Source of the DNA: an uncultured virus (IMG/VR IMGVR_UViG_3300003962_000201)
Taxonomy: Duplodnaviria; Heunggongvirae; Uroviricota; Caudoviricetes
IMG/VR virus record: IMGVR_UViG_3300003962_000201
DNA length: 64,000 nt
Direction: 5' to 3' (one strand)
This document shows positions 1 through 64,000 of the stretch, one piece after another. Positions within the stretch are counted from its first letter, which is position 1, and every line of letters begins with the position of its first letter. The position numbers and the translations under genes were made by a program. Below the pieces are notes generated by a model, which was given only the letters and a program-made list of their open reading frames with translations, did not search any database and was not told where the DNA came from.

Positions 1-537
1 AAGCAGGGGTCACGCCTCCCTAGAAGCTGGACCACTGGCCGCCAATCGAAAAGGCCCTTGACACCCCAGCCGTGGTTTGGTAAGCTCTATTCATGGTCGG
101 GGATGAAAGGGCTCCGGCCTGGATAGAAAAATAAACCGGGCAATTCCGGAAAGGCTGTAAGCGGCTTGCCGAAAGCTTATCGGGAACCTCGCGCAGGCTT
201 GACAGGGATTTACGGGCGGTTTTATAATAAATTTCCTGCTGGGCCGGAATGTATCTGCCCGGGGAGGAGGGGAGGGGTCCGCCCCGACCCGAACGCCCTC
301 CTGACGCGCGCACAAAATTTTTAAAACTTTTTCAACCCTTCCCAAACCCTTCCCAAAGCCTTTTTAATGGGTCAGGGAATACCTAAAAAAACATTTTTCA
401 AAAACCGAATTTCAAAAAAATGCGCGCAAAATTTTTTAAGAATTTTTCAGCACCCTTTCAAAACCTTGCCCTTGCGGGCGAAATCTTGTTGAAGGCCTTT
501 GGCCGGCCGCGTTTTTTTGAGAAAGATGCCAAAAGGT

Positions 538-759
538 TTAAACAGGTTGCGAAACCATTTTAAATTCCTTTATGCTATTCAACGAAAGCGCCGTGCCGGT
601 CAGGCCCCACGACCACGTCCAAACCCGCTCGGCGTAGCGGCCTATGCAAAAACCTTTTCTTCTATCATAAACGGAAGCATCTTTCAAAAAGACATCTTTC
701 CAAAAATGAATAATCAAAGTATCCAGTGAAAAAAGCGATAGAGTTTTCATTTTTTTCAT
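538..759 (-). CDS. Microprotein, C-terminal-helix family member (…LSLNSIKEFKMV-SQPV); paralogue of 764..991
   Basis: ATG at 759 (or 750). Shares FWK, RRxGFxIG, VWTW and FKMV with the neighbouring ORF. Confidence 0.7.
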   Translation of the reverse strand: MKKMKTLSLFSLDTLIIHFWKDVFLKDASVYDRRKGFCIGRYAERVWTWSWGLTGTALSLNSIKEFKMVSQPV

Positions 760-763
760 ATTT

Positions 764-991
764 TTATAAAACCATTTTAAATTGTTTAACAATCTCTTTC
801 TCGATTGGCACCCCGCCGGCTATGCCGCGACCCTTCGAAACCCACGTCCAAACCATCCTTGGGAAAATTCCAACAAGGCCTATGGAAAAGCCGCGCCTGA
901 TGTCTCCAACTCCAGGAAGGGTAACGCTCTTCCAAAAAGATAAAACCAAAATCGTCGATGACCTATCAACATAAAGTTTTAAAAATTTCAT
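764..991 (-). CDS. Microprotein, C-terminal-helix family member (…IEKEIVKQFKMVL)
   Basis: 75-aa ORF, ATGA overlap with the upstream gene, paralogous to 538..759. Confidence 0.75.
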   Translation of the reverse strand: MKFLKLYVDRSSTILVLSFWKSVTLPGVGDIRRGFSIGLVGIFPRMVWTWVSKGRGIAGGVPIEKEIVKQFKMVL

Positions 992-1371
992 CTTTTCCTT
1001 CTTCTTTTCTTTCGCTCCGAAACCATCTTAAAAAGAAAAACATCGCTTTGCGAAAATGTCGCAACCTTCAATAATGAATTAAGACTAAAATGGTGAACAA
1101 ACCCGCAATGGTTTTCAATAATAAGAGAGCGAGTTAAGAAGAATTTGCTAAATGGCTGGCAATGCCATTTAAATTGCTTCGCCAAGACAACATGAACAAC
1201 GCCATAACGTCGCTTAGTTTGATTTTGATAAAGATGAAACCTCATCATTCTTCCCCATCCCGCGCCGCCTTCGGCGAATTTTTTTGGCCATTTAAGATGA
1301 AGGCTAAAATCATTTTTCTTGTTATCAATCGAGAAAGATAAAAATCCATAAAACCTCTTCTCTTTCTTCAT
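988..1371 (-). CDS. Hypothetical protein; probable family member (…FSQSDVFLFKMV plus basic tail); true start may be 1248
   Basis: ORF track. Internal ATGATG at 1248 is preceded by a purine-rich GGATGGGGAAGA. Confidence 0.55.
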   Translation of the reverse strand: MKKEKRFYGFLSFSIDNKKNDFSLHLKWPKKFAEGGAGWGRMMRFHLYQNQTKRRYGVVHVVLAKQFKWHCQPFSKFFLTRSLIIENHCGFVHHFSLNSLLKVATFSQSDVFLFKMVSERKKRRRKR

Positions 1372-1386
1372 AAAAGATGAAATACA

Positions 1387-1755
1387 TTATTGACACCTTT
1401 CAAAATCAACACGTTCGCTGTAGTACCCGTTTGAAACGCCAAGCCAAGAAATTGTAACATAACCTTTTTGCGTTGCCAATTTATAAAAAGTCCAAGTCTG
1501 GCTTTCGATTGGAACTTCATTTGGAAGCAAGGCATCGGAGGTCGCTTCTTCTGCCATTAGAATTGGAGACCCAACCAAATCTTGCAAATCTCCATCAAGA
1601 GATTTGATTTCAACACATTCGCAACAATCTTGATGATGGAACATTCTGTATTTTTCCCCGGTATCTGTTTCAAAGACGATTTCCTCATCTCCATTCCGAG
1701 AGACATTTGTCAAAGTTTTTCCTAATAATTGTTGTATTTCCATTTTAGTTCCCAT
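1387..1755 (-). CDS. Conserved phage hypothetical protein (HxQDCCExV…WTFYKLAT…SNGYYS family)
   Basis: Recognisable motif pattern of a widespread phage small-protein family. Confidence 0.85.
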   Translation of the reverse strand: MGTKMEIQQLLGKTLTNVSRNGDEEIVFETDTGEKYRMFHHQDCCECVEIKSLDGDLQDLVGSPILMAEEATSDALLPNEVPIESQTWTFYKLATQKGYVTISWLGVSNGYYSERVDFERCQ

Positions 1756-2116
1756 TTTTTTCTATGTACTCCGCAATTTTACGATGTTCTTCCGCTGTTC
1801 CAAAACTCTTTATGGTATTTGCTTTATTTGAAATAATCTTAACATTTCCTTTAACATAACCTTTTTCTGGAACAATTCTATCCAAACTTGGCGAATTATT
1901 GCTCGGTTTTTTATCGCCAAAAAATAAATCAATTTCAAGAATAGGGCATTTTTCTGGAATTTCTAAATCATTTTTTTTAAGATTAAAAGGAATTCCTTTT
2001 TTCAAAGCTCTTCGACGAGCGCCTCTTAAAAGTTTTATAATTTTTCCGTTTATGGTTGAATTGTATTTTTTTCTGGCTTTTTTTATGTCTTCCTTTCTTT
2101 TTTCGCTTATTTCCAT
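1745..2116 (-). CDS. Phage HNH-like endonuclease
   Basis: CPIL…SPSLDRIxPxKGYVKGNVxIISxKAN motif. Confidence 0.8.
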   Translation of the reverse strand: MEISEKRKEDIKKARKKYNSTINGKIIKLLRGARRRALKKGIPFNLKKNDLEIPEKCPILEIDLFFGDKKPSNNSPSLDRIVPEKGYVKGNVKIISNKANTIKSFGTAEEHRKIAEYIEKNGN

Positions 2117-2322
2117 TCGCGGATTTTAACAGGTTTGTCAAACTCTATCAAGAACATTTTGATGCAACTTTTTGGAACCTTGCCCAAGTCAGGTCTTATT
2201 TCATTATAATCCCAAATTCTTTTATTTTTTGCCGCCCAGCCCGCAGAAAGGTATCCAAGCGCAACATTACAATGAAGAGCAATTATGTAACAAAACAGAA
2301 AATCTCTATTAAAATAAATCAT
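2107..2322 (-). CDS. Microprotein, possible divergent family member (…VPKSCIKMFLIE…)
   Basis: 71 aa, TAATG overlap with the upstream ORF. Confidence 0.6.
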   Translation of the reverse strand: MIYFNRDFLFCYIIALHCNVALGYLSAGWAAKNKRIWDYNEIRPDLGKVPKSCIKMFLIEFDKPVKIREWK

Positions 2323-2549
2323 TATAATTCCTTAAAAATTTTAACAAATTTTTTATTGAAAACTCTATCCAAAGTTATGTCGGTTGATAAAGCATTTGAA
2401 AATCCAAAATCAAAATCTTTGTATTGGAAGAGCTCTCTTGTCAAATTAATTGAAAAAAAATTTCTTTTGCTAAATGATGGATAAATCGTTTTTTTGTGAA
2501 AATCGTAAAAAATGATTGTGCCCGAAGAAAAAAGAAAAGTTACTTTCAT
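2322..2549 (-). CDS. Microprotein, C-terminal-helix family member (…FNKKFVKIFKEL)
   Basis: 75 aa, Phe-rich, overlaps at both ends. Confidence 0.75.
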   Translation of the reverse strand: MKVTFLFSSGTIIFYDFHKKTIYPSFSKRNFFSINLTRELFQYKDFDFGFSNALSTDITLDRVFNKKFVKIFKEL

Positions 2550-2716
2550 CTCTCTTCCTCGGCCAAAGATTTTTGTTTAACAAATTCTCTCTCCATCATC
2601 TCGAACGAAGGGCATTTGATAACTTCCTGAATTACTTTTTCATCCCCGTCAACCGATTGAACAACAACGCGGTACTCTCTATCATTATCATAAAAACAAT
2701 AAATGTATTTCTTCAT
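2546..2716 (-). CDS. Hypothetical 56-aa protein (not in ORF track)
   Basis: Manual translation MKKYIYCFYDNDREYRVVVQSVDG…SLAEEER*. ATGA overlaps with both neighbours. Confidence 0.7.
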   Translation of the reverse strand: MKKYIYCFYDNDREYRVVVQSVDGDEKVIQEVIKCPSFEMMEREFVKQKSLAEEER

Positions 2717-3522
2717 AAGACCTTCTTTAAGTTTGAATACAAGACATCGGCATCATTATCACTTAATCCCGACATTTGTCCATCGTTGAGTTCAACCATT
2801 ATCCAGGAATTATCCTCTTTTTGGGCAACATCAATAACATAAAATTTAGCATTATCTCCAATTTTTTGAATAATTTGCTTAACAAACTCATCATCGGGTT
2901 CTTCAATTTTTTGTCCGGCTTCTTTAATGTCTTCCATGTGCGACGACCAATAAAAACCTTTTGAAATAATTTGATTATTTGCGACAAAGAACCTCCATTC
3001 ATTTGAAATTGGAATTCCGTTGATTTCTTCTAGGTCAAATTTCTTTAACTTTTCGTATTTCCTGAAATAGATTTCTTGGGTTCCTATAAAGCTATCATCC
3101 AAAAGCCTTTCAAAAACTTTTGAAAGTTCCACTTTGTCTTTGGCAAACATGTGCGTTTTCCAGAGAAACTTTCGCGAATTTGTTTGCCCTTTAAGAACAA
3201 AAGGCCCATTTTCTCCAATCGGAATGTCTTCAGCGCGAAACCAAGTTTTAAATGTTTCGTGCTCCAAGTCTTCGTACCAATTTTTTATGTCGGCGATGTA
3301 TCCATGCTCTTTATACGAGTTTATAAGCCCGCTTCCAGCATTTTTCAAATCATTTTCCAGCTCTTTATAATAAGGGAGAACAGAGTATCTTCCAATTATA
3401 ATGTCGTTTGGTTTTGCGTCTGTTCTTTGGGAAATAACATCAAAGTATTTTGAAGCAATTTTTTTTTCTTCTTCCTCTTCTTTCCATCCGGAAGAGCGAA
3501 ATAGAATTTTGTAATTTTTCAT
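2713..3522 (-). CDS. ATP-grasp domain protein (R2K/DUF4343-like)
   Basis: PFVLKG, EWRFFV, YVIDVA, VELNDGQMSG motifs. Confidence 0.8.
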   Translation of the reverse strand: MKNYKILFRSSGWKEEEEEKKIASKYFDVISQRTDAKPNDIIIGRYSVLPYYKELENDLKNAGSGLINSYKEHGYIADIKNWYEDLEHETFKTWFRAEDIPIGENGPFVLKGQTNSRKFLWKTHMFAKDKVELSKVFERLLDDSFIGTQEIYFRKYEKLKKFDLEEINGIPISNEWRFFVANNQIISKGFYWSSHMEDIKEAGQKIEEPDDEFVKQIIQKIGDNAKFYVIDVAQKEDNSWIMVELNDGQMSGLSDNDADVLYSNLKKVL

Positions 3523-3528
3523 AAGGCA

Positions 3529-3557
3529 ACTTTAACGCATTTTGAAGAATTCGTCAA
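3529..3557 (-). promoter_or_regulatory. Sigma70-type promoter; probably a leaderless transcript
   Basis: TTGACG-17 nt-TAAAGT on the minus strand, 6 nt before ATG 3522. Confidence 0.65.
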
Positions 3558-3691
3558 GCGGTTTCCGGAATGGATTGAGAATGCCCGCCAGGCCGCCACA
3601 AATCGCTTATGGGTCATTTTGTTTTCTGTTTGAGGTCTGCTTATGGGTCCGTGCGAAAATCGATTTAAGGCGGTCTGGAGGGGCTTGAAAG

Positions 3692-3820
3692 TTATAACCC
3701 TAATTTTGACTTAATTTTTGAAACAACTGATAAAACTTTTTCTTTTTTAAGAACTTCTTTATCGCGAACAATCCACCCAACAACAACGCCAACAGCAAGA
3801 ATAACTAAATTTTCTAACAT
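3692..3820 (-). CDS. 42-aa single-pass membrane protein (not in ORF track)
   Basis: MLENLVILAVGVVVGWIVRDKEVLKKEKVLSVVSKIKSKLGL*. AGGAGG RBS with TATTTA upstream. Confidence 0.8.
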   Translation of the reverse strand: MLENLVILAVGVVVGWIVRDKEVLKKEKVLSVVSKIKSKLGL

Positions 3821-3850
3821 TTTGTTTCCTCCTGTTTTATAAATAATAAA

Positions 3851-4303
3851 TCATTTTATTTTTATTACAGCCCATCCGTAGAGCGTTTTATTGTTTGTAA
3901 AATCAAAATTGAGTTTTGCAAAAGAGGTTGAATAAAACAAATTTGCTCTTTCATCTTCAACATAATAAGCAATTTTGTTTTTATTTGGAAATTTTGCTCT
4001 AAAAGAACAAATAAGCATTTCTAAAATTTTAAATCCAATTTTTTTATTTCTATACTCTTCTTTAACATAAATGCTTATTCCAGGATGTCTTATTCCTGAA
4101 AACCCATAATTATTCATTTTATTTGTTATAATTCCCCACCCGACAATTCCTTCAAGAAATGTCTTTGCTATAACAATTTCTTCATCATCAAGAAATTCGA
4201 CAACAGAATTTAAAAAAGAATAAGGGTAAGTTCCATCATGGACGCAATTTAAATCTTTAAGTTTGTTTTTATGGTCTTTCAAATTAACAATTTTAATTTT
4301 CAT
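3851..4303 (-). CDS. GNAT-family acetyltransferase
   Basis: IYVKEEYRNKKIGFKIL acetyl-CoA motif A and ANLFY motif B. TTCATT-17-TATAAT upstream. Confidence 0.75.
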   Translation of the reverse strand: MKIKIVNLKDHKNKLKDLNCVHDGTYPYSFLNSVVEFLDDEEIVIAKTFLEGIVGWGIITNKMNNYGFSGIRHPGISIYVKEEYRNKKIGFKILEMLICSFRAKFPNKNKIAYYVEDERANLFYSTSFAKLNFDFTNNKTLYGWAVIKIK

Positions 4304-4337
4304 ACTCAACTGGATTATACTTACAATAAGAGAAAAA

Positions 4338-4544
4338 ATGAATTTATTTCTTTATCCATCTTATGTTCTTTTGCTTTATCAAAAAATTTATTCTTTTATA
4401 AAGAATGATAAATTAAATGATTGTTTGGTTTTTTCTCCGGAAACAAATGATTTTCTATTTTTTTATCAAGTTTATACCGGAAAAAAAGAAGATTTAGAAA
4501 TAACAAAACAAAACATTAGAAATTTCCTAATTACAAACAAATGA
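4338..4544 (+). CDS. Microprotein, possible divergent family member (…ITKQNIRNFLITNK)
   Basis: ATG 4338 within the track ORF; ATGA overlap with 4541. Confidence 0.5.
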   Translation: MNLFLYPSYVLLLYQKIYSFIKNDKLNDCLVFSPETNDFLFFYQVYTGKKEDLEITKQNIRNFLITNK

Positions 4545-4921
4545 AAATTGACAGCAAAAAATTAATGCAAATGATTAAAGAGGAAATAAACTCTTTGAAA
4601 GAAGAAGGGGAGATTACTCCCAATGATTTGATGTTCTCCGATGAAGATGCCGCCCAAGGGTCCGAAATCGCCAAAGAACTCATTTCAACAAAAGCTCCGT
4701 TTATACGAGTTTCAACCCATGAAGGAAAAATGATGTGGGATTTTGAAATGAAAAATCAAAATGGAAAAGTTATTTTCGTTGCGTATCAAGTTGAAACAAA
4801 AAGAAACGACCCTGTTTTTATAGATGGATTTGAGATGTTGAAAAGACTTGAACAAAACCTTGGTCTAGACAGAGGTCTCGGGAATAACCTGATCTGGAAC
4901 CCGAAAAGGAAAAATCCTTAA
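4541..4921 (+). CDS. Hypothetical protein with N-terminal MKI…L..MIKEE motif (possible internal head protein)
   Basis: ORF track. TAATTA motif 7 nt upstream. Confidence 0.75.
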   Translation: MKIDSKKLMQMIKEEINSLKEEGEITPNDLMFSDEDAAQGSEIAKELISTKAPFIRVSTHEGKMMWDFEMKNQNGKVIFVAYQVETKRNDPVFIDGFEMLKRLEQNLGLDRGLGNNLIWNPKRKNP

Positions 4922-5220
4922 TTCATCACAAACTCTCTCTGTTCTTTTGGATAAAATAGAGAGCTTTGTTCCGTAATTTTATTAACATTGTTTAAGATTT
5001 TTAAAAATTCTTTATAAAATTTTTCTTGCTCTTCTTTTGATTGTTTGTTCAGTTCGGCTTGTTTTTCTTTATAACCTTTGATAATGTTCGTCATTATTAA
5101 AATATAATTTCCAACCATTGGAAAAAACGAACAATTTTGATTATTCCCTTTAATAAGAATTTCAATAGAAATCTCAACTTCTTGTAGCGCCAAGTCGCAT
5201 TTTCGTTTATAATAGGACAT
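4918..5220 (-). CDS. Hypothetical protein
   Basis: 100-aa ORF filling the gap. Confidence 0.6.
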   Translation of the reverse strand: MSYYKRKCDLALQEVEISIEILIKGNNQNCSFFPMVGNYILIMTNIIKGYKEKQAELNKQSKEEQEKFYKEFLKILNNVNKITEQSSLFYPKEQREFVMN

Positions 5221-5232
5221 CTTTGCTTAATT

Positions 5233-5628
5233 ATGCTTAAACACTCAAAAGTATTAATAGTTATTTATTCGTTGTTTTGCATCTCCTGTTATACAACAAG
5301 AGATGCCGATAATAAACATTTTCATTTAAGGTTTTCTTTTCAAGAAAATGTTAATGCGAAAATACATAAAATAAACAACAAAATTGACTTTATAAATTCA
5401 TTTATTCCTGAAAATATAAATTCTTTGACTTATGACGACTTAAACAAAAGTAAATTATTTTTTGTCTTAAATCAAATTCCTATTATTAATTTAATAACAA
5501 ATAAAATTTACTTTCTTTTAAATTATAATTTAACACCCGAAGAAAAATTATGTTTTATAATTTCAAGTTCTTTGCAGGGTAATTCCAAACTTTTTTTAGT
5601 CTGTGAATTTATTTCACTTAAAAAATGA
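5233..5628 (+). CDS. Hypothetical protein, possibly exported or a lipoprotein
   Basis: Hydrophobic N-terminus ending in CISC. Confidence 0.45.
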   Translation: MLKHSKVLIVIYSLFCISCYTTRDADNKHFHLRFSFQENVNAKIHKINNKIDFINSFIPENINSLTYDDLNKSKLFFVLNQIPIINLITNKIYFLLNYNLTPEEKLCFIISSSLQGNSKLFLVCEFISLKK

Positions 5629-5685
5629 CGAAAAATGTGATACAATATTTTTATTAATTTGATTTATAAATAAACAAAACATCTC

Positions 5686-5714
5686 TTGACATGAAAACAA
5701 ACGACATGTACAAT
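5686..5714 (+). promoter_or_regulatory. Strong sigma70-type promoter; probably leaderless
   Basis: TTGACA-17 nt-TACAAT, 7 nt before ATG 5722. Confidence 0.8.
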
Positions 5715-5721
5715 CTAGAAC

Positions 5722-6390
5722 ATGATAAAAGACAAAAAAATAGAGACTTCTTATCAAGAAATAAAGAACGACAAGTTCAAGCTAGACAAACAAAAGTCAA
5801 AGATATTTGAACCACAAGATAATTTTGTTATAGACATAGATGAAAGTGATCTTGAAGAAGAAGTTATTACACAACAGGTAAAACCAAGTTCATTCCATAA
5901 ACGTGTTGTGGAATTTAATAATACTCTTGAACAACTTGAACAAGAAAACTTAAATGTTAAAATAGCTCAAGAAACCCAAGATGTCTTAAATGCGAAATCA
6001 CCAGAGAAAGATAAAAACCTTAAAGGAGCTTTAAGTTCTTTTACTCAAATAAAAAACTTGAACGAACAAAACCAAAATCAAATTGTTAAACAAACATTAA
6101 CAAATGTTAAATTACTTGATTTAATAGACCAAATTGAAGAAGAACTTCCTGAAAACTCCAAGGTAAAAAATAAAATACAATCTATCTCTAATACATTAAA
6201 GATAGATAATAAAAATTTAGGTCAAGCAATTTTGGTTTTTTGTCGGGAATTGCAACAACAATCAACTCTTGATTTACCTTGGAATAACCCAATCCTTCTC
6301 ATTTCAAAGCTTCTCCGCGAAAGAGAAGCAAAAGAGAAAGAAATTGCTAAACTTAAAGAAGCAATTAAAAATTTAATTAAAGAAAATTAA
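5722..6390 (+). CDS. Coiled-coil hypothetical protein
   Basis: 222-aa E/K/Q-rich ORF behind a consensus promoter. Confidence 0.75.
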   Translation: MIKDKKIETSYQEIKNDKFKLDKQKSKIFEPQDNFVIDIDESDLEEEVITQQVKPSSFHKRVVEFNNTLEQLEQENLNVKIAQETQDVLNAKSPEKDKNLKGALSSFTQIKNLNEQNQNQIVKQTLTNVKLLDLIDQIEEELPENSKVKNKIQSISNTLKIDNKNLGQAILVFCRELQQQSTLDLPWNNPILLISKLLREREAKEKEIAKLKEAIKNLIKEN

Positions 6391-7736
6391 TAACATAATG
6401 AATTGATAATCTTCATTAATTCATCTCTTAATGAAGAATTATAATTCCAATTTATAAAGTAGTGATCGCAATCAGCCATGCTCTTGTTTCCGCAATCAAT
6501 AATGTTTTTGTAATAAGAATAATTGCCTATTTCGTTGAAAACGAAAATCTCCCACAAGTTTCTGTCTATTACAGAAACAACCTCATCTTGAAGTATCGGA
6601 AAGAATGTATCTCCGGACTCATTCCCGACCATAAACAGAATTCTCTTTTCGTTATTTTTGTAAAGCAACAAAGAAATTTCTTCATTAAAGAGTTTGTATA
6701 AAGTTTCGTAATAATACTCATTTGCTCCGTTATTTAGAAACGCATAATCTTTAAAATAATCAGCATTATTGTAAAGTTCCTCTCTTGTTCCGGAATTCAA
6801 CATAACGGTGAATAAATTTGGTTGGTCTGGAAGCGGCCCGGGGGAAAATTTCGTTCCAACAAGAAGAATTGTAAATGTTAAATTTTTATTTGCTCTTGCG
6901 ACTTCCGGACAAACTCTTTCATCATAACAGGAAATCTCTTTTAAATCATTAAAAATAATGCTTAAATTGACTGCATTTGAACCAGAAGCATCTATGATAA
7001 AAACAAGATTTCCCTTTTTTTCTCCTAAATCTTCATCAATTTCTCCATCACAATCATCGTCTAATCCATTACATAACTCCTTTTGAGGTGTTATTTCTGC
7101 CATGCAGGAACTTTCTTGACCATTTTGACAGTATTTAATTCCCGGCCGACAGACGCCTATAAAATTTCCATTTTCAACACCATTACCGTTCGGGTAACCC
7201 TGGTTATAACAGATTTCAGCATTTGTTCCGCTTGAATACTCATCAATAATCCCATCACAATCATTATCTTTCCCGTCGCATGTATCGTTTGCGGTTCCTG
7301 TTTTGTATCCTTGACAAATCGGGAAAACTGCGCCGGTTTCTAAATTTCTAAAGCAATGTTTGTAAAGACCTTTTTTACATTCTCCAACGCCGTAATTTAT
7401 TTTTCTATCTCCATCAAATTCAGGACCACATGGTTCATTAAATTCAATAAAAGAATTTTTTTCTTTATCATAATCAATAATTCCATCACAATCATTATCT
7501 TTTCCGTCGCAAATGTCCGGTTGTGGTAGTTTTTCATTAAAACATTCTTCTTCCCATTTTCCTCCTTTACAAAATTGTGTTCCTGCTTTACAATCACCAA
7601 CACCATCTAAACTGGTTTCTAAATTTTTGAAACATTTTTGTGTTTCTCCGTCTAAACAGTCTTGTTTGTTGATAGTTATTGTATCATCACAAGAAATTAG
7701 AAAAAAAATAAAAAATAATGAGAAAATTTGCTTCAT
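6387..7736 (-). CDS. Lipoprotein with MopE-related Cys/Asp repeats and a C-terminal vWA domain
   Basis: Signal peptide with LISC lipobox; three C[DN]GxD[ND]DCDGxID repeats; FIIDASGS MIDAS motif. Confidence 0.8.
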   Translation of the reverse strand: MKQIFSLFFIFFLISCDDTITINKQDCLDGETQKCFKNLETSLDGVGDCKAGTQFCKGGKWEEECFNEKLPQPDICDGKDNDCDGIIDYDKEKNSFIEFNEPCGPEFDGDRKINYGVGECKKGLYKHCFRNLETGAVFPICQGYKTGTANDTCDGKDNDCDGIIDEYSSGTNAEICYNQGYPNGNGVENGNFIGVCRPGIKYCQNGQESSCMAEITPQKELCNGLDDDCDGEIDEDLGEKKGNLVFIIDASGSNAVNLSIIFNDLKEISCYDERVCPEVARANKNLTFTILLVGTKFSPGPLPDQPNLFTVMLNSGTREELYNNADYFKDYAFLNNGANEYYYETLYKLFNEEISLLLYKNNEKRILFMVGNESGDTFFPILQDEVVSVIDRNLWEIFVFNEIGNYSYYKNIIDCGNKSMADCDHYFINWNYNSSLRDELMKIINSLCY

Positions 7737-7788
7737 AATTTTAAGTATCTCAAAAAAACCCTAAACTATAAAGTGAAAAAAATAATTT

Positions 7789-8016
7789 ATGAAAATACCA
7801 AAAATGAACCGAACCAATTCTAGTGAAATTAATTCTATTGGTTATGATAATAAGAATAAATTTTTATTTGTTGAAATTAGAAAAGAAATAATTTTTTTTA
7901 AAAAAGTTGATGAAAAGATTTATGATGATTTCACAAAAGCTGAAAGTAAAATCTGGTTTCTTACGCGGGTTCTCATCCCTAGATTTGAATTCGAAGAAGT
8001 TAGAAAAATGAATTAA
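7789..8016 (+). CDS. KTSC domain protein
   Basis: SSEINSIGYD…LFVE…V..KIYDDFTKAESK pattern. Confidence 0.75.
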   Translation: MKIPKMNRTNSSEINSIGYDNKNKFLFVEIRKEIIFFKKVDEKIYDDFTKAESKIWFLTRVLIPRFEFEEVRKMN

Positions 8017-8020
8017 ATTT

Positions 8021-8323
8021 ATGAAAAACATTATAATAAGTTTGATAAAAAAATTTATTATTTTTGTTTTAATAGGCCCATCTTTACCAAAAGAAAAAAA
8101 AATCAACATTAATAAATTTCTTCAAACAATTTCAATTTTAAATAAAGAAATTGAGAAGTTACAACGACAAATTATTAATTGTGAAAGTCTTGAAGAAATT
8201 TATTTTTTGGAAGAAAAACTTTTTCATTCTACAAAAACATTTGATAAAGAATACGAAAACATTTTTCAGTCTCTTGAAAAAAAGAAAAACAAACTTCAAA
8301 TTTTAAAGAAAAGCAATCACTAA
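8021..8323 (+). CDS. Hypothetical protein
   Basis: 100-aa ORF co-oriented with its neighbours. Confidence 0.6.
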   Translation: MKNIIISLIKKFIIFVLIGPSLPKEKKININKFLQTISILNKEIEKLQRQIINCESLEEIYFLEEKLFHSTKTFDKEYENIFQSLEKKKNKLQILKKSNH

Positions 8324-8365
8324 GCAATTGCATCACAAAAAATAACAAACGAAGTCTCTTTTCCC

Positions 8366-8446
8366 TTGATTTCTCCCCAAAATGCTATACAATAAGAGGA
8401 CAAAAAATACAAAACGCTGTTGATTGTCATTGATGGCGTTTAGGAG
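8366..8446 (+). promoter_or_regulatory. Sigma70-like promoter, 5'-UTR hairpin and RBS
   Basis: TTGATT-16-TACAAT; 13-bp stem 8412-8424/8429-8441 with G.U pairs; AGGAG at 8442. Confidence 0.55.
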
Positions 8447-8451
8447 AAAAA

Positions 8452-8652
8452 ATGAATTTAACAAAGTTACAACGAAGAGCGCTCCGGCAATTAAGCAAAA
8501 AGGTTCCGGTTGGGAGCCGCGCTTCTGTTTCAACTCAAAGAAATGCTGATTTGCTGTCTTTGCGACGAATGCGAGGTTTGGCGCGATTAGGGCTTGTGTC
8601 ATTTACCCAAGATGGTGTTCGACCAACCCGGCGTGGCCGAGAAGCTGTTTAA
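8452..8652 (+). CDS. Small Arg-rich protein, probable winged-helix DNA-binding domain
   Basis: LTxLQRRAL…LARLGLV…VRPTRRGREA pattern; strong RBS. Confidence 0.65.
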   Translation: MNLTKLQRRALRQLSKKVPVGSRASVSTQRNADLLSLRRMRGLARLGLVSFTQDGVRPTRRGREAV

Positions 8653-8664
8653 TCTAGGAAAAGC

Positions 8665-9177
8665 GTGAAAACGTTACTGTTGGACAACTGCTTTCTTCCA
8701 ATTTCCCAAATTTCTTGGAAGAAGGCGGTTGTCCTTTTTTATCTAAACAAGGCTGAAATTCTTGAAGAATACGATGTGGAAATTCATTCTGCAAGAATGA
8801 AGATGAAAGTTCCTAGCGTTATTAGATTTCTATCTTCATTTAAGAAGGTGAAATCCAAGATTTCTTATTCAAGACAGAACATTTATGCGAGAGATAAAGC
8901 AAAATGTATGTACTGCTCTTGCCTTTTAACAAAAAATTCCTTTACAATTGACCATGTTAAGCCTAAATCAAAAGGAGGGAAAACAAACTGGGAAAACATC
9001 GTTGCTTGCTGCAAGCCGTGCAATGATAAAAAAGGCGGTAAAACTTGCGAAGAGGTTAAAATGTTTCCAATAAAAAAACCAACAATTCCGAATTCACTTG
9101 ACTATCGCTTTTTGCCGTTTTATAATTGGGAAGAAGAAATTCCTTTTAAATGGAAAAAGTATTTAGTTAATGAATGA
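8665..9177 (+). CDS. HNH endonuclease (McrA-like)
   Basis: IYARDKAKCMYC…TIDHVKPKSKGG…WENIVACCKPCNDKKG. Confidence 0.9.
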   Translation: MKTLLLDNCFLPISQISWKKAVVLFYLNKAEILEEYDVEIHSARMKMKVPSVIRFLSSFKKVKSKISYSRQNIYARDKAKCMYCSCLLTKNSFTIDHVKPKSKGGKTNWENIVACCKPCNDKKGGKTCEEVKMFPIKKPTIPNSLDYRFLPFYNWEEEIPFKWKKYLVNE

Positions 9178-9253
9178 ACTTTCCCCAAAAAAATGGCTAT
9201 TTTATCTTTTCTGGATTGTTGTTATTTTTGGAATGGTCTGGCAGGTTTGGTAA
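9170..9253 (+). CDS. 27-aa hydrophobic peptide (not in ORF track)
   Basis: MNELSPKKWLFYLFWIVVIFGMVWQVW*; exactly fills the gap before the tRNAs. Confidence 0.45.
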   Translation: MNELSPKKWLFYLFWIVVIFGMVWQVW

Positions 9254-9255
9254 GC

Positions 9256-9328
9256 GCCGGTGTAGCTCAGTTGGTAGAGCAGAACACTTGTAAAGTTCAG
9301 GTCGGGGGTTCGAAGCCTCTCGCCGGCA
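9256..9328 (+). tRNA. trnT: tRNA-Thr(UGU)
   Basis: Cloverleaf; acceptor GCCGGTG/CGCCGGC; anticodon loop CTTGTAA; T loop TTCGAAG; no encoded CCA. Confidence 0.9.
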
Positions 9329-9332
9329 TTTC

Positions 9333-9418
9333 GGAGCGGTATCTAAGTGGTTAAAGGAGCCTGACTGTAAATCAGGTGCGCTTTATGCGCTACGAAGGTT
9401 CAAATCCTTCCCGCTCCA
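9333..9418 (+). tRNA. trnY: tRNA-Tyr(GUA)
   Basis: Acceptor GGAGCGG/CCGCTCC; anticodon arm CCTGA-CTGTAAA-TCAGG; long variable arm. Confidence 0.95.
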
Positions 9419-9430
9419 TCAGAAAATTTC

Positions 9431-9503
9431 GCACGATTAGCTCAGTTGGTAGAGCAAGTGGCTGTTAACCACTCTGGCGGCGGTTCAAATCCGCCATCGT
9501 GCT
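9431..9503 (+). tRNA. trnN: tRNA-Asn(GUU)
   Basis: Acceptor GCACGAT/ATCGTGC; anticodon arm AGTGG-CTGTTAA-CCACT. Confidence 0.9.
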
Positions 9504-9515
9504 TATTTATTAAAA

Positions 9516-10736
9516 ATGCCGAGAGGAAACCCACTTTTTCTATCCGGAGTTATTCCATCTTCATCAAACGCGGTCGCTGACCAACTCATCCAAGTTATAC
9601 GCGACAACATTGTTCTTTATCAAACAAATGGCGAACCCGCCTGGGAAGTTATAACAAGTTCAACGGAGTTACCTTTCACATCTTCTGCTGTGAATACTCG
9701 GCAAACCATTTTTAATTCTCGTGGTGATAGAACAACAGGTTCTGGAACATATCGTGGAGATGCAAATATAAGAATTGTTTTTACACAGCCAGTTGGCATT
9801 GCCCCGGCAACAATGACAGGGTCATTTTATTTTGTAGCAATACAAGGGCCTGAAAATTATGGACGCTCATCAAATCCATCCGGAACGGCTTTGCAAGTTG
9901 TCGCCAACCAACCAACAACTTGGTATGCGGTTGTTGATGAATACGAATTCACGATGATTATCAATCAAAGAGATACTGGATCAAATAGAAATGCTGGTTA
10001 TAAAATTATTTCTTTTGGTCAAATGAGAAGAAATGTTCCAAATGAATTGAGCGGCATCGCTTGGGTTACGACAAGTTCGGTTTCAACTGGAACAGTTGTT
10101 TTTTCTGTTGATCGAGACATTCGTGGTACCGGCGCAGCTCCTATAGCCCAAATAGGACAGACGGTTTGGATTTTGAATGTCAATACCGCCGTTCCCGATT
10201 CCGCTCATGGAGAAATCGCATTTATTCAATCAATAAGCCCAACAACGATAACAATTTCAGGAGTTTTAAATCTTTATTCTTCTGGTTCTATAATTGGTTT
10301 AAACCCAAGCCCGACTTATTGTTTTTTTGAAAATGGAAATGCTACTTCGGTCGCAGCGCACCCTTTATTTATTAACAGCCCGGGATACACAAACTCCACC
10401 TCATACCGAATGGGTTTAAATGTTGAAAACTACATTGCTGGGTTTGCTGGGAATGAACGTCCAGCTTTCGACCAATCTTTTAGAGCTTATTTACCAAAAT
10501 TTCGCGTTTCTTCGCCATCTCAAATAAATTCTTATCTCGGTGTTCCAGGAAATTTATTATTTTTTGTTTCGGCGGCCATTTTACAGAATGGCGATAGAAT
10601 GATAAATAATTATCAAACAGGTTCGCAAGCCTCTGGAAGCGCTTGGATGATTTTTCCAAGCGTGGTTCTAAACAATTCTGGATTTGTTTGTGGAATTGGA
10701 CCAAACTGTCCAACATCAAGCAATACAATTCCATAG
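9516..10736 (+). CDS. Putative virion protein, tandem paralogue 1 of 4
   Basis: MPRG start; shared YQTNG..AWE, [DN]EYE and DRDIRGTG blocks; S/T/G-rich. Confidence 0.8.
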   Translation: MPRGNPLFLSGVIPSSSNAVADQLIQVIRDNIVLYQTNGEPAWEVITSSTELPFTSSAVNTRQTIFNSRGDRTTGSGTYRGDANIRIVFTQPVGIAPATMTGSFYFVAIQGPENYGRSSNPSGTALQVVANQPTTWYAVVDEYEFTMIINQRDTGSNRNAGYKIISFGQMRRNVPNELSGIAWVTTSSVSTGTVVFSVDRDIRGTGAAPIAQIGQTVWILNVNTAVPDSAHGEIAFIQSISPTTITISGVLNLYSSGSIIGLNPSPTYCFFENGNATSVAAHPLFINSPGYTNSTSYRMGLNVENYIAGFAGNERPAFDQSFRAYLPKFRVSSPSQINSYLGVPGNLLFFVSAAILQNGDRMINNYQTGSQASGSAWMIFPSVVLNNSGFVCGIGPNCPTSSNTIP

Positions 10737-10748
10737 TATTTATTAAAA

Positions 10749-11954
10749 ATGCCTAGGGGAGTTCCATACTTTCAATCCGGAGTTATACTCGCAAGACCTA
10801 ATAATGAAGTTGTTGATGATTTTATTTTAACTTTAAGAGGATTTTTAACCTCTTATCAATCCAACGGGCAGCAAGCATGGGAAATCTATACAGGTTCTAA
10901 CGACAGAACTGCACTTTCCGGAGCAAATACACGAGAGACAATTTTTCATTCCGTTGGAGACAGAAATCTTGGTTCCGGTCAGTTGGCGGGTGACGCTGAC
11001 ATTTGGCTTAAAATTCATCACAACTCTTTTTCGGGGGATGCGGCAAGTCCTACAATTTATTTTACACCAATGATGGATGCTTCCCAGGTTAATTTATCTG
11101 GTCACGGTCTTGACGCAAGTTTAACATTTTTTTCATCAAGCCAAACTCTTCAATTAAATTCAAAGAGAACAATAAGTTGGTGGGGAATTTGTAATGAATA
11201 CGAAATTGCGATGTGTTTAAAACAGGGAGCAAATTATTTTCTTGTCGGTTTTGGTTCATTAATAAGAAATGTTCCACAAAGACAGAGTGGAATTGCTCGA
11301 ATTGTGACCGCAACAACCGGAACTGGAATTCTAACTCTTCAATTAGACCGAGACATTCGCGGAACCGGCTCTTCATACAACATCCAAGTCAGCCAATCAG
11401 TTTGGATTTTAAATCAAACATTAACCGGTGCTTTGGATGTTCCTATAAAATCAAACATTTGCTCTGTTTTAGATGTTGGGGTTGATTACATAGTTGTTTC
11501 CGGTGTAACTCTTACTCCATTTCAAAGAGGTTCGCTGGTGGGAATGGACATTCAACCGACTTATGCTTTTTCTATTTCAAATAACGGGACTCCAACCATA
11601 AATTTAATAAACCGAATTGATGGAACCAGAAATCCAGCCAACCAACAAGCCCTTCTTTTAGCTTTTGGTGTTGAAACTTATGGAGATTTTAGGTTTCCGG
11701 ATTATAGTGATAATTATTCCTATTTTCCTTTACAGTTCTATCAAAATTTAGGAATTTATACGGCAATTCGGGGTAGAACTCAATTTATTCATCAATTTTC
11801 ATACGGAACTCAAAAAGATGGTGATTTGATGTTAGATGATTACAATAATCCTCAAAACATTTTTATGACATTCCCATCTTTCACTTACAACAACATGACA
11901 GAAAAAATTTTAGGAATTGGGCCTATAAACATTTCTTCTTCTATCATTTTCTAA
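10749..11954 (+). CDS. Putative virion protein, tandem paralogue 2 of 4
   Basis: Same conserved blocks. Confidence 0.8.
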   Translation: MPRGVPYFQSGVILARPNNEVVDDFILTLRGFLTSYQSNGQQAWEIYTGSNDRTALSGANTRETIFHSVGDRNLGSGQLAGDADIWLKIHHNSFSGDAASPTIYFTPMMDASQVNLSGHGLDASLTFFSSSQTLQLNSKRTISWWGICNEYEIAMCLKQGANYFLVGFGSLIRNVPQRQSGIARIVTATTGTGILTLQLDRDIRGTGSSYNIQVSQSVWILNQTLTGALDVPIKSNICSVLDVGVDYIVVSGVTLTPFQRGSLVGMDIQPTYAFSISNNGTPTINLINRIDGTRNPANQQALLLAFGVETYGDFRFPDYSDNYSYFPLQFYQNLGIYTAIRGRTQFIHQFSYGTQKDGDLMLDDYNNPQNIFMTFPSFTYNNMTEKILGIGPINISSSIIF

Positions 11955-11963
11955 TTAAAAAAA

Positions 11964-13163
11964 ATGCCTCGCGGGATACCAACATTTAATTCAGGAACAA
12001 TAGCAACCGGCTCAACAGCTCTTGATGATTTTATTTTATTAATAAGAGACCAAATAACCTCTTATCAATCCAACGGGCAGCAAGCATGGGAAATCTATAC
12101 AGGTTCTATAAATTTACCTTATACAGGCTCTGTTCAAAACACAAGAGAAACTTGGTTTCATTCTGTTGGTGATAGAAGTCTTGGTTCTGGGGATAATCAA
12201 GGAGATACGGACATTTGGGTTAGGCTTCACCAAGTTGGTTCAATTGCAGCATTAAGCGGGGTCATAGGAATAAGCGTTTTTCAAGACTATTCTCCGGTTT
12301 CAAATGTCGGCTATAATTTTAATGTTACTTCTTCATCTACCATCCCTATTTCTTTAATAAATGGAATTGTTTGGTATGCTGTTTTTAATGAATACGAATT
12401 TTCTATGATTTTTAGAAGCGCAAATCGTTGGAATTCATTTTCTTTTGGAAAACTTATGTCTAGGAGCAATCAAAAGTTTTTAGGAACCGCTCGGCTTTCG
12501 CAACAAGTTTCGGGAACTGGCACCGTTGTTTTTCCTCTCGACCGAGACATTCGCGGAACAGGTTCAACTCCGGAAGTCCAAATAGGGCAATCTGTTTGGG
12601 TTGTTAATCAGGGTTATTCCAACGCCGCGGCGGATACGCCAGCTAGGTTTGAAATTGGAAAAGTCGCTGATGTTTCTTCAAATACAATAACTTTAAGTGA
12701 AATGACCAGCTCTGGCGTTTGGCGGTCAGGCTCCTTGGTCGGGCTAGAAAGTCAAAATGTTTATTCTTTCGTTCAAAGCAACGCTGGAACTCCAACTTGT
12801 CATCTATTATTTAATCAAGATTTTTATAATAATAACGTGGCTGCTGCTGTGAATAGCGATACGAACCAAACAAATTTTGGAAATGCTGAAGGGCCCTCTC
12901 TCGATTTGTTTTATAAAGGTTCAAGAGTTTATGTTAGTGCCCAAATTTCTTTTGATGGTGCTTATAGAGGGTATCTTCAACATTTAATACAAGTTTCAAC
13001 AGGAACTCTCGCAAACGGAAGCAGAATAACCAGAGACATTTATGGGCCTCCTTTTGTTGAAGAAAACTCATGGCTAATTTTTCCTTCGGTCCGCGTAGCT
13101 TCAGGTATTTCCTCTAAATGTTTTGCACTCGGTCCATACGCAAGAGATTTCTCTGGCCTTTAA
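11964..13163 (+). CDS. Putative virion protein, tandem paralogue 3 of 4
   Basis: Same conserved blocks. Confidence 0.8.
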   Translation: MPRGIPTFNSGTIATGSTALDDFILLIRDQITSYQSNGQQAWEIYTGSINLPYTGSVQNTRETWFHSVGDRSLGSGDNQGDTDIWVRLHQVGSIAALSGVIGISVFQDYSPVSNVGYNFNVTSSSTIPISLINGIVWYAVFNEYEFSMIFRSANRWNSFSFGKLMSRSNQKFLGTARLSQQVSGTGTVVFPLDRDIRGTGSTPEVQIGQSVWVVNQGYSNAAADTPARFEIGKVADVSSNTITLSEMTSSGVWRSGSLVGLESQNVYSFVQSNAGTPTCHLLFNQDFYNNNVAAAVNSDTNQTNFGNAEGPSLDLFYKGSRVYVSAQISFDGAYRGYLQHLIQVSTGTLANGSRITRDIYGPPFVEENSWLIFPSVRVASGISSKCFALGPYARDFSGL

Positions 13164-13176
13164 TTAATTATTGTAA

Positions 13177-14409
13177 ATGCGTGGATTTCCTCTTTGTATA
13201 ACCGGAACAATTTATAGTTCAAAATCCGGAAGAAACACCGTTGTTGATGATTTTATTCTTTCTTTAAGAAGAAACATAGTGCGGCATACAACAAACGGAC
13301 AGCCATCTTGGGAGGTTTTTACCGGTTCTATAAATTTACCTTTTACGGGTTCCGTGGCCAACACCAGAATAACAACATTTAAATCTGTGGGCGATAAAAG
13401 CCTTGGCTCCGGTTCTCTTCGCGGAGATGCAAACATCTACATTCAACTTTATCAGCCAGATGTTCCGTCAAATAACATTTGTACAATCTCTTTTGTTACT
13501 CTTCAAGATTATTCACAAGTCAATAATAGCGGAACAAATTATAACATTTCCGCCAGCAACACTTTAGCTACATTAAATCTTTATGCGAATTTTAAATTAG
13601 AGTATGCTCTTTTAGTAAATGAATACGAAATTGGTTTAGCAATCTATCAAAGAACTGCGAATGCTTCGGACGCTATTACTTTGATTGGTGCCGGCCAAAC
13701 CGAACGGGTTTATCCAAGACATTTAAGTGGTGTTGCGCGAATAGCATCCGGCACAGCAACTACAGGGACAGTAACAATCCAGCTTGACCGAGACATTCGC
13801 GGAACAGGTTCAATTCCGGAAATTCAAATAGGCCAAAAAGTTTGGTTGGTTAGTCAAACTCCTTCTGGGTCTGCTCTTATTATTCCTCCCAGAGTGGAGA
13901 TTGTTCATGTCTCTGGGATTACAAGCAATACAATCACCGTAACAGGCGTCCTAGGCCAACCATACCATTCAGGCTCTTTGGTCGGGTATGACCCTAACCC
14001 TCTTTATTCTTTTAGATTTGTCGGCAACGGCTCAACACCTTCGGCGTACATGACAACGCTTCCAAATGGAACTTCTTCATCCCCTTTAGGTTCCACCAAT
14101 CACGCTGCGACATTTGTTCAGTGGAGTATAGACAATACTAGCGATACGGATGGACCTTCTTACGACAATTATTTTCGCTTATCTCCAATTAAACTCTTCA
14201 ATTCTTTTACAAATTTTAACGGCAATAGAGGAAACCTTGGATTGGTTAAAACCATCTCAAAAGGAATTTACGGAAAAGGCGCTAAACTTGTTATAAATTC
14301 TTTAACTGGTTCTTCTGCGGTTTCTGGTTCTTATCTTTGTTTTGCTGAAATTGGTGGTCTTGGAGCAGATTTAATTTTTGGTCCTTGTATTATGACGGGG
14401 GCAATCTAA
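13177..14409 (+). CDS. Putative virion protein, tandem paralogue 4 of 4
   Basis: Same conserved blocks. Confidence 0.8.
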   Translation: MRGFPLCITGTIYSSKSGRNTVVDDFILSLRRNIVRHTTNGQPSWEVFTGSINLPFTGSVANTRITTFKSVGDKSLGSGSLRGDANIYIQLYQPDVPSNNICTISFVTLQDYSQVNNSGTNYNISASNTLATLNLYANFKLEYALLVNEYEIGLAIYQRTANASDAITLIGAGQTERVYPRHLSGVARIASGTATTGTVTIQLDRDIRGTGSIPEIQIGQKVWLVSQTPSGSALIIPPRVEIVHVSGITSNTITVTGVLGQPYHSGSLVGYDPNPLYSFRFVGNGSTPSAYMTTLPNGTSSSPLGSTNHAATFVQWSIDNTSDTDGPSYDNYFRLSPIKLFNSFTNFNGNRGNLGLVKTISKGIYGKGAKLVINSLTGSSAVSGSYLCFAEIGGLGADLIFGPCIMTGAI

Positions 14410-14792
14410 TGGCTGATTATTTTTTTATAATGGATGCTATTGAAGCCGCCGGACCGCAGGTTGATTTTGGTCAGCAACAAATTGTTCGTCAAATTCATTA
14501 TTTTGATTACGGCCAAGATTATCAAATTAATGAAACTCAAATGTTTTTTACTCCTTTTGCAGGGAATAACGAACCAACTTCCGACCCGGGCTCCGGAACT
14601 TGCGTTTTTTCTGTAGATAGAAATTCTTTTTATGATACAGGGTTTAACAGCGATCAAGTTTCTTCTTCTATTGGTCAGTTTTTAAGTCCTATAAGCGGTT
14701 GCACACCCAATAATGTTCCTTTTATTTTTGGAGAAAAAACCAATTATGTTGCAAGGCGCTCTTCAATTTTTTATAGACTTACAATGAAATAA
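14409..14792 (+). CDS. Hypothetical protein, possibly virion-associated
   Basis: TAATG overlap with paralogue 4 (MADYFF…). Confidence 0.7.
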   Translation: MADYFFIMDAIEAAGPQVDFGQQQIVRQIHYFDYGQDYQINETQMFFTPFAGNNEPTSDPGSGTCVFSVDRNSFYDTGFNSDQVSSSIGQFLSPISGCTPNNVPFIFGEKTNYVARRSSIFYRLTMK

Positions 14793-14802
14793 ATGGTATA
14801 GT
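14774..14802 (+). promoter_or_regulatory. Sigma70-like promoter
   Basis: TAGACT-17-TATAGT with extended TG; GAGGT RBS before 14824. Confidence 0.5.
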
Positions 14803-14823
14803 TATGAAAGCGAGGTTAATCTT

Positions 14824-15282
14824 ATGAGAAAAAATCAAAAAGAATTAGATAAGATTTTAACTTGGGCAAAAAAAAATAAAGTAATTGTTGAATTTTTTAA
14901 CAATGATGATTGCGAATACGGAGAATTTGATAGAAAAACAAAAAAGATAAAAATTTCTAATAAAGGAACAGTTGAAAAACAAATTTTTCTTCTTCTTCAT
15001 GAACTCGGCCATTTTGTCTTATTTAAGAGTGAAAAAAAATACTCAAGCAAATTTCCTTTTGTTTATAGAGCAGATTGTGATAAAAGAAAGTCAAAGGTTT
15101 CAGCAGTCTATAAGATGGATATTTTAAATGAAGAATTTGAGGCCTGGAAAGCCGGAGAAGAAATCGCAAAACAATTAAAGATAAATTATGATAAGATTAA
15201 GTTTAAAAAAACTATGCTAAAATTGTTGAGAACTTATGTTGATTGGGTCGCTTTCTCTTCAAAAGATAAAAAAACTAATTAA
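14824..15282 (+). CDS. Zincin-like metallopeptidase (ImmA/IrrE-like)
   Basis: LLHELGH motif plus downstream EFEAW. Confidence 0.75.
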   Translation: MRKNQKELDKILTWAKKNKVIVEFFNNDDCEYGEFDRKTKKIKISNKGTVEKQIFLLLHELGHFVLFKSEKKYSSKFPFVYRADCDKRKSKVSAVYKMDILNEEFEAWKAGEEIAKQLKINYDKIKFKKTMLKLLRTYVDWVAFSSKDKKTN

Positions 15283-15286
15283 AATT

Positions 15287-15442
15287 ATGGATGACCTATC
15301 GCTTTTAATAGCAATTGAGGAAAAGAATAAAAAAAACTTTATTGAAGAAAGAGCATTTGTTGATTTAAGTTATGATAATTATTTAAGGTATTTGGAGTTT
15401 TTAAAACATAAGGAAAATGGAAAAGAAAACGAACAAGAATAA
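15287..15442 (+). CDS. Small hypothetical protein
   Basis: ATG 15287 (MDDLSLL…) inside the track ORF. Confidence 0.55.
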   Translation: MDDLSLLIAIEEKNKKNFIEERAFVDLSYDNYLRYLEFLKHKENGKENEQE

Positions 15443-15833
15443 AAATCTTCCTGGTTATTATGAGTTAATAACTGAATTTTATAATTTTGCTAAACAAAAT
15501 CTTGGTTTTAAGAATGATCCAAAATTATTCTTTATTGATGATAAAAATAATTCCAAAGACCCTTTATGCCAAACGGGGTATTATTCTCCAGAAAAACAAG
15601 AAATCTATGTTTATACCACCGCAAGACACCCCAAGGATGTTTTAAGGTCATTCGCCCACGAATTGGTTCATCATTTACAAAATTCTCGTGGAGATTTCAA
15701 AAATGACCTTAAAACCCAAGAAGGATACGCTCAAGAAAACGACCATTTGCGAAAGATGGAAGAAGAAGCTTATTCTGTTGGAAATTTACTTTTAAGAGAC
15801 TGGACGGATGGGAGACAAAAAAATGGAAAATAA
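15417..15833 (+). CDS. HExxH metalloprotease-like phage protein
   Basis: RHPKDVLRSFAHELVHHLQ…MEEEAY. Confidence 0.8.
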   Translation: MEKKTNKNKNLPGYYELITEFYNFAKQNLGFKNDPKLFFIDDKNNSKDPLCQTGYYSPEKQEIYVYTTARHPKDVLRSFAHELVHHLQNSRGDFKNDLKTQEGYAQENDHLRKMEEEAYSVGNLLLRDWTDGRQKNGK

Positions 15834-15981
15834 AAAGAAAAATGTTTTTGAGAAGTATAAAGAAGATGTCAAAGAAGGTAAAATTCCATACAAAGAATTT
15901 AGTTCCACCGATGCTTTCAAGGAAAGAATGATAAAACTAGAAAAAGCTATTTACGATAGACTTAAATTAAAAAGGAAATAA
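15823..15981 (+). CDS. 52-aa hypothetical protein (not in ORF track)
   Basis: MENKKKNVFEKYKEDVKEG…RLKLKRK*. Confidence 0.6.
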   Translation: MENKKKNVFEKYKEDVKEGKIPYKEFSSTDAFKERMIKLEKAIYDRLKLKRK

Positions 15982-15983
15982 TT

Positions 15984-16388
15984 ATGACCCCAACAAAAAG
16001 AAAATTAAAAAAGCAAATTAAAGCCGAGATGCAGAAAATTGCGCAGTCTCTTGGGTTAGAAAATTTCATTTTTAATAATGACCCTACGAATGTTGTTTAT
16101 CAAATTTGGAGAGATGGTAAGGAGGTCGTCAAGGAAATTCTTGATCGCCCCGACCAACCTCTTCGAAATGCCCTTCAAGAGCTTACAACGCCCCCAGACA
16201 CCGCTTCGGATGCTCCGCCAGACGGAGACACCCCTTCGGAAGATAAGGCGCCTGACGAGCAACTGGAGGCCTCCACTGAAGAAGGACAGGGTTCCGTTGA
16301 AGAAGATAAAATTGAAGTTGATAATGAAGAATTCTCTCTTCCTCAAAAGAAAAAAGGTGGCCGCCCGAAGAAAACGGAAACAAAATAA
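15984..16388 (+). CDS. Hypothetical protein with acidic disordered tail and KKGGRPKK end
   Basis: ORF track. Confidence 0.75.
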   Translation: MTPTKRKLKKQIKAEMQKIAQSLGLENFIFNNDPTNVVYQIWRDGKEVVKEILDRPDQPLRNALQELTTPPDTASDAPPDGDTPSEDKAPDEQLEASTEEGQGSVEEDKIEVDNEEFSLPQKKKGGRPKKTETK

Positions 16389-16391
16389 AAA

Positions 16392-17159
16392 ATGAATAGA
16401 AAAGATTTTATAAAAGAAATTAAGCCGAAACTTTTGATAAAAGAAGAATTAAAGCAATTTCTTCTTGAAAAAAAGGCAAAAGAAAAAGAAGAAGAACTTC
16501 TTATTCGCCGAGAAATAAGAAGATTAATCAAAGAGGCAAAAAAAGAAATAGAAAATGCTCCACACGCTTCAACAGGCATTAACATTCTTCAAGATTTATT
16601 GAAAAAAATAATTCCATCTCTAGAACAAGATTATAAAACTTTAACAACAGATTTGGAACAAAGAAAATCTTTTCGTTCGCACATTATAAATGGCGTTGAG
16701 AAGGCTCTTCAACAGAGTGAACTTAACAAAGATGCTGGCGAACAACCTGATGTTCCTATGGCAACCCCTAGTAATCCTTCTTTGACCGAAGATGACCCTT
16801 TGAAGGTTTCCATCGACGCCTCGGCTCTTCCTCCGCAAGATAAATTTATAGACATTTCAGGAAAGCAAAAGAATGACCCAGAACAAGAAAAAATTGATAG
16901 TTTTTCTCTTCCGGGCGCTGACGAAACAGGAAGAAACATGGCCCTGACCGCATTTGACAAAATTGAAAATCAAATTCTTGACGCTTATTCCGTCTTAAGC
17001 GCTGAAAAAGATAAGAAGTTGTTTTTTGATTATCTAATAACAAACTTGAAACTTTATTTTGATAAATTTGAAAACGAAATTAAAGAAAGCCTTCCAGAAC
17101 CTACTACACAAGAATACGAAGATGATGTATCCTCTGTTGAAAGTCCTGGGAGTTTATAA
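16392..17159 (+). CDS. Large-phage hypothetical protein with IKEE/IRRE repeats (possible head-associated)
   Basis: 255-aa ORF with LIKEELKQFLLE and LIRREIRRLIKEA. Confidence 0.8.
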   Translation: MNRKDFIKEIKPKLLIKEELKQFLLEKKAKEKEEELLIRREIRRLIKEAKKEIENAPHASTGINILQDLLKKIIPSLEQDYKTLTTDLEQRKSFRSHIINGVEKALQQSELNKDAGEQPDVPMATPSNPSLTEDDPLKVSIDASALPPQDKFIDISGKQKNDPEQEKIDSFSLPGADETGRNMALTAFDKIENQILDAYSVLSAEKDKKLFFDYLITNLKLYFDKFENEIKESLPEPTTQEYEDDVSSVESPGSL

Positions 17160-17438
17160 ATGAAGTTTAAAGAAAAAGGTTTGGAAATAGGATCTCTTGT
17201 TGAAGAAAAAAATAAAGCGTATGGCGACGCTTTTGCAAAGACCGAACAAATTATAAAAGTTCTTTACCCAAACGGAATAAGACCGGAACAATACAGGGAT
17301 TTGTTGGGCATCTGCCGAGTTCTTGATAAAATGTTTAGAATAGCCAACAATAAAGATGCTTTCGCGGAAAGCCCTTGGAAAGACATAGCGGGGTATGGAA
17401 TTTTAGGTGATGTCTATGCTGACGAAGATAAAGAATAG
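17160..17438 (+). CDS. DUF1599-like nucleotide-modification-associated domain protein
   Basis: EKNKAYGDAF…DKMFRI…DIAGYGIL. Confidence 0.7.
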   Translation: MKFKEKGLEIGSLVEEKNKAYGDAFAKTEQIIKVLYPNGIRPEQYRDLLGICRVLDKMFRIANNKDAFAESPWKDIAGYGILGDVYADEDKE

Positions 17439-17745
17439 TCAAATTTTATTATCAAAAATAGAAAATAAACATCTTTTTGTTAAAAAAGTAAAAGAAAAAC
17501 ACAACCTTGATGATAATTTTTTAAGAATTATCAATAAAATGACTTTGGAGGATTTAATTTCTTTAAAATTGTCTATCTCTAATAAAAATATTAACTATAA
17601 ACTTTGGAATTTATTTGATAAAGTCGTAAAGGTTTCATTATTGAATGTTGTTAGTGATTTTACAAATAATTTGGATTTAAAAGTTGAATTATTGGGAATA
17701 ACGAAAGAAAAGTATAAAAAACTTTTGGAAAAATACAAAAAATAG
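17407..17745 (+). CDS. Hypothetical protein
   Basis: ORF track; start uncertain. Confidence 0.65.
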   Translation: MMSMLTKIKNSQILLSKIENKHLFVKKVKEKHNLDDNFLRIINKMTLEDLISLKLSISNKNINYKLWNLFDKVVKVSLLNVVSDFTNNLDLKVELLGITKEKYKKLLEKYKK

Positions 17746-17754
17746 GAAATAAAA

Positions 17755-20700
17755 ATGGTTAAAAAAGTTTATGTCTTGGATACGAATGTTATTTTAGCGG
17801 ATGTTAATTGTTTTTATTCATTTAAAACTTCAAACATTTTAATTCCATTAAAGGTGGTTCAAGAGCTTGATAAACACAAGAAGAGTGAAATTTTAGGCTT
17901 TAATGCCCGAACCGCAATAAAATTTATTGATGGATTAAGACAAAAAGGTTCTATTAACTCTGGCGTTAAGATAGGAAAAGGCTTCGGCATTCTTCAGGTT
18001 GCTGGCCATGAAGATTTTAGAATGCCGAGCGAGTTTCCGTTAAGCGATCCTGATAATCAAATTTTAGCAACAGCGTTGAGTCAAAAGTCAAAAATAGAAA
18101 ATAAAGATAAAAAATTTATTGTTGTTTCCAACGATGTTAATCTTCGGATTAAATGCGACGCTCTTGGTCTGGAATGCACCGACTTCAAAGAAGACCATGT
18201 CATCAAGAACCGTGCAGAATTATTCACGGGAGCGATTGAATTATTGGTTGATGATGTTTTGATTGATAGATTTTATAGAGGTGAAGAAGTTGTTCCTAAT
18301 GTTGTTTTTCCTGAAAACTTAAAACTCTTTCCAAATCAATTTCTTGTTTTAATTTCATCTTCAAATGAGAAGAAATCTGCTCTTGCTCAATTTGTTTCTT
18401 GGAGCCTTCCTTTATTAAAAGTTAAAGAAGGACATAAAGGTGATTGGGGTTTGGTTGCGAAAAATAAAGAGCAACAATTTGCGATGAGCTTGTTGATGAA
18501 CCCTGCAATTCCTTTGGTGACTTTGGTTGGTCAAGCGGGAACGGGAAAGGCGCAACCTTTAACGAGTAAAATTTTGACTCCGCGAGGCTGGACAACTATG
18601 GGCGAAATCCAAAAAGGTGATGAAGTTTGTACTCCGGATGGTAAAATCGCCAAAGTTTTAGAAACATTTCCACAGGGAGTTAAAAAAATCTATAAAATTA
18701 CCTTTACAGATGGTTCTTCTACTGAATGTTGTGAGGAACATTTATGGAATGTGAAAGACATCAGCACTCGCCGTAAGGATGTTAGAACATCTTTGGATAA
18801 CGGATGGCTAACAAAATCCTTAAAAGAAATTTCAAAAGATTTTTTAATTTATGACGAAAATAGAAATTATAACATTCCAATAGTGAAAATTGCTAAATTT
18901 GAAGAGAAAAAATTACCGATACACCCTTATTTGCTCGGTGCTTTCTTGGGGGATGGAGGTTGGTCTCAACCTACTTTTACTTTCACAAGCGCGGATAAAT
19001 TTATAGTTGATAAAATTAATGGTTTATTGCGTGATTTAAATTGTATAATTTCACCTTATAAGAAAACTGGTGTAGATTATTTTTGTAAAATGTTTGAAAA
19101 GAAGTATTATAATCGCCCAATTGAAATAATAAACATAGAAAATAAAACAAAATACAATTTTGATAATTTTGAAGAAATGATTAAAGAAAAAAAATTTTCA
19201 ATAACCGGTTGTAGATTGGCTTTGGCGAAAAAAGATGGTATTTATAAAGGATTTCAATTTAAATACTTGAATCAGACAAGAATAAACCCTAATTCTTTTG
19301 TTGAAAAAATAAAAAAATTAGGTTTGTATGGAACTAAAAGTAATACAAAATTTATTCCTGACGATTATAAAATGTCCTCCAAAGAAGATAGAATAAATCT
19401 ACTCCAAGGCTTAATGGATACTGATGGTTCTGTTGAAAAAAATGGTAAATCAACAACTTATACAACTGTTTCAAAAAAATTATGTGAAGGTGTGTGTTTT
19501 ATTGTCTGTTCTCTCGGTGGAACAGCAAAAGTATCAAAAAGAACAAATAGAAATCATTTTTATAAAGGAGAAAATAGGAAAACTCAAGATTGTTATAAAA
19601 TAAATCTTGTTCTCCCTGCTGACATTCAACCTTTTTCTTTACCAAGAAAAGCGGAAAGAGTTAAGCCGAGAAAAATTAATAAAGACATTCCGCGCAGGTT
19701 TTTTGATAAGATTGAGTTTGTGGGAGAAAAAGAGGCAAAATGTATTTTAATAGATCATCCCGATCACCTCTACATAACGGATGATTTTATTGTTACGCAC
19801 AATACATTACTCTCTCTCGGTTGCGCCTTGGAGCAGGTTAATTTTTCAAAGAAATCAGTAAAAAACCTGACAACCAAGAAAGCATATGACCGAATTTTGG
19901 TTACAAGACCAATTGTCGCGATGGGTAAAGATATAGGGTTTTTACCGGGTACGATTCAAGAGAAGCTCTCACCGTGGCTCGGAGGGATTCAAGACAATTT
20001 GCGAACCCTCATGGGGAATGACGAACTCATGCTTGAGGAATACTCCAAGCAAAAAATAATTGAGATGGAGGCTTTGACTTACATTCGTGGTCGGTCCATT
20101 CCCAACTCATTCATTATCATCGACGAGTGCTTCCCCGGAGACCAATTGGTTCTTGGAGAAAACGGGCAGAAATACGCGATTTACGACCTATTCAGGGATA
20201 CTTTGCATAACCGAAAACTTCCAAAAGTTCTTTCATTCAACGAAGAGACAAATAAGTTTGAGAAAAATAAAATTCTCTCAATAACAAGAAAAGAAAAACC
20301 ACGAAGTCTTTTGGAACTAAAAATAGCAGGAACAAAATTTAATCCAACAGAGGAACATCCATTTCTTTGTTATGATAAAGGTTGGGTTAAAGCAAAAGAT
20401 TTGGAGGTCGGCGACCCTATTGTTTCTTACGGAGAAAACAAAAAGTCTTTTAAGGTTCTTAATGAAGACCAAGAGCAAGTTATTTTTGGAATGTGCCTCG
20501 GCCCAAATGTGAAACTCAAAAGAACAGGAAGAAGCAAATTCGCGATTTCTTCGGTCTTTGATAAAGAGGAAAGAAAAGAACATTTCTTAAAAATTAAAGA
20601 AATTTTGGGAGGCAGAATTGACCCTGTTATTGTTGCCGACAAGATTGATTATTTTGAATTTGTAAAAAATAAAAGAAAGCACGAAAAAAATGAGAAATTT

Positions 20701-21447
20701 ACAAGCGATTATTTTTATTATACTCCTGAAATAATTTACAAAGTAGAAGGATACAAATTTGATTACATTCTATCCAGAATTGATAGAAGAGGTTGGGCTA
20801 TTTTCTATCAAGAATCCGTTGTTCATCACGAAGAATTTGGGCCAGTTTTAGAGGTTCGTTCTTTGTATGATGAAGAGAATTACATCAACAAGACCATAAA
20901 TTCTTTAAAAAATTTAGGATACGATTGTGAAATTGTTGGAAAAAAGTTTATCAAACTTAAAGGAACATCCTTTAACGATTTTGCAAGTTGGGTTGCTCCG
21001 TATGTCTTCGAGTGCAACAAATGGCTTCTTCCTAAAAAACCAGAACAATTTTATGCTTGGAAATACAAAGAAGCCGACATCTGGGTTTCTCTTGTTGAGA
21101 ATAAGAAGAACTCAAAACGAAAAGAGTTTGTTTTTGATTTAGAGATTGAAAACAATCATAACTTTATTGTTTCGTCTCCTTATCAAGACAATTACGGAGT
21201 TGTCGTTCATAATTGTCAAAATTTGACGCGGCACGAAGTTAAGACGATTTTAACCCGAGTTGGTGAAGGAAGCAAAATTGTCCTTATTGGCGACATTGAA
21301 CAGATTGATAATGTAAATCTTGACGAGACCAATAACGGCTTGACTTATGTTATTGAAAAATTTAAACCCGAGGCGATTGCCGGACATACAACTCTCGTCA
21401 AAGGCGAGCGGTCAATTTTGGCGACAAGAGCGAGCAAACTTTTATGA
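17755..21447 (+). CDS. phoH: PIN-PhoH (PhoH2-type) ATPase containing two inteins
   Basis: VYVLDTNV PIN domain; GQAGTGK|T Walker A; DIGFLPG; RGRS; IIIDE|CQN Walker B; ~450 aa after removing the inteins. Confidence 0.95.
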   Translation: MVKKVYVLDTNVILADVNCFYSFKTSNILIPLKVVQELDKHKKSEILGFNARTAIKFIDGLRQKGSINSGVKIGKGFGILQVAGHEDFRMPSEFPLSDPDNQILATALSQKSKIENKDKKFIVVSNDVNLRIKCDALGLECTDFKEDHVIKNRAELFTGAIELLVDDVLIDRFYRGEEVVPNVVFPENLKLFPNQFLVLISSSNEKKSALAQFVSWSLPLLKVKEGHKGDWGLVAKNKEQQFAMSLLMNPAIPLVTLVGQAGTGKAQPLTSKILTPRGWTTMGEIQKGDEVCTPDGKIAKVLETFPQGVKKIYKITFTDGSSTECCEEHLWNVKDISTRRKDVRTSLDNGWLTKSLKEISKDFLIYDENRNYNIPIVKIAKFEEKKLPIHPYLLGAFLGDGGWSQPTFTFTSADKFIVDKINGLLRDLNCIISPYKKTGVDYFCKMFEKKYYNRPIEIINIENKTKYNFDNFEEMIKEKKFSITGCRLALAKKDGIYKGFQFKYLNQTRINPNSFVEKIKKLGLYGTKSNTKFIPDDYKMSSKEDRINLLQGLMDTDGSVEKNGKSTTYTTVSKKLCEGVCFIVCSLGGTAKVSKRTNRNHFYKGENRKTQDCYKINLVLPADIQPFSLPRKAERVKPRKINKDIPRRFFDKIEFVGEKEAKCILIDHPDHLYITDDFIVTHNTLLSLGCALEQVNFSKKSVKNLTTKKAYDRILVTRPIVAMGKDIGFLPGTIQEKLSPWLGGIQDNLRTLMGNDELMLEEYSKQKIIEMEALTYIRGRSIPNSFIIIDECFPGDQLVLGENGQKYAIYDLFRDTLHNRKLPKVLSFNEETNKFEKNKILSITRKEKPRSLLELKIAGTKFNPTEEHPFLCYDKGWVKAKDLEVGDPIVSYGENKKSFKVLNEDQEQVIFGMCLGPNVKLKRTGRSKFAISSVFDKEERKEHFLKIKEILGGRIDPVIVADKIDYFEFVKNKRKHEKNEKFTSDYFYYTPEIIYKVEGYKFDYILSRIDRRGWAIFYQESVVHHEEFGPVLEVRSLYDEENYINKTINSLKNLGYDCEIVGKKFIKLKGTSFNDFASWVAPYVFECNKWLLPKKPEQFYAWKYKEADIWVSLVENKKNSKRKEFVFDLEIENNHNFIVSSPYQDNYGVVVHNCQNLTRHEVKTILTRVGEGSKIVLIGDIEQIDNVNLDETNNGLTYVIEKFKPEAIAGHTTLVKGERSILATRASKLL
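18550..19803 (+). mobile_element. Intein 1 (418 aa): Ala-start class-3 type with LAGLIDADG homing endonuclease
   Basis: AQPL…; block B CCEEHLW; LLGAFLGDG and LLQGLMDTDG; block F AKCILID; ends IVTHN followed by Thr. Confidence 0.9.
20128..21213 (+). mobile_element. Intein 2 (362 aa): class 1, degenerate endonuclease domain
   Basis: CFPGD…; block B PTEEHPF; VFDLEIENNHNF; ends VVHN followed by Cys. Confidence 0.9.
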
Positions 21448-21893
21448 TTTATAAAAAAATTCCAATAGAATTTATAAATGAACCAGAAAAAAAAGAATTA
21501 AATCTTCAAGAAGTTCAAAAGCAGATTGAAAAGATAATTCCAAAACATTTATTAGATAATGTTGAGGCAATTTATTTAACAAATTCCCGCGGGTATGATG
21601 ATTGCGATGTTGTCTTTAAGGAAGGATGCCTCTATCTCGACAATAATCTAATCAATAAAGATACAATTTTACCTCTTGTGGCTCACGGAGTTGCGTGGTC
21701 GCTGGAAGAGCAATTCAGAGATGAAATTTTTGACGAGACCTTTGAAGAAGTTTTTTTAATTGAAAGTCAAGAAGACGAAACACAAGAAGAATTTTGGAGA
21801 TGGTGTTTTGAGAATTATTTTTTTGACGAAGAAGAGATAAAAAAATTTCCAAACATTTACAAGACAATCAACAAAATTGTTTTAAACAAATAA
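21444..21893 (+). CDS. Hypothetical protein (degenerate zincin-like)
   Basis: AHGVAW at an HExxH-like position; ATGA overlap. Confidence 0.65.
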   Translation: MIYKKIPIEFINEPEKKELNLQEVQKQIEKIIPKHLLDNVEAIYLTNSRGYDDCDVVFKEGCLYLDNNLINKDTILPLVAHGVAWSLEEQFRDEIFDETFEEVFLIESQEDETQEEFWRWCFENYFFDEEEIKKFPNIYKTINKIVLNK

Positions 21894-21901
21894 ATTCGCT
21901 A

Positions 21902-21930
21902 TTGATTTCTTGCTTTTTTTGTGCTATTTT
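21902..21930 (+). promoter_or_regulatory. Sigma70-like promoter; probably leaderless
   Basis: TTGATT-17-TATTTT with TG, 7 nt before ATG 21938. Confidence 0.5.
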
Positions 21931-21937
21931 CTTTTGA

Positions 21938-22783
21938 ATGGAAGATAAACACATTTCGTTTAGCCAATTATCTCTTTATAATAATTTTTGCGCCTTTTAC
22001 TATCGTCTTTCGTATGTTGATAAATTAATACCAAAAGAACAAAACATTTTCACTATGTTTGGCGACTGCGTTCACAAAACAGTTGATGCTAAACTTACCG
22101 ATAAAGAAATTGATTGCGTCAAGACTTTTGATGATTTATTTAAACAAGGCTTTTTATCTCTTCCAAAAACAGAAATTAAGAAAATAAGCGAAGAAGAAAA
22201 TTATAAGAAAATTGTTATTTCTATGAAAAAAGATGGAGCAGGTCTCGCCCAAGAAGCTTATGATTCCATCCCAAAGCATTTTCCAACCTTTTCGCTTCTC
22301 AAGTCAGAGCAGGAATTAAATGTTAAACTCAAAGAGAATTTATCATTCAAGGGGTTTATTGATTTAATTTTGGTTGATAAAGAAGCGAAAAAATTTATCA
22401 TCGCAGATTGGAAAACAACCTCTTGGGGTTGGGATGCGGAAGCGAAGAGCGACAAATGGAAGATTTATCAATTATCGCTTTACAAGCATTTTATAGCGCA
22501 AGAACTAGGAATTCCTCTTGAAGACATAGAGACTTATTTTATTTTGATAAAAAGAACAGCAAAAAAAGACAGAATTGAGTATCTTCCTATTTCAAACACA
22601 AAAAAAAGAATTTCAAATGCTTTGAAAGTTCTTGATGATACAATCAAAAACATTGAAATGGGGAACTTCCCGATGAATAAAGAGTCTTGCAATAAGTGCC
22701 GTGCGAAAGGTGTCTATTGTTTTCCAAACCCTCTTGACCCAGCTTCAAATAAGCCAAATGTTTTGAATGTTTTTGAAGAATGA
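21938..22783 (+). CDS. PD-(D/E)XK exonuclease, Cas4/RecB-like
   Basis: HISFSQL…C; FKGFIDL; IADWKT; QLSLY; C-terminal CNKC…C. Confidence 0.9.
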   Translation: MEDKHISFSQLSLYNNFCAFYYRLSYVDKLIPKEQNIFTMFGDCVHKTVDAKLTDKEIDCVKTFDDLFKQGFLSLPKTEIKKISEEENYKKIVISMKKDGAGLAQEAYDSIPKHFPTFSLLKSEQELNVKLKENLSFKGFIDLILVDKEAKKFIIADWKTTSWGWDAEAKSDKWKIYQLSLYKHFIAQELGIPLEDIETYFILIKRTAKKDRIEYLPISNTKKRISNALKVLDDTIKNIEMGNFPMNKESCNKCRAKGVYCFPNPLDPASNKPNVLNVFEE

Positions 22784-23469
22784 TTATGGAAGAATTAAAA
22801 AAAGTTTGTTCTAAATGTCGCGCTGAAAAGAGGTTAATGGAATTTTGTAAAAACAAGAATACAAAAGACGGATTAAACGCACATTGCAGAGAATGTGTTA
22901 AAAATTACAAAAAAAATTATCGGCAAAGCGAACAAGGGAAAAAAGTTGTTAATGATTATAATAGAGAATACATTAAAGAAAAAAGAACTGACGAAGAGTT
23001 TAGAAAAAAAGAAAACACGCAAACACAAAAATACTATTACAAAAACAAGAAAAAAATAAATGAAGTTAAAAATAAAAGACAAAAAACCAGAAGAATGGAA
23101 GATCTTGTTTTTAAAATGAGACACCACGCAACAGTCTCTATAAACCACGTTTTAAAAAAATATAACATAAAGAAAATAGATTCTATCTGGAAGTATCTTC
23201 CATACACTCCGCAACAACTTAAAGAACATCTTGAATCTCTCTGGGAACCTTGGATGAATTGGGAGAATTATGGGATGATTTCAAAAAATAAAAAAACCTG
23301 GAACATAGACCACATTTTTCCTCAATCACTTTTGCCTTTTGATAGTTTTGAACATCCAAATTTTTTGAAATGTTGGTGCCTTGAAAATTTGCGTCCGTTG
23401 GATGCAAAAGAAAATCTTAAAAAGCGCAATAAACTTTTGTATAATGAACAAAATGAACAGAAAAATTAA
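22780..23469 (+). CDS. Free-standing HNH-type homing endonuclease
   Basis: KVCSKC…CREC; WNIDHIFP; NLRPL…ENLKK. Confidence 0.8.
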   Translation: MIMEELKKVCSKCRAEKRLMEFCKNKNTKDGLNAHCRECVKNYKKNYRQSEQGKKVVNDYNREYIKEKRTDEEFRKKENTQTQKYYYKNKKKINEVKNKRQKTRRMEDLVFKMRHHATVSINHVLKKYNIKKIDSIWKYLPYTPQQLKEHLESLWEPWMNWENYGMISKNKKTWNIDHIFPQSLLPFDSFEHPNFLKCWCLENLRPLDAKENLKKRNKLLYNEQNEQKN

Positions 23470-24718
23470 AGTTTTAATGATTGGCGATTCGATTTTAGCT
23501 CCTTCTGGTGTTGGACATGTTTGTAAAAATGTTGTTGATGCTTTATTAAAATCAGGAAAATTCCAAGTGCATTTCCTTGCAGGTGCAATTCGCCATGACG
23601 ACTATCGCCCGATGAGATTTCAGGAATACGGAGACGACTTAACCCTATACCCCGTGGATGAGTATGGGAATCAAGACATTATCCGAGGTATGATAAGAGC
23701 CCACAAGCCCGACATGCTTCTTTTCATGACGGATCCTCGGTTCTATTATTGGCTCTGGGCGATCGAAAATGAGGTACGACCTTTACTCCCAATGTGTTAC
23801 ATGCACGTCTGGGATAATTACCCTTACCCGAGATACAACGAGGTTCTTTACAAATCTACCGATTACATTTACACAATTTCTAAATTGACCAGCGACATCG
23901 TTAAAACTGTATCACCAACGACAAACGAACTTTATGTTCCTCACGCGGTTGATGCGAACATTTTTAAGCCTCTTCCAAAAGAAGAAGTTGAAAAGTTCAA
24001 GAGAGAAAATTTTGGTTTCTTAAAAGAAGGAGAATTGCTATTTTTCTACAACGGCCGAAACGCTCGCCGAAAAATGACTGGTTCTCTTTTGTTCTGGTTC
24101 AAAGATTACCTCGACAAGGTTGGTTGGGATAAAGCAAGCCTTCTCATGCATACCGAACCCACCGACCCGAACGGACAAAATTTGTACACCATCATTCAAG
24201 ACCTTGGATTGATGAAAGCGGGAAAGGTCAAGTTTTCACAACAGAAAATGCCCGCCGAAGGTCTTAACATGCTCTATAACGCTGTTGATGCGACAATAAA
24301 CATAAGCGACGCCGAAGGATTTGGGCTTCCCATTCTCGAAAGCCTTGCAGCGGAGACGCCAGCGATTGTCAATCTAACTGGCGGTCCGCAGGAGTTGGTT
24401 ACAGATGGAACGAATTGGTTTGGCGTCGGCATCAAGCCGGCATCACGAGCGATTATCGGGAGCCAACAAATTCCATACATCTATGAAGATAGAATTTCAG
24501 GAGAAGATTTCGTTTCTGCTCTTGAAAAATTCACAAACCTTTCAAAAGAAGAACGAAAAGAAATGGGAAGACTTGGCCGAGAGCACGCATTAAAAAATTA
24601 TAACTTTGATAAATTCAATCAAACTTGGGTTGATGAATTAACGAAAGTTTATGAAAAAGAAGGTTCTTGGGAAACAAGAAGAAAAGATTATCAAAGATAC
24701 AGAGTGGAGAAAATTTAA
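23453..24718 (+). CDS. GT-B (GT4) glycosyltransferase
   Basis: NGRNARRK; AEGFGLPILESLA; start placed at MNRKIKVLMIGD. Confidence 0.9.
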   Translation: MNRKIKVLMIGDSILAPSGVGHVCKNVVDALLKSGKFQVHFLAGAIRHDDYRPMRFQEYGDDLTLYPVDEYGNQDIIRGMIRAHKPDMLLFMTDPRFYYWLWAIENEVRPLLPMCYMHVWDNYPYPRYNEVLYKSTDYIYTISKLTSDIVKTVSPTTNELYVPHAVDANIFKPLPKEEVEKFKRENFGFLKEGELLFFYNGRNARRKMTGSLLFWFKDYLDKVGWDKASLLMHTEPTDPNGQNLYTIIQDLGLMKAGKVKFSQQKMPAEGLNMLYNAVDATINISDAEGFGLPILESLAAETPAIVNLTGGPQELVTDGTNWFGVGIKPASRAIIGSQQIPYIYEDRISGEDFVSALEKFTNLSKEERKEMGRLGREHALKNYNFDKFNQTWVDELTKVYEKEGSWETRRKDYQRYRVEKI

Positions 24719-26730
24719 TGAAAAAAGTATTAATTCAAGCGCCTTTATTGAGCGTTTCTGGCTACGGAATTCACGCTCGGTTTGTTTTGCGATCTCTTTT
24801 AAAATACCCAGAACTTTTTGATGTTTATGTTAAGAACACCAAGTGGGGTTCAACAGGACAATTATTTGAAGACACCGCCGAACGTCAAGAAATTGATAAT
24901 CTTATTGGAAAAACTTTTCAATTCATTCAGCAAAATCCGCAAGCAAAATTTGACATCTTTGTTCAGGTTGCCATTCCAAATGAGTTCGAAAGGCTTGGCG
25001 ATTATTGCATAGGCGTAACCGCAGGCGTTGAAACAACCAAGATTTCTATGGAGTGGGGCCAAGGAATTATGAAGATGGACAAGGTTATTGTTCCGTCTGA
25101 ATTTTCCAAATTTGCTTTTGAGAATACCCTTTTCAAGGCGTTAAATCAACAGACAAACCAAGAAATTGAATTTAATGTCGCTTCCATGAAGCCTTTTGAG
25201 GTGGTTCATTATCCTTTGCAAAATGTTGAACCAAAAGTTCCAGACATCAAATTTGACCACGATTTCAATTTCTTGGTTGTCGCTCAAAATTGTTTTAGAA
25301 AGAACACGGCTCAAACCATTAAGGAGTTTATTGAAGAATTTTACGACCAGCCTGTTGGAATGGTTCTTAAAATGAACACCGCTTCCAATTCTTTGATGGA
25401 TTTTAATCACACCAAGAATGGTTTGATGGAATTAATTCATCAATACGAAGGGCGAAAGTGTTCCATTCATCTTCTTCATGGCGATTTAACCGATGAAGAA
25501 ATGGTGGGGTTGTACAATCATCCTCAAATTAAATGCCTTATCAATCTCGCCCACGGCGAAGGATTTGGGTTGCCTCTTTTTGAAGCCTCCGGCGCAGGCC
25601 TTCCAATTTTAACAATAAATTGGGGAGGGCAAAAGGATTTCTTGTCGGTTCCAAACAAAAAAGGAAAAATGGAGCCGATGGCGACATTTGTTTCTCATGA
25701 GGTTAAGCCGGTTCAAAAAGAAGCGGTCTGGGATAGGATTATTATTCCAGAAAGCGAATGGGCTTATCCGGCATCTTGGGATTATAAAGTCAAGATGCGA
25801 AGCGTTTATAAGGCTTATGGCGAGAAAAAAGCCATGGCGAAGAAATTGGCGGAATACAATAAAGAAAAGTTTGGTGGACAGACGCAATACAAAAAGATGG
25901 CGGAAGCAATTTTAGGAGAACCCGTATTTGATTACAAAGATGTTGATGTTGCTTCTCTTCCAAAGATTTCCGTGGTAACGTCTGTCTTCAAGGCAAGAGA
26001 GTACATCGAAGAGTTCTTAAAGGATGTCGAAAGACAAACAATTTTTAAGGAAAAAGTAGAATTAATTCTCGTGGACCCAGGTTCACCGGAACAAGAAGAG
26101 GAAGTGATAAAGGTTTGGGTTGAGAAGTACCCAGACAACATAAAATACATTAAGTTGGAACAAGACCCTGGGTTGTATGCTTGCTGGAATAAAGCCATTC
26201 AGGCATCAACCGGGGATTTTGTAACCAACTGGAATTGCGACGACCGAAGAGCCCCAGATGCTTTGGAAAAGATGGCGAAACAGTTGGTTTCTAATCCGGG
26301 TGTTGAGATGGTTTATTTTGATTATCTTATGACCAATAAACCAAATGAAACCTTTGAGGTCAATTCCTCAAATGGACGAAGATACAACATGGATCAATTC
26401 TCAAAAGAGGCGCTCTTGCGAATGAACCTTCCGCACTGTGGCCCGATGTGGAGAAAAACCGCGCACAACCGAATTGGTTATTTTAATGAAGATTACAAAT
26501 CGGCAAGCGACTGGGAATGGAACTTGCGTTTGGCGTTCTCTGGGGGTACTATGAAGAAGATGGCTGAACCTTTGGGATTGTATTATTTCTCACCTCGCGG
26601 TGTTTCAACAGACCCCAAAAATAATTCTTGGAAGCGAAAAGAAGAACGAGAGATTTTTAATCGGTTTAGCGAAATGCTTAAAAAAGAAAAAGAACCAGTT
26701 GAAAATGTTGCGGAAAACTTGGTGATTTGA
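24718..26730 (+). CDS. GT4 + GT2 fusion glycosyltransferase
   Basis: SGYG…GEGFGLPLFEA, then KISVVTSVFK…LILVD…NWNCDD…SDWEWNLR. Confidence 0.9.
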   Translation: MKKVLIQAPLLSVSGYGIHARFVLRSLLKYPELFDVYVKNTKWGSTGQLFEDTAERQEIDNLIGKTFQFIQQNPQAKFDIFVQVAIPNEFERLGDYCIGVTAGVETTKISMEWGQGIMKMDKVIVPSEFSKFAFENTLFKALNQQTNQEIEFNVASMKPFEVVHYPLQNVEPKVPDIKFDHDFNFLVVAQNCFRKNTAQTIKEFIEEFYDQPVGMVLKMNTASNSLMDFNHTKNGLMELIHQYEGRKCSIHLLHGDLTDEEMVGLYNHPQIKCLINLAHGEGFGLPLFEASGAGLPILTINWGGQKDFLSVPNKKGKMEPMATFVSHEVKPVQKEAVWDRIIIPESEWAYPASWDYKVKMRSVYKAYGEKKAMAKKLAEYNKEKFGGQTQYKKMAEAILGEPVFDYKDVDVASLPKISVVTSVFKAREYIEEFLKDVERQTIFKEKVELILVDPGSPEQEEEVIKVWVEKYPDNIKYIKLEQDPGLYACWNKAIQASTGDFVTNWNCDDRRAPDALEKMAKQLVSNPGVEMVYFDYLMTNKPNETFEVNSSNGRRYNMDQFSKEALLRMNLPHCGPMWRKTAHNRIGYFNEDYKSASDWEWNLRLAFSGGTMKKMAEPLGLYYFSPRGVSTDPKNNSWKRKEEREIFNRFSEMLKKEKEPVENVAENLVI

Positions 26731-26957
26731 TGATTTGGGGAAATTTAGGTGTAATTTGTTTGTTTGGTTTTAATAAAACTTTTTTTGTACTGAATAACTC
26801 AGGAAATGATAACTTTTTTTCTTTTCAAGATAAAAATGAAATGTTCCCTTGTGAAGACAAGTACGGATTTTTTAGTGAATTTAGTAATGAATATTTTTAT
26901 AAATCATTATCAATAAGAACTCCAAAATCATTTATCAAGGTGTTTAAATTATTATGA
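26727..26957 (+). CDS. Microprotein, C-terminal-helix family (…TPKSFIKVFKLL)
   Basis: Overlaps both flanking GT genes. Confidence 0.75.
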   Translation: MMIWGNLGVICLFGFNKTFFVLNNSGNDNFFSFQDKNEMFPCEDKYGFFSEFSNEYFYKSLSIRTPKSFIKVFKLL

Positions 26958-27787
26958 TCTTTCCTCTAACCATAACGACGCTTGCAACCGAAAGTTGCTT
27001 TAATGAATTTCTTTTGATGGGAAAATCTTTGGAACTCTTTGAACAAGAACCTATCAATTGGGTCGTGGCCTGCGACGAATTCGTTCATCAAAAGTTAAAA
27101 GACAATCAAGATGTTGTCGCCTTAAAGGTCATCGAAGATGATAGAGGAAGCGACCACAACGGTTCCCCCGCGGAACGAAAAAAATTTCTTGATGTTATTA
27201 AAGGAAAGTTTCGCGCGATTGAAAAAGCATTTGAACTTGGTCTTCCAAACATTTTGTTCCTTGATTGCGACCACATTTTCCTGAACCCTCTTCCAAACAT
27301 TTTTCAAATTTTTAAGGGCGCTGACGCCATCGCAAGCCCACATTTTTCAGGAAACCTCGCTCAAATTGAACACAATTATGGGCTCTATAATGTTGGTTTT
27401 CTCGGCATTATGAACAAAGATGTCTTAAAACCCTGGGAGAGCCTGACCGATAATCACGAAAAACTTGGTTACTTCTTCGAACAGCAACCGTATGAGAAAA
27501 CCCTACAAAACTTTATGACGGGAACCCTTCCAATCAATTTCAACTTCGGCTGGTGGCGAGCAAACCTTCCCGGAACCCAACAAAGGCTTAACCAGATCTG
27601 CCTCAAAGACGACCAAATTCACCTCGGGCACTTGCCTCTTATTGACGTCCATGCGCACGCCTTCAAGAAACCAAATGGTTATGACCCATCAAAAGTTCTT
27701 ATTGACAAAGTCTTTGACCTTATGAGAACATCCAATAACCCAAAATACAAAGAATTAATTTCTTTTTATGAAAGCCTAAATAAATGA
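26954..27787 (+). CDS. GT-A fold glycosyltransferase (GT8-like)
   Basis: LFLDCD DxD motif; YNVGFL; EQ; NFGWW. Confidence 0.75.
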   Translation: MIFPLTITTLATESCFNEFLLMGKSLELFEQEPINWVVACDEFVHQKLKDNQDVVALKVIEDDRGSDHNGSPAERKKFLDVIKGKFRAIEKAFELGLPNILFLDCDHIFLNPLPNIFQIFKGADAIASPHFSGNLAQIEHNYGLYNVGFLGIMNKDVLKPWESLTDNHEKLGYFFEQQPYEKTLQNFMTGTLPINFNFGWWRANLPGTQQRLNQICLKDDQIHLGHLPLIDVHAHAFKKPNGYDPSKVLIDKVFDLMRTSNNPKYKELISFYESLNK

Positions 27788-28092
27788 AAAACAAAAATGA
27801 ACCCTCAAAAGTCTATCATTATGATTGCCAGTGTCATTCCCCGGAACATTCTTTAAGATTTTGTTTCGAAGATTGGGGAGATGGCGACATCGAATTGAGT
27901 GTTGATGTTTATTTAATAAACCATCAATCATTTTTTAAAAGACTTTGGACGGCCTTAAAGTTTTTATTCGGCGGTCAAGCAAAGGGCGGACATTTTGATA
28001 ATTTTATGATGCGTCAAGAAGATTATGATAGGTTTATCAAAATGGTTTCTTATGCGAAAAAAATAAAAGAGGAATACGAAAATGGTAGATAA
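27784..28092 (+). CDS. Hypothetical protein
   Basis: CQCHSPEH…FFKRLWTALKFLFG phage-type pattern. Confidence 0.75.
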   Translation: MKNKNEPSKVYHYDCQCHSPEHSLRFCFEDWGDGDIELSVDVYLINHQSFFKRLWTALKFLFGGQAKGGHFDNFMMRQEDYDRFIKMVSYAKKIKEEYENGR

Positions 28093-28282
28093 ACATTGTT
28101 CTCACGGAGTTGAAGGTGGATGTGAAATTTCTTGTGAAAATTGCGGGCATAGATGTAAGGAACATTGTGCTTTAGTTGGTGAATACGGAGAAAAATATTT
28201 CACCGCTCCGGATTTTTGCGATGCGGAAAATCCAGACGGCTCTATTTGTCCTTGTGAAGGATTTGAAGGAACTCCCGGATGA
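28082..28282 (+). CDS. Small Cys-rich protein
   Basis: About 9 Cys in 66 aa; overlaps both neighbours. Confidence 0.65.
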   Translation: MVDKHCSHGVEGGCEISCENCGHRCKEHCALVGEYGEKYFTAPDFCDAENPDGSICPCEGFEGTPG

Positions 28283-28653
28283 AAGAGGAAAACGAAAAAA
28301 TTTTGTTCAAAGACTTTCCAAGTCTTATGAAAGACATTCATTATGTTGAATGCGACGATGGATGGTTTCCATTAATTAAAGAGTTTTTAACAAAACTTCA
28401 AACTCTTCTTGAAGAAACCAACAACGCCGGAAATGTTAGAATGTCGCAAATCAAAGAAAAGTTTGCGGGAATTCGTTTGTATCTTGAAAATGAAGTTGAA
28501 GATGAAAAAGTTGTTGAAGAGATTTATGGTTTGGTGAATAAGTTTGAAAATCATTCCTTTTCGGTTTGCGAACAATGCTCCTATTATGGAAAGATAAGGA
28601 AGATGGGTTATTACAAAACGCTCTGCGACAAGTGCTATAAGGAGTTTAAATGA
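28279..28653 (+). CDS. Conserved phage protein with C-terminal Zn finger
   Basis: ECDDGW…QIKEKFAGIRLY…CEQC…TLCDKC. Confidence 0.8.
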   Translation: MKEENEKILFKDFPSLMKDIHYVECDDGWFPLIKEFLTKLQTLLEETNNAGNVRMSQIKEKFAGIRLYLENEVEDEKVVEEIYGLVNKFENHSFSVCEQCSYYGKIRKMGYYKTLCDKCYKEFK

Positions 28654-29537
28654 ACCAAAAAGATTTATTCAGCAAATTCGCACCTTTTCGGGAGCCTCCT
28701 AAATGGCCAACGTATCCCCCATACGCAACCGAATACCTTGAAGAGTTCTTTCTAAACAAATTTGAAAAAGAAATGCCGGAAACCAAAAGAAAATTTATTC
28801 CGGTTGCGTGGTCGTCGTGTTACATCAACCATAATGATAGACCTCTCCAAGCGCTCCAGGATGCTCTTAAATCGCTTCCGCAAGACGAGGCATACTTTGC
28901 CGTGGCCACCCATGATGACGCGGTTAGAGAGGCTCTCCCGAAGAATACGATGGTCTTTTCGGCTGGGGGCAATAAAGGCGATGTTCCAATTCCTCTGGTT
29001 TGTTCTTCAATTCCGGAAAACAAAATTCCAAAGAAAGAAAAGGACATTTTTTGTTCTTTTGTCGGTTCTTTGACACACCCGATAAGAAACGAGATGGTCT
29101 CCTCTTTAAAAGATAATCCAAAGTTTTTCTTAAAGGCTGGAAATTGGAGCAACTCGGTCTCCAAAGAAAAAGAAGAGGATTTTTTGAGCGTCATGGCGAG
29201 AAGCAAGTTCTCGCTGTGTCCTCGAGGTTACGGGCCCACTTCGTATCGACTTTATGAAGCCATGCAGGTCGGCTCTGTTCCTGTCTATGTTTACGACCGA
29301 GAGTGGCTTCCTTGGCAGGATGAAATAGATTGGAGCGAATGTATCATAACAATTCACCAATCCCAAGTTGGAATTATTGATTTAATGCTTGAAGCAATTG
29401 ACGAAGAAGAAATTCAAAAGAAAATTGAAAATTGTAAAAAGATTTATAAGTCTTGCTTGACTTTTGATAAGACTTTTGATAGGATTTTATCAAGCTTGAA
29501 AGATGAAGAAAAGCTTAAAGAAGTCTTAAAATTATGA
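28650..29537 (+). CDS. Exostosin-family (GT47) glycosyltransferase
   Basis: SKFSLCPRGYGPTSYRLYEAMQVGSVPVYV…LPW…IDW. Confidence 0.85.
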   Translation: MNQKDLFSKFAPFREPPKWPTYPPYATEYLEEFFLNKFEKEMPETKRKFIPVAWSSCYINHNDRPLQALQDALKSLPQDEAYFAVATHDDAVREALPKNTMVFSAGGNKGDVPIPLVCSSIPENKIPKKEKDIFCSFVGSLTHPIRNEMVSSLKDNPKFFLKAGNWSNSVSKEKEEDFLSVMARSKFSLCPRGYGPTSYRLYEAMQVGSVPVYVYDREWLPWQDEIDWSECIITIHQSQVGIIDLMLEAIDEEEIQKKIENCKKIYKSCLTFDKTFDRILSSLKDEEKLKEVLKL

Positions 29538-29782
29538 AATTGGGAATTTCAAAGTATTTCGGAGACCCTCGCGGAAATGGATTTTCCGTGAATTTTAGAG
29601 CAATTTTTGGATTGCCACGAGAGAGAGTTTTTACAGATGAAATCTTATTTTCATCAAGAGAAAGCGCCAAAAAAAGAGTTGAAATAAAATTAATAGAGTT
29701 TTTTGATTTCTTTGATGACGCCTGTTATTATGGTGATGTTCCTATTTCTAAAAAATTGATTAAAAATTTTAAACTTTTATGA
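29534..29782 (+). CDS. Microprotein, C-terminal-helix family (…ISKKLIKNFKLL)
   Basis: ATGA-coupled; motif present. Confidence 0.75.
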   Translation: MKLGISKYFGDPRGNGFSVNFRAIFGLPRERVFTDEILFSSRESAKKRVEIKLIEFFDFFDDACYYGDVPISKKLIKNFKLL

Positions 29783-29991
29783 AAATCATTCATTATTTTG
29801 GCACTCCTTCGTTTTATCTTACGATTTACTCCCGCTGTCATAAATCAAAATACGGCTATTCAATTTATCGTTTGTTTGAGTGCGGAAGAAGTCTCTGTTT
29901 GTTTGAGTGCGGAAGAAGTCTCTTTATCAAAGAAGCTATTATTGGATTTTACAGCATCAAAGAAACAATAAACTTGTTTAAGGTTTTATGA
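29779..29991 (+). CDS. Microprotein, C-terminal-helix family (…SIKETINLFKVL)
   Basis: ATGA-coupled; motif present; internal 27-nt duplication. Confidence 0.75.
   Translation: MKIIHYFGTPSFYLTIYSRCHKSKYGYSIYRLFECGRSLCLFECGRSLFIKEAIIGFYSIKETINLFKVL
29870..29923 (+). repeat. Perfect in-frame 27-nt tandem duplication
   Basis: gtttgtttgagtgcggaagaagtctct x2. Confidence 0.95.
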
Positions 29992-30185
29992 ATTTTTATC
30001 ATTTTTATAATGAAACAGGTTTTTGCTTTCAATGTCTTTATAGAATAAGAAATGACATTTGGACCAGTCTTTTTTGGATTTTTCTTGGAAGAGATTACCT
30101 ACCCACAAATGAGTCTGCTTATAGTTCCCAGATGGTTTCTTTATCCAAAAAAAGAATTAAATTAATTAAGGTTTTAGAAAGATGA
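29988..30185 (+). CDS. Microprotein, C-terminal-helix family (…LSKKRIKLIKVL-ER)
   Basis: ATGA-coupled; motif variant. Confidence 0.7.
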   Translation: MNFYHFYNETGFCFQCLYRIRNDIWTSLFWIFLGRDYLPTNESAYSSQMVSLSKKRIKLIKVLER

Positions 30186-30406
30186 TAAGTTTTTGGTTAG
30201 AAATCACGCCTCGCATTTACCTTTCCATGGAAGGGTGTTATTTGAGAAATTCAAAAATGGTAGGTTGCGGATTTAACAACGGAATTCTTCAGGAATCTGA
30301 TACTGTGGGAATTCGTATTGGACGACAAGTTTCTACAGACTATTATTATGATTATTTGCTTAATCCAAAAGAAATTGCTGCTCTTTATTTAATAAATAAA
30401 CAATAA
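30182..30406 (+). CDS. Small hypothetical protein (weak family similarity)
   Basis: ATGA-coupled; ends LNPKEIAALYLINKQ. Confidence 0.6.
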   Translation: MISFWLEITPRIYLSMEGCYLRNSKMVGCGFNNGILQESDTVGIRIGRQVSTDYYYDYLLNPKEIAALYLINKQ

Positions 30407-30411
30407 AAATT

Positions 30412-30624
30412 ATGAAATACAAACATTTTTATGACCTCGGGCGTTCTTTAACAATCCGCGAAATTCTTCGAGAAATTGGTTGCGACTTTAAGCAATTAAA
30501 AGAAGAAGATTTAGATAAGATTGAAGTTCGTACAAGTTCCGGTATAGAGCCTTGGACTTACGAAAAATACGAAACACTTACGATTGAATGTCCAGAAGAA
30601 TTGATTGAAAAATGGAAAAAATAA
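30412..30624 (+). CDS. Small hypothetical protein
   Basis: ORF track. Confidence 0.65.
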   Translation: MKYKHFYDLGRSLTIREILREIGCDFKQLKEEDLDKIEVRTSSGIEPWTYEKYETLTIECPEELIEKWKK

Positions 30625-30625
30625 A

Positions 30626-31387
30626 ATGAAAAAATTAATGTTCGTCATCGCCGATTATCCCGACAATCGTCAGCAAATCTTTGAAAACCATTATCACCCC
30701 ATCAATCAAAAATACGCTGAAAAATTTGGTTATGAATACAAGTTCCTTATGAAAAAGGACCTTCCGCCTGTCTTCCGTGGAAACATGACTTGGTATAAAT
30801 TAACTCTTCTTAAATCTTGGATAGAAGACGGAACACTTCAAAAAGGCGATGAAGTCTTTCATCTTGATGCCGATGCCGTCATCAACAATCTTGACGAAGA
30901 GTTCCGGACCGATAAAGATTTTGCCGTTGCTGTTGATTCTGGAAACACCTTTTGTTGGGGAGCATTCTTTATAAGAATTACCGACTGGTCCATCAAGTTT
31001 ATTAACGACCTTCTTGATGAAAACCTTTGGAGCCGTTGCAGAAATGAAAAGCATTTTCAGGAATTCCGCGAACAAGCCTGCTTTTATCGCCTTTGCGGAA
31101 TAAAGCCACATAGCGACATTTCTTTTTTAAGCCTTCCCAATTACGGCTGGATGGGTCGAGAGGATTTGATAGGAGTTGAGAGGTCTTTGGATGACTTGTA
31201 CGAACACATCGAAATCCTTGGTCCAGAATGGAACGCAACCTTGATGGCGGATGAGCAGGAAACGCCGGTTGAACGAGAGCTTGTTTCAAGGTACTTGATA
31301 AATCCCGTCGAGCGTGATAAGGTGCGCATAAGACATTTCGCCGGAGGGCAAAAATGGAGAACATCTCCTTATTGCGATAAATTATGA
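30626..31387 (+). CDS. GT34-like (GMA12/MNN10) glycosyltransferase
   Basis: YAEKFGYEY…TWYKL…HLDADAVI…EQ…HFAG. Confidence 0.8.
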   Translation: MKKLMFVIADYPDNRQQIFENHYHPINQKYAEKFGYEYKFLMKKDLPPVFRGNMTWYKLTLLKSWIEDGTLQKGDEVFHLDADAVINNLDEEFRTDKDFAVAVDSGNTFCWGAFFIRITDWSIKFINDLLDENLWSRCRNEKHFQEFREQACFYRLCGIKPHSDISFLSLPNYGWMGREDLIGVERSLDDLYEHIEILGPEWNATLMADEQETPVERELVSRYLINPVERDKVRIRHFAGGQKWRTSPYCDKL

Positions 31388-31899
31388 TTTTAAGAAATGA
31401 AATTATTAAACACTATAAATTAAAACCAATAAAAACTCTTCCAAAACCAAGAGCGCCTTATAAACCTACAGCACCTCTTGAAATCTTAGAAAGATATTTG
31501 GTTTTTGAAATTACGGATTTATTTCAAGGCACTTTTTCGTTTGATGAGTTTTTATTGAAGCTTGATGAGGTTAGGAAGAAATATGATGGTAGAGAAATAA
31601 AAATTTCTCTCACAAATGACGATGGATACTGTGATGAGTATTCTAATCCCCCAAAAGTTGAAATTCTTATAAAAGAAATGGAAAAAAATCCAAATTATGA
31701 TAGAGATAATGAAAACTATAAGAAAGAATTAAAAGAATACAATAAAAAATACAAAGAATACAAACAAAAATTAGAAATTTGGAAAGAAAAAATGGTTCCA
31801 ATTAATGAAAAAATTAAAGAACAAGAAGAATTTATCAAATCAAAAGAAAAAGAAATTGAAAAAATTTTTCTTGGTGAAAAAAAAATAAATGAAACTTAA
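31384..31899 (+). CDS. Hypothetical protein with coiled-coil C-terminus
   Basis: ORF track. Confidence 0.7.
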   Translation: MILRNEIIKHYKLKPIKTLPKPRAPYKPTAPLEILERYLVFEITDLFQGTFSFDEFLLKLDEVRKKYDGREIKISLTNDDGYCDEYSNPPKVEILIKEMEKNPNYDRDNENYKKELKEYNKKYKEYKQKLEIWKEKMVPINEKIKEQEEFIKSKEKEIEKIFLGEKKINET

Positions 31900-32116
31900 A
31901 GAATTTACCGAATTTCTAAAAAATTTCGGAGAGCAAAGCAAGCAAAACTCATCTCTTTCAACTGGAGAAACCGACAAATTTGTTGGAGCCTATTATCTTT
32001 TTTATTTCGGTTGTTTAATCTTTATGTATCAAACTTTCGGTCTTGCGATGATGCTTCTTTTTATAATAGGCATCTTCTTTATGAATTTATCTTTTATTAT
32101 AGGAAACGGTAAATGA
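31889..32116 (+). CDS. Small membrane protein
   Basis: Two hydrophobic segments in the C-terminal half. Confidence 0.7.
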   Translation: MKLKEFTEFLKNFGEQSKQNSSLSTGETDKFVGAYYLFYFGCLIFMYQTFGLAMMLLFIIGIFFMNLSFIIGNGK

Positions 32117-32310
32117 AGCTTAAATTTAAATTAAGACAGAAAACTCCTGTTTTTTTAAGCATGTATCGAAGAGCTGAACAAAGGTATGGTATTCCTTTGA
32201 TGTATTCTTGGTGTTCTTTGGGAGATTTAGTTGAGCTTTCTAAAAAGAAACATAAAGAGTTCTGGTGTGTAACTTCGCGCAAGCAAATCAAGATGTTTAA
32301 AATATTATGA
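32113..32310 (+). CDS. Microprotein, C-terminal-helix family (…TSRKQIKMFKIL)
   Basis: ATGA-coupled; motif present. Confidence 0.75.
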   Translation: MKLKFKLRQKTPVFLSMYRRAEQRYGIPLMYSWCSLGDLVELSKKKHKEFWCVTSRKQIKMFKIL

Positions 32311-32486
32311 AATCTAAATTAATCATAAATCATTATCATTTTTTCTTTTCAAGATTTTCATTCTGGCTCAGGGCTTATTATTTTGATGCTTATTCTATAG
32401 GTTCTTTACTTTTATGCGAAACTCTTGATGTCGGGGAAACCATTTCGCTTCAAATTCAATCAATAAAATTGTTTAAAATATTATGA
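32307..32486 (+). CDS. Microprotein, C-terminal-helix family (…LQIQSIKLFKIL); 59 aa, not in ORF track
   Basis: Manual translation MKSKLIINHYHFFFSRFSFWLRAYYFD…; ATGA overlaps at both ends. Confidence 0.75.
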   Translation: MKSKLIINHYHFFFSRFSFWLRAYYFDAYSIGSLLLCETLDVGETISLQIQSIKLFKIL

Positions 32487-32734
32487 AAAAACCTAAAAAA
32501 AGATTTCAAGAATGCTCCGCTTTGGAGAAAATTTGGAGATACAAAGCATACCTTTTAATCCCATTTGACGCCCTCCAAATCTATTTGATGCAATTTACGC
32601 AAGTTGCCGAAGAAGACTATGAATTTATGGGATTTAAGTTTTGCTGGTCCATCGCTCGCGGAAGCGCAGATTTGAGAATGGAATACTGGTACACCATGGA
32701 CGAGGTTAGAGAGGTTTTAAAAGAAAAATTATGA
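32483..32734 (+). CDS. Hypothetical protein
   Basis: ORF track; ATGA-coupled. Confidence 0.75.
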   Translation: MKKPKKRFQECSALEKIWRYKAYLLIPFDALQIYLMQFTQVAEEDYEFMGFKFCWSIARGSADLRMEYWYTMDEVREVLKEKL

Positions 32735-32952
32735 AATCTTTATTTGTTTGTAAGTATAGGCGTGGTTATTGCGATTATGTATTTTATTTTGATTGCCCAA
32801 TTATTAGTTATAGTGGGCGCCATAAAATGCCGGATAATACTGAGTTTATGCTGCATGGGTATTTTAGAGAAACTTTCTATTCTTTTAAGTTCAAAAAAAA
32901 CTTTTCCGTAATATTTTCCATTTTTAATGTTAAATTATTCAAGACATTATGA
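32731..32952 (+). CDS. Microprotein, C-terminal-helix family (…FSIFNVKLFKTL)
   Basis: ATGA-coupled; motif present. Confidence 0.75.
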   Translation: MKSLFVCKYRRGYCDYVFYFDCPIISYSGRHKMPDNTEFMLHGYFRETFYSFKFKKNFSVIFSIFNVKLFKTL

Positions 32953-33155
32953 AAAAAATTAATTTTTATTTGTGGTATGGTAATCTTTGTTTTTATGGAA
33001 TTCACATAAAACCACGGCATTTTCATACAATTTTTTGTGGAGATGTGTTTCATAATTCTAATAATTTTGAGATTAAAATTTTGTATCCTTTTTCCCACTC
33101 ACAACTATCAAGAAGACAATCTATCCCAACGGTAAAACTGTTCAAGGCTCTATGA
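32949..33155 (+). CDS. Microprotein, C-terminal-helix family (…QSIPTVKLFKAL)
   Basis: ATGA-coupled; motif present. Confidence 0.75.
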   Translation: MKKINFYLWYGNLCFYGIHIKPRHFHTIFCGDVFHNSNNFEIKILYPFSHSQLSRRQSIPTVKLFKAL

Positions 33156-34141
33156 AAATCTTATTTTTAACCACCGACAAATCCAAGAACAATCCTCCTG
33201 ATTTCGCTCAAGGAGATTATCTTGAGAATTCAATTCTTATCGGCTTGAAAAGCATTCTTGGCGGAGAAAATGTTATTGACCTTCCACGAAAAGACATAAT
33301 TTATGGCGACTTTTCCATCATTCCAAGAGAAAGTCTCCACGGAAAAGGATTTTCTCTTTATTCGTTTCCCTTGGAAGATAAATTAAACGATTTTGATAGA
33401 GAGCATCTTGAAAATCATTATGATGTCTTAATCTACGGAACATCTTACGCTTATGGAATGAAAGATAGACCAGATTTAGAAGCAATTTGTGATAAAGTTT
33501 TTTGGCTTGACGGACACGATTTATTGGGAATTTCTCCAAAAGGAGGATACATAGACACCGGCGAAGGAAGAATGATAGGAATTCAACAAACTCCGTGCTT
33601 TAAAAGAGAACTTATTCAAGAAACTCCTGGGGCATTTCCAACCGGTTTCGGGCTGCCTTCAAAAAGTCTTGTTCCAGTTGATTTGACCTCCAAAAAACAA
33701 CTGTTCCAGCAAACCGCCCCGAAAGAAGCTCTTTTTCAAGATGGTTCGGGAGAACTTGGACAAAGAAAACATCACATTTTCACAAATGAGAGCGATTATC
33801 ATAAAGATTTAGAAAGTTCTTGGTTTGGATTGACTTGCCGTAAAGGCGGCTGGGATACTTTACGGCATTACGAAATAATTGCGAAAGGTGCCTTGCTTCT
33901 TTTTCGGGATTATGATAAAAAACCTGTTTTATGTTCTCCGCAGAGTTTGCCGACAATTTCTTATTCAACAAAAGAAGAACTTTATGTTACAATGAACAGG
34001 TTGGTTGTTGATGGGAAACCAACGAAAGAATACACTGATTTGATGGATAAACAAAGAGGGTGGTTTTTAACTTTTGGTTCTTGTGAGGCAAGAGCAAACT
34101 TTATCGTTGAAACAATAAAAAATTATGAGCCTAAAAATTAA
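33152..34141 (+). CDS. Putative GT-B glycosyltransferase
   Basis: SWFGLTCRKGGWDTLRHYEIIAKG resembles a GT-B nucleotide-binding region. Confidence 0.65.
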   Translation: MKILFLTTDKSKNNPPDFAQGDYLENSILIGLKSILGGENVIDLPRKDIIYGDFSIIPRESLHGKGFSLYSFPLEDKLNDFDREHLENHYDVLIYGTSYAYGMKDRPDLEAICDKVFWLDGHDLLGISPKGGYIDTGEGRMIGIQQTPCFKRELIQETPGAFPTGFGLPSKSLVPVDLTSKKQLFQQTAPKEALFQDGSGELGQRKHHIFTNESDYHKDLESSWFGLTCRKGGWDTLRHYEIIAKGALLLFRDYDKKPVLCSPQSLPTISYSTKEELYVTMNRLVVDGKPTKEYTDLMDKQRGWFLTFGSCEARANFIVETIKNYEPKN

Positions 34142-34877
34142 AGAAATAACAATCTGTCTTCACGATGGAATTGATAAATCAAATGTCTTTTCCCAGATGG
34201 ATGCCTTGCTTCCTCTTGAAAGCGAATACCAAATTTCCTGGAACAACCGAATTGAAAGACATCCATTTGCTTACCCGAGTTATTCCCAACTCATAAATCA
34301 TTCCATCGCAACCTCTCCAACAGAATTCATCATTTTTGTTAATGACCGATGCGTTCTCAACCCGGAAGAGATAAAAAAAATGATTTCTCTTTTAGAGAAT
34401 GGATTTGCTTGTGTTTTTATGTACAATGTTGGTTTAATGGGATTTTCCAAACAACTTGTTCGTAAAATTGGCTGGTGGGATGAAAGATACCTTAACGGGG
34501 GATACGAAGATAATTGTTGGGTTCTGCGTCTCTACGAAGCCGACCTCGCGCTATATGAAAGCCAAGAGGGAACCTATCGCTACGGCTATAAATCTCCTCT
34601 TCAAAATAACGACCGATGTGCCCTTTCTAAACCTCATTTTGAGAAGAAATGGAACATTTCTGGAAATAAGATAATAAGAAATCTGGAAGAGGAGAAGTAC
34701 CCAAATTGGGATACATCTCTTGGAGAGGAGCGATTAGGAATTGAGGAAAGTTGGATGAAAAGCGATAAATCCTTATTTAATGTTGCGAATTCTTACAGTA
34801 AACCTAATTCAGGTCCTTCACCAAGTTCGGCATTTTACAAAGATGGAATTTTTTTTAGAAAAATGGAGAAATTATGA
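34125..34877 (+). CDS. GT2-like glycosyltransferase
   Basis: IIFVND; IGWWDERYLNGGYEDN. Confidence 0.75.
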   Translation: MSLKIKEITICLHDGIDKSNVFSQMDALLPLESEYQISWNNRIERHPFAYPSYSQLINHSIATSPTEFIIFVNDRCVLNPEEIKKMISLLENGFACVFMYNVGLMGFSKQLVRKIGWWDERYLNGGYEDNCWVLRLYEADLALYESQEGTYRYGYKSPLQNNDRCALSKPHFEKKWNISGNKIIRNLEEEKYPNWDTSLGEERLGIEESWMKSDKSLFNVANSYSKPNSGPSPSSAFYKDGIFFRKMEKL

Positions 34878-35182
34878 GAGAAATAAACCAAAGAGAGTTA
34901 GATAATTTACTAAATGATGGAAAAAGTTTTATTTTAGATTTTTCGGCAACTTGGTGCGCTCCTTGCCGAATGATGACACCAATTTTAGAGGAGCTTTCCA
35001 AAGAAAATCAAGATGTTCCAATTTACAAAATTGATGCGGATGTAAATAGAGATGCGGTTTCTTCTCATGGTGTCCGAGGAATTCCTTGCATCATTGCGTT
35101 CAAGGATGGAGATGAGCTTGAACGAAATGTTGGCGCAGCTCCAAAATCAAAATTACAAAATCTTATAAACAAATTAAAATAA
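34874..35182 (+). CDS. trxA: Thioredoxin
   Basis: DFSATWCAPC; GVRGIP. Confidence 0.95.
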   Translation: MREINQRELDNLLNDGKSFILDFSATWCAPCRMMTPILEELSKENQDVPIYKIDADVNRDAVSSHGVRGIPCIIAFKDGDELERNVGAAPKSKLQNLINKLK

Positions 35183-35185
35183 TTT

Positions 35186-35815
35186 ATGAAAAATGCTTTT
35201 ATTGATTGCGGTTCCAACATCGGTCAAGGTCTTTGCGACATTGCTGGAAAACATAATTTATCTTTAAATGACGAAAATTGGAATTTCTTTTTGTTTGAGC
35301 CATCTGCGGATTGTTATGAAATTTTGATGAAAAAGTTCGGGAGCAACAAAAATTTTACGATTGAAAACAAAGCGGTCTGGAATAAAGAAGAAACCAAAAG
35401 CTTTGCTTTGCACCGCGCGGGCGTTGAGACCGAGATTGATGGAGTTGTTTATTCAAAAGATGCTTTCCTCGGCGGCGGCGGTTCTTTGCTTGAAGAGGCA
35501 AACTGGAAGCAAAGCGAAGCCTATTTCGGGCCCCCGGAACACCACGACCAAACAATTGATGTTCCTTGTGTAAATTTCGTATCTTTTTTTGAAAAAATTG
35601 TTCGCGATTATGATAAAATAATCCTTAAAGTGGATGTTGAAGGCGCGGAATACATCATTCTTCCCGAGTTGATTAAGAAAAACCTTTTAAAAAGAGTTGA
35701 AAAGTTGTATGTTGAATTTCATTCGTATTATACGGAAGGAAAATTTGCGATGGAAGAATTAATGATAAGAAATTACATTCAAAATCATAAAATTAATTTT
35801 ACGGAGTGGAGTTGA
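35186..35815 (+). CDS. FkbM-family methyltransferase
   Basis: FIDCGSNIG; FEP; LKVDVEGAEY; VEFH. Confidence 0.9.
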   Translation: MKNAFIDCGSNIGQGLCDIAGKHNLSLNDENWNFFLFEPSADCYEILMKKFGSNKNFTIENKAVWNKEETKSFALHRAGVETEIDGVVYSKDAFLGGGGSLLEEANWKQSEAYFGPPEHHDQTIDVPCVNFVSFFEKIVRDYDKIILKVDVEGAEYIILPELIKKNLLKRVEKLYVEFHSYYTEGKFAMEELMIRNYIQNHKINFTEWS

Positions 35816-35926
35816 GAATGCACTATTTCTTTTCTTGGATACGAAAAACTATTCTATTTACAATAAACTATTTATGATTTTTTCATAAATTAAAGATGAA
35901 ATAGAAAATCAAGGAGAGAAAGAAAA

Positions 35927-36901
35927 GTGAAGAAAAATGTATTAATTACCGGTATTTGTGGGTTTATGGGTTCGCACCTTCTTGAGTTATTATCAAAAGA
36001 TAAAAATAACAAGATTTACGGAATTGATAATTTATCTTCTAATGTTATTTCGCCAAACCACGATTTAATGAAAGATGTCGTCTTCCTTGAGAAAGATGTT
36101 CTCGATGTTGCTGTTGAAGATTTACCAAAATTAGATGTTGTTTATCACCTGGCTTCTCCGGTCGGGCCTGCCGGAATACTAAAAAAAACAGGTGTCATTG
36201 CCGACATTATCGTCCGAGATGTCTATTGGGCGATTGACCTTTGTAAGAAGAACGATTGCCCGCTAATCTTTATCTCAACCAGCGAGATTTATGGCTTTCG
36301 CGAAAACATTTCGTATTTGACCGAGAACGATGATAAGGTCCTTCGCGCCGAAGAATACTCCACCAGGAACGAGTATAGCATCGCTAAATTGCTCGCCGAA
36401 ATCGTTATTGAGAATGTTGCGAAAACAGGGAACCTGAAATATCAAATCATTCTTCCGTTTAATCTTGCCGGCCCTCGCCAAGAGGATTTTGGTGGGTTCT
36501 GCGTGCCTAGGTTCGTCAAGCAGGCGTTATCTGGGGAAGACATTACTGTTTTTGATGACGGAGAGGCTGTTCGCGCTTTTAGTTTTATTGGTGATGTTGT
36601 CAGCGGTATTGTTATGACCTACGAGGCCCTCGATAAACACCCCAACCAACGATGGATTATCGGCAACCCCGATAATGTTATTAAAATAAAAGATTTAGCA
36701 GTCAAGGTTAAAAAACTTTCAGGCTCTAAATCCACCATTGTAAATGTAGACCCAAAAACAATCTATGGCCCACTCTATGCGTCCGCTTACGACAAAATTC
36801 CAAATCCAGAAAAGATTAAGCGATTGTTAGGCTGGAAATGCACCAAAAACACAGACGAAATCTTAAAAGAAACAATAGATTTTTGGAGAAATCGCTTGTA
36901 G
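35927..36901 (+). CDS. NAD-dependent sugar epimerase/dehydratase (UDP-glucuronate decarboxylase-like)
   Basis: TGICGFMGS; HLASPVGP; STSEIYG; YSIAK. Confidence 0.85.
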   Translation: MKKNVLITGICGFMGSHLLELLSKDKNNKIYGIDNLSSNVISPNHDLMKDVVFLEKDVLDVAVEDLPKLDVVYHLASPVGPAGILKKTGVIADIIVRDVYWAIDLCKKNDCPLIFISTSEIYGFRENISYLTENDDKVLRAEEYSTRNEYSIAKLLAEIVIENVAKTGNLKYQIILPFNLAGPRQEDFGGFCVPRFVKQALSGEDITVFDDGEAVRAFSFIGDVVSGIVMTYEALDKHPNQRWIIGNPDNVIKIKDLAVKVKKLSGSKSTIVNVDPKTIYGPLYASAYDKIPNPEKIKRLLGWKCTKNTDEILKETIDFWRNRL

Positions 36902-36926
36902 TCTGGTGTATAATGCATTAATTTCG

Positions 36927-37913
36927 ATGAAAGTCTCCCCTGATTACAATTTGGCAAAAATATACCCTCATCTCACTGAGGAGTGGGACTTTGAAAAGAA
37001 TGCCGGCAAGAAACCAACAGAATTTACTCCAAATTCAGGACAAAAAGTTGACTGGATTTGTTCCAAAGATAAAAATCATAAGTGGAAAGCGAAAATTGCT
37101 GACCGAACAAGAAAAAACGGAATTCCGAGAGGATGTCCTTATTGTTCCGGCCACCGCCCGAGTGAAGATAATAATTTATTATTTAAGTTCCCTAAACTCT
37201 GTAAAGAGTGGGATTATGGAAAAAATGAAAATTTAAACACTAAGAACATTCCCCCTAATTCGCACAAGAAAATTTGGTGGAAGTGCAAGCAAAATCATTC
37301 CTGGGAAGCGACAATCATCAATCGCACAAGACACAATTCAGGTTGTCCTTATTGTTCCGGTCGGCGTCCAAGCGAAGATAATAATTTAGCAAAAACGCAT
37401 CCACTTCTCGTTGTGGAGTGGGATTATGAAAAAAATGGTGAACTAAAACCGGAGATGTTAGCACCAGTCGCTGGCAAAAAAGTTCATTGGATTTGTTCCA
37501 AAGATAAAAATCATAAGTGGAAAGCGAGAGTCGCCCATCGAACAAGCAAAATTCCCACAGGATGTCCTTATTGTTGCCTTCGCTACTCTAAACCTCATCA
37601 AGAAATTAACAACTTTATTAGCACATTTTATTCCGGTAAATTAAAAACAAACGATAGAAAAACAATAAAAAACCCGCTTACAAATTGGTCTCTTGAACTT
37701 GATACATTTTTGCCGGAACTTAAAAAAGCAATAGAATTTAATGGAAGATTTTACCATAAAAATGATGATGTTAAGCAAAGAGATGAAATAAAAAAACAAG
37801 AATGCGAAAAAAACGGAATTGGTTTATTGATTATTGAGGAAAATGATTGGAAAAAAGATAAAGAATTAGAAAAAAATAAGATAAAATCATTTATCTTGGA
37901 GAATAAAAAATGA
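36927..37913 (+). CDS. Zinc-ribbon-repeat protein with C-terminal Vsr/DUF559-like nuclease (homing-endonuclease-like)
   Basis: Three EWD.EKN…W.C…H.W.A…GCPYC repeats; ELDTFLPE..KAIEFNGRFYH. Confidence 0.8.
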   Translation: MKVSPDYNLAKIYPHLTEEWDFEKNAGKKPTEFTPNSGQKVDWICSKDKNHKWKAKIADRTRKNGIPRGCPYCSGHRPSEDNNLLFKFPKLCKEWDYGKNENLNTKNIPPNSHKKIWWKCKQNHSWEATIINRTRHNSGCPYCSGRRPSEDNNLAKTHPLLVVEWDYEKNGELKPEMLAPVAGKKVHWICSKDKNHKWKARVAHRTSKIPTGCPYCCLRYSKPHQEINNFISTFYSGKLKTNDRKTIKNPLTNWSLELDTFLPELKKAIEFNGRFYHKNDDVKQRDEIKKQECEKNGIGLLIIEENDWKKDKELEKNKIKSFILENKK

Positions 37914-38911
37914 AAATTGCTTTCCATTCCTATCAATTAGATGGGAGAGGGTCTACAATCTGTCTTTACAAATACGCGAAATATAATCGGGAAATTCTCG
38001 GCAACGAAAGCGTAATCATTTCAACATCTTCTCGGCCAACCCCGACCCTGGACCGATTTACAAAAGAATTTCCAACTTTTCTTTACCCCGATGTTTGGGT
38101 TCCTGACCGGAAAAACGAAGCAATCAACAAATACCTCAAAGAACTCGTCAAAAGCGAAAAAATTGATTTTCTTTATGCGATTGTCGGCGGCGAAGACGAT
38201 GGGGTCTTTAACAGCCTGGGATGTCCTACAGGCGTCCATTGCATCTTCCGCATGGATGAGCCACACGGTTCGGTTTATGCTGGCGTATGCGAATACATCA
38301 GCAAGAAACACGGCGGCCTGCATCCTTGGGTTGACCACATTGTTGATTACCCAAAATGGGATAAAAACGATAATTTGAGAGCACAGTTGGGCATCCCTCA
38401 AAACGCTTTGGTTCTCGGCCGGCACGGAGGAGAGGACACCTTCTCTTTATCGTTCGTTTATGGCGCCGTTGAACAAGCGCTTCAGCGCCGAGATGACCTT
38501 TGGTTCGTTTTCTTGAATACCAAGAAGTTCATAAATCATCCGCGGGCAATCTTTCTTCCTTGGACGGGAAATCAAAATGAAATTTTGCGATTTGTCGCAA
38601 CTTGTGATGGAATGTTGCACGCTCGCTATGATGGCGAAATTTTCCCTTTGACTTGCGCAGAATTTTCAACACAAAACAAGCCCGTAATTTCTTGGGACCC
38701 ACTTTCTCCTCCTTCGCATTACGACACCGGTCACTTATCTATCCTTGGCGATAAAGTTTTAGGATACAAAGATGGAGCTGATTTATTAAATCTTTTATTA
38801 ACTCTTGACCGAAACTGGATTTTGAGCGAAGATTGGGATGTCTATAAAGATAATTTCTCTGCCGAGAAGGTCATGAAACAATTTAAGGAAGTTTTCCTGG
38901 AGAAAAAATGA
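37910..38911 (+). CDS. GT-B glycosyltransferase
   Basis: LRAQLGIP…GRHGG…CDGMLHARYDGEIF. Confidence 0.8.
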   Translation: MKIAFHSYQLDGRGSTICLYKYAKYNREILGNESVIISTSSRPTPTLDRFTKEFPTFLYPDVWVPDRKNEAINKYLKELVKSEKIDFLYAIVGGEDDGVFNSLGCPTGVHCIFRMDEPHGSVYAGVCEYISKKHGGLHPWVDHIVDYPKWDKNDNLRAQLGIPQNALVLGRHGGEDTFSLSFVYGAVEQALQRRDDLWFVFLNTKKFINHPRAIFLPWTGNQNEILRFVATCDGMLHARYDGEIFPLTCAEFSTQNKPVISWDPLSPPSHYDTGHLSILGDKVLGYKDGADLLNLLLTLDRNWILSEDWDVYKDNFSAEKVMKQFKEVFLEKK

Positions 38912-39525
38912 TTATGTTAGAACAAATTGAAGAAAAAGTTAAAAAGTCCAAAACTTTCCCAAAACAAAACTTTCCGGAACCTTGTGGAAGAAATGACTTT
39001 TATAGAGAAACGATAAAAAAATGTAAAAAAGAAGGTCTTTTTTTAGAATTTGGAGTTTTTCAAGGTGGAACAATAAATTTTATTTCAACTTTAATTGATG
39101 AAAACATTATTTATGGTTTTGATTCATTTGAGGGTTTGCCGGAGGATTGGTCTAACATTGTGGGAAAAGGTTATTTTAATCTAGAAGGAAAACTCCCAAG
39201 CGTTAATGAAAATGTTTCACTTATTAAAGGTTGGTTTAATGAAACCCTCCCAAATTTTTTAGCTGGAAACAAAGAAAATGTTTCTCTCCTTCACCTTGAT
39301 TGCGACCTCTATTCTTCTGTCTCTTATTGTCTTTCTCAATTAAAAGATAGAATTGTTCCAGGAACGGTCATAATTTTTGATGATTTTTTAAACTTTCCAA
39401 ATTATAAAGAGCATAGCATAAAAGCATTTTGCGAGTTTCTCAACGAAACATCTTTAAATTTTGAGCCAATAGGTTATGTTAAAGATGAAGAATTTTCAAG
39501 AGCATCTATAAGGATAATAAAATGA
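38908..39525 (+). CDS. TylF/MycF-like O-methyltransferase
   Basis: LEFGVFQG; GFDSFEGLPE; KGWFNETL; HLDCDLYSS. Confidence 0.9.
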   Translation: MIMLEQIEEKVKKSKTFPKQNFPEPCGRNDFYRETIKKCKKEGLFLEFGVFQGGTINFISTLIDENIIYGFDSFEGLPEDWSNIVGKGYFNLEGKLPSVNENVSLIKGWFNETLPNFLAGNKENVSLLHLDCDLYSSVSYCLSQLKDRIVPGTVIIFDDFLNFPNYKEHSIKAFCEFLNETSLNFEPIGYVKDEEFSRASIRIIK

Positions 39526-40148
39526 GAAAAGTTTTAACACACGGACCGGACATCTTGGAAGGACATTTGGGCGGGTGCTCAACCGGGGGAGACAACGGAA
39601 CCTATTATCCTTTAATGTGGTCTAAAATGATAGAAAACCTTGAAATCAAATCCGTTATTGATGTTGGTTGTGGTCGCGGATTTGCTTTGGAATTTTTCAA
39701 GGAAAAAGGATTGATTATTCAGGGAGTTGAAGGTTCAACCAAAGCGGTTAAACAGAGCCTTGTTCCGGAAAATGTCCTTCTTCACGATTACGAAAAAGGA
39801 AGTCCAGAAATAAAAGAAAAATTTGACCTTTGCTGGTGCTGTGAGTTTGTTGAGCATGTTGAAGAAAAATTTAGGGATAATTTTATTGAAACTTTCAAAA
39901 ACGCCAAGTATCTCGCAATAACTTTTGCTTATCCTGGACAAGGCGGGCATCACCACGTTAATGAAAATACGGAAGAATATTGGATAAACGCAATTGAAGC
40001 CCAAGGTTTTTCATACGACCAAAATTACACTCTGTATTTGAGAGATTTGGCGAAACAAGACGCCGAGGAACACAAAAAAAATAATTCTCCTTATTTTATT
40101 CCTCATTTTGTGTATAGAGGTTTATTTTTCACAAATGATAATTGCTAA
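39522..40148 (+). CDS. Class I SAM-dependent methyltransferase
   Basis: VIDVGCGRG; EFVEHV; GQGGHHHVNE. Confidence 0.9.
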   Translation: MRKVLTHGPDILEGHLGGCSTGGDNGTYYPLMWSKMIENLEIKSVIDVGCGRGFALEFFKEKGLIIQGVEGSTKAVKQSLVPENVLLHDYEKGSPEIKEKFDLCWCCEFVEHVEEKFRDNFIETFKNAKYLAITFAYPGQGGHHHVNENTEEYWINAIEAQGFSYDQNYTLYLRDLAKQDAEEHKKNNSPYFIPHFVYRGLFFTNDNC

Positions 40149-41097
40149 ATGTCCTTTGAGAATTTCTCTTGTCGGTGGTTCAACCGACCTTGAAGCATTT
40201 GTTCAACAAAATGGTTATGGTTCCGTCATAAGTTTTCCAAGCAACCTTTATTGTTACATAACGCTTCATCAAGATGTTCTCGGACAAAACCAAAAAGATA
40301 AAAAATTTATCATCAATTATCTTAAACGAGAGGAGGTTTCTTCAATACAAGAAATCAAAAATGATGTCGCAAGAGAATGCTTGCTGAATAACATTCAACC
40401 ACCTTTAACAATAGGTTTTACGAGCGATGTTTATTCAGCAAACTCCGGTCTAGCGGCTTCAACTTCATACACAATTGCTTTAATCGCAGCATTAAACAAA
40501 ATGAATGGAGTTCCAATTGACGAAAATAAAATTTGTGAAGAAGCAATTGAGATTGAAAGAAAATTTAATCCTTTAACTGGAAGGCAAGATGCTTTTGGTT
40601 GCGGAATTTCATCTTTCAAGAGAATAAATTTTTACCAAAAAGATAATTCATTTAAATTTTTAAATTCAAGAATTCTTGATTATTATTTGGATTTGTATCT
40701 TATAAACACCAACGTTAAAAGAGAAAGTACAAACATTTTATCAACAATAAATTTAGAAAAAACAAAAGGTCTTTTAAGTTATGTTGATGAAATGGATAAA
40801 GCAATAGAAACTGAAAATGTTGATTTGTTTTGCGACATAATCAATCAATCTTGGGAAATCAAAAAAACAACATCAAAAGAAATAATGCCAGAAGAATTAA
40901 ACGAATTGGATGAAAAAATAACCAAATTATTTAACTTTAAAGCAAGAAAATTGCTTGGCGCTGGCGGTGGTGGTTATTTTTTGGTTCTTCTTAAAAAAAG
41001 TTTTATGAATGATGAAATCATTAAATCGGCTTTTGGAAATGTTTCCATAAAGATAAATTATTCTCCTGAAAATAAATTAAAGGTGTTTGAAGCATGA
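40135..41097 (+). CDS. hddA: GHMP sugar kinase, HddA-like (heptose-7-phosphate kinase)
   Basis: PLRISLVGGSTD; SGLAAS; GRQD; KLLGAGGGGY. Confidence 0.8.
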   Translation: MIIAKCPLRISLVGGSTDLEAFVQQNGYGSVISFPSNLYCYITLHQDVLGQNQKDKKFIINYLKREEVSSIQEIKNDVARECLLNNIQPPLTIGFTSDVYSANSGLAASTSYTIALIAALNKMNGVPIDENKICEEAIEIERKFNPLTGRQDAFGCGISSFKRINFYQKDNSFKFLNSRILDYYLDLYLINTNVKRESTNILSTINLEKTKGLLSYVDEMDKAIETENVDLFCDIINQSWEIKKTTSKEIMPEELNELDEKITKLFNFKARKLLGAGGGGYFLVLLKKSFMNDEIIKSAFGNVSIKINYSPENKLKVFEA

Positions 41098-41594
41098 AAA
41101 TAAATGAATTACAGCAAGAATTATCCAAAATAACAGATTTACAATTAAAAAAACTTGATTGGTTGGTTCATAAATACGAGAAAGTTATTATTTTAGGAAA
41201 TGGTGGTTCTTCCGCTATTGCTGGACACATAAGTCAAGATTGGACCAAGAATTTGAAAAAGAATTGTTTAACATTTGAAGGTCATTCTAGATTAACTTGT
41301 TATGCGAATGATTACGGTTGGGAAAAGGCTTATGAACAATTTGTAAAAGAATTCGCAGACCAGCAAACCCTTGTTATTTTAATTTCCTCTTCGGGAGAAA
41401 GCAAGAATATTTTTAATTGCGCTTGTTATTGCGAGGTTTCTAACATTCCTTTTATAACTTTATCGGGGTTTGATAGAGATAATCTATTAACAAGAACATT
41501 CAGGAATACCTCTCTTCTTGACTTCCACGTGGATTCGAGAGATTATGGCGTTGTCGAACTGACACATGAAGCTTTTCTTCATTCGTTATGTTAA
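41094..41594 (+). CDS. gmhA: SIS-domain phosphoheptose isomerase
   Basis: GNGGSSAIAGH; TCYANDYG; ISSSGESKN; YGVVE..H. Confidence 0.85.
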   Translation: MKINELQQELSKITDLQLKKLDWLVHKYEKVIILGNGGSSAIAGHISQDWTKNLKKNCLTFEGHSRLTCYANDYGWEKAYEQFVKEFADQQTLVILISSSGESKNIFNCACYCEVSNIPFITLSGFDRDNLLTRTFRNTSLLDFHVDSRDYGVVELTHEAFLHSLC

Positions 41595-41824
41595 ATTATA
41601 GAAATTTAACTTTATTTTGGAGAATTCTCTTTTTTGAGACTTATAATAAATGGTTTAAAAAGTTCGCGATTTTGTCTATAGATAATAGCATAAATAATGA
41701 TTATTCCTATGATCAAATCATTTCGGTTGATTTTTATTTTAAAGATGACGGCCTTATGGGATCTTTTCCAAATCGTGAAACATTTTTCTCAAAATTATTA
41801 ATTCGTCTGTTTAAAACATTATGA
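41588..41824 (+). CDS. Microprotein, C-terminal-helix family (…FSKLLIRLFKTL)
   Basis: Overlaps gmhA; motif present. Confidence 0.75.
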   Translation: MLNYRNLTLFWRILFFETYNKWFKKFAILSIDNSINNDYSYDQIISVDFYFKDDGLMGSFPNRETFFSKLLIRLFKTL

Positions 41825-42024
41825 AAAGTTTATTTTATAATCACTATTATCACGTTTTAATGTATCCAGTTCTTAATAAATTTTTAAAAAAACATAAGAA
41901 ATTTGCGGGCCGATTAATGGCTATTGGTCTTTATTTTTGTAATTCTAACTTTTATGATAGTGTTGCTGATTTAAATTCTTTTCGTATTAATTTATCTTTA
42001 ATAAAAATTTTTAGGATGCTATGA
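41821..42024 (+). CDS. Microprotein, C-terminal-helix family (…INLSLIKIFRML)
   Basis: ATGA-coupled; motif present. Confidence 0.75.
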   Translation: MKSLFYNHYYHVLMYPVLNKFLKKHKKFAGRLMAIGLYFCNSNFYDSVADLNSFRINLSLIKIFRML

Positions 42025-42755
42025 AAAAACTAACATACATTTTCGACATTGACGGCACCATAATGTCCCAGACCACTCCTCGGGATTACCCATCTGCAAA
42101 GCCTTACGAAGACATGAGGGAACACATCAATTCTCTTTATGACGCAGGGCATAAAATAAAATTTTTCACTGCTCGTGGCTGCTCCTCCGGAAAAGACTGG
42201 ACGGAATTTACAAAAAAACAACTTGATGATTTTGGGTTCAAATACCACGAATTAATAATGAACAGAAAACCAGGCGGAGACATTTTTATTGATGACCTCG
42301 CCGTTAATGCGGTGGAATACCGAAAGAGGCTAAACCCTAATCGAGGCCTTCTCGCTGGGGCTTTTGATGTTATTCATCCGGGATACATAAGATTATTTAA
42401 AGATGCAAAAGAGAACGCTTGCGACCATTTGATAATCGCTCTTCAAACAGACCCGACACTTGACCGACCGGAAAAAATAAAACCCGCTCAATCTTGGGAG
42501 GATAGAAAAGAGATCTTGTCAGCAATAAAATTTGTTGATGAAGTTATTCCTTATTCAACCGAAGCATCTCTCTTGGAATTACTAAAAGAGATTAAACCAG
42601 ATGTTAGAATTATTGGAAGCGATTATGAAGGAAAGGAATTTACCGGAAGCAATTTAGGAATTCCAAATTATTTTCATAAAAGAAATCACAATTATTCTTC
42701 AACTTTGTATAAAAAAATGATACAACAATCATTAAATAAACAAAATGGAGAATAA
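42021..42755 (+). CDS. HAD phosphatase + cytidylyltransferase-family fusion
   Basis: FDIDGT…FTARG…KP..DIFIDD, then GAFDVIHPGY…GSDY…YSST. Confidence 0.85.
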   Translation: MKKLTYIFDIDGTIMSQTTPRDYPSAKPYEDMREHINSLYDAGHKIKFFTARGCSSGKDWTEFTKKQLDDFGFKYHELIMNRKPGGDIFIDDLAVNAVEYRKRLNPNRGLLAGAFDVIHPGYIRLFKDAKENACDHLIIALQTDPTLDRPEKIKPAQSWEDRKEILSAIKFVDEVIPYSTEASLLELLKEIKPDVRIIGSDYEGKEFTGSNLGIPNYFHKRNHNYSSTLYKKMIQQSLNKQNGE

Positions 42756-43668
42756 AATGGAAGAAAAACAAAAAATCCTTATTACTGGCGCACTCGGGTT
42801 CATCGGTTCGCATCTTGCGGATAAACTTGTCAATCTCGGTTATGAAGTCTTCGGCGTTGATAACATGATGTATGGAAAAAAAGAGAATGTTAATGAAAAA
42901 GTTAAGTACCTCATAACAGACAACGCAAATCTTCTTAATGAGGAGATCGTTTCCCAACTTTCCGGAGTTAAAACCATCTTTCATCTTGGTGCCCAAAGTC
43001 GCATTCAACCTTCTTTTGCTGACCCGCCAGGAACCGCTCATGCGAACGGGCTTGGAACCGCGGTTGTCTGCGAACTTGCCCGAACCCTGGGCGCCCGCGT
43101 CGTTTATGCCGGCTCTTCCACCGCAAATGATGATGTTAATCTTAATCCTTACGCATTTTGGAAAAAGGTTGGTGAAGGAACTTGCCAAATGTATTCCAAG
43201 GCGTTTGGAACATCGACGGTCATCGCGAGGTTTTACAACGTTTATGAAACATCCCGCAATCCTGACATCGGGCCCTACTCGCCCGTTATTGGCCTCTGGC
43301 AGCGTCTCTATCTCGCCGGAAAGCCGATAACCATAACAGGCCTCGGGGAGCAGAAGAGAGATTTTACGAGCGTCTATGACGTCGTGGATGGATTGATTTT
43401 ATTATCTCAAAAAGATTATTCAGGAGAGATTTTTCATTTTGGAACAGGAACCTCTTATTCCCTGCGAGAGGTTGCCGAGTGGTTCGGCGCCGGAGGCGCT
43501 CCTTTAGAGTTCATTCCTGCGCGCCCAGGCGAAGCCAAAGCAACCCTTGCGCAGGCCGATGAGACCTTGGAAAGGCTTGGGTGGAAGCCGGAAAGAAGTG
43601 TTAAAGATTATGTTGAGAAGTTTGTTAAAAATCATTCATTTGGGTCGAATGAGATTGACTTTGAGTAA
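42745..43668 (+). CDS. NAD-dependent sugar epimerase/dehydratase
   Basis: TGALGFIGS; PYAFWK YxxxK; RFYNVY; RDF. Confidence 0.9.
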   Translation: MENKMEEKQKILITGALGFIGSHLADKLVNLGYEVFGVDNMMYGKKENVNEKVKYLITDNANLLNEEIVSQLSGVKTIFHLGAQSRIQPSFADPPGTAHANGLGTAVVCELARTLGARVVYAGSSTANDDVNLNPYAFWKKVGEGTCQMYSKAFGTSTVIARFYNVYETSRNPDIGPYSPVIGLWQRLYLAGKPITITGLGEQKRDFTSVYDVVDGLILLSQKDYSGEIFHFGTGTSYSLREVAEWFGAGGAPLEFIPARPGEAKATLAQADETLERLGWKPERSVKDYVEKFVKNHSFGSNEIDFE

Positions 43669-43683
43669 TCCGGATGGTATTAT
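43655..43683 (+). promoter_or_regulatory. Sigma70-type promoter heading the microprotein array
   Basis: TTGACT-17-TATTAT with extended TG, 9 nt before GTG 43693. Confidence 0.7.
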
Positions 43684-43692
43684 TCTTTCATC

Positions 43693-43869
43693 GTGAAAAT
43701 TGGAAAAGTTGGTGATAATTGGCTTTATTATCAATTCTACATTCTTCCTTATTCGTCTTGTGATTGGATTTTTTTTGATGAAAGAGCACATTTTTTTATG
43801 CATAAAATGCAAGGATGTGGTAATCTTGAATTTTCTTTAAAATTCGTTAAATTATTTAAGGCATTATGA
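43693..43869 (+). CDS. Microprotein, C-terminal-helix family (…FSLKFVKLFKAL); 58 aa, not in ORF track
   Basis: Manual translation from GTG: MKIGKVGDNWLYYQFYILPY…. Confidence 0.7.
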   Translation: MKIGKVGDNWLYYQFYILPYSSCDWIFFDERAHFFMHKMQGCGNLEFSLKFVKLFKAL

Positions 43870-44072
43870 AATTCCATTTCTTTTATGATTCAACTTATGA
43901 TTTGTATGATTTCGCAGTCTATTCTTACAAAAAAAGAAGAAGATTTTATAACGCTTATGCTTTTAGCACTGGATTTAGAGGCGATTTTGATTCTTGCGAC
44001 TTGCAAAAAAAAATTCTTTATAAAAATTATAAACTTTCCAAAAAATCAATAAGGATTTTCAAATGCTTGTGA
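43866..44072 (+). CDS. Microprotein array member (…LSKKSIRIFKCL)
   Basis: Motif present; overlapping junctions. Confidence 0.78.
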   Translation: MKFHFFYDSTYDLYDFAVYSYKKRRRFYNAYAFSTGFRGDFDSCDLQKKILYKNYKLSKKSIRIFKCL

Positions 44073-44275
44073 AATTTTTATCCGGCGGGAAATATCAAAC
44101 TTCTTTTGAGTTTTCTATTTTTATGATTTATAAGGCACTTTTTGATGGTGATTGTGCAAGCATAGCTTATTTCTCAGAGGAGTATGAAAAAGAATTTGAG
44201 ATTATGTATTTTTATACCACCAACCCTCTCAAATCTTATGATGTGCGCATCTTAAAGGTTTTCAAATGCTTGTGA
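44063..44275 (+). CDS. Microprotein array member (MLVKF…YDVRILKVFKCL)
   Basis: Motif present; starts inside the repeat. Confidence 0.78.
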   Translation: MLVKFLSGGKYQTSFEFSIFMIYKALFDGDCASIAYFSEEYEKEFEIMYFYTTNPLKSYDVRILKVFKCL

Positions 44276-44481
44276 AATTTTTTGTTGATGCTAGTCTTCA
44301 CGAAGACGATTTTATGTTTGATTTTACAATCTTGCATTTTAAGTTGAGAAATTACATCGCAAATTGTTTCTCTGTGGAGCTTCACCCTTTTCCAGAGTAT
44401 ACAGGGTTTTATGAATCCAGTTATCCGGGATACTTAAAAAGTTATTGTCTTTCTAACATAAAGGTTTTCAAATGCGTTTAA
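44266..44481 (+). CDS. Microprotein array member (MLVKF…YCLSNIKVFKCV)
   Basis: Motif present; starts inside the repeat. Confidence 0.78.
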   Translation: MLVKFFVDASLHEDDFMFDFTILHFKLRNYIANCFSVELHPFPEYTGFYESSYPGYLKSYCLSNIKVFKCV

Positions 44482-44702
44482 AATTTATTGTTCTTAAAGA
44501 AGTTCCCAAAGAACATCTTATTGAATTCTCGATTTTTAGTCGGATTAGAAAAGGAATCTATCGTGAAGACAATTATTTTAGAAATCTTATAAGTATTGAC
44601 CCGACCGATTTTTATAGTATTGATTATTTTCTCTTTATTACAGGCCGGGCCGCAAGAGCTTATGATTTACTTTCATTGATGAGGATTTTCAAATGCTTGT
44701 GA
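44472..44702 (+). CDS. Microprotein array member (MRLKF…DLLSLMRIFKCL)
   Basis: Motif present; starts inside the repeat. Confidence 0.78.
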   Translation: MRLKFIVLKEVPKEHLIEFSIFSRIRKGIYREDNYFRNLISIDPTDFYSIDYFLFITGRAARAYDLLSLMRIFKCL

Positions 44703-44929
44703 AATTTCTTGTAATAAAAAATTTAGAAAACATAAAAAACGGTTTAACTTTTTATTTTGAATTTTGTGTTTTTAAATCGTTTAATAAGCACACAAGTTTT
44801 GATTTTATGAGTTTAAGGCTTCGCGGAGGCCCTTTCTCTGAAATTGTTATATTTTCACCCGATCCAGTTACGCTCAGTTTTTTCAGCAAATGCGATTTAT
44901 CATTAATAAGGATTTACAAATGTTTATGA
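44693..44929 (+). CDS. Microprotein array member (MLVKF…CDLSLIRIYKCL)
   Basis: Motif present; starts inside the repeat. Confidence 0.78.
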   Translation: MLVKFLVIKNLENIKNGLTFYFEFCVFKSFNKHTSFDFMSLRLRGGPFSEIVIFSPDPVTLSFFSKCDLSLIRIYKCL

Positions 44930-45867
44930 ATTACTCTTCAAATCAAATTTTAGTCACCGGCGGAGATGGAATGGTCGGGCACGCATTGAAAAAAATAATT
45001 CCAAACGCTTTTTTTGCTTCATCAAAACATTATGATTTAACTTACGAAAACGAGACATTAAAAATGTTTCGCGACGCAAAACCAAAGTTTGTTATTCATC
45101 TCGCCGCAAAAGTTGGAGGAGTTCTATCAAATTCTAAAAACCAAGCCAATTATTTTGAGGACAACATAAGAATTAATACAAATGTTTTAAGATACGCAAA
45201 AGAGTTTAAAGTTGAGAAGATGGTTTCCCTTTTATCAACTTGCATTTACCCTGAAAACGCCACATTCCCTTTAACTGAAGACCAAATTCACAATGGCCCT
45301 CCTCACCCGACCAATTATGGTTATGCTTACGCGAAGAGAATGCTCGAGGTTCAATCGCGAGCCTACCGAGAGCAACATGGATGCAACTTCATCTGCGCGG
45401 TTCCTAACAACCTTTTCGGCCCTAACGATAATTTTCATTCGGAGAACTCGCATGTTATTCCGGCAATTATTCGCAAATGCTTTGAGGCAAAAAAGAATAA
45501 TCAAATTCCGGAATTTTGGGGAACCGCAAGGCCAATAAGAGAATTTACCTATTCTTATGATGTCGCCAAGATTTTGCTTTTCCTTTTGGAAAGGTATAAC
45601 GACGCCGAACCGATAAACATCGGCAACAACGAGCAATTCTCTATTGAAGAAATTATTCAGGCGACCATGAAGTTTATGGAATTTGAGAAAATGTATTTTG
45701 CTCTGGATTCGTCAAAGCCGGACGGGATTTTCAAGAAGCCTTCAAGCAACCAGAAACTTCTTGACTTGGGGTGGAAAAAGTGGGATTATACCCCATTATC
45801 ATTTGGGTTGTACGAAACAATAATGTGGTTTGAGAAAAATTATCCAAAAGTGCGAGGTTTATCATGA
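44920..45867 (+). CDS. fcl: GDP-L-fucose synthase
   Basis: TGGDGMVG; HLAAKVGG; LSTCIYP; YAYAKR; PNNLFGPNDNF; SHVIPA. Confidence 0.92.
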   Translation: MFMNYSSNQILVTGGDGMVGHALKKIIPNAFFASSKHYDLTYENETLKMFRDAKPKFVIHLAAKVGGVLSNSKNQANYFEDNIRINTNVLRYAKEFKVEKMVSLLSTCIYPENATFPLTEDQIHNGPPHPTNYGYAYAKRMLEVQSRAYREQHGCNFICAVPNNLFGPNDNFHSENSHVIPAIIRKCFEAKKNNQIPEFWGTARPIREFTYSYDVAKILLFLLERYNDAEPINIGNNEQFSIEEIIQATMKFMEFEKMYFALDSSKPDGIFKKPSSNQKLLDLGWKKWDYTPLSFGLYETIMWFEKNYPKVRGLS

Positions 45868-46391
45868 AAAATTGTTTAGAAAATTTAAAAAACAAAAAAA
45901 TTAAAGTTCTTTCGGCGAATGCTAATGGGACTATGACCATTCAAATCGTTGAGCAGAGCGATAAAAAACAAAACATTAAAGATGCTCTTAAATCACTTGA
46001 AGGTGAAAAAAGAGAGATTTTATCTCTTATAAAATACCAAGAACAAAATAAAAATTATTTGATAAAAGATAGCAAAGAGCAAGAGAAATACCATAAAGGT
46101 GAGCTTTTGGGCATCATAGAGCTCTGCGAGGAAGATCTAAAAGTAGTAAAAATAAATGCCGAAGAAGAGATTAAGCTCATCAAAAAGAGACTAAAAAACG
46201 AGAACTTTATGATCAAGAAGCGATTGAAAGAGACCAAACAAGAATTAAGTTCGGTTCCAAAAATTACCGCCGAAGAACTTCAAAAGAGTTTAAAATTGAA
46301 TGATAAAAAGATTGCGAAATTAAAGAAAGATTTACAAAAAACTTTATCAAAGATTGAACAAACTCAAGAAAAACTCAAAAAAATGAAATAG
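45864..46391 (+). CDS. Coiled-coil hypothetical protein
   Basis: K/E/L-rich ORF. Confidence 0.7.
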   Translation: MKNCLENLKNKKIKVLSANANGTMTIQIVEQSDKKQNIKDALKSLEGEKREILSLIKYQEQNKNYLIKDSKEQEKYHKGELLGIIELCEEDLKVVKINAEEEIKLIKKRLKNENFMIKKRLKETKQELSSVPKITAEELQKSLKLNDKKIAKLKKDLQKTLSKIEQTQEKLKKMK

Positions 46392-46395
46392 ATTT

Positions 46396-46656
46396 ATGGA
46401 AACTCTTATCAAATGTATCTTTGACCCCAAAACAAAAAGTTCCTATTTTTTTGATGTTAGTATTTTTAAGATTTTTACAAAAACGCCAAACACTAAAGAA
46501 AAATTGGTTATTTTATGCGCAACTTTTGACATTGGAGACGGCAATATTTTTGAATTTGATGATTTTGAATGTTTTAATTTTGAACTTCACGGAAACGAAA
46601 AGTTTATTAGTCCGTCTCTTTCTCAAATCAAACTTTTTAAGGAACTCTCAAAATGA
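46396..46656 (+). CDS. Microprotein, C-terminal-helix family (…PSLSQIKLFKEL-SK)
   Basis: Motif present; FDVSIF resembles the array members' FEFSIF. Confidence 0.72.
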   Translation: METLIKCIFDPKTKSSYFFDVSIFKIFTKTPNTKEKLVILCATFDIGDGNIFEFDDFECFNFELHGNEKFISPSLSQIKLFKELSK

Positions 46657-46844
46657 AATACAAATTAGAATTAATTTTTAACAGCGGGGATAATAAGTGG
46701 TACTATGAAATAAAGCCAGGCGAGATTTGGATTGAGTCAAAAATAGACCATGATGGTTTGCTTGGACCTTATTACGACGCCCGGGAAGCGATTGGAAGCG
46801 TTGATAAAGATTTTAGAAAGTGGAAAGAAGGATGGTATAGATGA
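46653..46844 (+). CDS. Small hypothetical protein
   Basis: ATGA-coupled at both ends. Confidence 0.7.
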   Translation: MKYKLELIFNSGDNKWYYEIKPGEIWIESKIDHDGLLGPYYDAREAIGSVDKDFRKWKEGWYR

Positions 46845-47809
46845 CTAAACAAAAATTAGCAATAATTTCCGGTGTTTCCGGACAAGATGGATCGTACTTG
46901 TCAGAGCTTCTTTTACAAAAAGGGTACAAAGTTGTTGGATTAAAGAGAAGAACTTCTTTAATAAATACAGATAGGATAGACCATCTTTTAGATAATCCAA
47001 ACTTCTCTCTTGTTTATTGGGATGTTCATGATACGACTCGTTATTTTGCCCTTATCAAAGAATACCAGCCTGATGAAATTTATAATCTCGCCGCACAATC
47101 CCATGTAAAGGTTTCTTTTATTGTTCCGGAAGAAACATTCTTAAATGCCTCCACTTCCACCCTTCGCTGGCTAGAGGCTATCAAAACATTAAAGCCCGAT
47201 ACGAAGTTTTATCAGGCCTCGTCAAGCGAGCTATACGGGGATGAACCGTGTCCTCTTACTGGCTTTGATGAAAACTCAAAAATGTCTCCAGCAAGTCCTT
47301 ACGCAATTGGAAAACTTGCTGCGCATCATCTTGTCAGAAATTACCGAATTTCCTATGGGCTTTTTGCTTGCTCTGGTATTCTTTTCAATCATACCTCGCC
47401 ACGAAGAGGCGAAAACTTTGTTTGCCGAAAAATTGTTGATGGTGTCAAAGCCATTCGCGATGGAAAACAAAAAGAATTATTTTTAGGAAACCTTGACGCA
47501 GTTCGGGATTTTTCACATAGTCAAGATTGCGTTGAAATGATGTTTCTTATGATGCAGCAAGACAAGCCGGACGATTTTGTCATCGGGTCAGGTGAAACCA
47601 TAAGTATTCGTGATTTTTGCGCAACGGCATTTGATTTGGCTTCATTAAATTGGGAAGATTATGTTAGAATTGACCCGAAATTTTTTAGGCCACACGAGGT
47701 TCCGTTTTTGAAGGCAAATACACTAAAAGCCCAAAAACAACTTGGATGGAAGCCGAAATTTTCAATAGAAGAAATAATAAAGGATTTATACGAAGGAAAC
47801 TCAAAATGA
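46841..47809 (+). CDS. gmd: GDP-mannose 4,6-dehydratase
   Basis: GVSGQDGSYL; YNLAAQSHVKVSF; YQASSSELYG; GILFNH.SPRRGE.FV.RK. Confidence 0.95.
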   Translation: MTKQKLAIISGVSGQDGSYLSELLLQKGYKVVGLKRRTSLINTDRIDHLLDNPNFSLVYWDVHDTTRYFALIKEYQPDEIYNLAAQSHVKVSFIVPEETFLNASTSTLRWLEAIKTLKPDTKFYQASSSELYGDEPCPLTGFDENSKMSPASPYAIGKLAAHHLVRNYRISYGLFACSGILFNHTSPRRGENFVCRKIVDGVKAIRDGKQKELFLGNLDAVRDFSHSQDCVEMMFLMMQQDKPDDFVIGSGETISIRDFCATAFDLASLNWEDYVRIDPKFFRPHEVPFLKANTLKAQKQLGWKPKFSIEEIIKDLYEGNSK

Positions 47810-48006
47810 CCAATTTAAAACTCTCCGAAAACGCTAGAAAACAACTCTCGAAATGCCTTATGAAGGCCATGGTTGAACCTGGCACGACAACTCACGAAAT
47901 TTTAGGAAATCTTAACTTTTGGCTTGACGAAAATAACGACTTGGATTGCGACTCCGTTTCAATAACTTTCCCGGTGGTTCCGCAAACCGAGCCAGCCGAA
48001 GGGTAA
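47806..48006 (+). CDS. Small hypothetical protein
   Basis: ATGA overlap with gmd (MTNLKLSE…). Confidence 0.65.
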   Translation: MTNLKLSENARKQLSKCLMKAMVEPGTTTHEILGNLNFWLDENNDLDCDSVSITFPVVPQTEPAEG

Positions 48007-48007
48007 A

Positions 48008-48250
48008 ATGCCTTTTTATTCGTTTAAGTGCAACTCTTGCTCGAAGGAGTTCGAAATTTTTTTAAAAATGGGCCAAAAACCCGAAAAAACTCCTTGTTGT
48101 TCTTCTTTGGAATTTGAAAAAATTATAACAAAAGTTTCTCTTTCCGGCCTAACAACCGACGAAAAAAAACTTAATGCGATAAATGAAGAGATAAGAGAAA
48201 ATAGAGAAATCTTGGAAGAGATGAAAAAAGATTTAAAAAATAGGAGATAA
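48008..48250 (+). CDS. FmdB-family zinc-ribbon protein
   Basis: MPFYSFKCNSCSKEFE…PCCSS. Confidence 0.8.
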   Translation: MPFYSFKCNSCSKEFEIFLKMGQKPEKTPCCSSLEFEKIITKVSLSGLTTDEKKLNAINEEIRENREILEEMKKDLKNRR

Positions 48251-48252
48251 TT

Positions 48253-48621
48253 ATGATACTTATAACTCTATGTTTATTGCTTTCAATAAGTTTAAATGCG
48301 ATTCTCGGTTGGTATGCGCATCAAAGTGCAAAAAGAATTTCTTACATAAACGAAAATCTTTCATTTCTCTATGTTCTAATCGACTCGTTCTTGGAGCACA
48401 CCAAGACGGTTTACGAGTTGGAAACGATTTACGGCGACCAGGAGATGAAAGGTTTGGTTCAACACGCTCATGCTCTTCGAGAGCAGATCGGAGGTCTTCT
48501 TGAAACCTACGACCTCTCCCAAGAAAATCTCCAAGAAGAGCTTGAAAGAATCCGAATCTCACCCGATGACGATGAGGGTTCCTCCGAAACTCCGCCGGAA
48601 GCGCAACAAAGCCAATCCTAA
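48253..48621 (+). CDS. Membrane-anchored hypothetical protein
   Basis: N-terminal hydrophobic helix. Confidence 0.75.
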   Translation: MILITLCLLLSISLNAILGWYAHQSAKRISYINENLSFLYVLIDSFLEHTKTVYELETIYGDQEMKGLVQHAHALREQIGGLLETYDLSQENLQEELERIRISPDDDEGSSETPPEAQQSQS

Positions 48622-49279
48622 TAACATTTATTTTAATGCAACTCACGAAAAAGCAGTTGTTGATTATGCATCCTCAATTGATTTTAAAGAACGCGATAAG
48701 ATTTATACAACAATTTTAAAACCTGTTCTTCGCGAGATTATTGACAAAATTGTTTTCAAGTATAAATTCAACGCTCTTCCAAACATCGATGTCCTTAAAG
48801 ATGAATGCGAAGCTTGGATAGGTTCCGTTCTGGATAAATTTGATACATCCAAGGGGTTTAAGGCATTTTCCTATTTCAGCGTCATAACAAAAAACTGGTT
48901 CATTTTCAAAGTCAAGACAAACGCAAAGCAACTTAACCGAGAGTTGCCTATAGAAGAAACCATTATAAACAATAACGCCGATAAAATGTCGGTTTTTAAC
49001 CGATACGAAATTGAGCGGGAACAAAAAGAATTTATTAAAGGATTTTTTGAGTACATAAAATTTCACGGACATCCCGAACAATTTGACAGCGAAGAAAAGA
49101 AAGTCTATTACGCGATAGAATACTTGGTTGACAACATCGACTTGATTGATGATTTTAATAAGAAAAGAATTAATCTCTTTATTGATGAGTATACCAAACT
49201 TGAAAGTAAAAAGCGGGTCAAGGCATTAAAAAAGTTTAAGACATTTTACAACATTTATCGTAAAAAAGTTTATAACTAA
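48566..49279 (+). CDS. Phage late-transcription sigma factor (T4 gp55-like)
   Basis: YF…E.AVVDY…LDKFDTSKGFKAFSYFSVITKN resembles sigma region 2 of gp55-like proteins; sits directly upstream of the virion module. Confidence 0.7.
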   Translation: MTMRVPPKLRRKRNKANPNNIYFNATHEKAVVDYASSIDFKERDKIYTTILKPVLREIIDKIVFKYKFNALPNIDVLKDECEAWIGSVLDKFDTSKGFKAFSYFSVITKNWFIFKVKTNAKQLNRELPIEETIINNNADKMSVFNRYEIEREQKEFIKGFFEYIKFHGHPEQFDSEEKKVYYAIEYLVDNIDLIDDFNKKRINLFIDEYTKLESKKRVKALKKFKTFYNIYRKKVYN

Positions 49280-49288
49280 TTATTTTTA

Positions 49289-49582
49289 ATGGCTAAAAAA
49301 AAGGATAAAACTCTCGTCGAAGAGGCCATCGAAAACATTCGGACAGATAGAGCGTCGGCCTCGGACGTTCTGGAAAGGCTTATTCAAAGTGTTTCGAGTT
49401 CTTTGGATTTTCGCGATGTTGCGGTCTCTTGCACCAAGGCCCTCGAAACCTTGCAGAGAAGCAACGAGCAATTGGTTCGATTAGCGACAACAAAAACAAT
49501 TCAAGCGGAAGAAGAAGATTTTTCCCTCTCAAAAGAAGAAGAACAACGCCTTTTCGAAGAAATAAAAAAACCTATTAATTAA
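49289..49582 (+). CDS. Conserved large-phage hypothetical protein
   Basis: EAIENIRTDR…LETLQRSNEQLVRL. Confidence 0.8.
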   Translation: MAKKKDKTLVEEAIENIRTDRASASDVLERLIQSVSSSLDFRDVAVSCTKALETLQRSNEQLVRLATTKTIQAEEEDFSLSKEEEQRLFEEIKKPIN

Positions 49583-49587
49583 TTCGT

Positions 49588-50703
49588 ATGACCGACCAGC
49601 GAAGAATAAATCCGGCGTTCGGCGAACTTAATCCGGTCGAACCGAAGCAGACGAACGAGTTTTATTCCCCAAATGTTTCCACGGCCGTGGGAGCTTTGGG
49701 AACACTTGTCCGGTCTGCTTACGAACAAGATGCGGTTTCTGGGTTGGGCTTTCCCTTGAAAGGAATTGTTCTCCGTGTTAATCCGGAAACAAAAAGAAGC
49801 AATTGTTCTTCTTGGGTTGCTAATTTTAATTTATTAAAAGATGCGCCAACACTTAAAAGCGTTGTTGTTAGAATTCCCGAGTTGCATTCAGCAATTCCTC
49901 TTCCGGCTGTTTATGGGTTATTCCCTGGTTCTCACCAACAAATCATCGATTTGCACCCGTCTTTTTTATCAATAAATAAAGATGTCTCCAATCAACCGGT
50001 TGCGGAAGGAGATGTTGTGTATGTTGATTTCGGCAATAGAGCGAACTTGACGGACCCGATTTATCTTGGGCCGGTTTATCAAAAACCAAATCCGGGTGTG
50101 GTTGGAATTAAACCTATTCCTAACCAAAGCCTTTTTAATGACCCGGGAGAACTATTATTTACTCCGGTCGCACCGGTCATTCCAGACGAAGAGTTAATAA
50201 CTCCGTCAGCAACCATTCAGGAGGTTGCTTATTCCAAAGGCAACGATTTAGGTTTGGTTAATTTGATCGAATTGCCGGTCAAGTATCGGGCGCCTGGAGC
50301 AAATAAAGTTTTGGTTGTTGAAGAACAATACCCTAATTTGATTGAAATGCTTGACGCTGCGCACGCGGAAGGAGTAAACATAAAAGTTTCGTCAGCATTC
50401 CGGACAAATGCCGAACAAGAAATTCTTTATGACCTTTACAAAGCCAATAAGGGAAACTTGGCCGCTCGACCAGGGTATTCCGAGCACCAGAATGGAGTTG
50501 CTTACGATTTCTATCCCGCGACAGACTCAGATAGTCTTGAATGGGAGTGGCTGTCTTCCAATGCTCATCGCTACGGATTTTGGAATGCTGGTCGAGAATT
50601 CTCTAAACAGCGTGAAAACTGGCACTGGGAATTTGTTAGTGTTGATAGTTTTATTGCGCGAAGAGAAGGAAATTTAAGTTTAGCGGAAAAAAAGAGAGGT
50701 TAA
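49588..50703 (+). CDS. Baseplate-hub-like protein with C-terminal M15B (VanY-like) peptidase
   Basis: VRIPELH…GDVVYVDF OB-fold-like region; SAFRT..EQ…ARPGYSEHQNGVAYD…ENWHWEF. Confidence 0.8.
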   Translation: MTDQRRINPAFGELNPVEPKQTNEFYSPNVSTAVGALGTLVRSAYEQDAVSGLGFPLKGIVLRVNPETKRSNCSSWVANFNLLKDAPTLKSVVVRIPELHSAIPLPAVYGLFPGSHQQIIDLHPSFLSINKDVSNQPVAEGDVVYVDFGNRANLTDPIYLGPVYQKPNPGVVGIKPIPNQSLFNDPGELLFTPVAPVIPDEELITPSATIQEVAYSKGNDLGLVNLIELPVKYRAPGANKVLVVEEQYPNLIEMLDAAHAEGVNIKVSSAFRTNAEQEILYDLYKANKGNLAARPGYSEHQNGVAYDFYPATDSDSLEWEWLSSNAHRYGFWNAGREFSKQRENWHWEFVSVDSFIARREGNLSLAEKKRG

Positions 50704-50706
50704 TTT

Positions 50707-51627
50707 ATGACGAAAGAATTTGATAATAGCAACCTCGAGCCAACCTCCAAATCTCTTATCGACAACCTTCCAGGAGACCTTAAAACGCGCGCAAAAGGCC
50801 TTGCCGGAGCCCCTCTCGCCGAAGCTGTTCCGTCGTTTATAAAGGCTTCTGGAGATAAGGTTATCGAAGGCTCCAACAACGCCTTCATCGTCCTAACCCG
50901 CGACCGGCCAGCCTCTCGCGTTTCCGGCTACGGAGGCCTCGGGCACGCTGGCGCAGGAACTATCGATTTGGTTGTTGGTCGCCTTGGAAGTAACGCAAAA
51001 TCTTTTATCGACGGAAAACGAGTATGGGCCGACCCTAATTTTTCAACAGACGCCGCCCGAATTTACATTTCGCAGAAGACCGATGTTGATGATAATTTTA
51101 AACTCCCAAAAGGCACGGTCGGGAACACCAAAGGTCATTCAGCAATCGCTTTAAAAGCCGACGGAATTCGTCTTATCGGCCGGGAAGGAATTAAATTAAT
51201 AACCAAAAATGATGCGAAAAACTCACAAGGAGAAAGCATTTCATACATTCGCGGAATAGATTTAATTGCCGGCGGGGATGACGCAAATCTCCAACCAATC
51301 GCCTTGGGCGGGAACACCAAGGACGCGATTAAGGATTTGTACGGTAAAATTGAAGATTTGGCGGGCATCGTGGATGGGTTGCTTGACGAACAAATGAAGT
51401 TAAACCAAGCACTTACAACACATTTTCACATTTCGCCATTTTTTGGTTTGCCGACCAGCCCATCTCCAGAAGTCTTATCTGTCGGCCCGACCGTGATGCT
51501 CAACCATCTTGCCCAAACAAAAAGAAGCATTTTTTCTTTGAAATACAACATCGTCAATTCAAAGTTTAAATACACAAACCCAACATCAAAGAAATACATT
51601 TCCAGCCGATACAATAACACAAACTAA
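50707..51627 (+). CDS. Probable baseplate spike-associated protein
   Basis: DAARIYISQKTDVD; KADGIRLIGRE; HFH motif; gene context. Confidence 0.65.
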   Translation: MTKEFDNSNLEPTSKSLIDNLPGDLKTRAKGLAGAPLAEAVPSFIKASGDKVIEGSNNAFIVLTRDRPASRVSGYGGLGHAGAGTIDLVVGRLGSNAKSFIDGKRVWADPNFSTDAARIYISQKTDVDDNFKLPKGTVGNTKGHSAIALKADGIRLIGREGIKLITKNDAKNSQGESISYIRGIDLIAGGDDANLQPIALGGNTKDAIKDLYGKIEDLAGIVDGLLDEQMKLNQALTTHFHISPFFGLPTSPSPEVLSVGPTVMLNHLAQTKRSIFSLKYNIVNSKFKYTNPTSKKYISSRYNNTN

Positions 51628-51649
51628 AGCAAAATGTATTTATTCATAA

Positions 51650-54600
51650 ATGGAATGTCGTTCAACCCTTAACAAACCTTTACAGCCTAACTCAATTCCT
51701 GTAACCAAAGCAATTCCTCTTGATTGGGTAACTCTTCGCCTTGACCAACCCTATTTCGACTCTGCATCGGGGAATTATTTTATTTCTGTTCCTCTTATCA
51801 AAATTCCTCAAAATTCTCTTGATGAAGAAGAAATTCGCACCGCATCCATCACAATTGGGTCTTTGACCTTGCTCCAAATTCTTTCCAAGGTCAATACCGA
51901 AGAGACACGCCGCCAGGCTTCGGCAAATGCGTTTATGGCGGACATCTTCATCTCTTTACGCCCTAACCTGGTCTGCCCCGAAGCGACCGATAAGGTCCTT
52001 GTGGGCATTCCCAAGGCTGACCTCGACGCCATTCCCGAAGACCCGAACGCTCCTCTTCCAATTGCGAGCGATGAAATCATAACAACAACGGATAGACTTG
52101 TCGAGGATTTTAGAAGCCTTGCTGAAGTGATCGAAGAAATGGCGCAAACTTCTGGAGAAGAAATAAAACAACAATCAGGAATAGACATTTCCAAAGATGC
52201 CGACATCATTCAAAAAATTCCAAAAGTTATTGAGACCTTTTTGTTAAAAAATGGAATTATTTTTAATCAAGACCGACAAGATTTAATCGTCATCGGGCTT
52301 GATGCGAATAACATTCCTTTGTATTTCCTTTATGATGATGGTTCGGCCTCTTTAAATCTTCGCGGGTCTTTCGGTGAGTTGCGAGACATTTTTATTCCAA
52401 GAGTTTCAACTTATCTTAAAAACCTTGATTTTATTATTCGCCAAGGAAATGCCGGGCTTGGACTTTCCTCTCTTCTCGCTGAGCTCCCTGATTTATCTTT
52501 TCCAAACATTTCTGTTGATTTTCCTTTTGCGAATTTTAATCTCTCCGTTAAAGGAATAAGAGCAACATACGATACAGGATTGCCGAAAGATGAAGATGGA
52601 AAAGATAAAGAAGATGAAGAATTGGAGGAATTATCAAATAACAAAGATTTCTCCAAAAAAGTTCAAGAGCGTTTGGAGAATGTTTTTGACCAACGATTTG
52701 CTTTTTTGGAAAACATAAAAACTCTTGATGATGTCTATTCTCTTTTATTAAACAGGACGGACATAACTTGTTTCGCTTCATTCGCTCTTGAATGTCTTTC
52801 CAACAACCTTCCAAAGGACTTTATTAAATGCGAACTTATTAAATCATTTTTACGGAACCTTTCTGGAAAAGATTTTATAAGGGTTCTTAAAGAACTTAAT
52901 TTAACGATAGACATTTTGCCAGAGTTCGCCCAAAGTGTTCGGGAAGATTTGCTAATCTGTTATGAAGAACTTGACGAGAAAAACAAGAAAGAACTTCTAG
53001 ACCAAATCAATTTCAGGTTAAAGACAAACTTTATTGTTGCAGGGCAAATAAGAGAAATTTTATCAACCGAAGATGTTGTTAATTCTTTTGGTTTTCGCGG
53101 AAAGCTTATTCTTGAAGAGAAGTTTGTTTCTCAAAAAGATAAAGTTATTGATGATTTAATAAATCTCGTTGGTTGTGAAGCGTTCGCAAATCTTAACAAT
53201 TCTTCTCTTGTTGGGGCAACTTTGGCGAACTCGACCATCAACGCTTTGGAGCAGGGAAATCTTTGCGATTTAAATTTTAAGCTTCCTAAAATACCTTTTA
53301 TTGATTTTGATTTGCAATTGCCGACTTGGGATGCTTTAAAAATTATCTTTGATGAACTTGCTTTATCAATTTTGGAAGGAATAACGACAGCGTTTTTAGA
53401 ATTGGTTAAATCTCTTTTTGAACAATTGATAAGGGTTTGCGATGAAGATGGAATACCCGGAATAATTGATAATCTCGGGAATGGAGATTTTCTTAATTCC
53501 AACATCTTTAAGAATGCCTTGGCGAATTCTATTGGAATTGACCCGTCAGTTTTAACAGACCCGGAACAATTTCAGCAAGTTCTTGAAGGCGCTTTAACAA
53601 GATTAAATGTTGTTCCAACAATAACAGGAGATTTTGGAAACATCGGGGCAATTGCCGGGTCCATAACTCGCTTAATGGATGATTTGGGAGCAATCTTAAC
53701 GCCGACAGAATTGGCGAAATTGCTGAATGGAAATTCAACCGACGAAGTTAAACAAATTGTTGATTGTATCATAACTTCCAAGTATCCTGATTTGAATGTT
53801 GAAACAGACCCAGGAACCGATAAAAAAGAAAAAATAACAAATCTTTTTGGAACTCTCGGTGGTCTTATCAATAAACAGAAATTATTTGACGACATTATCT
53901 TGATAAATGATTTTGGGGATGATGATTTCTGCGACATCCAAAGCGATTTGGCGAAGAGAAAACTTCTTTCGGCCAAAGGATTAACTCCATCTCAAATTGA
54001 TAATGAAATCAATAAATTAAAAGCAAGAAAATTAGCGAGAATTTCTCAATTAGCAAACTTGATTGAAGACCCGAACTTCGCTCAGAAGTTTGTTCCGGGC
54101 ATCTGCTCCAATTCCTCTTTCTCTTTTAATCCTCCGCAAATGAATTTGTTTATGGAAAAAGCATTAAGAGGAATGTTTGATGGAACAAAAATGACTTTTG
54201 ACAGAGAAATAAACTCTTTTGTTCCATCATTAAAAGAAACTGTTTATGAAACAAAAACAGTTAGAAAGTTTATTGATGTTTCTTTTGAAAAAAATGATGG
54301 AAATGTTGTTTCCTCCAAAATTATTAATCCAGAATGGTCGCGACTTGTCGCTCAAGGGTTCCCTGATGAAATAAGAGATGAAAACGGACAGGTTCTTGAA
54401 GACGAGACCAATGATGTTGAGCGAGAGACGCAGACCTCTGTTCCGGCCGGCGTTGGAACCATCGCCGGAGGGCTGAAAAATGCCTTCAAGAACCTTTCAA
54501 GCGACAACATTTTGTTAAATGTTGATAATGGTTTGGTTTTCACCGTCCCAAATTCAAACGACCCTTATAGACAGACAACAAATAATTTACAATTTTTAAA

Positions 54601-56974
54601 TCCAACAATAAGCAAGATAAAAGAAATTGCTGGTTCAATCGCTAATTTTGGCGGAAATCAAAATCAACAGGCAGAACTTAATGCGATTTTGGATTTGGTT
54701 CAACCAAAGCAATTTTCAATAAGTTATTTTGTGAATAATTCTTGCGAAGTTATTGATAGCTCTTCTTTAACCATCTCTTATAAGACACAAAATTCAAATG
54801 AAATTGAAATTTTTAAGACAAATTCTTTTTTTGATGTCCCAGAAGAAGTCAAATCTTTTATTGAAGCAAGTGGATTAACCAATAACATTTCAAATAGGCC
54901 TCCGCAAGAAACATTTTTACAAAAATACTTTGCTAAAATTATAAATGGCGTTTCCGGGAACCAATTAACTTCTCAAATTAATGATTTGATGGAGCGCGAA
55001 TTATCAAATAATAAATTTTTTGCTCTTTTTAATAACATTTTGGTAAATTTTGGAAAAAGAATAACAAATTCTCCACTTTTTATTGAAAAAATTATAAAAA
55101 ATCTTAATTTTACAATCGCAGATAAAAATGGCTGTGAAGTTTCTTTGCTTGACCTTTCAAGAGCCAAGAATTCTTTGAGAGATACAATAAAAAATTCTTG
55201 TGGAGAAGACTTAAGCCCAAATCAAAACCCTTTCCAGGCGCGTGTGGGTGCGCTGGAACTTGCCGGCCTGGAAGCAACCATCAAAACTCTTTTCAGGCTT
55301 TATGCGATTGAGTTTGTTGTGCAAAATGTTTTTATTTTTACTCAATTTAACATAAAAACGATTGAGGAAATTGATAATTCTTTGGTTGAATTTGCTATGG
55401 AAGAGGCGAAGCGAGACATAAAAGAGTTTGGAAATGATTATTTTGATTTGGTTGAGAAGTTTTCAATACAATTTGCGAAAAATCAAGATGAAACAATCAA
55501 TAATTTTTCTCAAGCATTTAAACTTTTTTATACAAAAGAATTGATTGATGTTTTTGAGAAAATTAATTTTATTATCGGTGCTGATAATAATTCGTTCAAT
55601 CTTTCAAGAACTTTTATTGAGAAAACAATACCTTTTGATGATGTTTCTTTTGCTGATGAAGACATAGACTTTGGAATTGCGGTTAAACAGCAACGATTTT
55701 TTACAATAAAAGAAGTCAGCCAAATAAACACCATAAATCAAACAAAGATTAGCAATTTTGATAATACGGATAGTTTGATTGTTGATGTTGAAAATGGTTT
55801 CTTCATTTTAGAGAAGTATGCGAAAGTTAAATACAAAGAGACATTCCCGGAAGGATTTAGAAGAAGCACGATAAAAAATGTTTGTCGTATTGACGAGTTG
55901 CAGAATTATCTGTCCAATTTTAGCAGAGGTCAATTATCAAATGGAATTTCCTATTCTCCTGGCGACATTTTTGAAGAAATAAAAATGGGATTAAGAATTT
56001 CTTATGTCTTTAATCTAAATGATAATCAATTTAGAAATCCAGGAACAAGTCCAAAAGGGGCCTTGGCGGAATTAAAGACAAGTTTAGCAAATCAAGCAAA
56101 GATCATAAACATAAATGAAAGAGCGTTTTTTACAAAAGAAAGTTTTGCGGTGGATACAAGAATAGGTTTTGATTTAGACCGCGGCGGAGCAAATGTTAGA
56201 GAAAGAGACATTTATTTAATTCCCGTCTGCTCTAACGAGATAGAGGTTTCTCCAGTTGCTGCGACCACCGCCGGAAATGAGTATTTTCAGGTCTGGGAAC
56301 AATCAAAAGAAAATCTTATTGAAGGACTATCAAGAAAAGATGAGTTTAAATTTATGTTTAATTTTATCACCCCTCTTCAAAAAATACCATCCCTTTTAGG
56401 TATTTTTTCTTATCTTTATTTATCAAACTTGTTGGAAATTGATATTTTATTTGATGGAACAAAATCTTCTTTGAAGAAATTATTTCAAACATTTTTAAAC
56501 TCTGGAAAGCTGGATTATGAAGATGCCGACTCGCTGGAATACGGCGGAAGTCCGGGAACTTATGCAAACATGGAGGCAGGGAATTTTGATGACCTTTCGC
56601 CAGACATTAAAGCAATCATTATCGGGTTTATCTTAAAGACCCCAATAAGGATTTTGAAAGGCCTTGTTGAAATTTCCGACCCGAACATTTTTATCGCTTC
56701 CAAGATTGCGCTCGCCGCCCGGCTCGCGTGCAAGCCTTTGCCTGTGGCCGTTCCTAGCCTCGCTCTTTTGCCCTCAAATGTATTTCCGCCGCCGCCGCTA
56801 GGGCCTGGAATTGGACCGCCTATAAGCCCTCTGGGGTTTGCTTATCTCGCGATTGATGCTTTTGATAGTATCCCAATACCCGGATGTGAAGAACCCGAAG
56901 AAAGCGATAATTATGATAAACCTTCACAAGATGAAGTTAGGAGAAAGTTTTGCGATGAAAACGGGGGAAGTTAA
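51650..56974 (+). CDS. Large (1774 aa) virion/baseplate-region protein of unknown function
   Basis: Long ORF inside the structural module. Confidence 0.8.
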   Translation: MECRSTLNKPLQPNSIPVTKAIPLDWVTLRLDQPYFDSASGNYFISVPLIKIPQNSLDEEEIRTASITIGSLTLLQILSKVNTEETRRQASANAFMADIFISLRPNLVCPEATDKVLVGIPKADLDAIPEDPNAPLPIASDEIITTTDRLVEDFRSLAEVIEEMAQTSGEEIKQQSGIDISKDADIIQKIPKVIETFLLKNGIIFNQDRQDLIVIGLDANNIPLYFLYDDGSASLNLRGSFGELRDIFIPRVSTYLKNLDFIIRQGNAGLGLSSLLAELPDLSFPNISVDFPFANFNLSVKGIRATYDTGLPKDEDGKDKEDEELEELSNNKDFSKKVQERLENVFDQRFAFLENIKTLDDVYSLLLNRTDITCFASFALECLSNNLPKDFIKCELIKSFLRNLSGKDFIRVLKELNLTIDILPEFAQSVREDLLICYEELDEKNKKELLDQINFRLKTNFIVAGQIREILSTEDVVNSFGFRGKLILEEKFVSQKDKVIDDLINLVGCEAFANLNNSSLVGATLANSTINALEQGNLCDLNFKLPKIPFIDFDLQLPTWDALKIIFDELALSILEGITTAFLELVKSLFEQLIRVCDEDGIPGIIDNLGNGDFLNSNIFKNALANSIGIDPSVLTDPEQFQQVLEGALTRLNVVPTITGDFGNIGAIAGSITRLMDDLGAILTPTELAKLLNGNSTDEVKQIVDCIITSKYPDLNVETDPGTDKKEKITNLFGTLGGLINKQKLFDDIILINDFGDDDFCDIQSDLAKRKLLSAKGLTPSQIDNEINKLKARKLARISQLANLIEDPNFAQKFVPGICSNSSFSFNPPQMNLFMEKALRGMFDGTKMTFDREINSFVPSLKETVYETKTVRKFIDVSFEKNDGNVVSSKIINPEWSRLVAQGFPDEIRDENGQVLEDETNDVERETQTSVPAGVGTIAGGLKNAFKNLSSDNILLNVDNGLVFTVPNSNDPYRQTTNNLQFLNPTISKIKEIAGSIANFGGNQNQQAELNAILDLVQPKQFSISYFVNNSCEVIDSSSLTISYKTQNSNEIEIFKTNSFFDVPEEVKSFIEASGLTNNISNRPPQETFLQKYFAKIINGVSGNQLTSQINDLMERELSNNKFFALFNNILVNFGKRITNSPLFIEKIIKNLNFTIADKNGCEVSLLDLSRAKNSLRDTIKNSCGEDLSPNQNPFQARVGALELAGLEATIKTLFRLYAIEFVVQNVFIFTQFNIKTIEEIDNSLVEFAMEEAKRDIKEFGNDYFDLVEKFSIQFAKNQDETINNFSQAFKLFYTKELIDVFEKINFIIGADNNSFNLSRTFIEKTIPFDDVSFADEDIDFGIAVKQQRFFTIKEVSQINTINQTKISNFDNTDSLIVDVENGFFILEKYAKVKYKETFPEGFRRSTIKNVCRIDELQNYLSNFSRGQLSNGISYSPGDIFEEIKMGLRISYVFNLNDNQFRNPGTSPKGALAELKTSLANQAKIININERAFFTKESFAVDTRIGFDLDRGGANVRERDIYLIPVCSNEIEVSPVAATTAGNEYFQVWEQSKENLIEGLSRKDEFKFMFNFITPLQKIPSLLGIFSYLYLSNLLEIDILFDGTKSSLKKLFQTFLNSGKLDYEDADSLEYGGSPGTYANMEAGNFDDLSPDIKAIIIGFILKTPIRILKGLVEISDPNIFIASKIALAARLACKPLPVAVPSLALLPSNVFPPPPLGPGIGPPISPLGFAYLAIDAFDSIPIPGCEEPEESDNYDKPSQDEVRRKFCDENGGS

Positions 56975-57355
56975 ATGTCGGGAATAGCTCCAAAATTGCC
57001 TTTAAGATTTTCCACCGATGGGGGTTTCGCCCAGACGCAGACGCTCAAAGAAACAATTCAGCAAAACTTTAAAAATCTTCTTTTAACCTCTCAGGGCGAG
57101 CGGGTGATGGACATCAATTTCGGCGTGGGCCTTCGCGCCCTTCTCTTCGAAAACGACAGCGTTGCTACTCGAAATAATGTTGTTGCTAAAATAAAACAAC
57201 AAGCGGGAATTTACATGCCGTTTCTCAACATAGCGGCTGTCAAATTCTTTACAAATTTAGAAAACTCCTTGCTGGAAGCGAACGAAATAAACATTCAGGT
57301 TTTTTATTTCATCATTCCTCTTGAAAGCAACGATTTTATTTCAATAAATTTGTAA
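56975..57355 (+). CDS. Baseplate wedge protein, T4 gp25-like
   Basis: QNFKNLLLTSQGERVMDINFGVGL..LLFE. Confidence 0.92.
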   Translation: MSGIAPKLPLRFSTDGGFAQTQTLKETIQQNFKNLLLTSQGERVMDINFGVGLRALLFENDSVATRNNVVAKIKQQAGIYMPFLNIAAVKFFTNLENSLLEANEINIQVFYFIIPLESNDFISINL

Positions 57356-57374
57356 ATTCTAATTAATAGTTAAA

Positions 57375-59180
57375 ATGTCTAACAATAAGCGTTCTCCCAC
57401 CATAATACGATACACTTCACGAGATTTTGAAAGCATTAAGCAAGATTTGGTGGAATACGCCAAGAGAAACTATCCAGACTCCTACAAAGACAATAGCGAA
57501 GCCGGGTTCGGTGCGATGATGCTTGATGCTGTTTCAATAATCGGCGACCAATTATCTTATTACCTTGATTATTCCGTTAATGAAAGCACTATGGAGACCG
57601 CCGCGGAATACAATAACATCTTGAAATTAGCCAAGTTTTTGGGATACAAATACAAAGGTGTTCCAACTTCACAAGGAATTCAAACATTTTACTTGATAAT
57701 TCCTGCGAATACAATAGGAAATGCTCCGGACAGAAATTATTTACCAATCTTAAAAAAAGGAAGTGAAATTGCTTCTCTAAACGGGAATGGTTTTATTGTT
57801 AATGAAGATGTTGATTTTTCTAACATAAATAATGAAATTGTTGTTGCGAGAGTTGATGATAATACAGGAACTCCAACAGCTTACGCTGTTAAATCATTCG
57901 GCCAAATAATTTCTGGAAAACTAATTGAAGAATTGGTTGAAGTTGGTGAATTTAAAAAATTCTTAAAATTAGAGTTAGGGTCGGCAAACATTGCGGAGAT
58001 TATTTCAATTCACGATGAAGAAGGAAACGAATACTTTGAGGTTGAAAATTTAACACAAGATACGATTTATAGACCAATCGCAAATCGCGATGCGACAACG
58101 AACATTTATTCTAAATCAATTTTAAGACCATTTTTGGTTCCAAGAAGATTTGTTGTTGAACGAGAATTAAATAAGACATTTATTCAATTTGGCTTTGGCG
58201 GAGAACAAAACTCCTCTGTTTCTCAAATAATAGACCCATCAAGAGCAATTTTAAAAGAATACGGAAAAGATTACATAAGCAATACCTCTTTTGACCCAGG
58301 TAAGCTCCTTGAAACAGATGCTATGGGAATTGCCCCAGCAAATACAACATTAAGAGTTGTCTATCGGGTGAACACGCAAAGTCAAGTCAACGCTTCTGTT
58401 AATTCCGTAACACAAATAACAAATCCTATTTTTGAGTTTTCTAACATCTCTTCTTTGGACGCAAATCAAGTTGCTTCTGTTATTAATTCCCTGGAAACAA
58501 ATAATGACGAAACAATCATAGGGGATACAACACCAATAACCACAGATGAATTAAAAATTCAAGCGTACGGAACATTTAGTTCCCAAAATAGAGCGGTTAC
58601 TCTCCAAGATTACAAAACCTATGTTTATTCTATGCCGGGCGAGTTCGGTTCAATTAAAAGAGTAAATGTTATTCAGGATAAAAACTCCTTCAAGAGAAAT
58701 CTTAATTTTTATGTTATAAGCGAAGATAGTTCCGGAAAACTTGTAACAACAAATGATACAATTAAGCAAAACTTAAAAATTTGGCTTGAAAATGGAAAAA
58801 TGATAAATGATACGATAGACATTCTTGATGCTGTCATCGTCAATTATGGAATTGAGTACCAAGTTATTGGAGATTTAAACATAAACAAATTTAACATTTT
58901 ATCATCCTGCAACCAAGCCATTCGGGATTATCTTCAAATCCTTCCTGAAATTGGTGAAAACTTTTTCATAAGCGAGATTTTTAAAATCTTGAATGATGTT
59001 GATGGAGTTGTTGATGTTGTCGGTGTTAAAATTGTTCCAAAGACCGGTGGTGTTTATTCTTCTGCCACATTTGATTTTGAGAAAGAAACGGTTTCTAACG
59101 GAAGATTTGTTAAAGTTCCCAAGAACGTCGTGGTTGAGTGCAAATACCCGAAAAATGACATTAAGGGTTCTGTAAGATAA
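57375..59180 (+). CDS. Baseplate wedge protein, T4 gp6/baseplate-J-like
   Basis: YTSRDFESIKQDL; LAKFLGYK; QFGFG; QNRAVTLQDY. Confidence 0.92.
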   Translation: MSNNKRSPTIIRYTSRDFESIKQDLVEYAKRNYPDSYKDNSEAGFGAMMLDAVSIIGDQLSYYLDYSVNESTMETAAEYNNILKLAKFLGYKYKGVPTSQGIQTFYLIIPANTIGNAPDRNYLPILKKGSEIASLNGNGFIVNEDVDFSNINNEIVVARVDDNTGTPTAYAVKSFGQIISGKLIEELVEVGEFKKFLKLELGSANIAEIISIHDEEGNEYFEVENLTQDTIYRPIANRDATTNIYSKSILRPFLVPRRFVVERELNKTFIQFGFGGEQNSSVSQIIDPSRAILKEYGKDYISNTSFDPGKLLETDAMGIAPANTTLRVVYRVNTQSQVNASVNSVTQITNPIFEFSNISSLDANQVASVINSLETNNDETIIGDTTPITTDELKIQAYGTFSSQNRAVTLQDYKTYVYSMPGEFGSIKRVNVIQDKNSFKRNLNFYVISEDSSGKLVTTNDTIKQNLKIWLENGKMINDTIDILDAVIVNYGIEYQVIGDLNINKFNILSSCNQAIRDYLQILPEIGENFFISEIFKILNDVDGVVDVVGVKIVPKTGGVYSSATFDFEKETVSNGRFVKVPKNVVVECKYPKNDIKGSVR

Positions 59181-59209
59181 TTTGTTAAAGTTCATAATTA
59201 CATTAACAA

Positions 59210-60649
59210 ATGACGATTTTTAGATTATCAGCCTCAAAAGATAATTCAATAACAAACGCTTATTCTTATAATTTAACAACCCGAATGACCGGAGCAAATA
59301 ACGGTGCCGCGGATGTTAATGAAGTTTTTAGCATTTTCGGGCAAGCATCGTCATCTTCACAGGAGATTTCACGGGCTCTTTACCAATTTCCTATTGATAC
59401 ATTCTCAACCCGCCGATCTCTTGGTCTTCTTCCTGTTTCTGGTTCTGTTTCGTTTTTCTTGAAACTCTCCAACGCGAGACACGGAGAAACTTTACCAACT
59501 CAATTTACCTTAGTTGTTAATCCTTTATCTTCCTCTTGGGATGAAGGCGGAGGTCTTGATTTAGAAAATGGAAAAGACCTCTCTCCTGTTGGTCAATTTG
59601 GCTCAAACTGGATTTATCGCTCTTCTGGTTCTTTATGGACCTCTCAAGGAGGAGATTTCTTAACTTCCTCGGTTTATTCGCAATACTTTGAAAATGGTGA
59701 TGAAAACCTGTCCATCGACATAACACCTTTGGTTGAAGAGTGGATTTCGGGAACAACTCCTAATAACGGCTTGATTGTCCGCCTTTCAGGAACACAAGAG
59801 AGCGGCTCAAATCAATCATTTTATACCAAGCGTTTCTTTTCGCGAGGCTCGGAATTTTTCTATGAAAGACCTTGGATAGAGGCGAGATACAACGACAACA
59901 TCTATGATAATAGAAATAATTTCGCAGCCTCTTCAACGCTCGCAACAGCGCAAGAAAATTTGAATGTTCTTTATTTTTACAATTATGTCCGTGGAGCGTT
60001 GCGAAACATTCCGGCAGTCGGGACAAGTTCTGTTTATGTCTCTTTCTGGACTTCCGCGTCAGCGGGAACACAACTTTTAACAGCGCCAACAACTCCAATA
60101 ACGGGCGGGTGGCTTTCAACTGGAATTTACACAGCTTCGGTTGCTTTGGATACAACCTCTTCGGTTGTTTATGATAGATGGTTTTATTCTTCAACCTCCG
60201 GTGAAGTTTATTTTCATACTGGAACAATTTATCCTGTTTCAATAAAAGAAAATCTCCCAGATACTGAATTTATTATAAACATTAAAAATTTGAAAAAAGT
60301 CTATAATACAACCGAAAAATCTCGCTTGAAATTATTTGTTCGTCAAAAAAATTGGAGACCGACAATCTATTACAAAGCAACCGAAACAGCAAAGAATTTG
60401 ATTTTATCAAGTTCTTATTACAAGATTTTCCGTGCTGTTGATGGTTTTGAGGTCATACCTTACGGAACAGGCTCAAATGAACATACAAGATTGTCTTTTA
60501 ATGGAGATGGTAATTATTTTGACTTGGATTTCAATTTATTTGAGCCGGGATACATGTATTCTATTAAAATTCTTGTTAAAAACAGAGATAATGAATACTT
60601 GGAGCAAAAAGAAACATTTAATTTCAGGGTAGAAAATAATGTCAATTAA
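59210..60649 (+). CDS. Virion protein with DNRLRE-like domain
   Basis: SRALYQF…W.EG.G…W…GGDF…IDITPLVEEWISG…NNGLIVRL…F.SR. Confidence 0.7.
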   Translation: MTIFRLSASKDNSITNAYSYNLTTRMTGANNGAADVNEVFSIFGQASSSSQEISRALYQFPIDTFSTRRSLGLLPVSGSVSFFLKLSNARHGETLPTQFTLVVNPLSSSWDEGGGLDLENGKDLSPVGQFGSNWIYRSSGSLWTSQGGDFLTSSVYSQYFENGDENLSIDITPLVEEWISGTTPNNGLIVRLSGTQESGSNQSFYTKRFFSRGSEFFYERPWIEARYNDNIYDNRNNFAASSTLATAQENLNVLYFYNYVRGALRNIPAVGTSSVYVSFWTSASAGTQLLTAPTTPITGGWLSTGIYTASVALDTTSSVVYDRWFYSSTSGEVYFHTGTIYPVSIKENLPDTEFIINIKNLKKVYNTTEKSRLKLFVRQKNWRPTIYYKATETAKNLILSSSYYKIFRAVDGFEVIPYGTGSNEHTRLSFNGDGNYFDLDFNLFEPGYMYSIKILVKNRDNEYLEQKETFNFRVENNVN

Positions 60650-63600
60650 GAACCTGTTCAACAAAAACGACATTCTTCAAATTCTTCCTGCGACAACCGA
60701 AGAAGAAATTTCTCGCGAAATTGAAAGCGAAGGATACATAAGTTCCTTTATTGAAGAACAAAATAAGTTTCTCCCAAGAGTAGACCTATCAAATCCGGCC
60801 AATTTTGCTCGTTGGGGTTCTGCGGAGCAATACTATCTCGACAGTATCGAGTACATCGCTGAAACTTATCCTTATGATGGATCTTTAAAAGAAAAAGTAA
60901 ATTGGTCTTTAAGTTCTTCTTATCTTGATTTGTACCTCTTTGAAAATGAATACCCAAGAGTAAATGGTTATGTTAATCTTGGATTAAACTATGGAACGCA
61001 AGTTTCGTCAAGCTCCAATTATTCTCTTGTTGATAATTTATCCTACATTTTCTTAAAAGGCGGCCCAAATTCCGCCTCGGCCGGAATGGAGGGAAAACCT
61101 CTTGCGGAAACCTTTAATTTATCAAATTATTATAGCACCGCCTCAAATAGAGAAAATAATCTTGAAATAGACCCGAATGCCGGAATAACAATTGAATTTT
61201 GGATGAATAAAGTTTCAGCCTCGGTCGGTTCTGGGAAACAGGTTATTTTTGATTTGTGGAATTCTCGTTCTTATGCCGACACAAATTACGGAAGAATTCG
61301 TCTTGAAATTAGACCACAAATTACCGGAAGCCAAAATCAATTCTTTCTCGAAATTCGTTCCGGAAGTTCCGGCCTTTCAGCTCAACGAGCAGATACGACA
61401 ATTCCAATCGGCAACAACCTTTTAATCACCGGAAGCGATTGGAAACAGTATTCTTTGACCGTAAAAAATTCCGGAAGCCAAATGGTCGCGGAACTTTGGA
61501 CTTCTGGCGTTCTTAATGATACAATCATAACAGGGTCTTCAATCGGGGCCATAACCGGCTCTATGATTGCGACCATAGGTTCTCTCATAACATCTGTTTC
61601 GGGCGCCAACGGCGGATTAGGGTGGGGCAAACTCTCTGCTTCTCTTGATGAATTTAGATTTTGGAAAGTTAAACGAAACGCCGAGCAGATTGGTCGTTAT
61701 TGGTTTACCCAAGTCGGCGGTGGAACAAATACCGATTTAGCAAATACTAATTTAGGAATTTATTACAAATTTAACGAAGGTGTTTGGAATAGCTCCTCAA
61801 TTGATTACGCTGACGCGAAAATTCTTGACTATTCCGGTCGCATCTCTAATGGAAATCTTGTCGGGTATTCTCTTGGTATGCGTTCAACATCTTCCGCTAT
61901 GGTTCTTGCTGGTGCAACCGAAAGAGAATTCCAAGACCCAATAATTTATTTATCTCACCCAAGGGTTCAAGAATTTCTTTCGGCAAAGCAAGAAATAGGA
62001 TTTAACCACGATGTTTCAGGGTCATCAAATCTTTATTTTATGTTCCCTGCTTGGATTAGAGAAGAAGACGAGAAAGACAACGCTTTTGTTCTTAAAAAGT
62101 TTTCTCAAATTATCGGCAAATCTTTTGATGACCTCCATCTCCAAATTGAGAGTTTCTCAAAGATAAAGCACCCGGATTATACAGAAACAACCGAACGGCC
62201 TTACAATTTTACAAGCAGACTTGTCAATTCAACAGGATTGTTTGTTCCTGAACTTTTTACGCAAGCGGAGGCTCTTGAGGCTCTTGCGAACCGAAGTGAA
62301 ATTGAAGAGTTTGAGAATAAACTTTACGAAATTAAAAGCAGAATTTATGAAAACATTTATAATAATTTGTCTTTCATAAACAAATCAAAAGGAACAGAAA
62401 AATCTTTTAGAAATTTGTTTCACGCATTTGGAGTTGATGATGATTTATTGAAAGTTAATCTCTATGTTGATGGAGAAACTTACAAATTTGAAAATAATTT
62501 AAAATTTGGCGTTGCCCGTAAAAAATTTGCCGATTTCAACAATCCCGATAGATTTGATGCGACAATTTATCAATTTACATCAAGCCAAACCAATAGTCGT
62601 TCATTTATCTCAAATCTTTCTGGAACAAGATTTAACGGAGAGACATACGAAATTGAGTGCCTCTTTCCAAAGAAATTTGAAAGAGACAGCGAACTTTACT
62701 TTGAGACAACCTTTTTGTCTTCTTCCATCTTTGGAGGACACACGGCAAATACAGGAACAACCCAAAACAATTTGGGTTGGAACTCTCCCGACATTTTCAA
62801 TTTCCAAGTCTACTCTGTTCGCGAAAGCCAAGAGAGTAAAAATGTTTATTTCCAACTAACTGGAACTTCCGGAGGGTCTGTTCCAAATCTAACTTCTTCT
62901 GTTTTCAAAGATGTTTATGATAATTCCAAGTGGAATTTGTTTGTTAGAATTAAACCAAATGGGTATCCTTACGCTTCAGCGACTTCTGGCTCAATTTCAA
63001 CTTACACAATAGAATTTATTGGAAAAAATTATGTTCTTGATGTTCTCGTTAATTCTTTCGCGGTTTCCTCAACAATTCCTTCATCATTTTTGAGCGGCGC
63101 TCGAAGAATGTATGCCGGCGCTCATAGACAAAATTTCACAGGCACCGTTATTGATAGAACAGATGTTAAAATTTCTAATCTTCGGTATTGGGTCTCCGCT
63201 TTGGAAGATGAAGTTCTTGATTTGCACGCAAAAGATGCTTTTAATTATGGAACAATAAACCCTATTCAAAACGCTTATTTGAGCGACAGAAACCTTTTTG
63301 GAAACGACATTCAGCAAATTCCATACGGACAAACTCTTGCTTTGTACTGGGATTTTTCAAGCGTTTCTTCTTCCGGACCATCAAGCGACGGAAACCCAAC
63401 AACTTATGATGCGACCTTTGAGGTTGCAGATTTATCTTCTGGTTCGGCGGAGTTAAGACAGTCTTTACCAGCAATTAGAGATGCTGTCAATTATTTTTAT
63501 CCAGGTATCGGTGGATTTTATCCTCCAAACGATACAAACGCAATTAATCAGGAATACCTCCAAAATGCTGAATTAATGTTGCCGGAGGTTCAAAACTCTT

Positions 63601-64000
63601 CCAACCTTGTATCAATCTTAAACCAAGATGATGAAGTTTTTACAAGAGAAAGCAAACCTATAAAACATTTTTTCTCCGTTGAGAAGAGTTTTAACTCAAT
63701 CATTTCAAAAGAAATGTTGAAAATGTTTGGAACAATTCAGGCTTTTAATAATTTGATCGGCGAACCTGTTAATCGTTATAGACAAAATTATAAAATGCTT
63801 GAAAAAATGAGAAGCATTTATTTTAGCACGATTGAAAACAAACCGGATTTTGATAGGTTCTTGGAATACTTTAAATGGATTGATAGTTCAATTTCCACGA
63901 TTGTCTATCAATTAATTCCGGCGACCGCAATTGCTTCTCAAAAAATTCGAAATGTTGTTGAAAGCCACATTTTAGAGAGAAATAAGTATTGGACCAAGTT
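60639..64000 (+). CDS. Very large virion protein with LamG-like domains, 3'-partial (absent from ORF track)
   Basis: ATG 60639 MSIKNLF…FARWGSAEQYY…YPYDGS…TIEFWM…LDEFRFWK…YYKFNEG; no stop seen before the window end. Confidence 0.85.
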   Translation, partial: MSIKNLFNKNDILQILPATTEEEISREIESEGYISSFIEEQNKFLPRVDLSNPANFARWGSAEQYYLDSIEYIAETYPYDGSLKEKVNWSLSSSYLDLYLFENEYPRVNGYVNLGLNYGTQVSSSSNYSLVDNLSYIFLKGGPNSASAGMEGKPLAETFNLSNYYSTASNRENNLEIDPNAGITIEFWMNKVSASVGSGKQVIFDLWNSRSYADTNYGRIRLEIRPQITGSQNQFFLEIRSGSSGLSAQRADTTIPIGNNLLITGSDWKQYSLTVKNSGSQMVAELWTSGVLNDTIITGSSIGAITGSMIATIGSLITSVSGANGGLGWGKLSASLDEFRFWKVKRNAEQIGRYWFTQVGGGTNTDLANTNLGIYYKFNEGVWNSSSIDYADAKILDYSGRISNGNLVGYSLGMRSTSSAMVLAGATEREFQDPIIYLSHPRVQEFLSAKQEIGFNHDVSGSSNLYFMFPAWIREEDEKDNAFVLKKFSQIIGKSFDDLHLQIESFSKIKHPDYTETTERPYNFTSRLVNSTGLFVPELFTQAEALEALANRSEIEEFENKLYEIKSRIYENIYNNLSFINKSKGTEKSFRNLFHAFGVDDDLLKVNLYVDGETYKFENNLKFGVARKKFADFNNPDRFDATIYQFTSSQTNSRSFISNLSGTRFNGETYEIECLFPKKFERDSELYFETTFLSSSIFGGHTANTGTTQNNLGWNSPDIFNFQVYSVRESQESKNVYFQLTGTSGGSVPNLTSSVFKDVYDNSKWNLFVRIKPNGYPYASATSGSISTYTIEFIGKNYVLDVLVNSFAVSSTIPSSFLSGARRMYAGAHRQNFTGTVIDRTDVKISNLRYWVSALEDEVLDLHAKDAFNYGTINPIQNAYLSDRNLFGNDIQQIPYGQTLALYWDFSSVSSSGPSSDGNPTTYDATFEVADLSSGSAELRQSLPAIRDAVNYFYPGIGGFYPPNDTNAINQEYLQNAELMLPEVQNSSNLVSILNQDDEVFTRESKPIKHFFSVEKSFNSIISKEMLKMFGTIQAFNNLIGEPVNRYRQNYKMLEKMRSIYFSTIENKPDFDRFLEYFKWIDSSISTIVYQLIPATAIASQKIRNVVESHILERNKYWTK

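Follow-up and report, generated by a model that had tools for sequence, protein, structure and literature searches.

Avoidance of the palindrome ATAT in an uncultured wastewater phage and its possible origin in host restriction

Restriction-site avoidance by phages is well known and, in the available sections of Rusinov et al. (2018, PMC6286503), marks mainly orthodox type II systems on non-temperate double-stranded DNA phages. Among the 16 palindromes of 4 bp, an enzyme was available for only 14, ATAT and TATA being without a known restriction enzyme according to the accessible part of a 2013 paper (PMC3724700). With regard to methylation, the supplementary tables of a 230-genome methylome survey (PMC4752239) contain GATC, TTAA, AATT, and GANTC, with m6A methylases for TTAA (nine rows) and AATT (two rows) in the motif table, whereas neither ATAT nor TATA occurs as a whole word in the six supplementary files searched. 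Both sources thus agree with the first-pass annotation of the DNA described here, in which ATAT was called unfamiliar as a type II target, and no ATAT-specific enzyme or methylation motif was found in the literature searched. The present case points to a specificity that is absent from the sources checked.

The DNA analyzed is a stretch of 64 kb (positions 1..64000, hereafter the window) of an uncultured phage of wastewater origin, proposed to be part of a large contractile-tailed phage. A contig of sequencing run X1 continues for about 28 kb beyond the end of the window, placing the genome above about 90 kb. Called open reading frames (ORFs) cover 97% of the window, leaving 1,977 bases outside. 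Parts of 50001–60000 were recovered from sequencing runs of 12 studies (20 rows), and the labelled runs are bioreactor, wastewater, sludge, aquatic, and riverine metagenomes, which indicate habitat only. No near DNA match to the window was found in the phage collection, and a metagenome scan returned only relatives at 47–54% identity.

Extent of the ATAT deficit and the codon choice behind it

ATAT occurs 29 times in the 64,000 bases, compared with 674.7 copies expected from base composition (observed/expected ratio, O/E, 0.04), 286.4 under a first-order Markov model (0.10), and 370.0 under a second-order model (0.08), the last of which ranks it lowest among all 256 tetranucleotides. When synonymous codons were shuffled 200 times within 98 ORFs, the 27 copies observed there stood against 350.6 ± 14.4 expected (z = −22.5, O/E 0.08), meaning that about 92% of the expected copies are gone via silent codon changes. 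The extreme avoidance claimed in the first-pass annotation is thereby borne out by the formal count that it had proposed, as the second-order Markov and codon-shuffled nulls give 0.08 each, not a value near 1. Its manual scan of 60601–64000, in which no ATAT had been seen, is likewise correct, the last site in the window being at 56442.

Other words made up of A and T only lie near expectation and are as common as had been stated, including TATA (194 observed against 245.8 expected; O/E 0.79 under the second-order Markov model), TTAA (665 against 810.9), and AATT (1051 against 1030.9); under the codon-shuffle null, AATT stands at 1.12 and TTAA at 0.95, so that neither is avoided. Words one letter away from ATAT range from 0.82 to 1.25. 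Trinucleotide bias was rejected as the cause, given that the second-order Markov null already takes in TA and trinucleotide bias and still leaves O/E at 0.08. Depletion extends to every one of the ten reverse-complement classes of NATATN (O/E 0 to 0.16), which rules out a longer site behind the loss and settles the question of flanking context raised in the same annotation. Several candidate targets were also discarded: the shortage of GATATC, CATATG, AATATT, ATATAT, and TATATA is accounted for by ATAT itself, and RTAY is contradicted by ATAC/GTAT at 1.01.

The deficit is present in all three codon phases, with 5, 11, and 11 copies observed against 92, 126, and 136 expected, respectively. Before a codon starting with AT, codons for Tyr, His, Asn, and Asp end in T in 11 cases and in C in 194, whereas the T-ending forms dominate in other contexts (Fisher p from 2e-6 to 2e-32 per amino acid). 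Similarly, Tyr following a codon that ends in A is written TAC 124 times and TAT 11 times, compared with TAT in 556 of 715 cases after a codon ending in C, G, or T, and Ile is written ATA in only 5 of 400 cases before T but in 281 of 546 before A. The bending of codon pairs noticed earlier is confirmed by these counts. As the switches in codon choice are confined to places that would otherwise read ATAT, and occur in all three phases, the target of selection is the nucleotide word rather than codon usage.

Leftover sites, the genes that hold them, and clues to the host

The distribution of ATAT along the window and the features that bear on it are as follows.

1..64000, no strand: ATAT-poor region; 29 sites against about 290–370 expected, in ORFs of every size class and genes of either orientation
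8665–9177: HNH nuclease
21938–22783: PD-(D/E)XK exonuclease
22780..23469, plus strand: endonuclease VII-like ORF with a leftover ATAT at 23160 (phrog_1035, E 3e-14)
31494..32914, plus strand: cluster of five leftover ATAT sites, in and between small ORFs
36906..37913, plus strand: candidate nuclease carrying three treble-clef zinc fingers (DUF4379), with a leftover ATAT at 36960
44673..44899, no strand: 227-bp stretch with a leftover ATAT at 44849, missing from the run X1 contig
46841..64000, plus strand: late or structural block, the most deeply purged; a single ATAT where 106.6 are expected (O/E 0.009)

Genes on the minus strand (O/E 0.093) and on the plus strand (0.069) are both depleted. 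The first-pass annotation had placed many of the remaining sites in accessory genes, and this holds in part: ORFs of at most 110 codons have an O/E of 0.18, compared with 0.036 for those of more than 300 codons, but the small ORFs are themselves still more than 80% depleted. Its coordinates are real at 23160, 32302, 32478, 36960, 44092, 44849, and 46544, whereas the site given as 32851 is absent, the nearest being at 32911. The late or structural block, whose products include a VanY peptidase, a 1774-aa protein, and gp25-like and baseplate wedge proteins, retains only the site at 56442. The cluster comprises 31494, 31581, 32302, 32478, and 32911, two of which share the same TGTTTAAAATATTATGAAA junction, formed by the end of one small ORF and the start of the next. 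The ORF at 36906..37913 matches PF14311 (E 7e-56) and an HNH endonuclease family (phrog_559), and its C-terminus is weakly PD-(D/E)XK-like, with PF10881 and PF18741 below their cut-offs. As for the 227-bp stretch, position 44672 is joined directly to 44900 in a single X1 contig at a depth of 26. A role of the leftover copies as a functional signal was rejected, given that no motif is shared by the 29 contexts and that most of the sites fall within ORFs. Neither a restriction or DNA-methylase gene nor a recognizable restriction-enzyme pair was found within the 64-kb window, the methylases of which are FkbM- and TylF-type sugar enzymes.

A loose Shine-Dalgarno word precedes only 26 of the 98 ORFs, a scarcity that we take to fit a Bacteroidota or cyanobacterial host. 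The word TANNTTTG, the −7 promoter word of Bacteroidota, is not enriched in the window (79 against 81.6 expected). A glycosyltransferase query of genome contigs led to a single 4.2-kb contig of 35% GC in a bin labelled Maricaulis, which is probably phage DNA, judged by composition, and in which ATAT is normal; a whole-genome search via this locus gave no usable kinship. An Atlas look-up with the GDP-mannose dehydratase returned mixed phyla. At the population level, contigs of four runs were compared with 44001–64000, and among the 40 differences listed of 299, one creates ATAT compared with 1.25 expected, a number too small for power.

Co-depleted palindromes and the nature of the acting agent

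In addition to ATAT, about 17 further short palindromes are depleted. The seven most depleted tetranucleotides under the Markov null are all palindromes, and a dozen gapped palindromes are depleted under the codon-shuffle null. Under the latter, O/E is 0.17 for GATC, 0.20 for ACGT, 0.14 for CTNAG, 0.23 for both GANTC and GTNNAC, 0.28 for TCNGA, and 0.35 for CANTG, while GTTAAC is observed 0 times against 15.7 expected and CTTAAG 2 times against 16.2. ATAT is its own reverse complement and reads the same on both strands; strand symmetry is a matter of the co-depleted gapped palindromes. For these, loss from the sense strand is much the same in either orientation (GAATC 0.13 and GATTC 0.26; CTAAG 0.12 and CTTAG 0.04; GTCAC 0.20 and GTGAC 0.21), a sign that double-stranded DNA is what is recognized. 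Of the agents proposed in the first-pass annotation, namely, a host defence, a phage-encoded nuclease, and an AUAU-specific RNase, the evidence thus favours one that reads double-stranded DNA.

The reading that we prefer, with a probability of roughly 0.6, is restriction-site avoidance against an ATAT-specific activity of the host. The agent is inferred to be a restriction-modification enzyme of the host with ATAT as its specific target, and the chances are about even that the host carries a restriction endonuclease and a matching methylase recognizing this word. Such an activity would cut unmodified double-stranded DNA at ATAT, every site lost would make the incoming genome likelier to escape, and selection would rid the lineage of the word one site at a time. 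Since a synonymous change suffices to remove any ATAT, the purge runs via codon choice and leaves the proteins untouched. The other short palindromes would be removed by the same process, so that numerous restriction systems with short sites appear to be present in the host or host population; with about 17 such words purged, this stock may be unusually large. The deeper purge of long ORFs and of the structural block than of small ORFs is what one would expect if the purge of recently acquired genes were still under way. Against this reading, 29 sites are left, which a 4-bp cutter should still hit unless per-site escape is likely, and neither a restriction or DNA-methylase gene in the window nor an ATAT enzyme in the literature has been found.

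It is unlikely that the phage cleared its genome of the targets of its own ATAT-specific nuclease or restriction-modification pair, aimed at host or rival DNA and encoded either outside the window or by a nuclease inside it. There is room for such a gene, as the X1 contig goes on for another 28 kb or so, and the window itself has several candidates (8665–9177, 21938–22783, 22780–23469, and 36906–37913). However, these nucleases match homing-type families, which read long sites, a DNA methylase or recognizable restriction pair is missing from the window, some 17 depleted palindromes are too many for one phage enzyme, and 29 self-targets remain. Selection at the RNA level, in which a host or abortive-infection endoribonuclease would cut AUAU and transcripts would be cleared of it, is quite improbable. 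RNase toxins with short target motifs exist, as do transcripts free of such motifs, and with 97% of the window in called ORFs, selection on DNA and on RNA overlap. Nevertheless, a preference for palindromes would make no sense for an RNase, and ATAT tops the list of depleted palindromes. The sense strand has also lost the co-depleted gapped words whichever way they are oriented. Depletion is similar in genes of either strand, though a palindrome would show this in any case.

Causes that involve no nuclease, such as mutational bias or the avoidance of AT-rich DNA-binding silencers or of false promoter-like signals, seem very improbable. They could draw on the somewhat low codon-shuffle ratios of TATA, TANTA, and TANNTA (0.57, 0.60, and 0.42, respectively), which show a general dislike of TA steps. 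Still, the Markov null that covers such bias gives 0.08 for ATAT against 0.79 for TATA, the one-letter neighbours of ATAT are near 1, and a silencer or structural effect should strike TATA and longer AT runs equally. Moreover, relatives of similar AT content retain ATAT, with O/E of 0.96 at 32% GC and 0.96 at 34% GC.

If avoidance of a host enzyme is the true cause, an ATAT cutter would supply one of the two specificities still missing among 4-bp palindromic cutters, and the phage genome could serve as the bait sequence for finding it. More broadly, it would show that one can work back from phage genomes to predict defence specificities as yet undiscovered in uncultured hosts. The purge offers a concrete lead towards such a missing specificity.

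Comparison with other phages and known restriction systems

The loss of ATAT is specific to this lineage among the loci compared. It is found in 0 of 20 comparison loci, made up of distant relatives and other phages (L008 repeats L001, and L013 and L014 are on the same contig), where O/E is 0.91–1.17; these loci avoid other words of their own, and the absence of ATAT loss from them fits a host-specific pressure. Judged by its baseplate wedge protein (32% identity), the nearest relative in culture is Microcystis phage Mel-JY01 (PP395634.1), which, like the phage described here, is a large tailed phage that has lost some 4-bp palindromes. In its 41.9 kb, the loss is complete for GATC (0 against 83 expected) and CTAG (0 against 36), but ATAT is at expectation (671 against 697), and the set of avoided words differs.

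With respect to enzymes, an ATAT endonuclease would belong to the same class as the type II enzymes for AATT and TTAA, whose sites are also palindromic, 4 bp long, and made up of A and T only. These two words have m6A methylases in the motif table of PMC4752239, whereas ATAT has none there, and the phage avoids neither of them. In the cases surveyed in PMC6286503, the main text of which makes no mention of ATAT, host and enzyme are both known and the enzyme recognizes the word avoided, whereas ATAT, the word most avoided here, has no known enzyme. In other respects, the likeness to those cases is close: a short palindrome falls far below the counts of compositional nulls, the changes are silent and lineage-specific, and other type II-like sites are lost too. 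ATAT has several features of orthodox type II avoidance, namely, under-representation, a short palindromic word, independence of reading frame, and lineage specificity.

Extent of ATAT depletion and its codon basis

ATAT avoidance in this DNA is real and extreme. The 64-kb window (36% G+C) contains 29 occurrences of ATAT, where 675 are expected from base composition, 286 under a first-order and 370 under a second-order Markov model, and ATAT ranks lowest of the 256 tetranucleotides both under the second-order model and under a null that shuffles synonymous codons within ORFs. With the latter, 98 ORFs hold 27 ATAT against 350.6 ± 14.4 expected (z = −22.5), and a repeat shuffle expected 353.4 (z = −26.1). 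These formal counts bear out the extreme avoidance claimed by the first-pass annotation, along with its remarks that the other AT-only palindromes stay common (observed/expected, O/E, 0.79 for TATA, 0.82 for TTAA and 1.02 for AATT under the second-order model, thus near expectation) and that 60601–64000 is free of ATAT, the final site being at 56442 with zero in 56446–64000. Table 1 of PMC3077040 gives a mean ATAT ratio of 0.85 (variance 0.05) over 200 genomes; by that tabulated spread, the 0.08 in the window lies far beyond the usual range.

A longer recognition site containing ATAT is ruled out by the depletion of all 10 reverse-complement classes of NATATN (O/E 0 to 0.16; AATATT least, 9/57.3), general compositional bias by one-off ATAT neighbours at 0.82–1.25, and RTAY as the true target by ATAC/GTAT at 1.01.

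In-frame ATAT can always be removed silently, and the codon counts show this removal, confirming the earlier impression that codon pairs are bent against the word. When the next codon begins with AT, the codons for Tyr, His, Asn and Asp end in T 11 times versus 194 times in C, and T-ending codons prevail in other contexts (e.g., 919:387 for Asn). Following an A-ending codon, Tyr is TAT 11 and TAC 124 times; following a codon with any other last base, TAT accounts for 556 of 715 cases. The Ile codon ATA makes up 5 of 400 before T and 281 of 546 before A. Depletion is alike across all three codon phases; what is selected against is the nucleotide word itself, and codon usage as such is not the target.

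The loss is window-wide but graded:

ORFs of ≤110 codons: ATAT O/E 0.18 (10/54.6)
ORFs of 111–300 codons: 0.088
ORFs of >300 codons: 0.036
Block 46841–64000: 0.009 (1/106.6)
Minus-strand genes: 0.093
Plus-strand genes: 0.069

The idea that leftover sites lie in accessory genes thus holds in part: small ORFs carry 10 ATAT versus 3.9 under uniform depletion (P = 0.007), which fits small genes of recent acquisition from which ATAT is still being cleared, but the loss is present everywhere. Contigs from four sequencing runs, aligned to 44001–64000, represent strains about 1% different; in the 40 examined out of 299 differences, one (46037 C>T) makes ATAT versus 1.25 expected, too little to detect current selection. 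In the same alignments, a 227-bp stretch (44673–44899) is missing from the contig of run X1, 51387–51504 is replaced or diverged in runs X1 and X9, and so is 52614–55080, inside a 1774-aa gene, in one X1 contig.

The phage genome and its possible host

ORFs cover 97% of the window, most on the plus strand. By its family matches, the window is part of the genome of a large contractile-tailed phage:

9256–9503: three tRNA genes
17755–21447, plus strand: PIN-PhoH protein, split by intein and LAGLIDADG domains (family matches)
about 23.4–47.8 kb (23381–47809), plus strand: sugar-nucleotide and glycosyltransferase gene island
49588–50703: VanY peptidase domain (family match)
56975–59180: gp25-like and baseplate wedge proteins (family matches)
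within the window: HNH, endonuclease VII-like and PD-(D/E)XK nucleases (family matches)

The phage collection searched held no near DNA match. The cultured phages closest in baseplate wedge protein are Microcystis phage Mel-JY01, at 32% identity, and Flavobacterium phage immuto, at 30%. Near-identical DNA occurs, among the matches listed, in contigs of 20 runs from 12 studies, with labelled sources being bioreactor, wastewater, sludge, aquatic and riverine metagenomes. An artefact of one assembly can therefore be discounted. An X1 contig reaches about 28 kb past the window, so the complete genome is longer than the region analysed.

The 1230-aa PIN-PhoH protein has LAGLIDADG/Hom_end domains at about residues 548–618 and an Intein_splicing domain at 799–1153; two inserts are suggested by its PHROG matches to families of intein-bearing terminases and primases. 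The tRNA cluster is immediately followed by four tandem paralogous ORFs of about 400 aa each (9516–14409, plus strand), with 32–37% identity to the first copy, 67 invariant columns and no Pfam or PHROG family. The sugar island encodes GT1, GT2 and GT47-like transferases, four NAD-dependent epimerase/dehydratase paralogues, one a GDP-mannose 4,6-dehydratase (E 2e-111), a GHMP kinase, a cytidylyltransferase-HAD fusion and three FkbM/TylF-type methyltransferases; its target may be the host surface, the virion or DNA. Within 1–400, the first 200 bases have 57% G+C and a short CCCTTCCCAAA-like repeat directly precedes ORF 367–492; this may mark the end of the genome or of the contig. Very small overlapping ORFs (58–83 codons) run through 29534–33155 and 43693–44702, and the junctions ahead of each following ATG resemble one another (...TTTAA(A/G)...); TGTTTAAAATATTATGAAA is common to two adjacent junctions, both retaining an ATAT.

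Metagenome and genome-contig scans and protein look-ups assigned no host. A Shine-Dalgarno word precedes few genes (26 of 98 ORFs), a weak usage that we take to hint at a host among the Bacteroidota or the cyanobacteria. In the window, TANNTTTG, the promoter word of Bacteroidota, is not enriched (79 versus 81.6 expected).

Accompanying palindromes and comparison loci

The seven lowest tetranucleotides under the Markov null are all palindromes (ATAT, GATC, ACGT, CATG, TCGA, AGCT, TGCA), and about 17 short palindromes besides ATAT are depleted. Under the codon shuffle, which also scores many TA-containing non-palindromes low and is best read alongside the Markov null, all eight 4-bp palindromes mixing A/T with G/C are low (GATC 0.17, ACGT 0.20, CTAG 0.36, AGCT 0.44, TCGA 0.45, GTAC 0.46, TGCA 0.55, CATG 0.62), as are gapped words (CTNAG 0.14, GANTC 0.23, GTNNAC 0.23, TCNGA 0.28, CTNNAG 0.34, CANTG 0.35, TGNCA 0.46, GTNAC 0.49) and the hexamers GTTAAC (0/15.7) and CTTAAG (2/16.2); AATT, TTAA and the four G+C-only palindromes show no depletion under this null. 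We know of no enzyme for CANTG or TGNCA. The host seems to present many further short-site systems.

ATAT is depleted in none of 20 comparison loci (O/E 0.91–1.17), comprising distant relatives from viral and metagenome contigs, identified through the baseplate protein (L001, L002, L006–L009; L008 duplicates the L001 sequence), three phage records (L003–L005), one metagenome-bin contig (L010) and phages sharing a zinc-finger nuclease or GDP-mannose dehydratase homologue (L011–L020; L013 and L014 on one contig). The loss is thus specific to the phage lineage in the window. Other words are avoided elsewhere, GTAC in L018–L020 (0/20–24) and GGCC in L009 (2/27), and such locus-by-locus differences have the look of host-specific restriction pressure.

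Origin of the avoidance

We favour, at a probability of roughly 0.6, ordinary restriction-site avoidance against an ATAT-specific host activity that reads double-stranded DNA: a host cutting at ATAT would drive its loss from the phage lineage, and we infer a host restriction-modification enzyme as the agent. Counted against this are the 29 remaining sites and the lack of a DNA methylase or restriction pair in the window, which is part of the genome and whose methylases are FkbM- and TylF-type. An ATAT nuclease borne by the phage, which does encode predicted nucleases, is an unlikely source, and an AUAU-specific RNase slightly more so. The accompanying gapped words are lost in both sense-strand orientations (GAATC 0.13/GATTC 0.26, CTAAG 0.12/CTTAG 0.04, GTCAC 0.20/GTGAC 0.21), which fits recognition of double-stranded DNA, not RNA, for the gapped words only, ATAT being self-complementary. 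Least probable is a non-nuclease cause, for instance bias or the avoidance of silencers.

Restriction avoidance of ATAT would give a concrete lead, open to testing, towards a restriction specificity that is missing. The relevant part of PMC3724700 records no known restriction enzyme for ATAT or TATA, and literature pairing ATAT with restriction, methyltransferase, methylome or methylation motif yielded nothing relevant beyond it, though a recent REBASE entry may exist. Neither word stands as a whole word in six supplementary files of a 230-genome methylome survey (PMC4752239), whose methylase and motif tables do contain GATC, TTAA, AATT, GANTC and CTNAG, and the main text of a phage avoidance survey (PMC6286503) has no mention of ATAT. 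The nearest literature match is a longer Helicobacter motif, RTAY-N5-RTAY, in PMC12679398. Unlike the window, the Mel-JY01 locus (L003; PP395634.1, 143500–185353, 41.9 kb) lacks ATAT depletion and has its own avoided words, GATC (0/83) and CTAG (0/36); GGCC is also low there (17/36). The type of mechanism is familiar; the target word is new relative to the literature covered.

What the first reader, a model, noticed from the sequence alone, without database searches (positions are those of the whole stretch)
538..46656. Dispersed family of about 20 hypervariable microproteins sharing one C-terminal helix
Seen: ORFs of 58-86 aa, F/Y-rich and mostly unalignable in their bodies, end in hydrophobic-[S/N/D]-x3-[I/V]-[K/R]-x-F-K-x-L-stop. 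Members by start coordinate: 26727 IKVFKLL, 29534 IKNFKLL, 29779 INLFKVL, 29988 IKLIKVL, 32113 IKMFKIL, 32307 IKLFKIL, 32731 VKLFKTL, 32949 VKLFKAL, 41588 IRLFKTL, 41821 IKIFRML, 43693 VKLFKAL, 43866 IRIFKCL, 44063 LKVFKCL, 44266 IKVFKCV, 44472 MRIFKCL, 44693 IRIYKCL, 46396 IKLFKEL. Minus-strand members: 2549 VKIFKEL, 991 VKQFKMVL, 759 IKEFKMV, 1371 VFLFKMV. Weaker candidates: 2322, 4338, 30182. The motif codons vary synonymously (TTT/TTC, AAA/AAG, TTA/CTA/TTG, ATT/ATC/ATA), and a helix N-cap residue recurs 11 residues from the end, so the constraint appears to act on the protein. Inference: a constant docking or targeting helix carries variable payloads, a C-terminal counterpart of the N-terminal capsid-targeting sequence on T4 internal proteins. 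It could also be a common adaptor or membrane anchor for an arsenal of anti-defence or host-takeover effectors. I do not recognise this as a described family.
Basis: partly seen in the sequence, partly recalled or inferred. Interest (0 to 1): 0.88.

Follow-up and report, generated by a model that had tools for sequence, protein, structure and literature searches.

The report
Tail-sharing microgenes colonising a phage operon
An uncultured wastewater phage has slipped about twenty tiny, fast-changing genes between the genes of an otherwise conserved sugar-making operon, and all of them end in the same short positively charged peptide, whose codons also help start the next gene; what the peptide binds is still unknown.

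Summary
Twenty ORFs of 58-86 codons end in [IVLM]-[KR]-h-[FY]-[KR]-x-[LV], 15 of them right at the stop codon, against 0.56 expected in shuffles. The same pattern occurs in 1 of 2556 ORFs of 43 related phage loci.

Conservation in the tail follows the codon period, and 50 gene starts not preceded by a member show no such upstream signal. The constraint therefore acts on the peptide. A second layer is nucleotide-level: 11 of 16 following starts have an SD-like tetramer inside the tail, and AAG-then-G is enriched there.

Bodies are barely related once the tail is removed. A profile search of 1.84 billion proteins returned only this contig's own genes.

The sugar operon is conserved in many aquatic phage contigs, where the enzyme genes abut. 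All 17 plus-strand members sit at six of those junctions. Strain variants show a 182-nt gain bounded by a 36-nt repeat of one tail, bodies that do not align between kept ends, an in-frame indel and a compensated frameshift.

Best reading: a lineage-specific family of translated, self-coupling microgene cassettes with a shared peptide tail. The partner of the tail is unknown, and "helix" is not established.

The parts
26727..26957 (+). member (76 aa from TTG at 26727; an ATG at 26730 overlaps the upstream stop as TGATG), tail IKVFKLL, between the GT2/GT1 gene and g26954
29534..29782 (+). member (82 aa), tail IKNFKLL, first of three between the GT47-like gene and g30605
29779..29991 (+). member (70 aa), tail INLFKVL; its last 36 nt (29957-29992) are repeated around a 182-nt gain in run X3
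29988..30185 (+). member (65 aa), tail IKLIKVL followed by ER
32113..32310 (+). member (65 aa), tail IKMFKIL
32307..32486 (+). member (59 aa), tail IKLFKIL
32731..32952 (+). member (73 aa), tail VKLFKTL; in strain variants its body carries 15 listed substitutions and a compensated +1/-1 indel pair
32949..33155 (+). member (68 aa), tail VKLFKAL; a contig of an RNA library covers 32929-33074
41588..41824 (+). member (78 aa), tail IRLFKTL (Arg spelled CGT), between g41094 (SIS-like) and g42021
41821..42024 (+). member (67 aa), tail IKIFRML; in-frame 6-nt deletion in its body in X3 and X12
43693..43869 (+). member (58 aa, GTG start), tail VKLFKAL, first of six between two epimerase genes
43866..44072 (+). 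member (68 aa), tail IRIFKCL
44063..44275 (+). member (70 aa), tail LKVFKCL; full-length similarity to the next three members
44266..44481 (+). member (71 aa), tail IKVFKCV
44472..44702 (+). member (76 aa), tail MRIFKCL; X3 has M to I at the first motif position
44693..44929 (+). member (78 aa), tail IRIYKCL
46396..46656 (+). member (86 aa), tail IKLFKEL followed by SK
2322..2549 (-). member (75 aa), tail VKIFKEL; 30% identical over 70 aa to the member at 26727
764..991 (-). member (75 aa), tail VKQFKMV followed by L
538..759 (-). member (73 aa), tail IKEFKMV followed by SQPV; 38% identical to the member at 991
988..1371 (-). probable member with a C-terminal extension (127 aa; LFKMVS lies 11 residues before the stop)
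   Evidence: not found by the HMM
4338..4544 (+). possible degenerate member (68 aa, tail IRNFLITNK, ATGA overlap with the next gene)
   Evidence: HMM 5.6 bits, E 9.3

Best explanation
These are real, translated genes. They form a lineage-specific, rapidly turning-over family of about 20 microproteins in an uncultured wastewater myovirus-like phage.

Each gene is a self-contained, translationally coupled cassette. It starts on the stop codon of the gene before it. It ends in an 11-residue cationic tail, often S-x3-[IV]-[KR]-h-F-K-x-L. The last codons of that tail also hold the start codon of the next gene and, in most cases, an SD-like AAGG or AGGA.

A cassette built this way can be duplicated or inserted at a gene junction without breaking the operon. 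That is how the family came to occupy six junctions of a conserved sugar-biosynthesis operon, plus a second region on the other strand.

Shown here: the family exists and is confined to this contig lineage in every collection searched; the tail is conserved at the peptide level; the bodies are nearly free to vary; the genes are insertions relative to related phages; strain variants gain or replace units at the tail.

Inferred: the tail is a common interaction element that brings many different small bodies to one partner or surface. My preferred guess is the cytoplasmic face of the membrane or a membrane-associated phage or host protein, because the tail is short, C-terminal, net positive and moderately amphipathic. 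The partner is unknown.
For: - Open frames: 0 stops in frame 0 of 20 ORFs against 88-170 in the other five frames. The ORFs tile exactly. Of the 17 starts that follow a plus-strand member, 12 overlap it by 4 nt and 4 by 10 nt. One is uncertain: the listed start gives a 40-nt overlap, but in-frame ATGs would give 10 or 4.
- Motif enrichment: 15 strict cores lie directly before a stop against 0.56 in shuffles. The regex matches 1 of 2556 ORFs in 43 related loci.
- Peptide-level constraint. Information per codon position is I 0.74/1.40/0.11, K 1.36/0.78/0.52, h 0.03/1.03/0.41, F 1.11/1.17/0.77, K 1.32/1.08/0.73, L 0.54/1.64/0.41 bits. The hydrophobic position keeps only its second-base T, and one Arg is spelled CGT.
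- The 50 gene starts not preceded by a member carry at most 0.31 bit at any upstream position and are A-rich, not T-rich.
- Dual coding: an SD-like tetramer lies at -20..-4 in 11 of 16 starts after members, 23 of 50 other starts and 17% of random positions. AAG is followed by G in 9 of 11 tail Lys codons against 49 of 271 in large genes (Fisher p 1.5e-5), and AAA is followed by G in 0 of 21.
- Insertion: homologues of the flanking enzymes (40-60% identity) abut in L003, L004, L014-L018, L026, L035 and L036. In the window, 1, 3, 4, 2, 6 and 1 members lie between them.
- Turnover in strains: X3 carries 146 new letters plus a repeat of 29957-29992. The total of 182 nt is 2 mod 3, like the three periods worked out (245, 209 and 194 nt). 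Runs X3 and X12 share a 6-nt in-frame deletion. Runs X1 and X3 share a +1/-1 pair 7 nt apart.
- DNA similarity among members is confined to tails and starts.
- All 20 tails have net charge +1 to +5, and their mean hydrophobic moment is 0.46 against 0.34 +/- 0.17 for the C-termini of 637 large ORFs.
Against: - No expression or protein data exist. The only RNA-library contigs cover 9 of 30 bins, and the tool warns that DNA can be present in such libraries.
- Both structure models are of low confidence and disagree on the tail: helix, strand.
- The amphipathic moment is only moderately raised; 23% of ordinary C-termini reach the member mean.
- The bodies have an odd, T-rich, Phe/Tyr-rich composition with a weakened coding signature: G at codon position 1 is 0.20 against 0.295 in large genes.
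- Among the 40 of 568 strain differences that the tool showed, one member body has 9 non-synonymous to 6 synonymous changes, against 6 to 16 in two enzymes. That fits weak constraint or none.
- A -4 indel in the body of the member at 29779 in X3 has no visible compensation among the 12 of 29 indels shown.
- No partner was identified. The complex predictor was unavailable.
Confidence: 0.55

Rival explanations
1. Translated spacers, or selfish junction cassettes. The units spread by recombination at gene junctions and must stay open only because a stop would uncouple translation of the downstream enzyme. The protein bodies have no function. The tail is kept for a cis role at the joint: efficient termination-reinitiation, possibly through the nascent peptide, together with the SD-like site and the start codon.
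For: - The bodies are barely related without the tail and have drifted to a T-rich composition with a weak coding signature.
- One body shows 9 non-synonymous to 6 synonymous differences and a compensated frameshift. That pattern keeps the frame rather than the sequence.
- The members sit only at junctions of coupled operons.
- The motif keeps register with the stop in 15 of 20 members.
- The tail is dual-coded with AAGG.
- Unit gain is bounded by the tail repeat.
Against: - Related phages couple the same enzyme genes directly, with no spacers, so there is no need for them.
- 5 of 16 tails carry no SD-like tetramer yet keep the peptide motif.
- In 4 members the motif is 1-5 residues away from the stop.
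- Tandem members keep 25-38% identity over their full length, and a loose N-terminal pattern recurs.
- I know of no example of a bacterial nascent peptide that promotes reinitiation (own knowledge, not searched).
Confidence: 0.25
2. Pure nucleotide constraint. The apparent peptide motif is only the reading, in the upstream frame, of an RBS-plus-ATGA start region or another DNA or RNA signal.
For: - The final Leu codon plus TGA spells TTATGA, which contains the next start.
- Several large enzymes that overlap the next gene by ATGA end in loosely similar K/L-rich tails: KEVLKL, KVFEA, YKEFK.
- AAG-then-G is enriched in the tails.
Against: - The 50 starts not preceded by members carry at most 0.31 bit at any upstream position and are A-rich where the motif is T-rich.
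- Third codon positions are the least conserved, and the hydrophobic position keeps only its second base.
- K/R and I/V/L/M exchanges use unrelated codons.
- In the 43866-44693 sub-family the listed next start is an ATG 6 nt further upstream, yet the peptide keeps its register with the stop.
- Promoter-like sites are not enriched: 54 against 58 +/- 7.2 in shuffles.
Confidence: 0.05
3. Packaged or injected effectors. The tail is a C-terminal counterpart of the T4 capsid-targeting sequence and loads diverse small proteins into the virion.
For: - One constant short peptide sits on many variable small proteins.
- The window is from a tailed phage with baseplate-like genes.
Against: - The motif is C-terminal, not N-terminal.
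- There is no conserved acidic residue or recognisable protease site in the tail.
- The genes are co-transcribed with sugar enzymes. They do not form a head-gene module.
- No capsid or protease gene lies in the window to test against.
Confidence: 0.1

Closest known systems
PeSL (promoter-early stem-loop) cassettes in hyperplastic regions of T4-type phages (Arbiol et al. 2010, PMC2839356; Comeau et al. 2014, PMC4122927; abstracts and outlines read)
   Same: A short conserved element recurs at the boundaries of small ORFan genes with no known homologues. Related phages differ by insertion, deletion and replacement of whole genes at that element.
   Different: A PeSL is an intergenic promoter plus terminator. 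Here there is no intergenic DNA (overlaps of 4 or 10 nt), and promoter-like sites are not enriched. The repeated element is coding and is conserved as a peptide.
Translational coupling by termination-reinitiation at ATGA or TGATG overlaps with an intragenic SD (Huber et al. 2019, PMC6728339; abstract read)
   Same: Stop-start overlaps occur at nearly every member, with an SD-like tetramer inside the last codons of the upstream gene.
   Different: Coupling is a general mode of gene packing. It does not explain a 7-11-residue peptide motif shared by 20 otherwise dissimilar genes, nor the 5 of 16 tails that lack an SD-like site.
Morons of tailed phages (Cumby, Davidson and Maxwell 2012, 'The moron comes of age', PMC3594210; abstract start seen in the listing)
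   Same: Extra genes are inserted between genes that are adjacent in related phages.
   Different: Morons are independent transcription units. These genes have no room for a promoter or terminator of their own and depend on the operon.
Capsid-targeting sequence of T4 internal proteins (IPI, IPII, IPIII, Alt); recalled, no paper read here
   Same: One short constant peptide on several otherwise unrelated small proteins.
   Different: It is N-terminal and cleaved by the prohead protease. Here the peptide is C-terminal, with no conserved acidic residue and no evidence of packaging.
C-terminal membrane-targeting amphipathic helices of MinD and FtsA (search listing only; the motif pattern is recalled)
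   Same: Position at the extreme C-terminus, a length of about 8-12 residues, and a mix of Lys/Arg with Phe/Leu/Ile.
   Different: The hydrophobic moment is only moderately raised, the helix is not established, and there is no homology.
Lineage-specific expansions of small proteins in large phages, for example about 35 zinc ribbons in Bacillus phage G (Iyer et al. 2021, PMC7824862; passages read)
   Same: One phage lineage multiplies a tiny protein module tens of times.
   Different: That expansion keeps a recognisable fold. Here only the tail is kept, and the copies are scattered through an enzyme operon.

Membership tests
PeSL cassettes (T4-type hyperplastic regions) | Intergenic sigma-70-like early promoter followed by a stem-loop terminator between the small genes | tested here: not met
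   Members overlap their neighbours by 4 or 10 nt. Promoter-like sites number 54 against 58 +/- 7.2 in shuffles, and terminator-like sites 25 against 16.8 +/- 4.5, with no link to the joints.
PeSL cassettes (T4-type hyperplastic regions) | Indels and replacements between close relatives are bounded by the repeated element | tested here: met
   X3 shows a 182-nt gain bounded by a 36-nt repeat of the tail of the member at 29779. The bodies at 26771-26912 (X3) and 41748-42001 (X1) do not align while their ends do. The tool's listing was truncated.
Morons | Gene inserted between two genes that are adjacent in related phages | tested here: met
   Six junctions are involved: g24667|g26954, g28650|g30605, g30605|g33152, g41094|g42021, g42745|g44890 and g44890|g46841. 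They abut in L003, L004, L014-L018, L026, L035 and L036.
Morons | Independent transcription unit with its own promoter and terminator | tested here: not met
   There is no intergenic space and no enrichment of promoter-like sites.
T4-type internal proteins with a capsid-targeting sequence | Targeting peptide at the N-terminus, removed by the prohead protease at a Leu/Ile-x-Glu site (definition recalled) | tested here: not met
   The shared peptide is C-terminal, and no Glu is conserved in or next to it.
T4-type internal proteins with a capsid-targeting sequence | Protein present inside the virion | not testable with these tools
   This needs virion mass spectrometry.
MinD/FtsA-type C-terminal membrane-targeting sequence | Short cationic amphipathic helix at the extreme C-terminus | tested here: inconclusive
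   The tail is at the extreme end in 15 of 20 members. Net charge is +1 to +5. Mean hydrophobic moment is 0.46 against 0.34 +/- 0.17 in the background, and 23% of the background reaches that value. The models give a helix in one member and a strand in the other, with pLDDT 52.7 and 56.7.
MinD/FtsA-type C-terminal membrane-targeting sequence | Binds the membrane | not testable with these tools
   This needs tail-GFP localisation or liposome binding.
Termination-reinitiation coupled gene pairs | Stop-start overlap (ATGA, TGATG or TAATG) with the downstream gene | tested here: met
   12 of the 17 starts after plus-strand members overlap by 4 nt, 4 by 10 nt (or by 4 if GTG is used), and 1 is uncertain. 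On the minus strand, 2549 overlaps 2322 by 1 nt, and 1371 overlaps 991 by 4 nt.
Termination-reinitiation coupled gene pairs | SD-like motif inside the end of the upstream gene | tested here: met
   Found at 11 of 16 starts after members, against 17% of random positions. AAG is followed by G in 9 of 11 tail codons against 49 of 271 elsewhere.
Any described protein family (Pfam, PHROGs) | Significant profile match | tested here: not met
   Of 23 small ORFs, none matches Pfam below E 0.05 and none matches PHROGs below E 0.006. The family profile found only 8 of the window's own proteins and one 1611-aa protein among 1.84 billion.

The most novel reading that the evidence does not exclude
The cassettes are junction-hopping selfish elements of translationally coupled operons. 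Each is a minimal gene whose only selected parts are an open frame and a C-terminal peptide-plus-joint, and that joint hands the ribosome on to the next gene. The conserved tail then acts in cis, as a nascent peptide or as the joint itself. It would not be an address on a finished protein. This would be a new class of mobile coding element, and one that earlier notes of this scan suggest recurs with different tails in many uncultured large phages.
Probability: 0.15. Interest if true: 0.8.

Novelty: new variant of a known kind. Interest (0 to 1): 0.5.

Why it matters
Small phage genes are the least understood part of phage genomes. This case shows three things:
- about twenty of them are kept open in frame;
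- one short peptide on them is under selection;
- whole units come and go at a joint that also starts the next gene.

That gives a concrete, testable model for how phages add new small genes inside essential operons without breaking them. It also offers a 7-11-residue peptide as bait to find the common partner. If the same architecture, with other tails, is as common in uncultured large phages as earlier unchecked notes of this scan suggest, it may be a general way in which phage gene novelty is generated and tried out.

Tried and rejected
Searches for relatives that found nothing useful:
- The window's own genome is not held.
- blastn of 41000-47000 against 50,697 phage records: no match.
- The search for related loci with member P0002: no relative in viral contigs.
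- Word-indexed search of 5.8 billion proteins with the family profile: only two of the window's own proteins.
- A 48-nt stretch from the window's end: no match in viral contigs. The contig was also not among the 30 metagenome loci. The 12 kb of the 76,464-bp contig outside the window could therefore not be read.

Structure:
- Two AlphaFold2 jobs gave pLDDT 52.7 and 56.7. That is too low for a fold search, so none was run.
- The ESM Atlas holds one member (its own pLDDT 0.43) and gave no usable feature hit.
- Complex prediction (four copies of one member) was not available, so self-association of the tails is untested.

Origin of the bodies:
- blastn and blastp of members against the window's and the relatives' large genes found no credible match. 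The best hits are 18-55-residue stretches at E 0.002 or worse. The idea that members arose by duplication of enzyme gene ends has no support.

RNA library:
- Run X20 covers 9 of 30 bins, including 32929-33074, which lies in one member. The tool warns that DNA can be present in such libraries, so I do not count this as evidence of expression. I draw nothing from the uncovered parts.

Selection in strain variants:
- Only 40 of 568 substitutions and 12 of 29 indels were listed. The synonymous and non-synonymous counts are a biased sample and are used only as a hint.

Other:
- An antisense promoter reading of the tail was considered and dropped, because promoter-like sites are not enriched.
Its question was answered.

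Literature:
- Searches found no description of tail-sharing microgene families in phages. That covers only the held library.

Full report
**Setting.** The window is AT-rich, 27-45% G+C in 2-kb steps, and phage-like.
- It holds a PIN-PhoH gene with intein and homing-endonuclease domains, an HNH endonuclease, a VanY-type peptidase, baseplate-wedge-like proteins and three tRNA genes.
- From about 23 to 48 kb it carries one long plus-strand operon of glycosyltransferases (GT1, GT2, GT47-like), four NAD-dependent epimerase/dehydratases, a GHMP kinase, a SIS-like protein, a cytidylyltransferase-HAD protein and methyltransferases.
- No whole genome is held. The protein database records the source contig as 76,464 bp.
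- Near-identical DNA occurs in wastewater, bioreactor and sludge metagenome runs. Twenty listed runs from 10 studies hold some of it, and 9 runs hold half of the sampled words or more.

- A C-terminal regex hits 17 of 186 plus-strand and 3 of 211 minus-strand ORFs of 40 aa or more. One minus hit is a chance ORF at 55933, and the member at 759 escapes the regex because 4 residues follow its motif.
- The strict core [IVLM][KR]x[FY][KR]x[LV] occurs 22 times in six frames. Fifteen hits lie directly before a stop and 4 within five residues of it. Block shuffles give 7.5 +/- 2.7 hits and 0.56 directly before a stop, with a maximum of 3 in 100 shuffles.
- In 43 loci of related phages (582 kb, 24-48% G+C in the eight loci tabulated) the regex hits 1 of 2556 ORFs. 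It is therefore not a by-product of AT-rich ORF ends.
- The 20 ORFs have no stop in frame, against 88-170 stops in each of the other five frames. They tile exactly onto their neighbours.

- The ORF at 1371 carries the motif internally, and the family profile does not recognise it.
- Candidates 2322 and 30182 are not supported.
- 4338 is a plus-strand ORF with a degenerate tail and an insignificant score.

- Anchored on the motif, information content follows the codon period, and third positions are the lowest. The residue between K and F keeps only its second-base T, spelled with eight different codons. K/R and I/V/L/M exchanges use unrelated codons, including one CGT.
- Fifty gene starts in the window that are not preceded by a member carry at most 0.31 bit at any upstream position. 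They are A-rich where the motif is T-rich. No general start signal could therefore produce the motif.
- In the 43866-44693 sub-family the listed next start is an ATG 6 nt further upstream, yet the peptide keeps its register with the stop.

The constraint is therefore on the peptide.

A second, nucleotide-level layer is also real.
- The last Leu codon plus TGA contains the next ATG.
- 11 of 16 starts that follow a member have an SD-like tetramer at -20..-4, against 23 of 50 other starts and 17% of random positions.
- At the two Lys positions, AAG is followed by G in 9 of 11 cases, against 49 of 271 in large genes (p 1.5e-5). AAA is never followed by G, in 0 of 21 cases.

The tail is dual-coded. 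Five tails have no SD-like site and keep the peptide all the same.

**What the proteins look like.**
- None of 23 small ORFs has a credible Pfam or PHROGs match.
- A profile of the 20 members, run against 1.84 billion representative proteins, returned nine hits. Eight are the window's own genes, and one is a 1611-aa protein matched over 35 residues. A word-indexed search of 5.8 billion proteins returned two self-hits.
- Within the family, some pairs are related over their full length: 44063/44266/44472/44693, 759/991, and 2549/26727.
- Leave-one-out profiles place 8 of 20 members first and 15 of 20 in the top four of 1670 ORFs. With the last 12 residues removed, only 3 of 20 reach the top five.
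- A loose N-terminal pattern of short hydrophobic strands recurs.
- Members are rich in Phe (12.6%), Tyr and Ser and poor in Glu and Ala. Their coding signature is weak but in the correct frame.
- Two AlphaFold2 models are of low confidence, pLDDT 52.7 and 56.7. They agree on N-terminal strands and disagree on the tail, which is a helix in one and a strand in the other. 'Shared C-terminal helix' is therefore an inference.
- The tails are all net positive (+1 to +5) and moderately amphipathic if helical: 0.46 against 0.34 +/- 0.17.

**Where they sit.** The sugar operon is conserved at 40-60% amino-acid identity in many aquatic phage contigs, one of them 640 kb long. There the enzyme genes abut or overlap, and small ORFs are almost absent. 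In the window, all 17 plus-strand members lie at six such junctions:

| Junction | Members |
|---|---|
| g24667 / g26954 | 1 |
| g28650 / g30605 | 3 |
| g30605 / g33152 | 4 |
| g41094 / g42021 | 2 |
| g42745 / g44890 | 6 |
| g44890 / g46841 | 1 |

Other lineage-specific small ORFs without the tail share these gaps. The three or four minus-strand members lie in a different region, next to an R2K ATP-grasp gene and a DUF7448 gene. The family is thus a set of insertions, both tandem and dispersed.

**Turnover in strains.** Contigs of three DNA runs were laid on 26700-46699.
- In X3 the contig runs to 29992, adds 146 unmatched letters and then resumes at 29957. That is a 182-nt gain bounded by a 36-nt repeat of the last 11 codons and stop/start of the member at 29779. 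182 is 2 mod 3, as are the three periods I worked out from the coordinates (245, 209 and 194 nt), so it fits an extra gene of about 61 codons.
- The body of the member at 26727 (26771-26912) does not align in X3, while its first and last codons do. The stretch 41748-42001 does not align in X1.
- X3 and X12 share an in-frame 6-nt deletion in the member at 41821.
- X1 and X3 share a +1/-1 indel pair 7 nt apart in the member at 32731, which restores the frame.
- A -4 indel in the member at 29779 in X3 has no visible partner among the indels shown.
- Of the 40 substitutions shown out of 568, two enzymes have 16 synonymous to 6 non-synonymous changes. The body of 32731 has 6 to 9, none of them in its tail. 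The single change in a tail turns M into the consensus I.

This sample is truncated and biased, so it only suggests relaxed constraint on bodies.
- DNA similarity among members inside the window is confined to tails (17-28 nt, 86-100% identity) and, in one sub-family, to starts.

**Interpretation.** What is shown is a contig-lineage-specific family of about 20 open, tiling microgenes with four properties:
- a peptide-level conserved, cationic C-terminal tail;
- a tail that is dual-coded with the next gene's translation signals;
- insertion at junctions of a conserved operon;
- turnover as whole units at the tail.

I infer that they are translated accessory proteins whose tail is a common interaction element, perhaps directed to the membrane. 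I also infer that the self-coupling joint is what lets them multiply inside operons.

The strongest rival is that the proteins do not matter. In that case the units would be selfish translated spacers, whose frame and joint are all that selection sees. The weak body constraint and the compensated frameshift fit that rival. The peptide-level pattern in tails without an SD-like site, and the retained full-length similarity of tandem copies, fit it less well. A purely nucleotide explanation is largely excluded. Capsid targeting has no support beyond analogy.

**Comparison with what is known.** The case resembles four known things without being any of them.
- PeSL-bounded ORFan cassettes of T4-type phages (PMC2839356, PMC4122927): it lacks the promoter-terminator element.
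- Morons (PMC3594210): it lacks its own transcription signals.
- Ordinary ATGA coupling (PMC6728339): it adds a family-wide peptide.
- Lineage-specific expansions in large phages (PMC7824862): it does not keep a fold.

Four literature searches found no description of such tail-sharing families.

Earlier, unchecked notes of this scan report analogous arrays with other tails in other uncultured phages. I did not test them. They lower the surprise of this single case and raise the interest of the class.

Noticed in passing
window 36906-37913: This gene has three DUF4379 treble-clef domains plus a restriction-endonuclease-like C-terminus. It sits between g35927 and g37910, which abut in L016 and L017. 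In runs X1 and X3 the stretch 36916-37757 (842 nt) is absent, with 7 other letters in its place. It looks like a mobile endonuclease insertion that is polymorphic in the population.
   Followed up: partly
window 17755-21447: A 1230-aa PIN-PhoH protein is interrupted by intein-splicing, LAGLIDADG and HINT domains, apparently two inteins.
   Followed up: no
window 9516-14409: Four tandem genes of 399-410 aa lie here. The two that were scanned have no Pfam or PHROGs match. Each is preceded by a similar T/A-rich leader and starts ATGCC or ATGCG. This is a second lineage-specific expansion.
   Followed up: no
window 1-540: A G+C-rich stretch, unlike the rest of the window, with no Rfam family at gathering score. 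The member at 759 ends at its edge.
   Followed up: no
window 27784-28653, 30412-30624, 31384-32116, 32483-32734, 45864-46391, 46653-46844: Further small or medium ORFs in the same junction gaps have no tail motif, no Pfam match and no homologue in the 43 related loci. The operon has taken up other lineage-specific genes too. By contrast, 34874-35182 is a thioredoxin.
   Followed up: partly
window 40108-42755: A GHMP kinase, a SIS-like protein and a cytidylyltransferase-HAD protein lie in a row. They look like a heptose-type nucleotide-sugar pathway, conserved in aquatic phage contigs including one of 640 kb (L001).
   Followed up: no
window 2713-3522 (minus strand): An R2K-clade ATP-grasp gene lies one small ORF away from the member at 2549. 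From memory, enzymes of this clade add amino acids to protein C-termini. I found no evidence of a link to the tail.
   Followed up: no
window 43655-43683: The best plus-strand promoter-like site near the family (TTGACT, 17 nt, TATTAT, preceded by TG) lies in the 24-nt gap just before the six-member array. It is a consensus match only.
   Followed up: no
window 32449-32482: In run X3, contigs match only this 34-nt tail of the member at 32307 and run on unlike it on either side. They may come from members elsewhere in the genome or in other strains (table 7).
   Followed up: no
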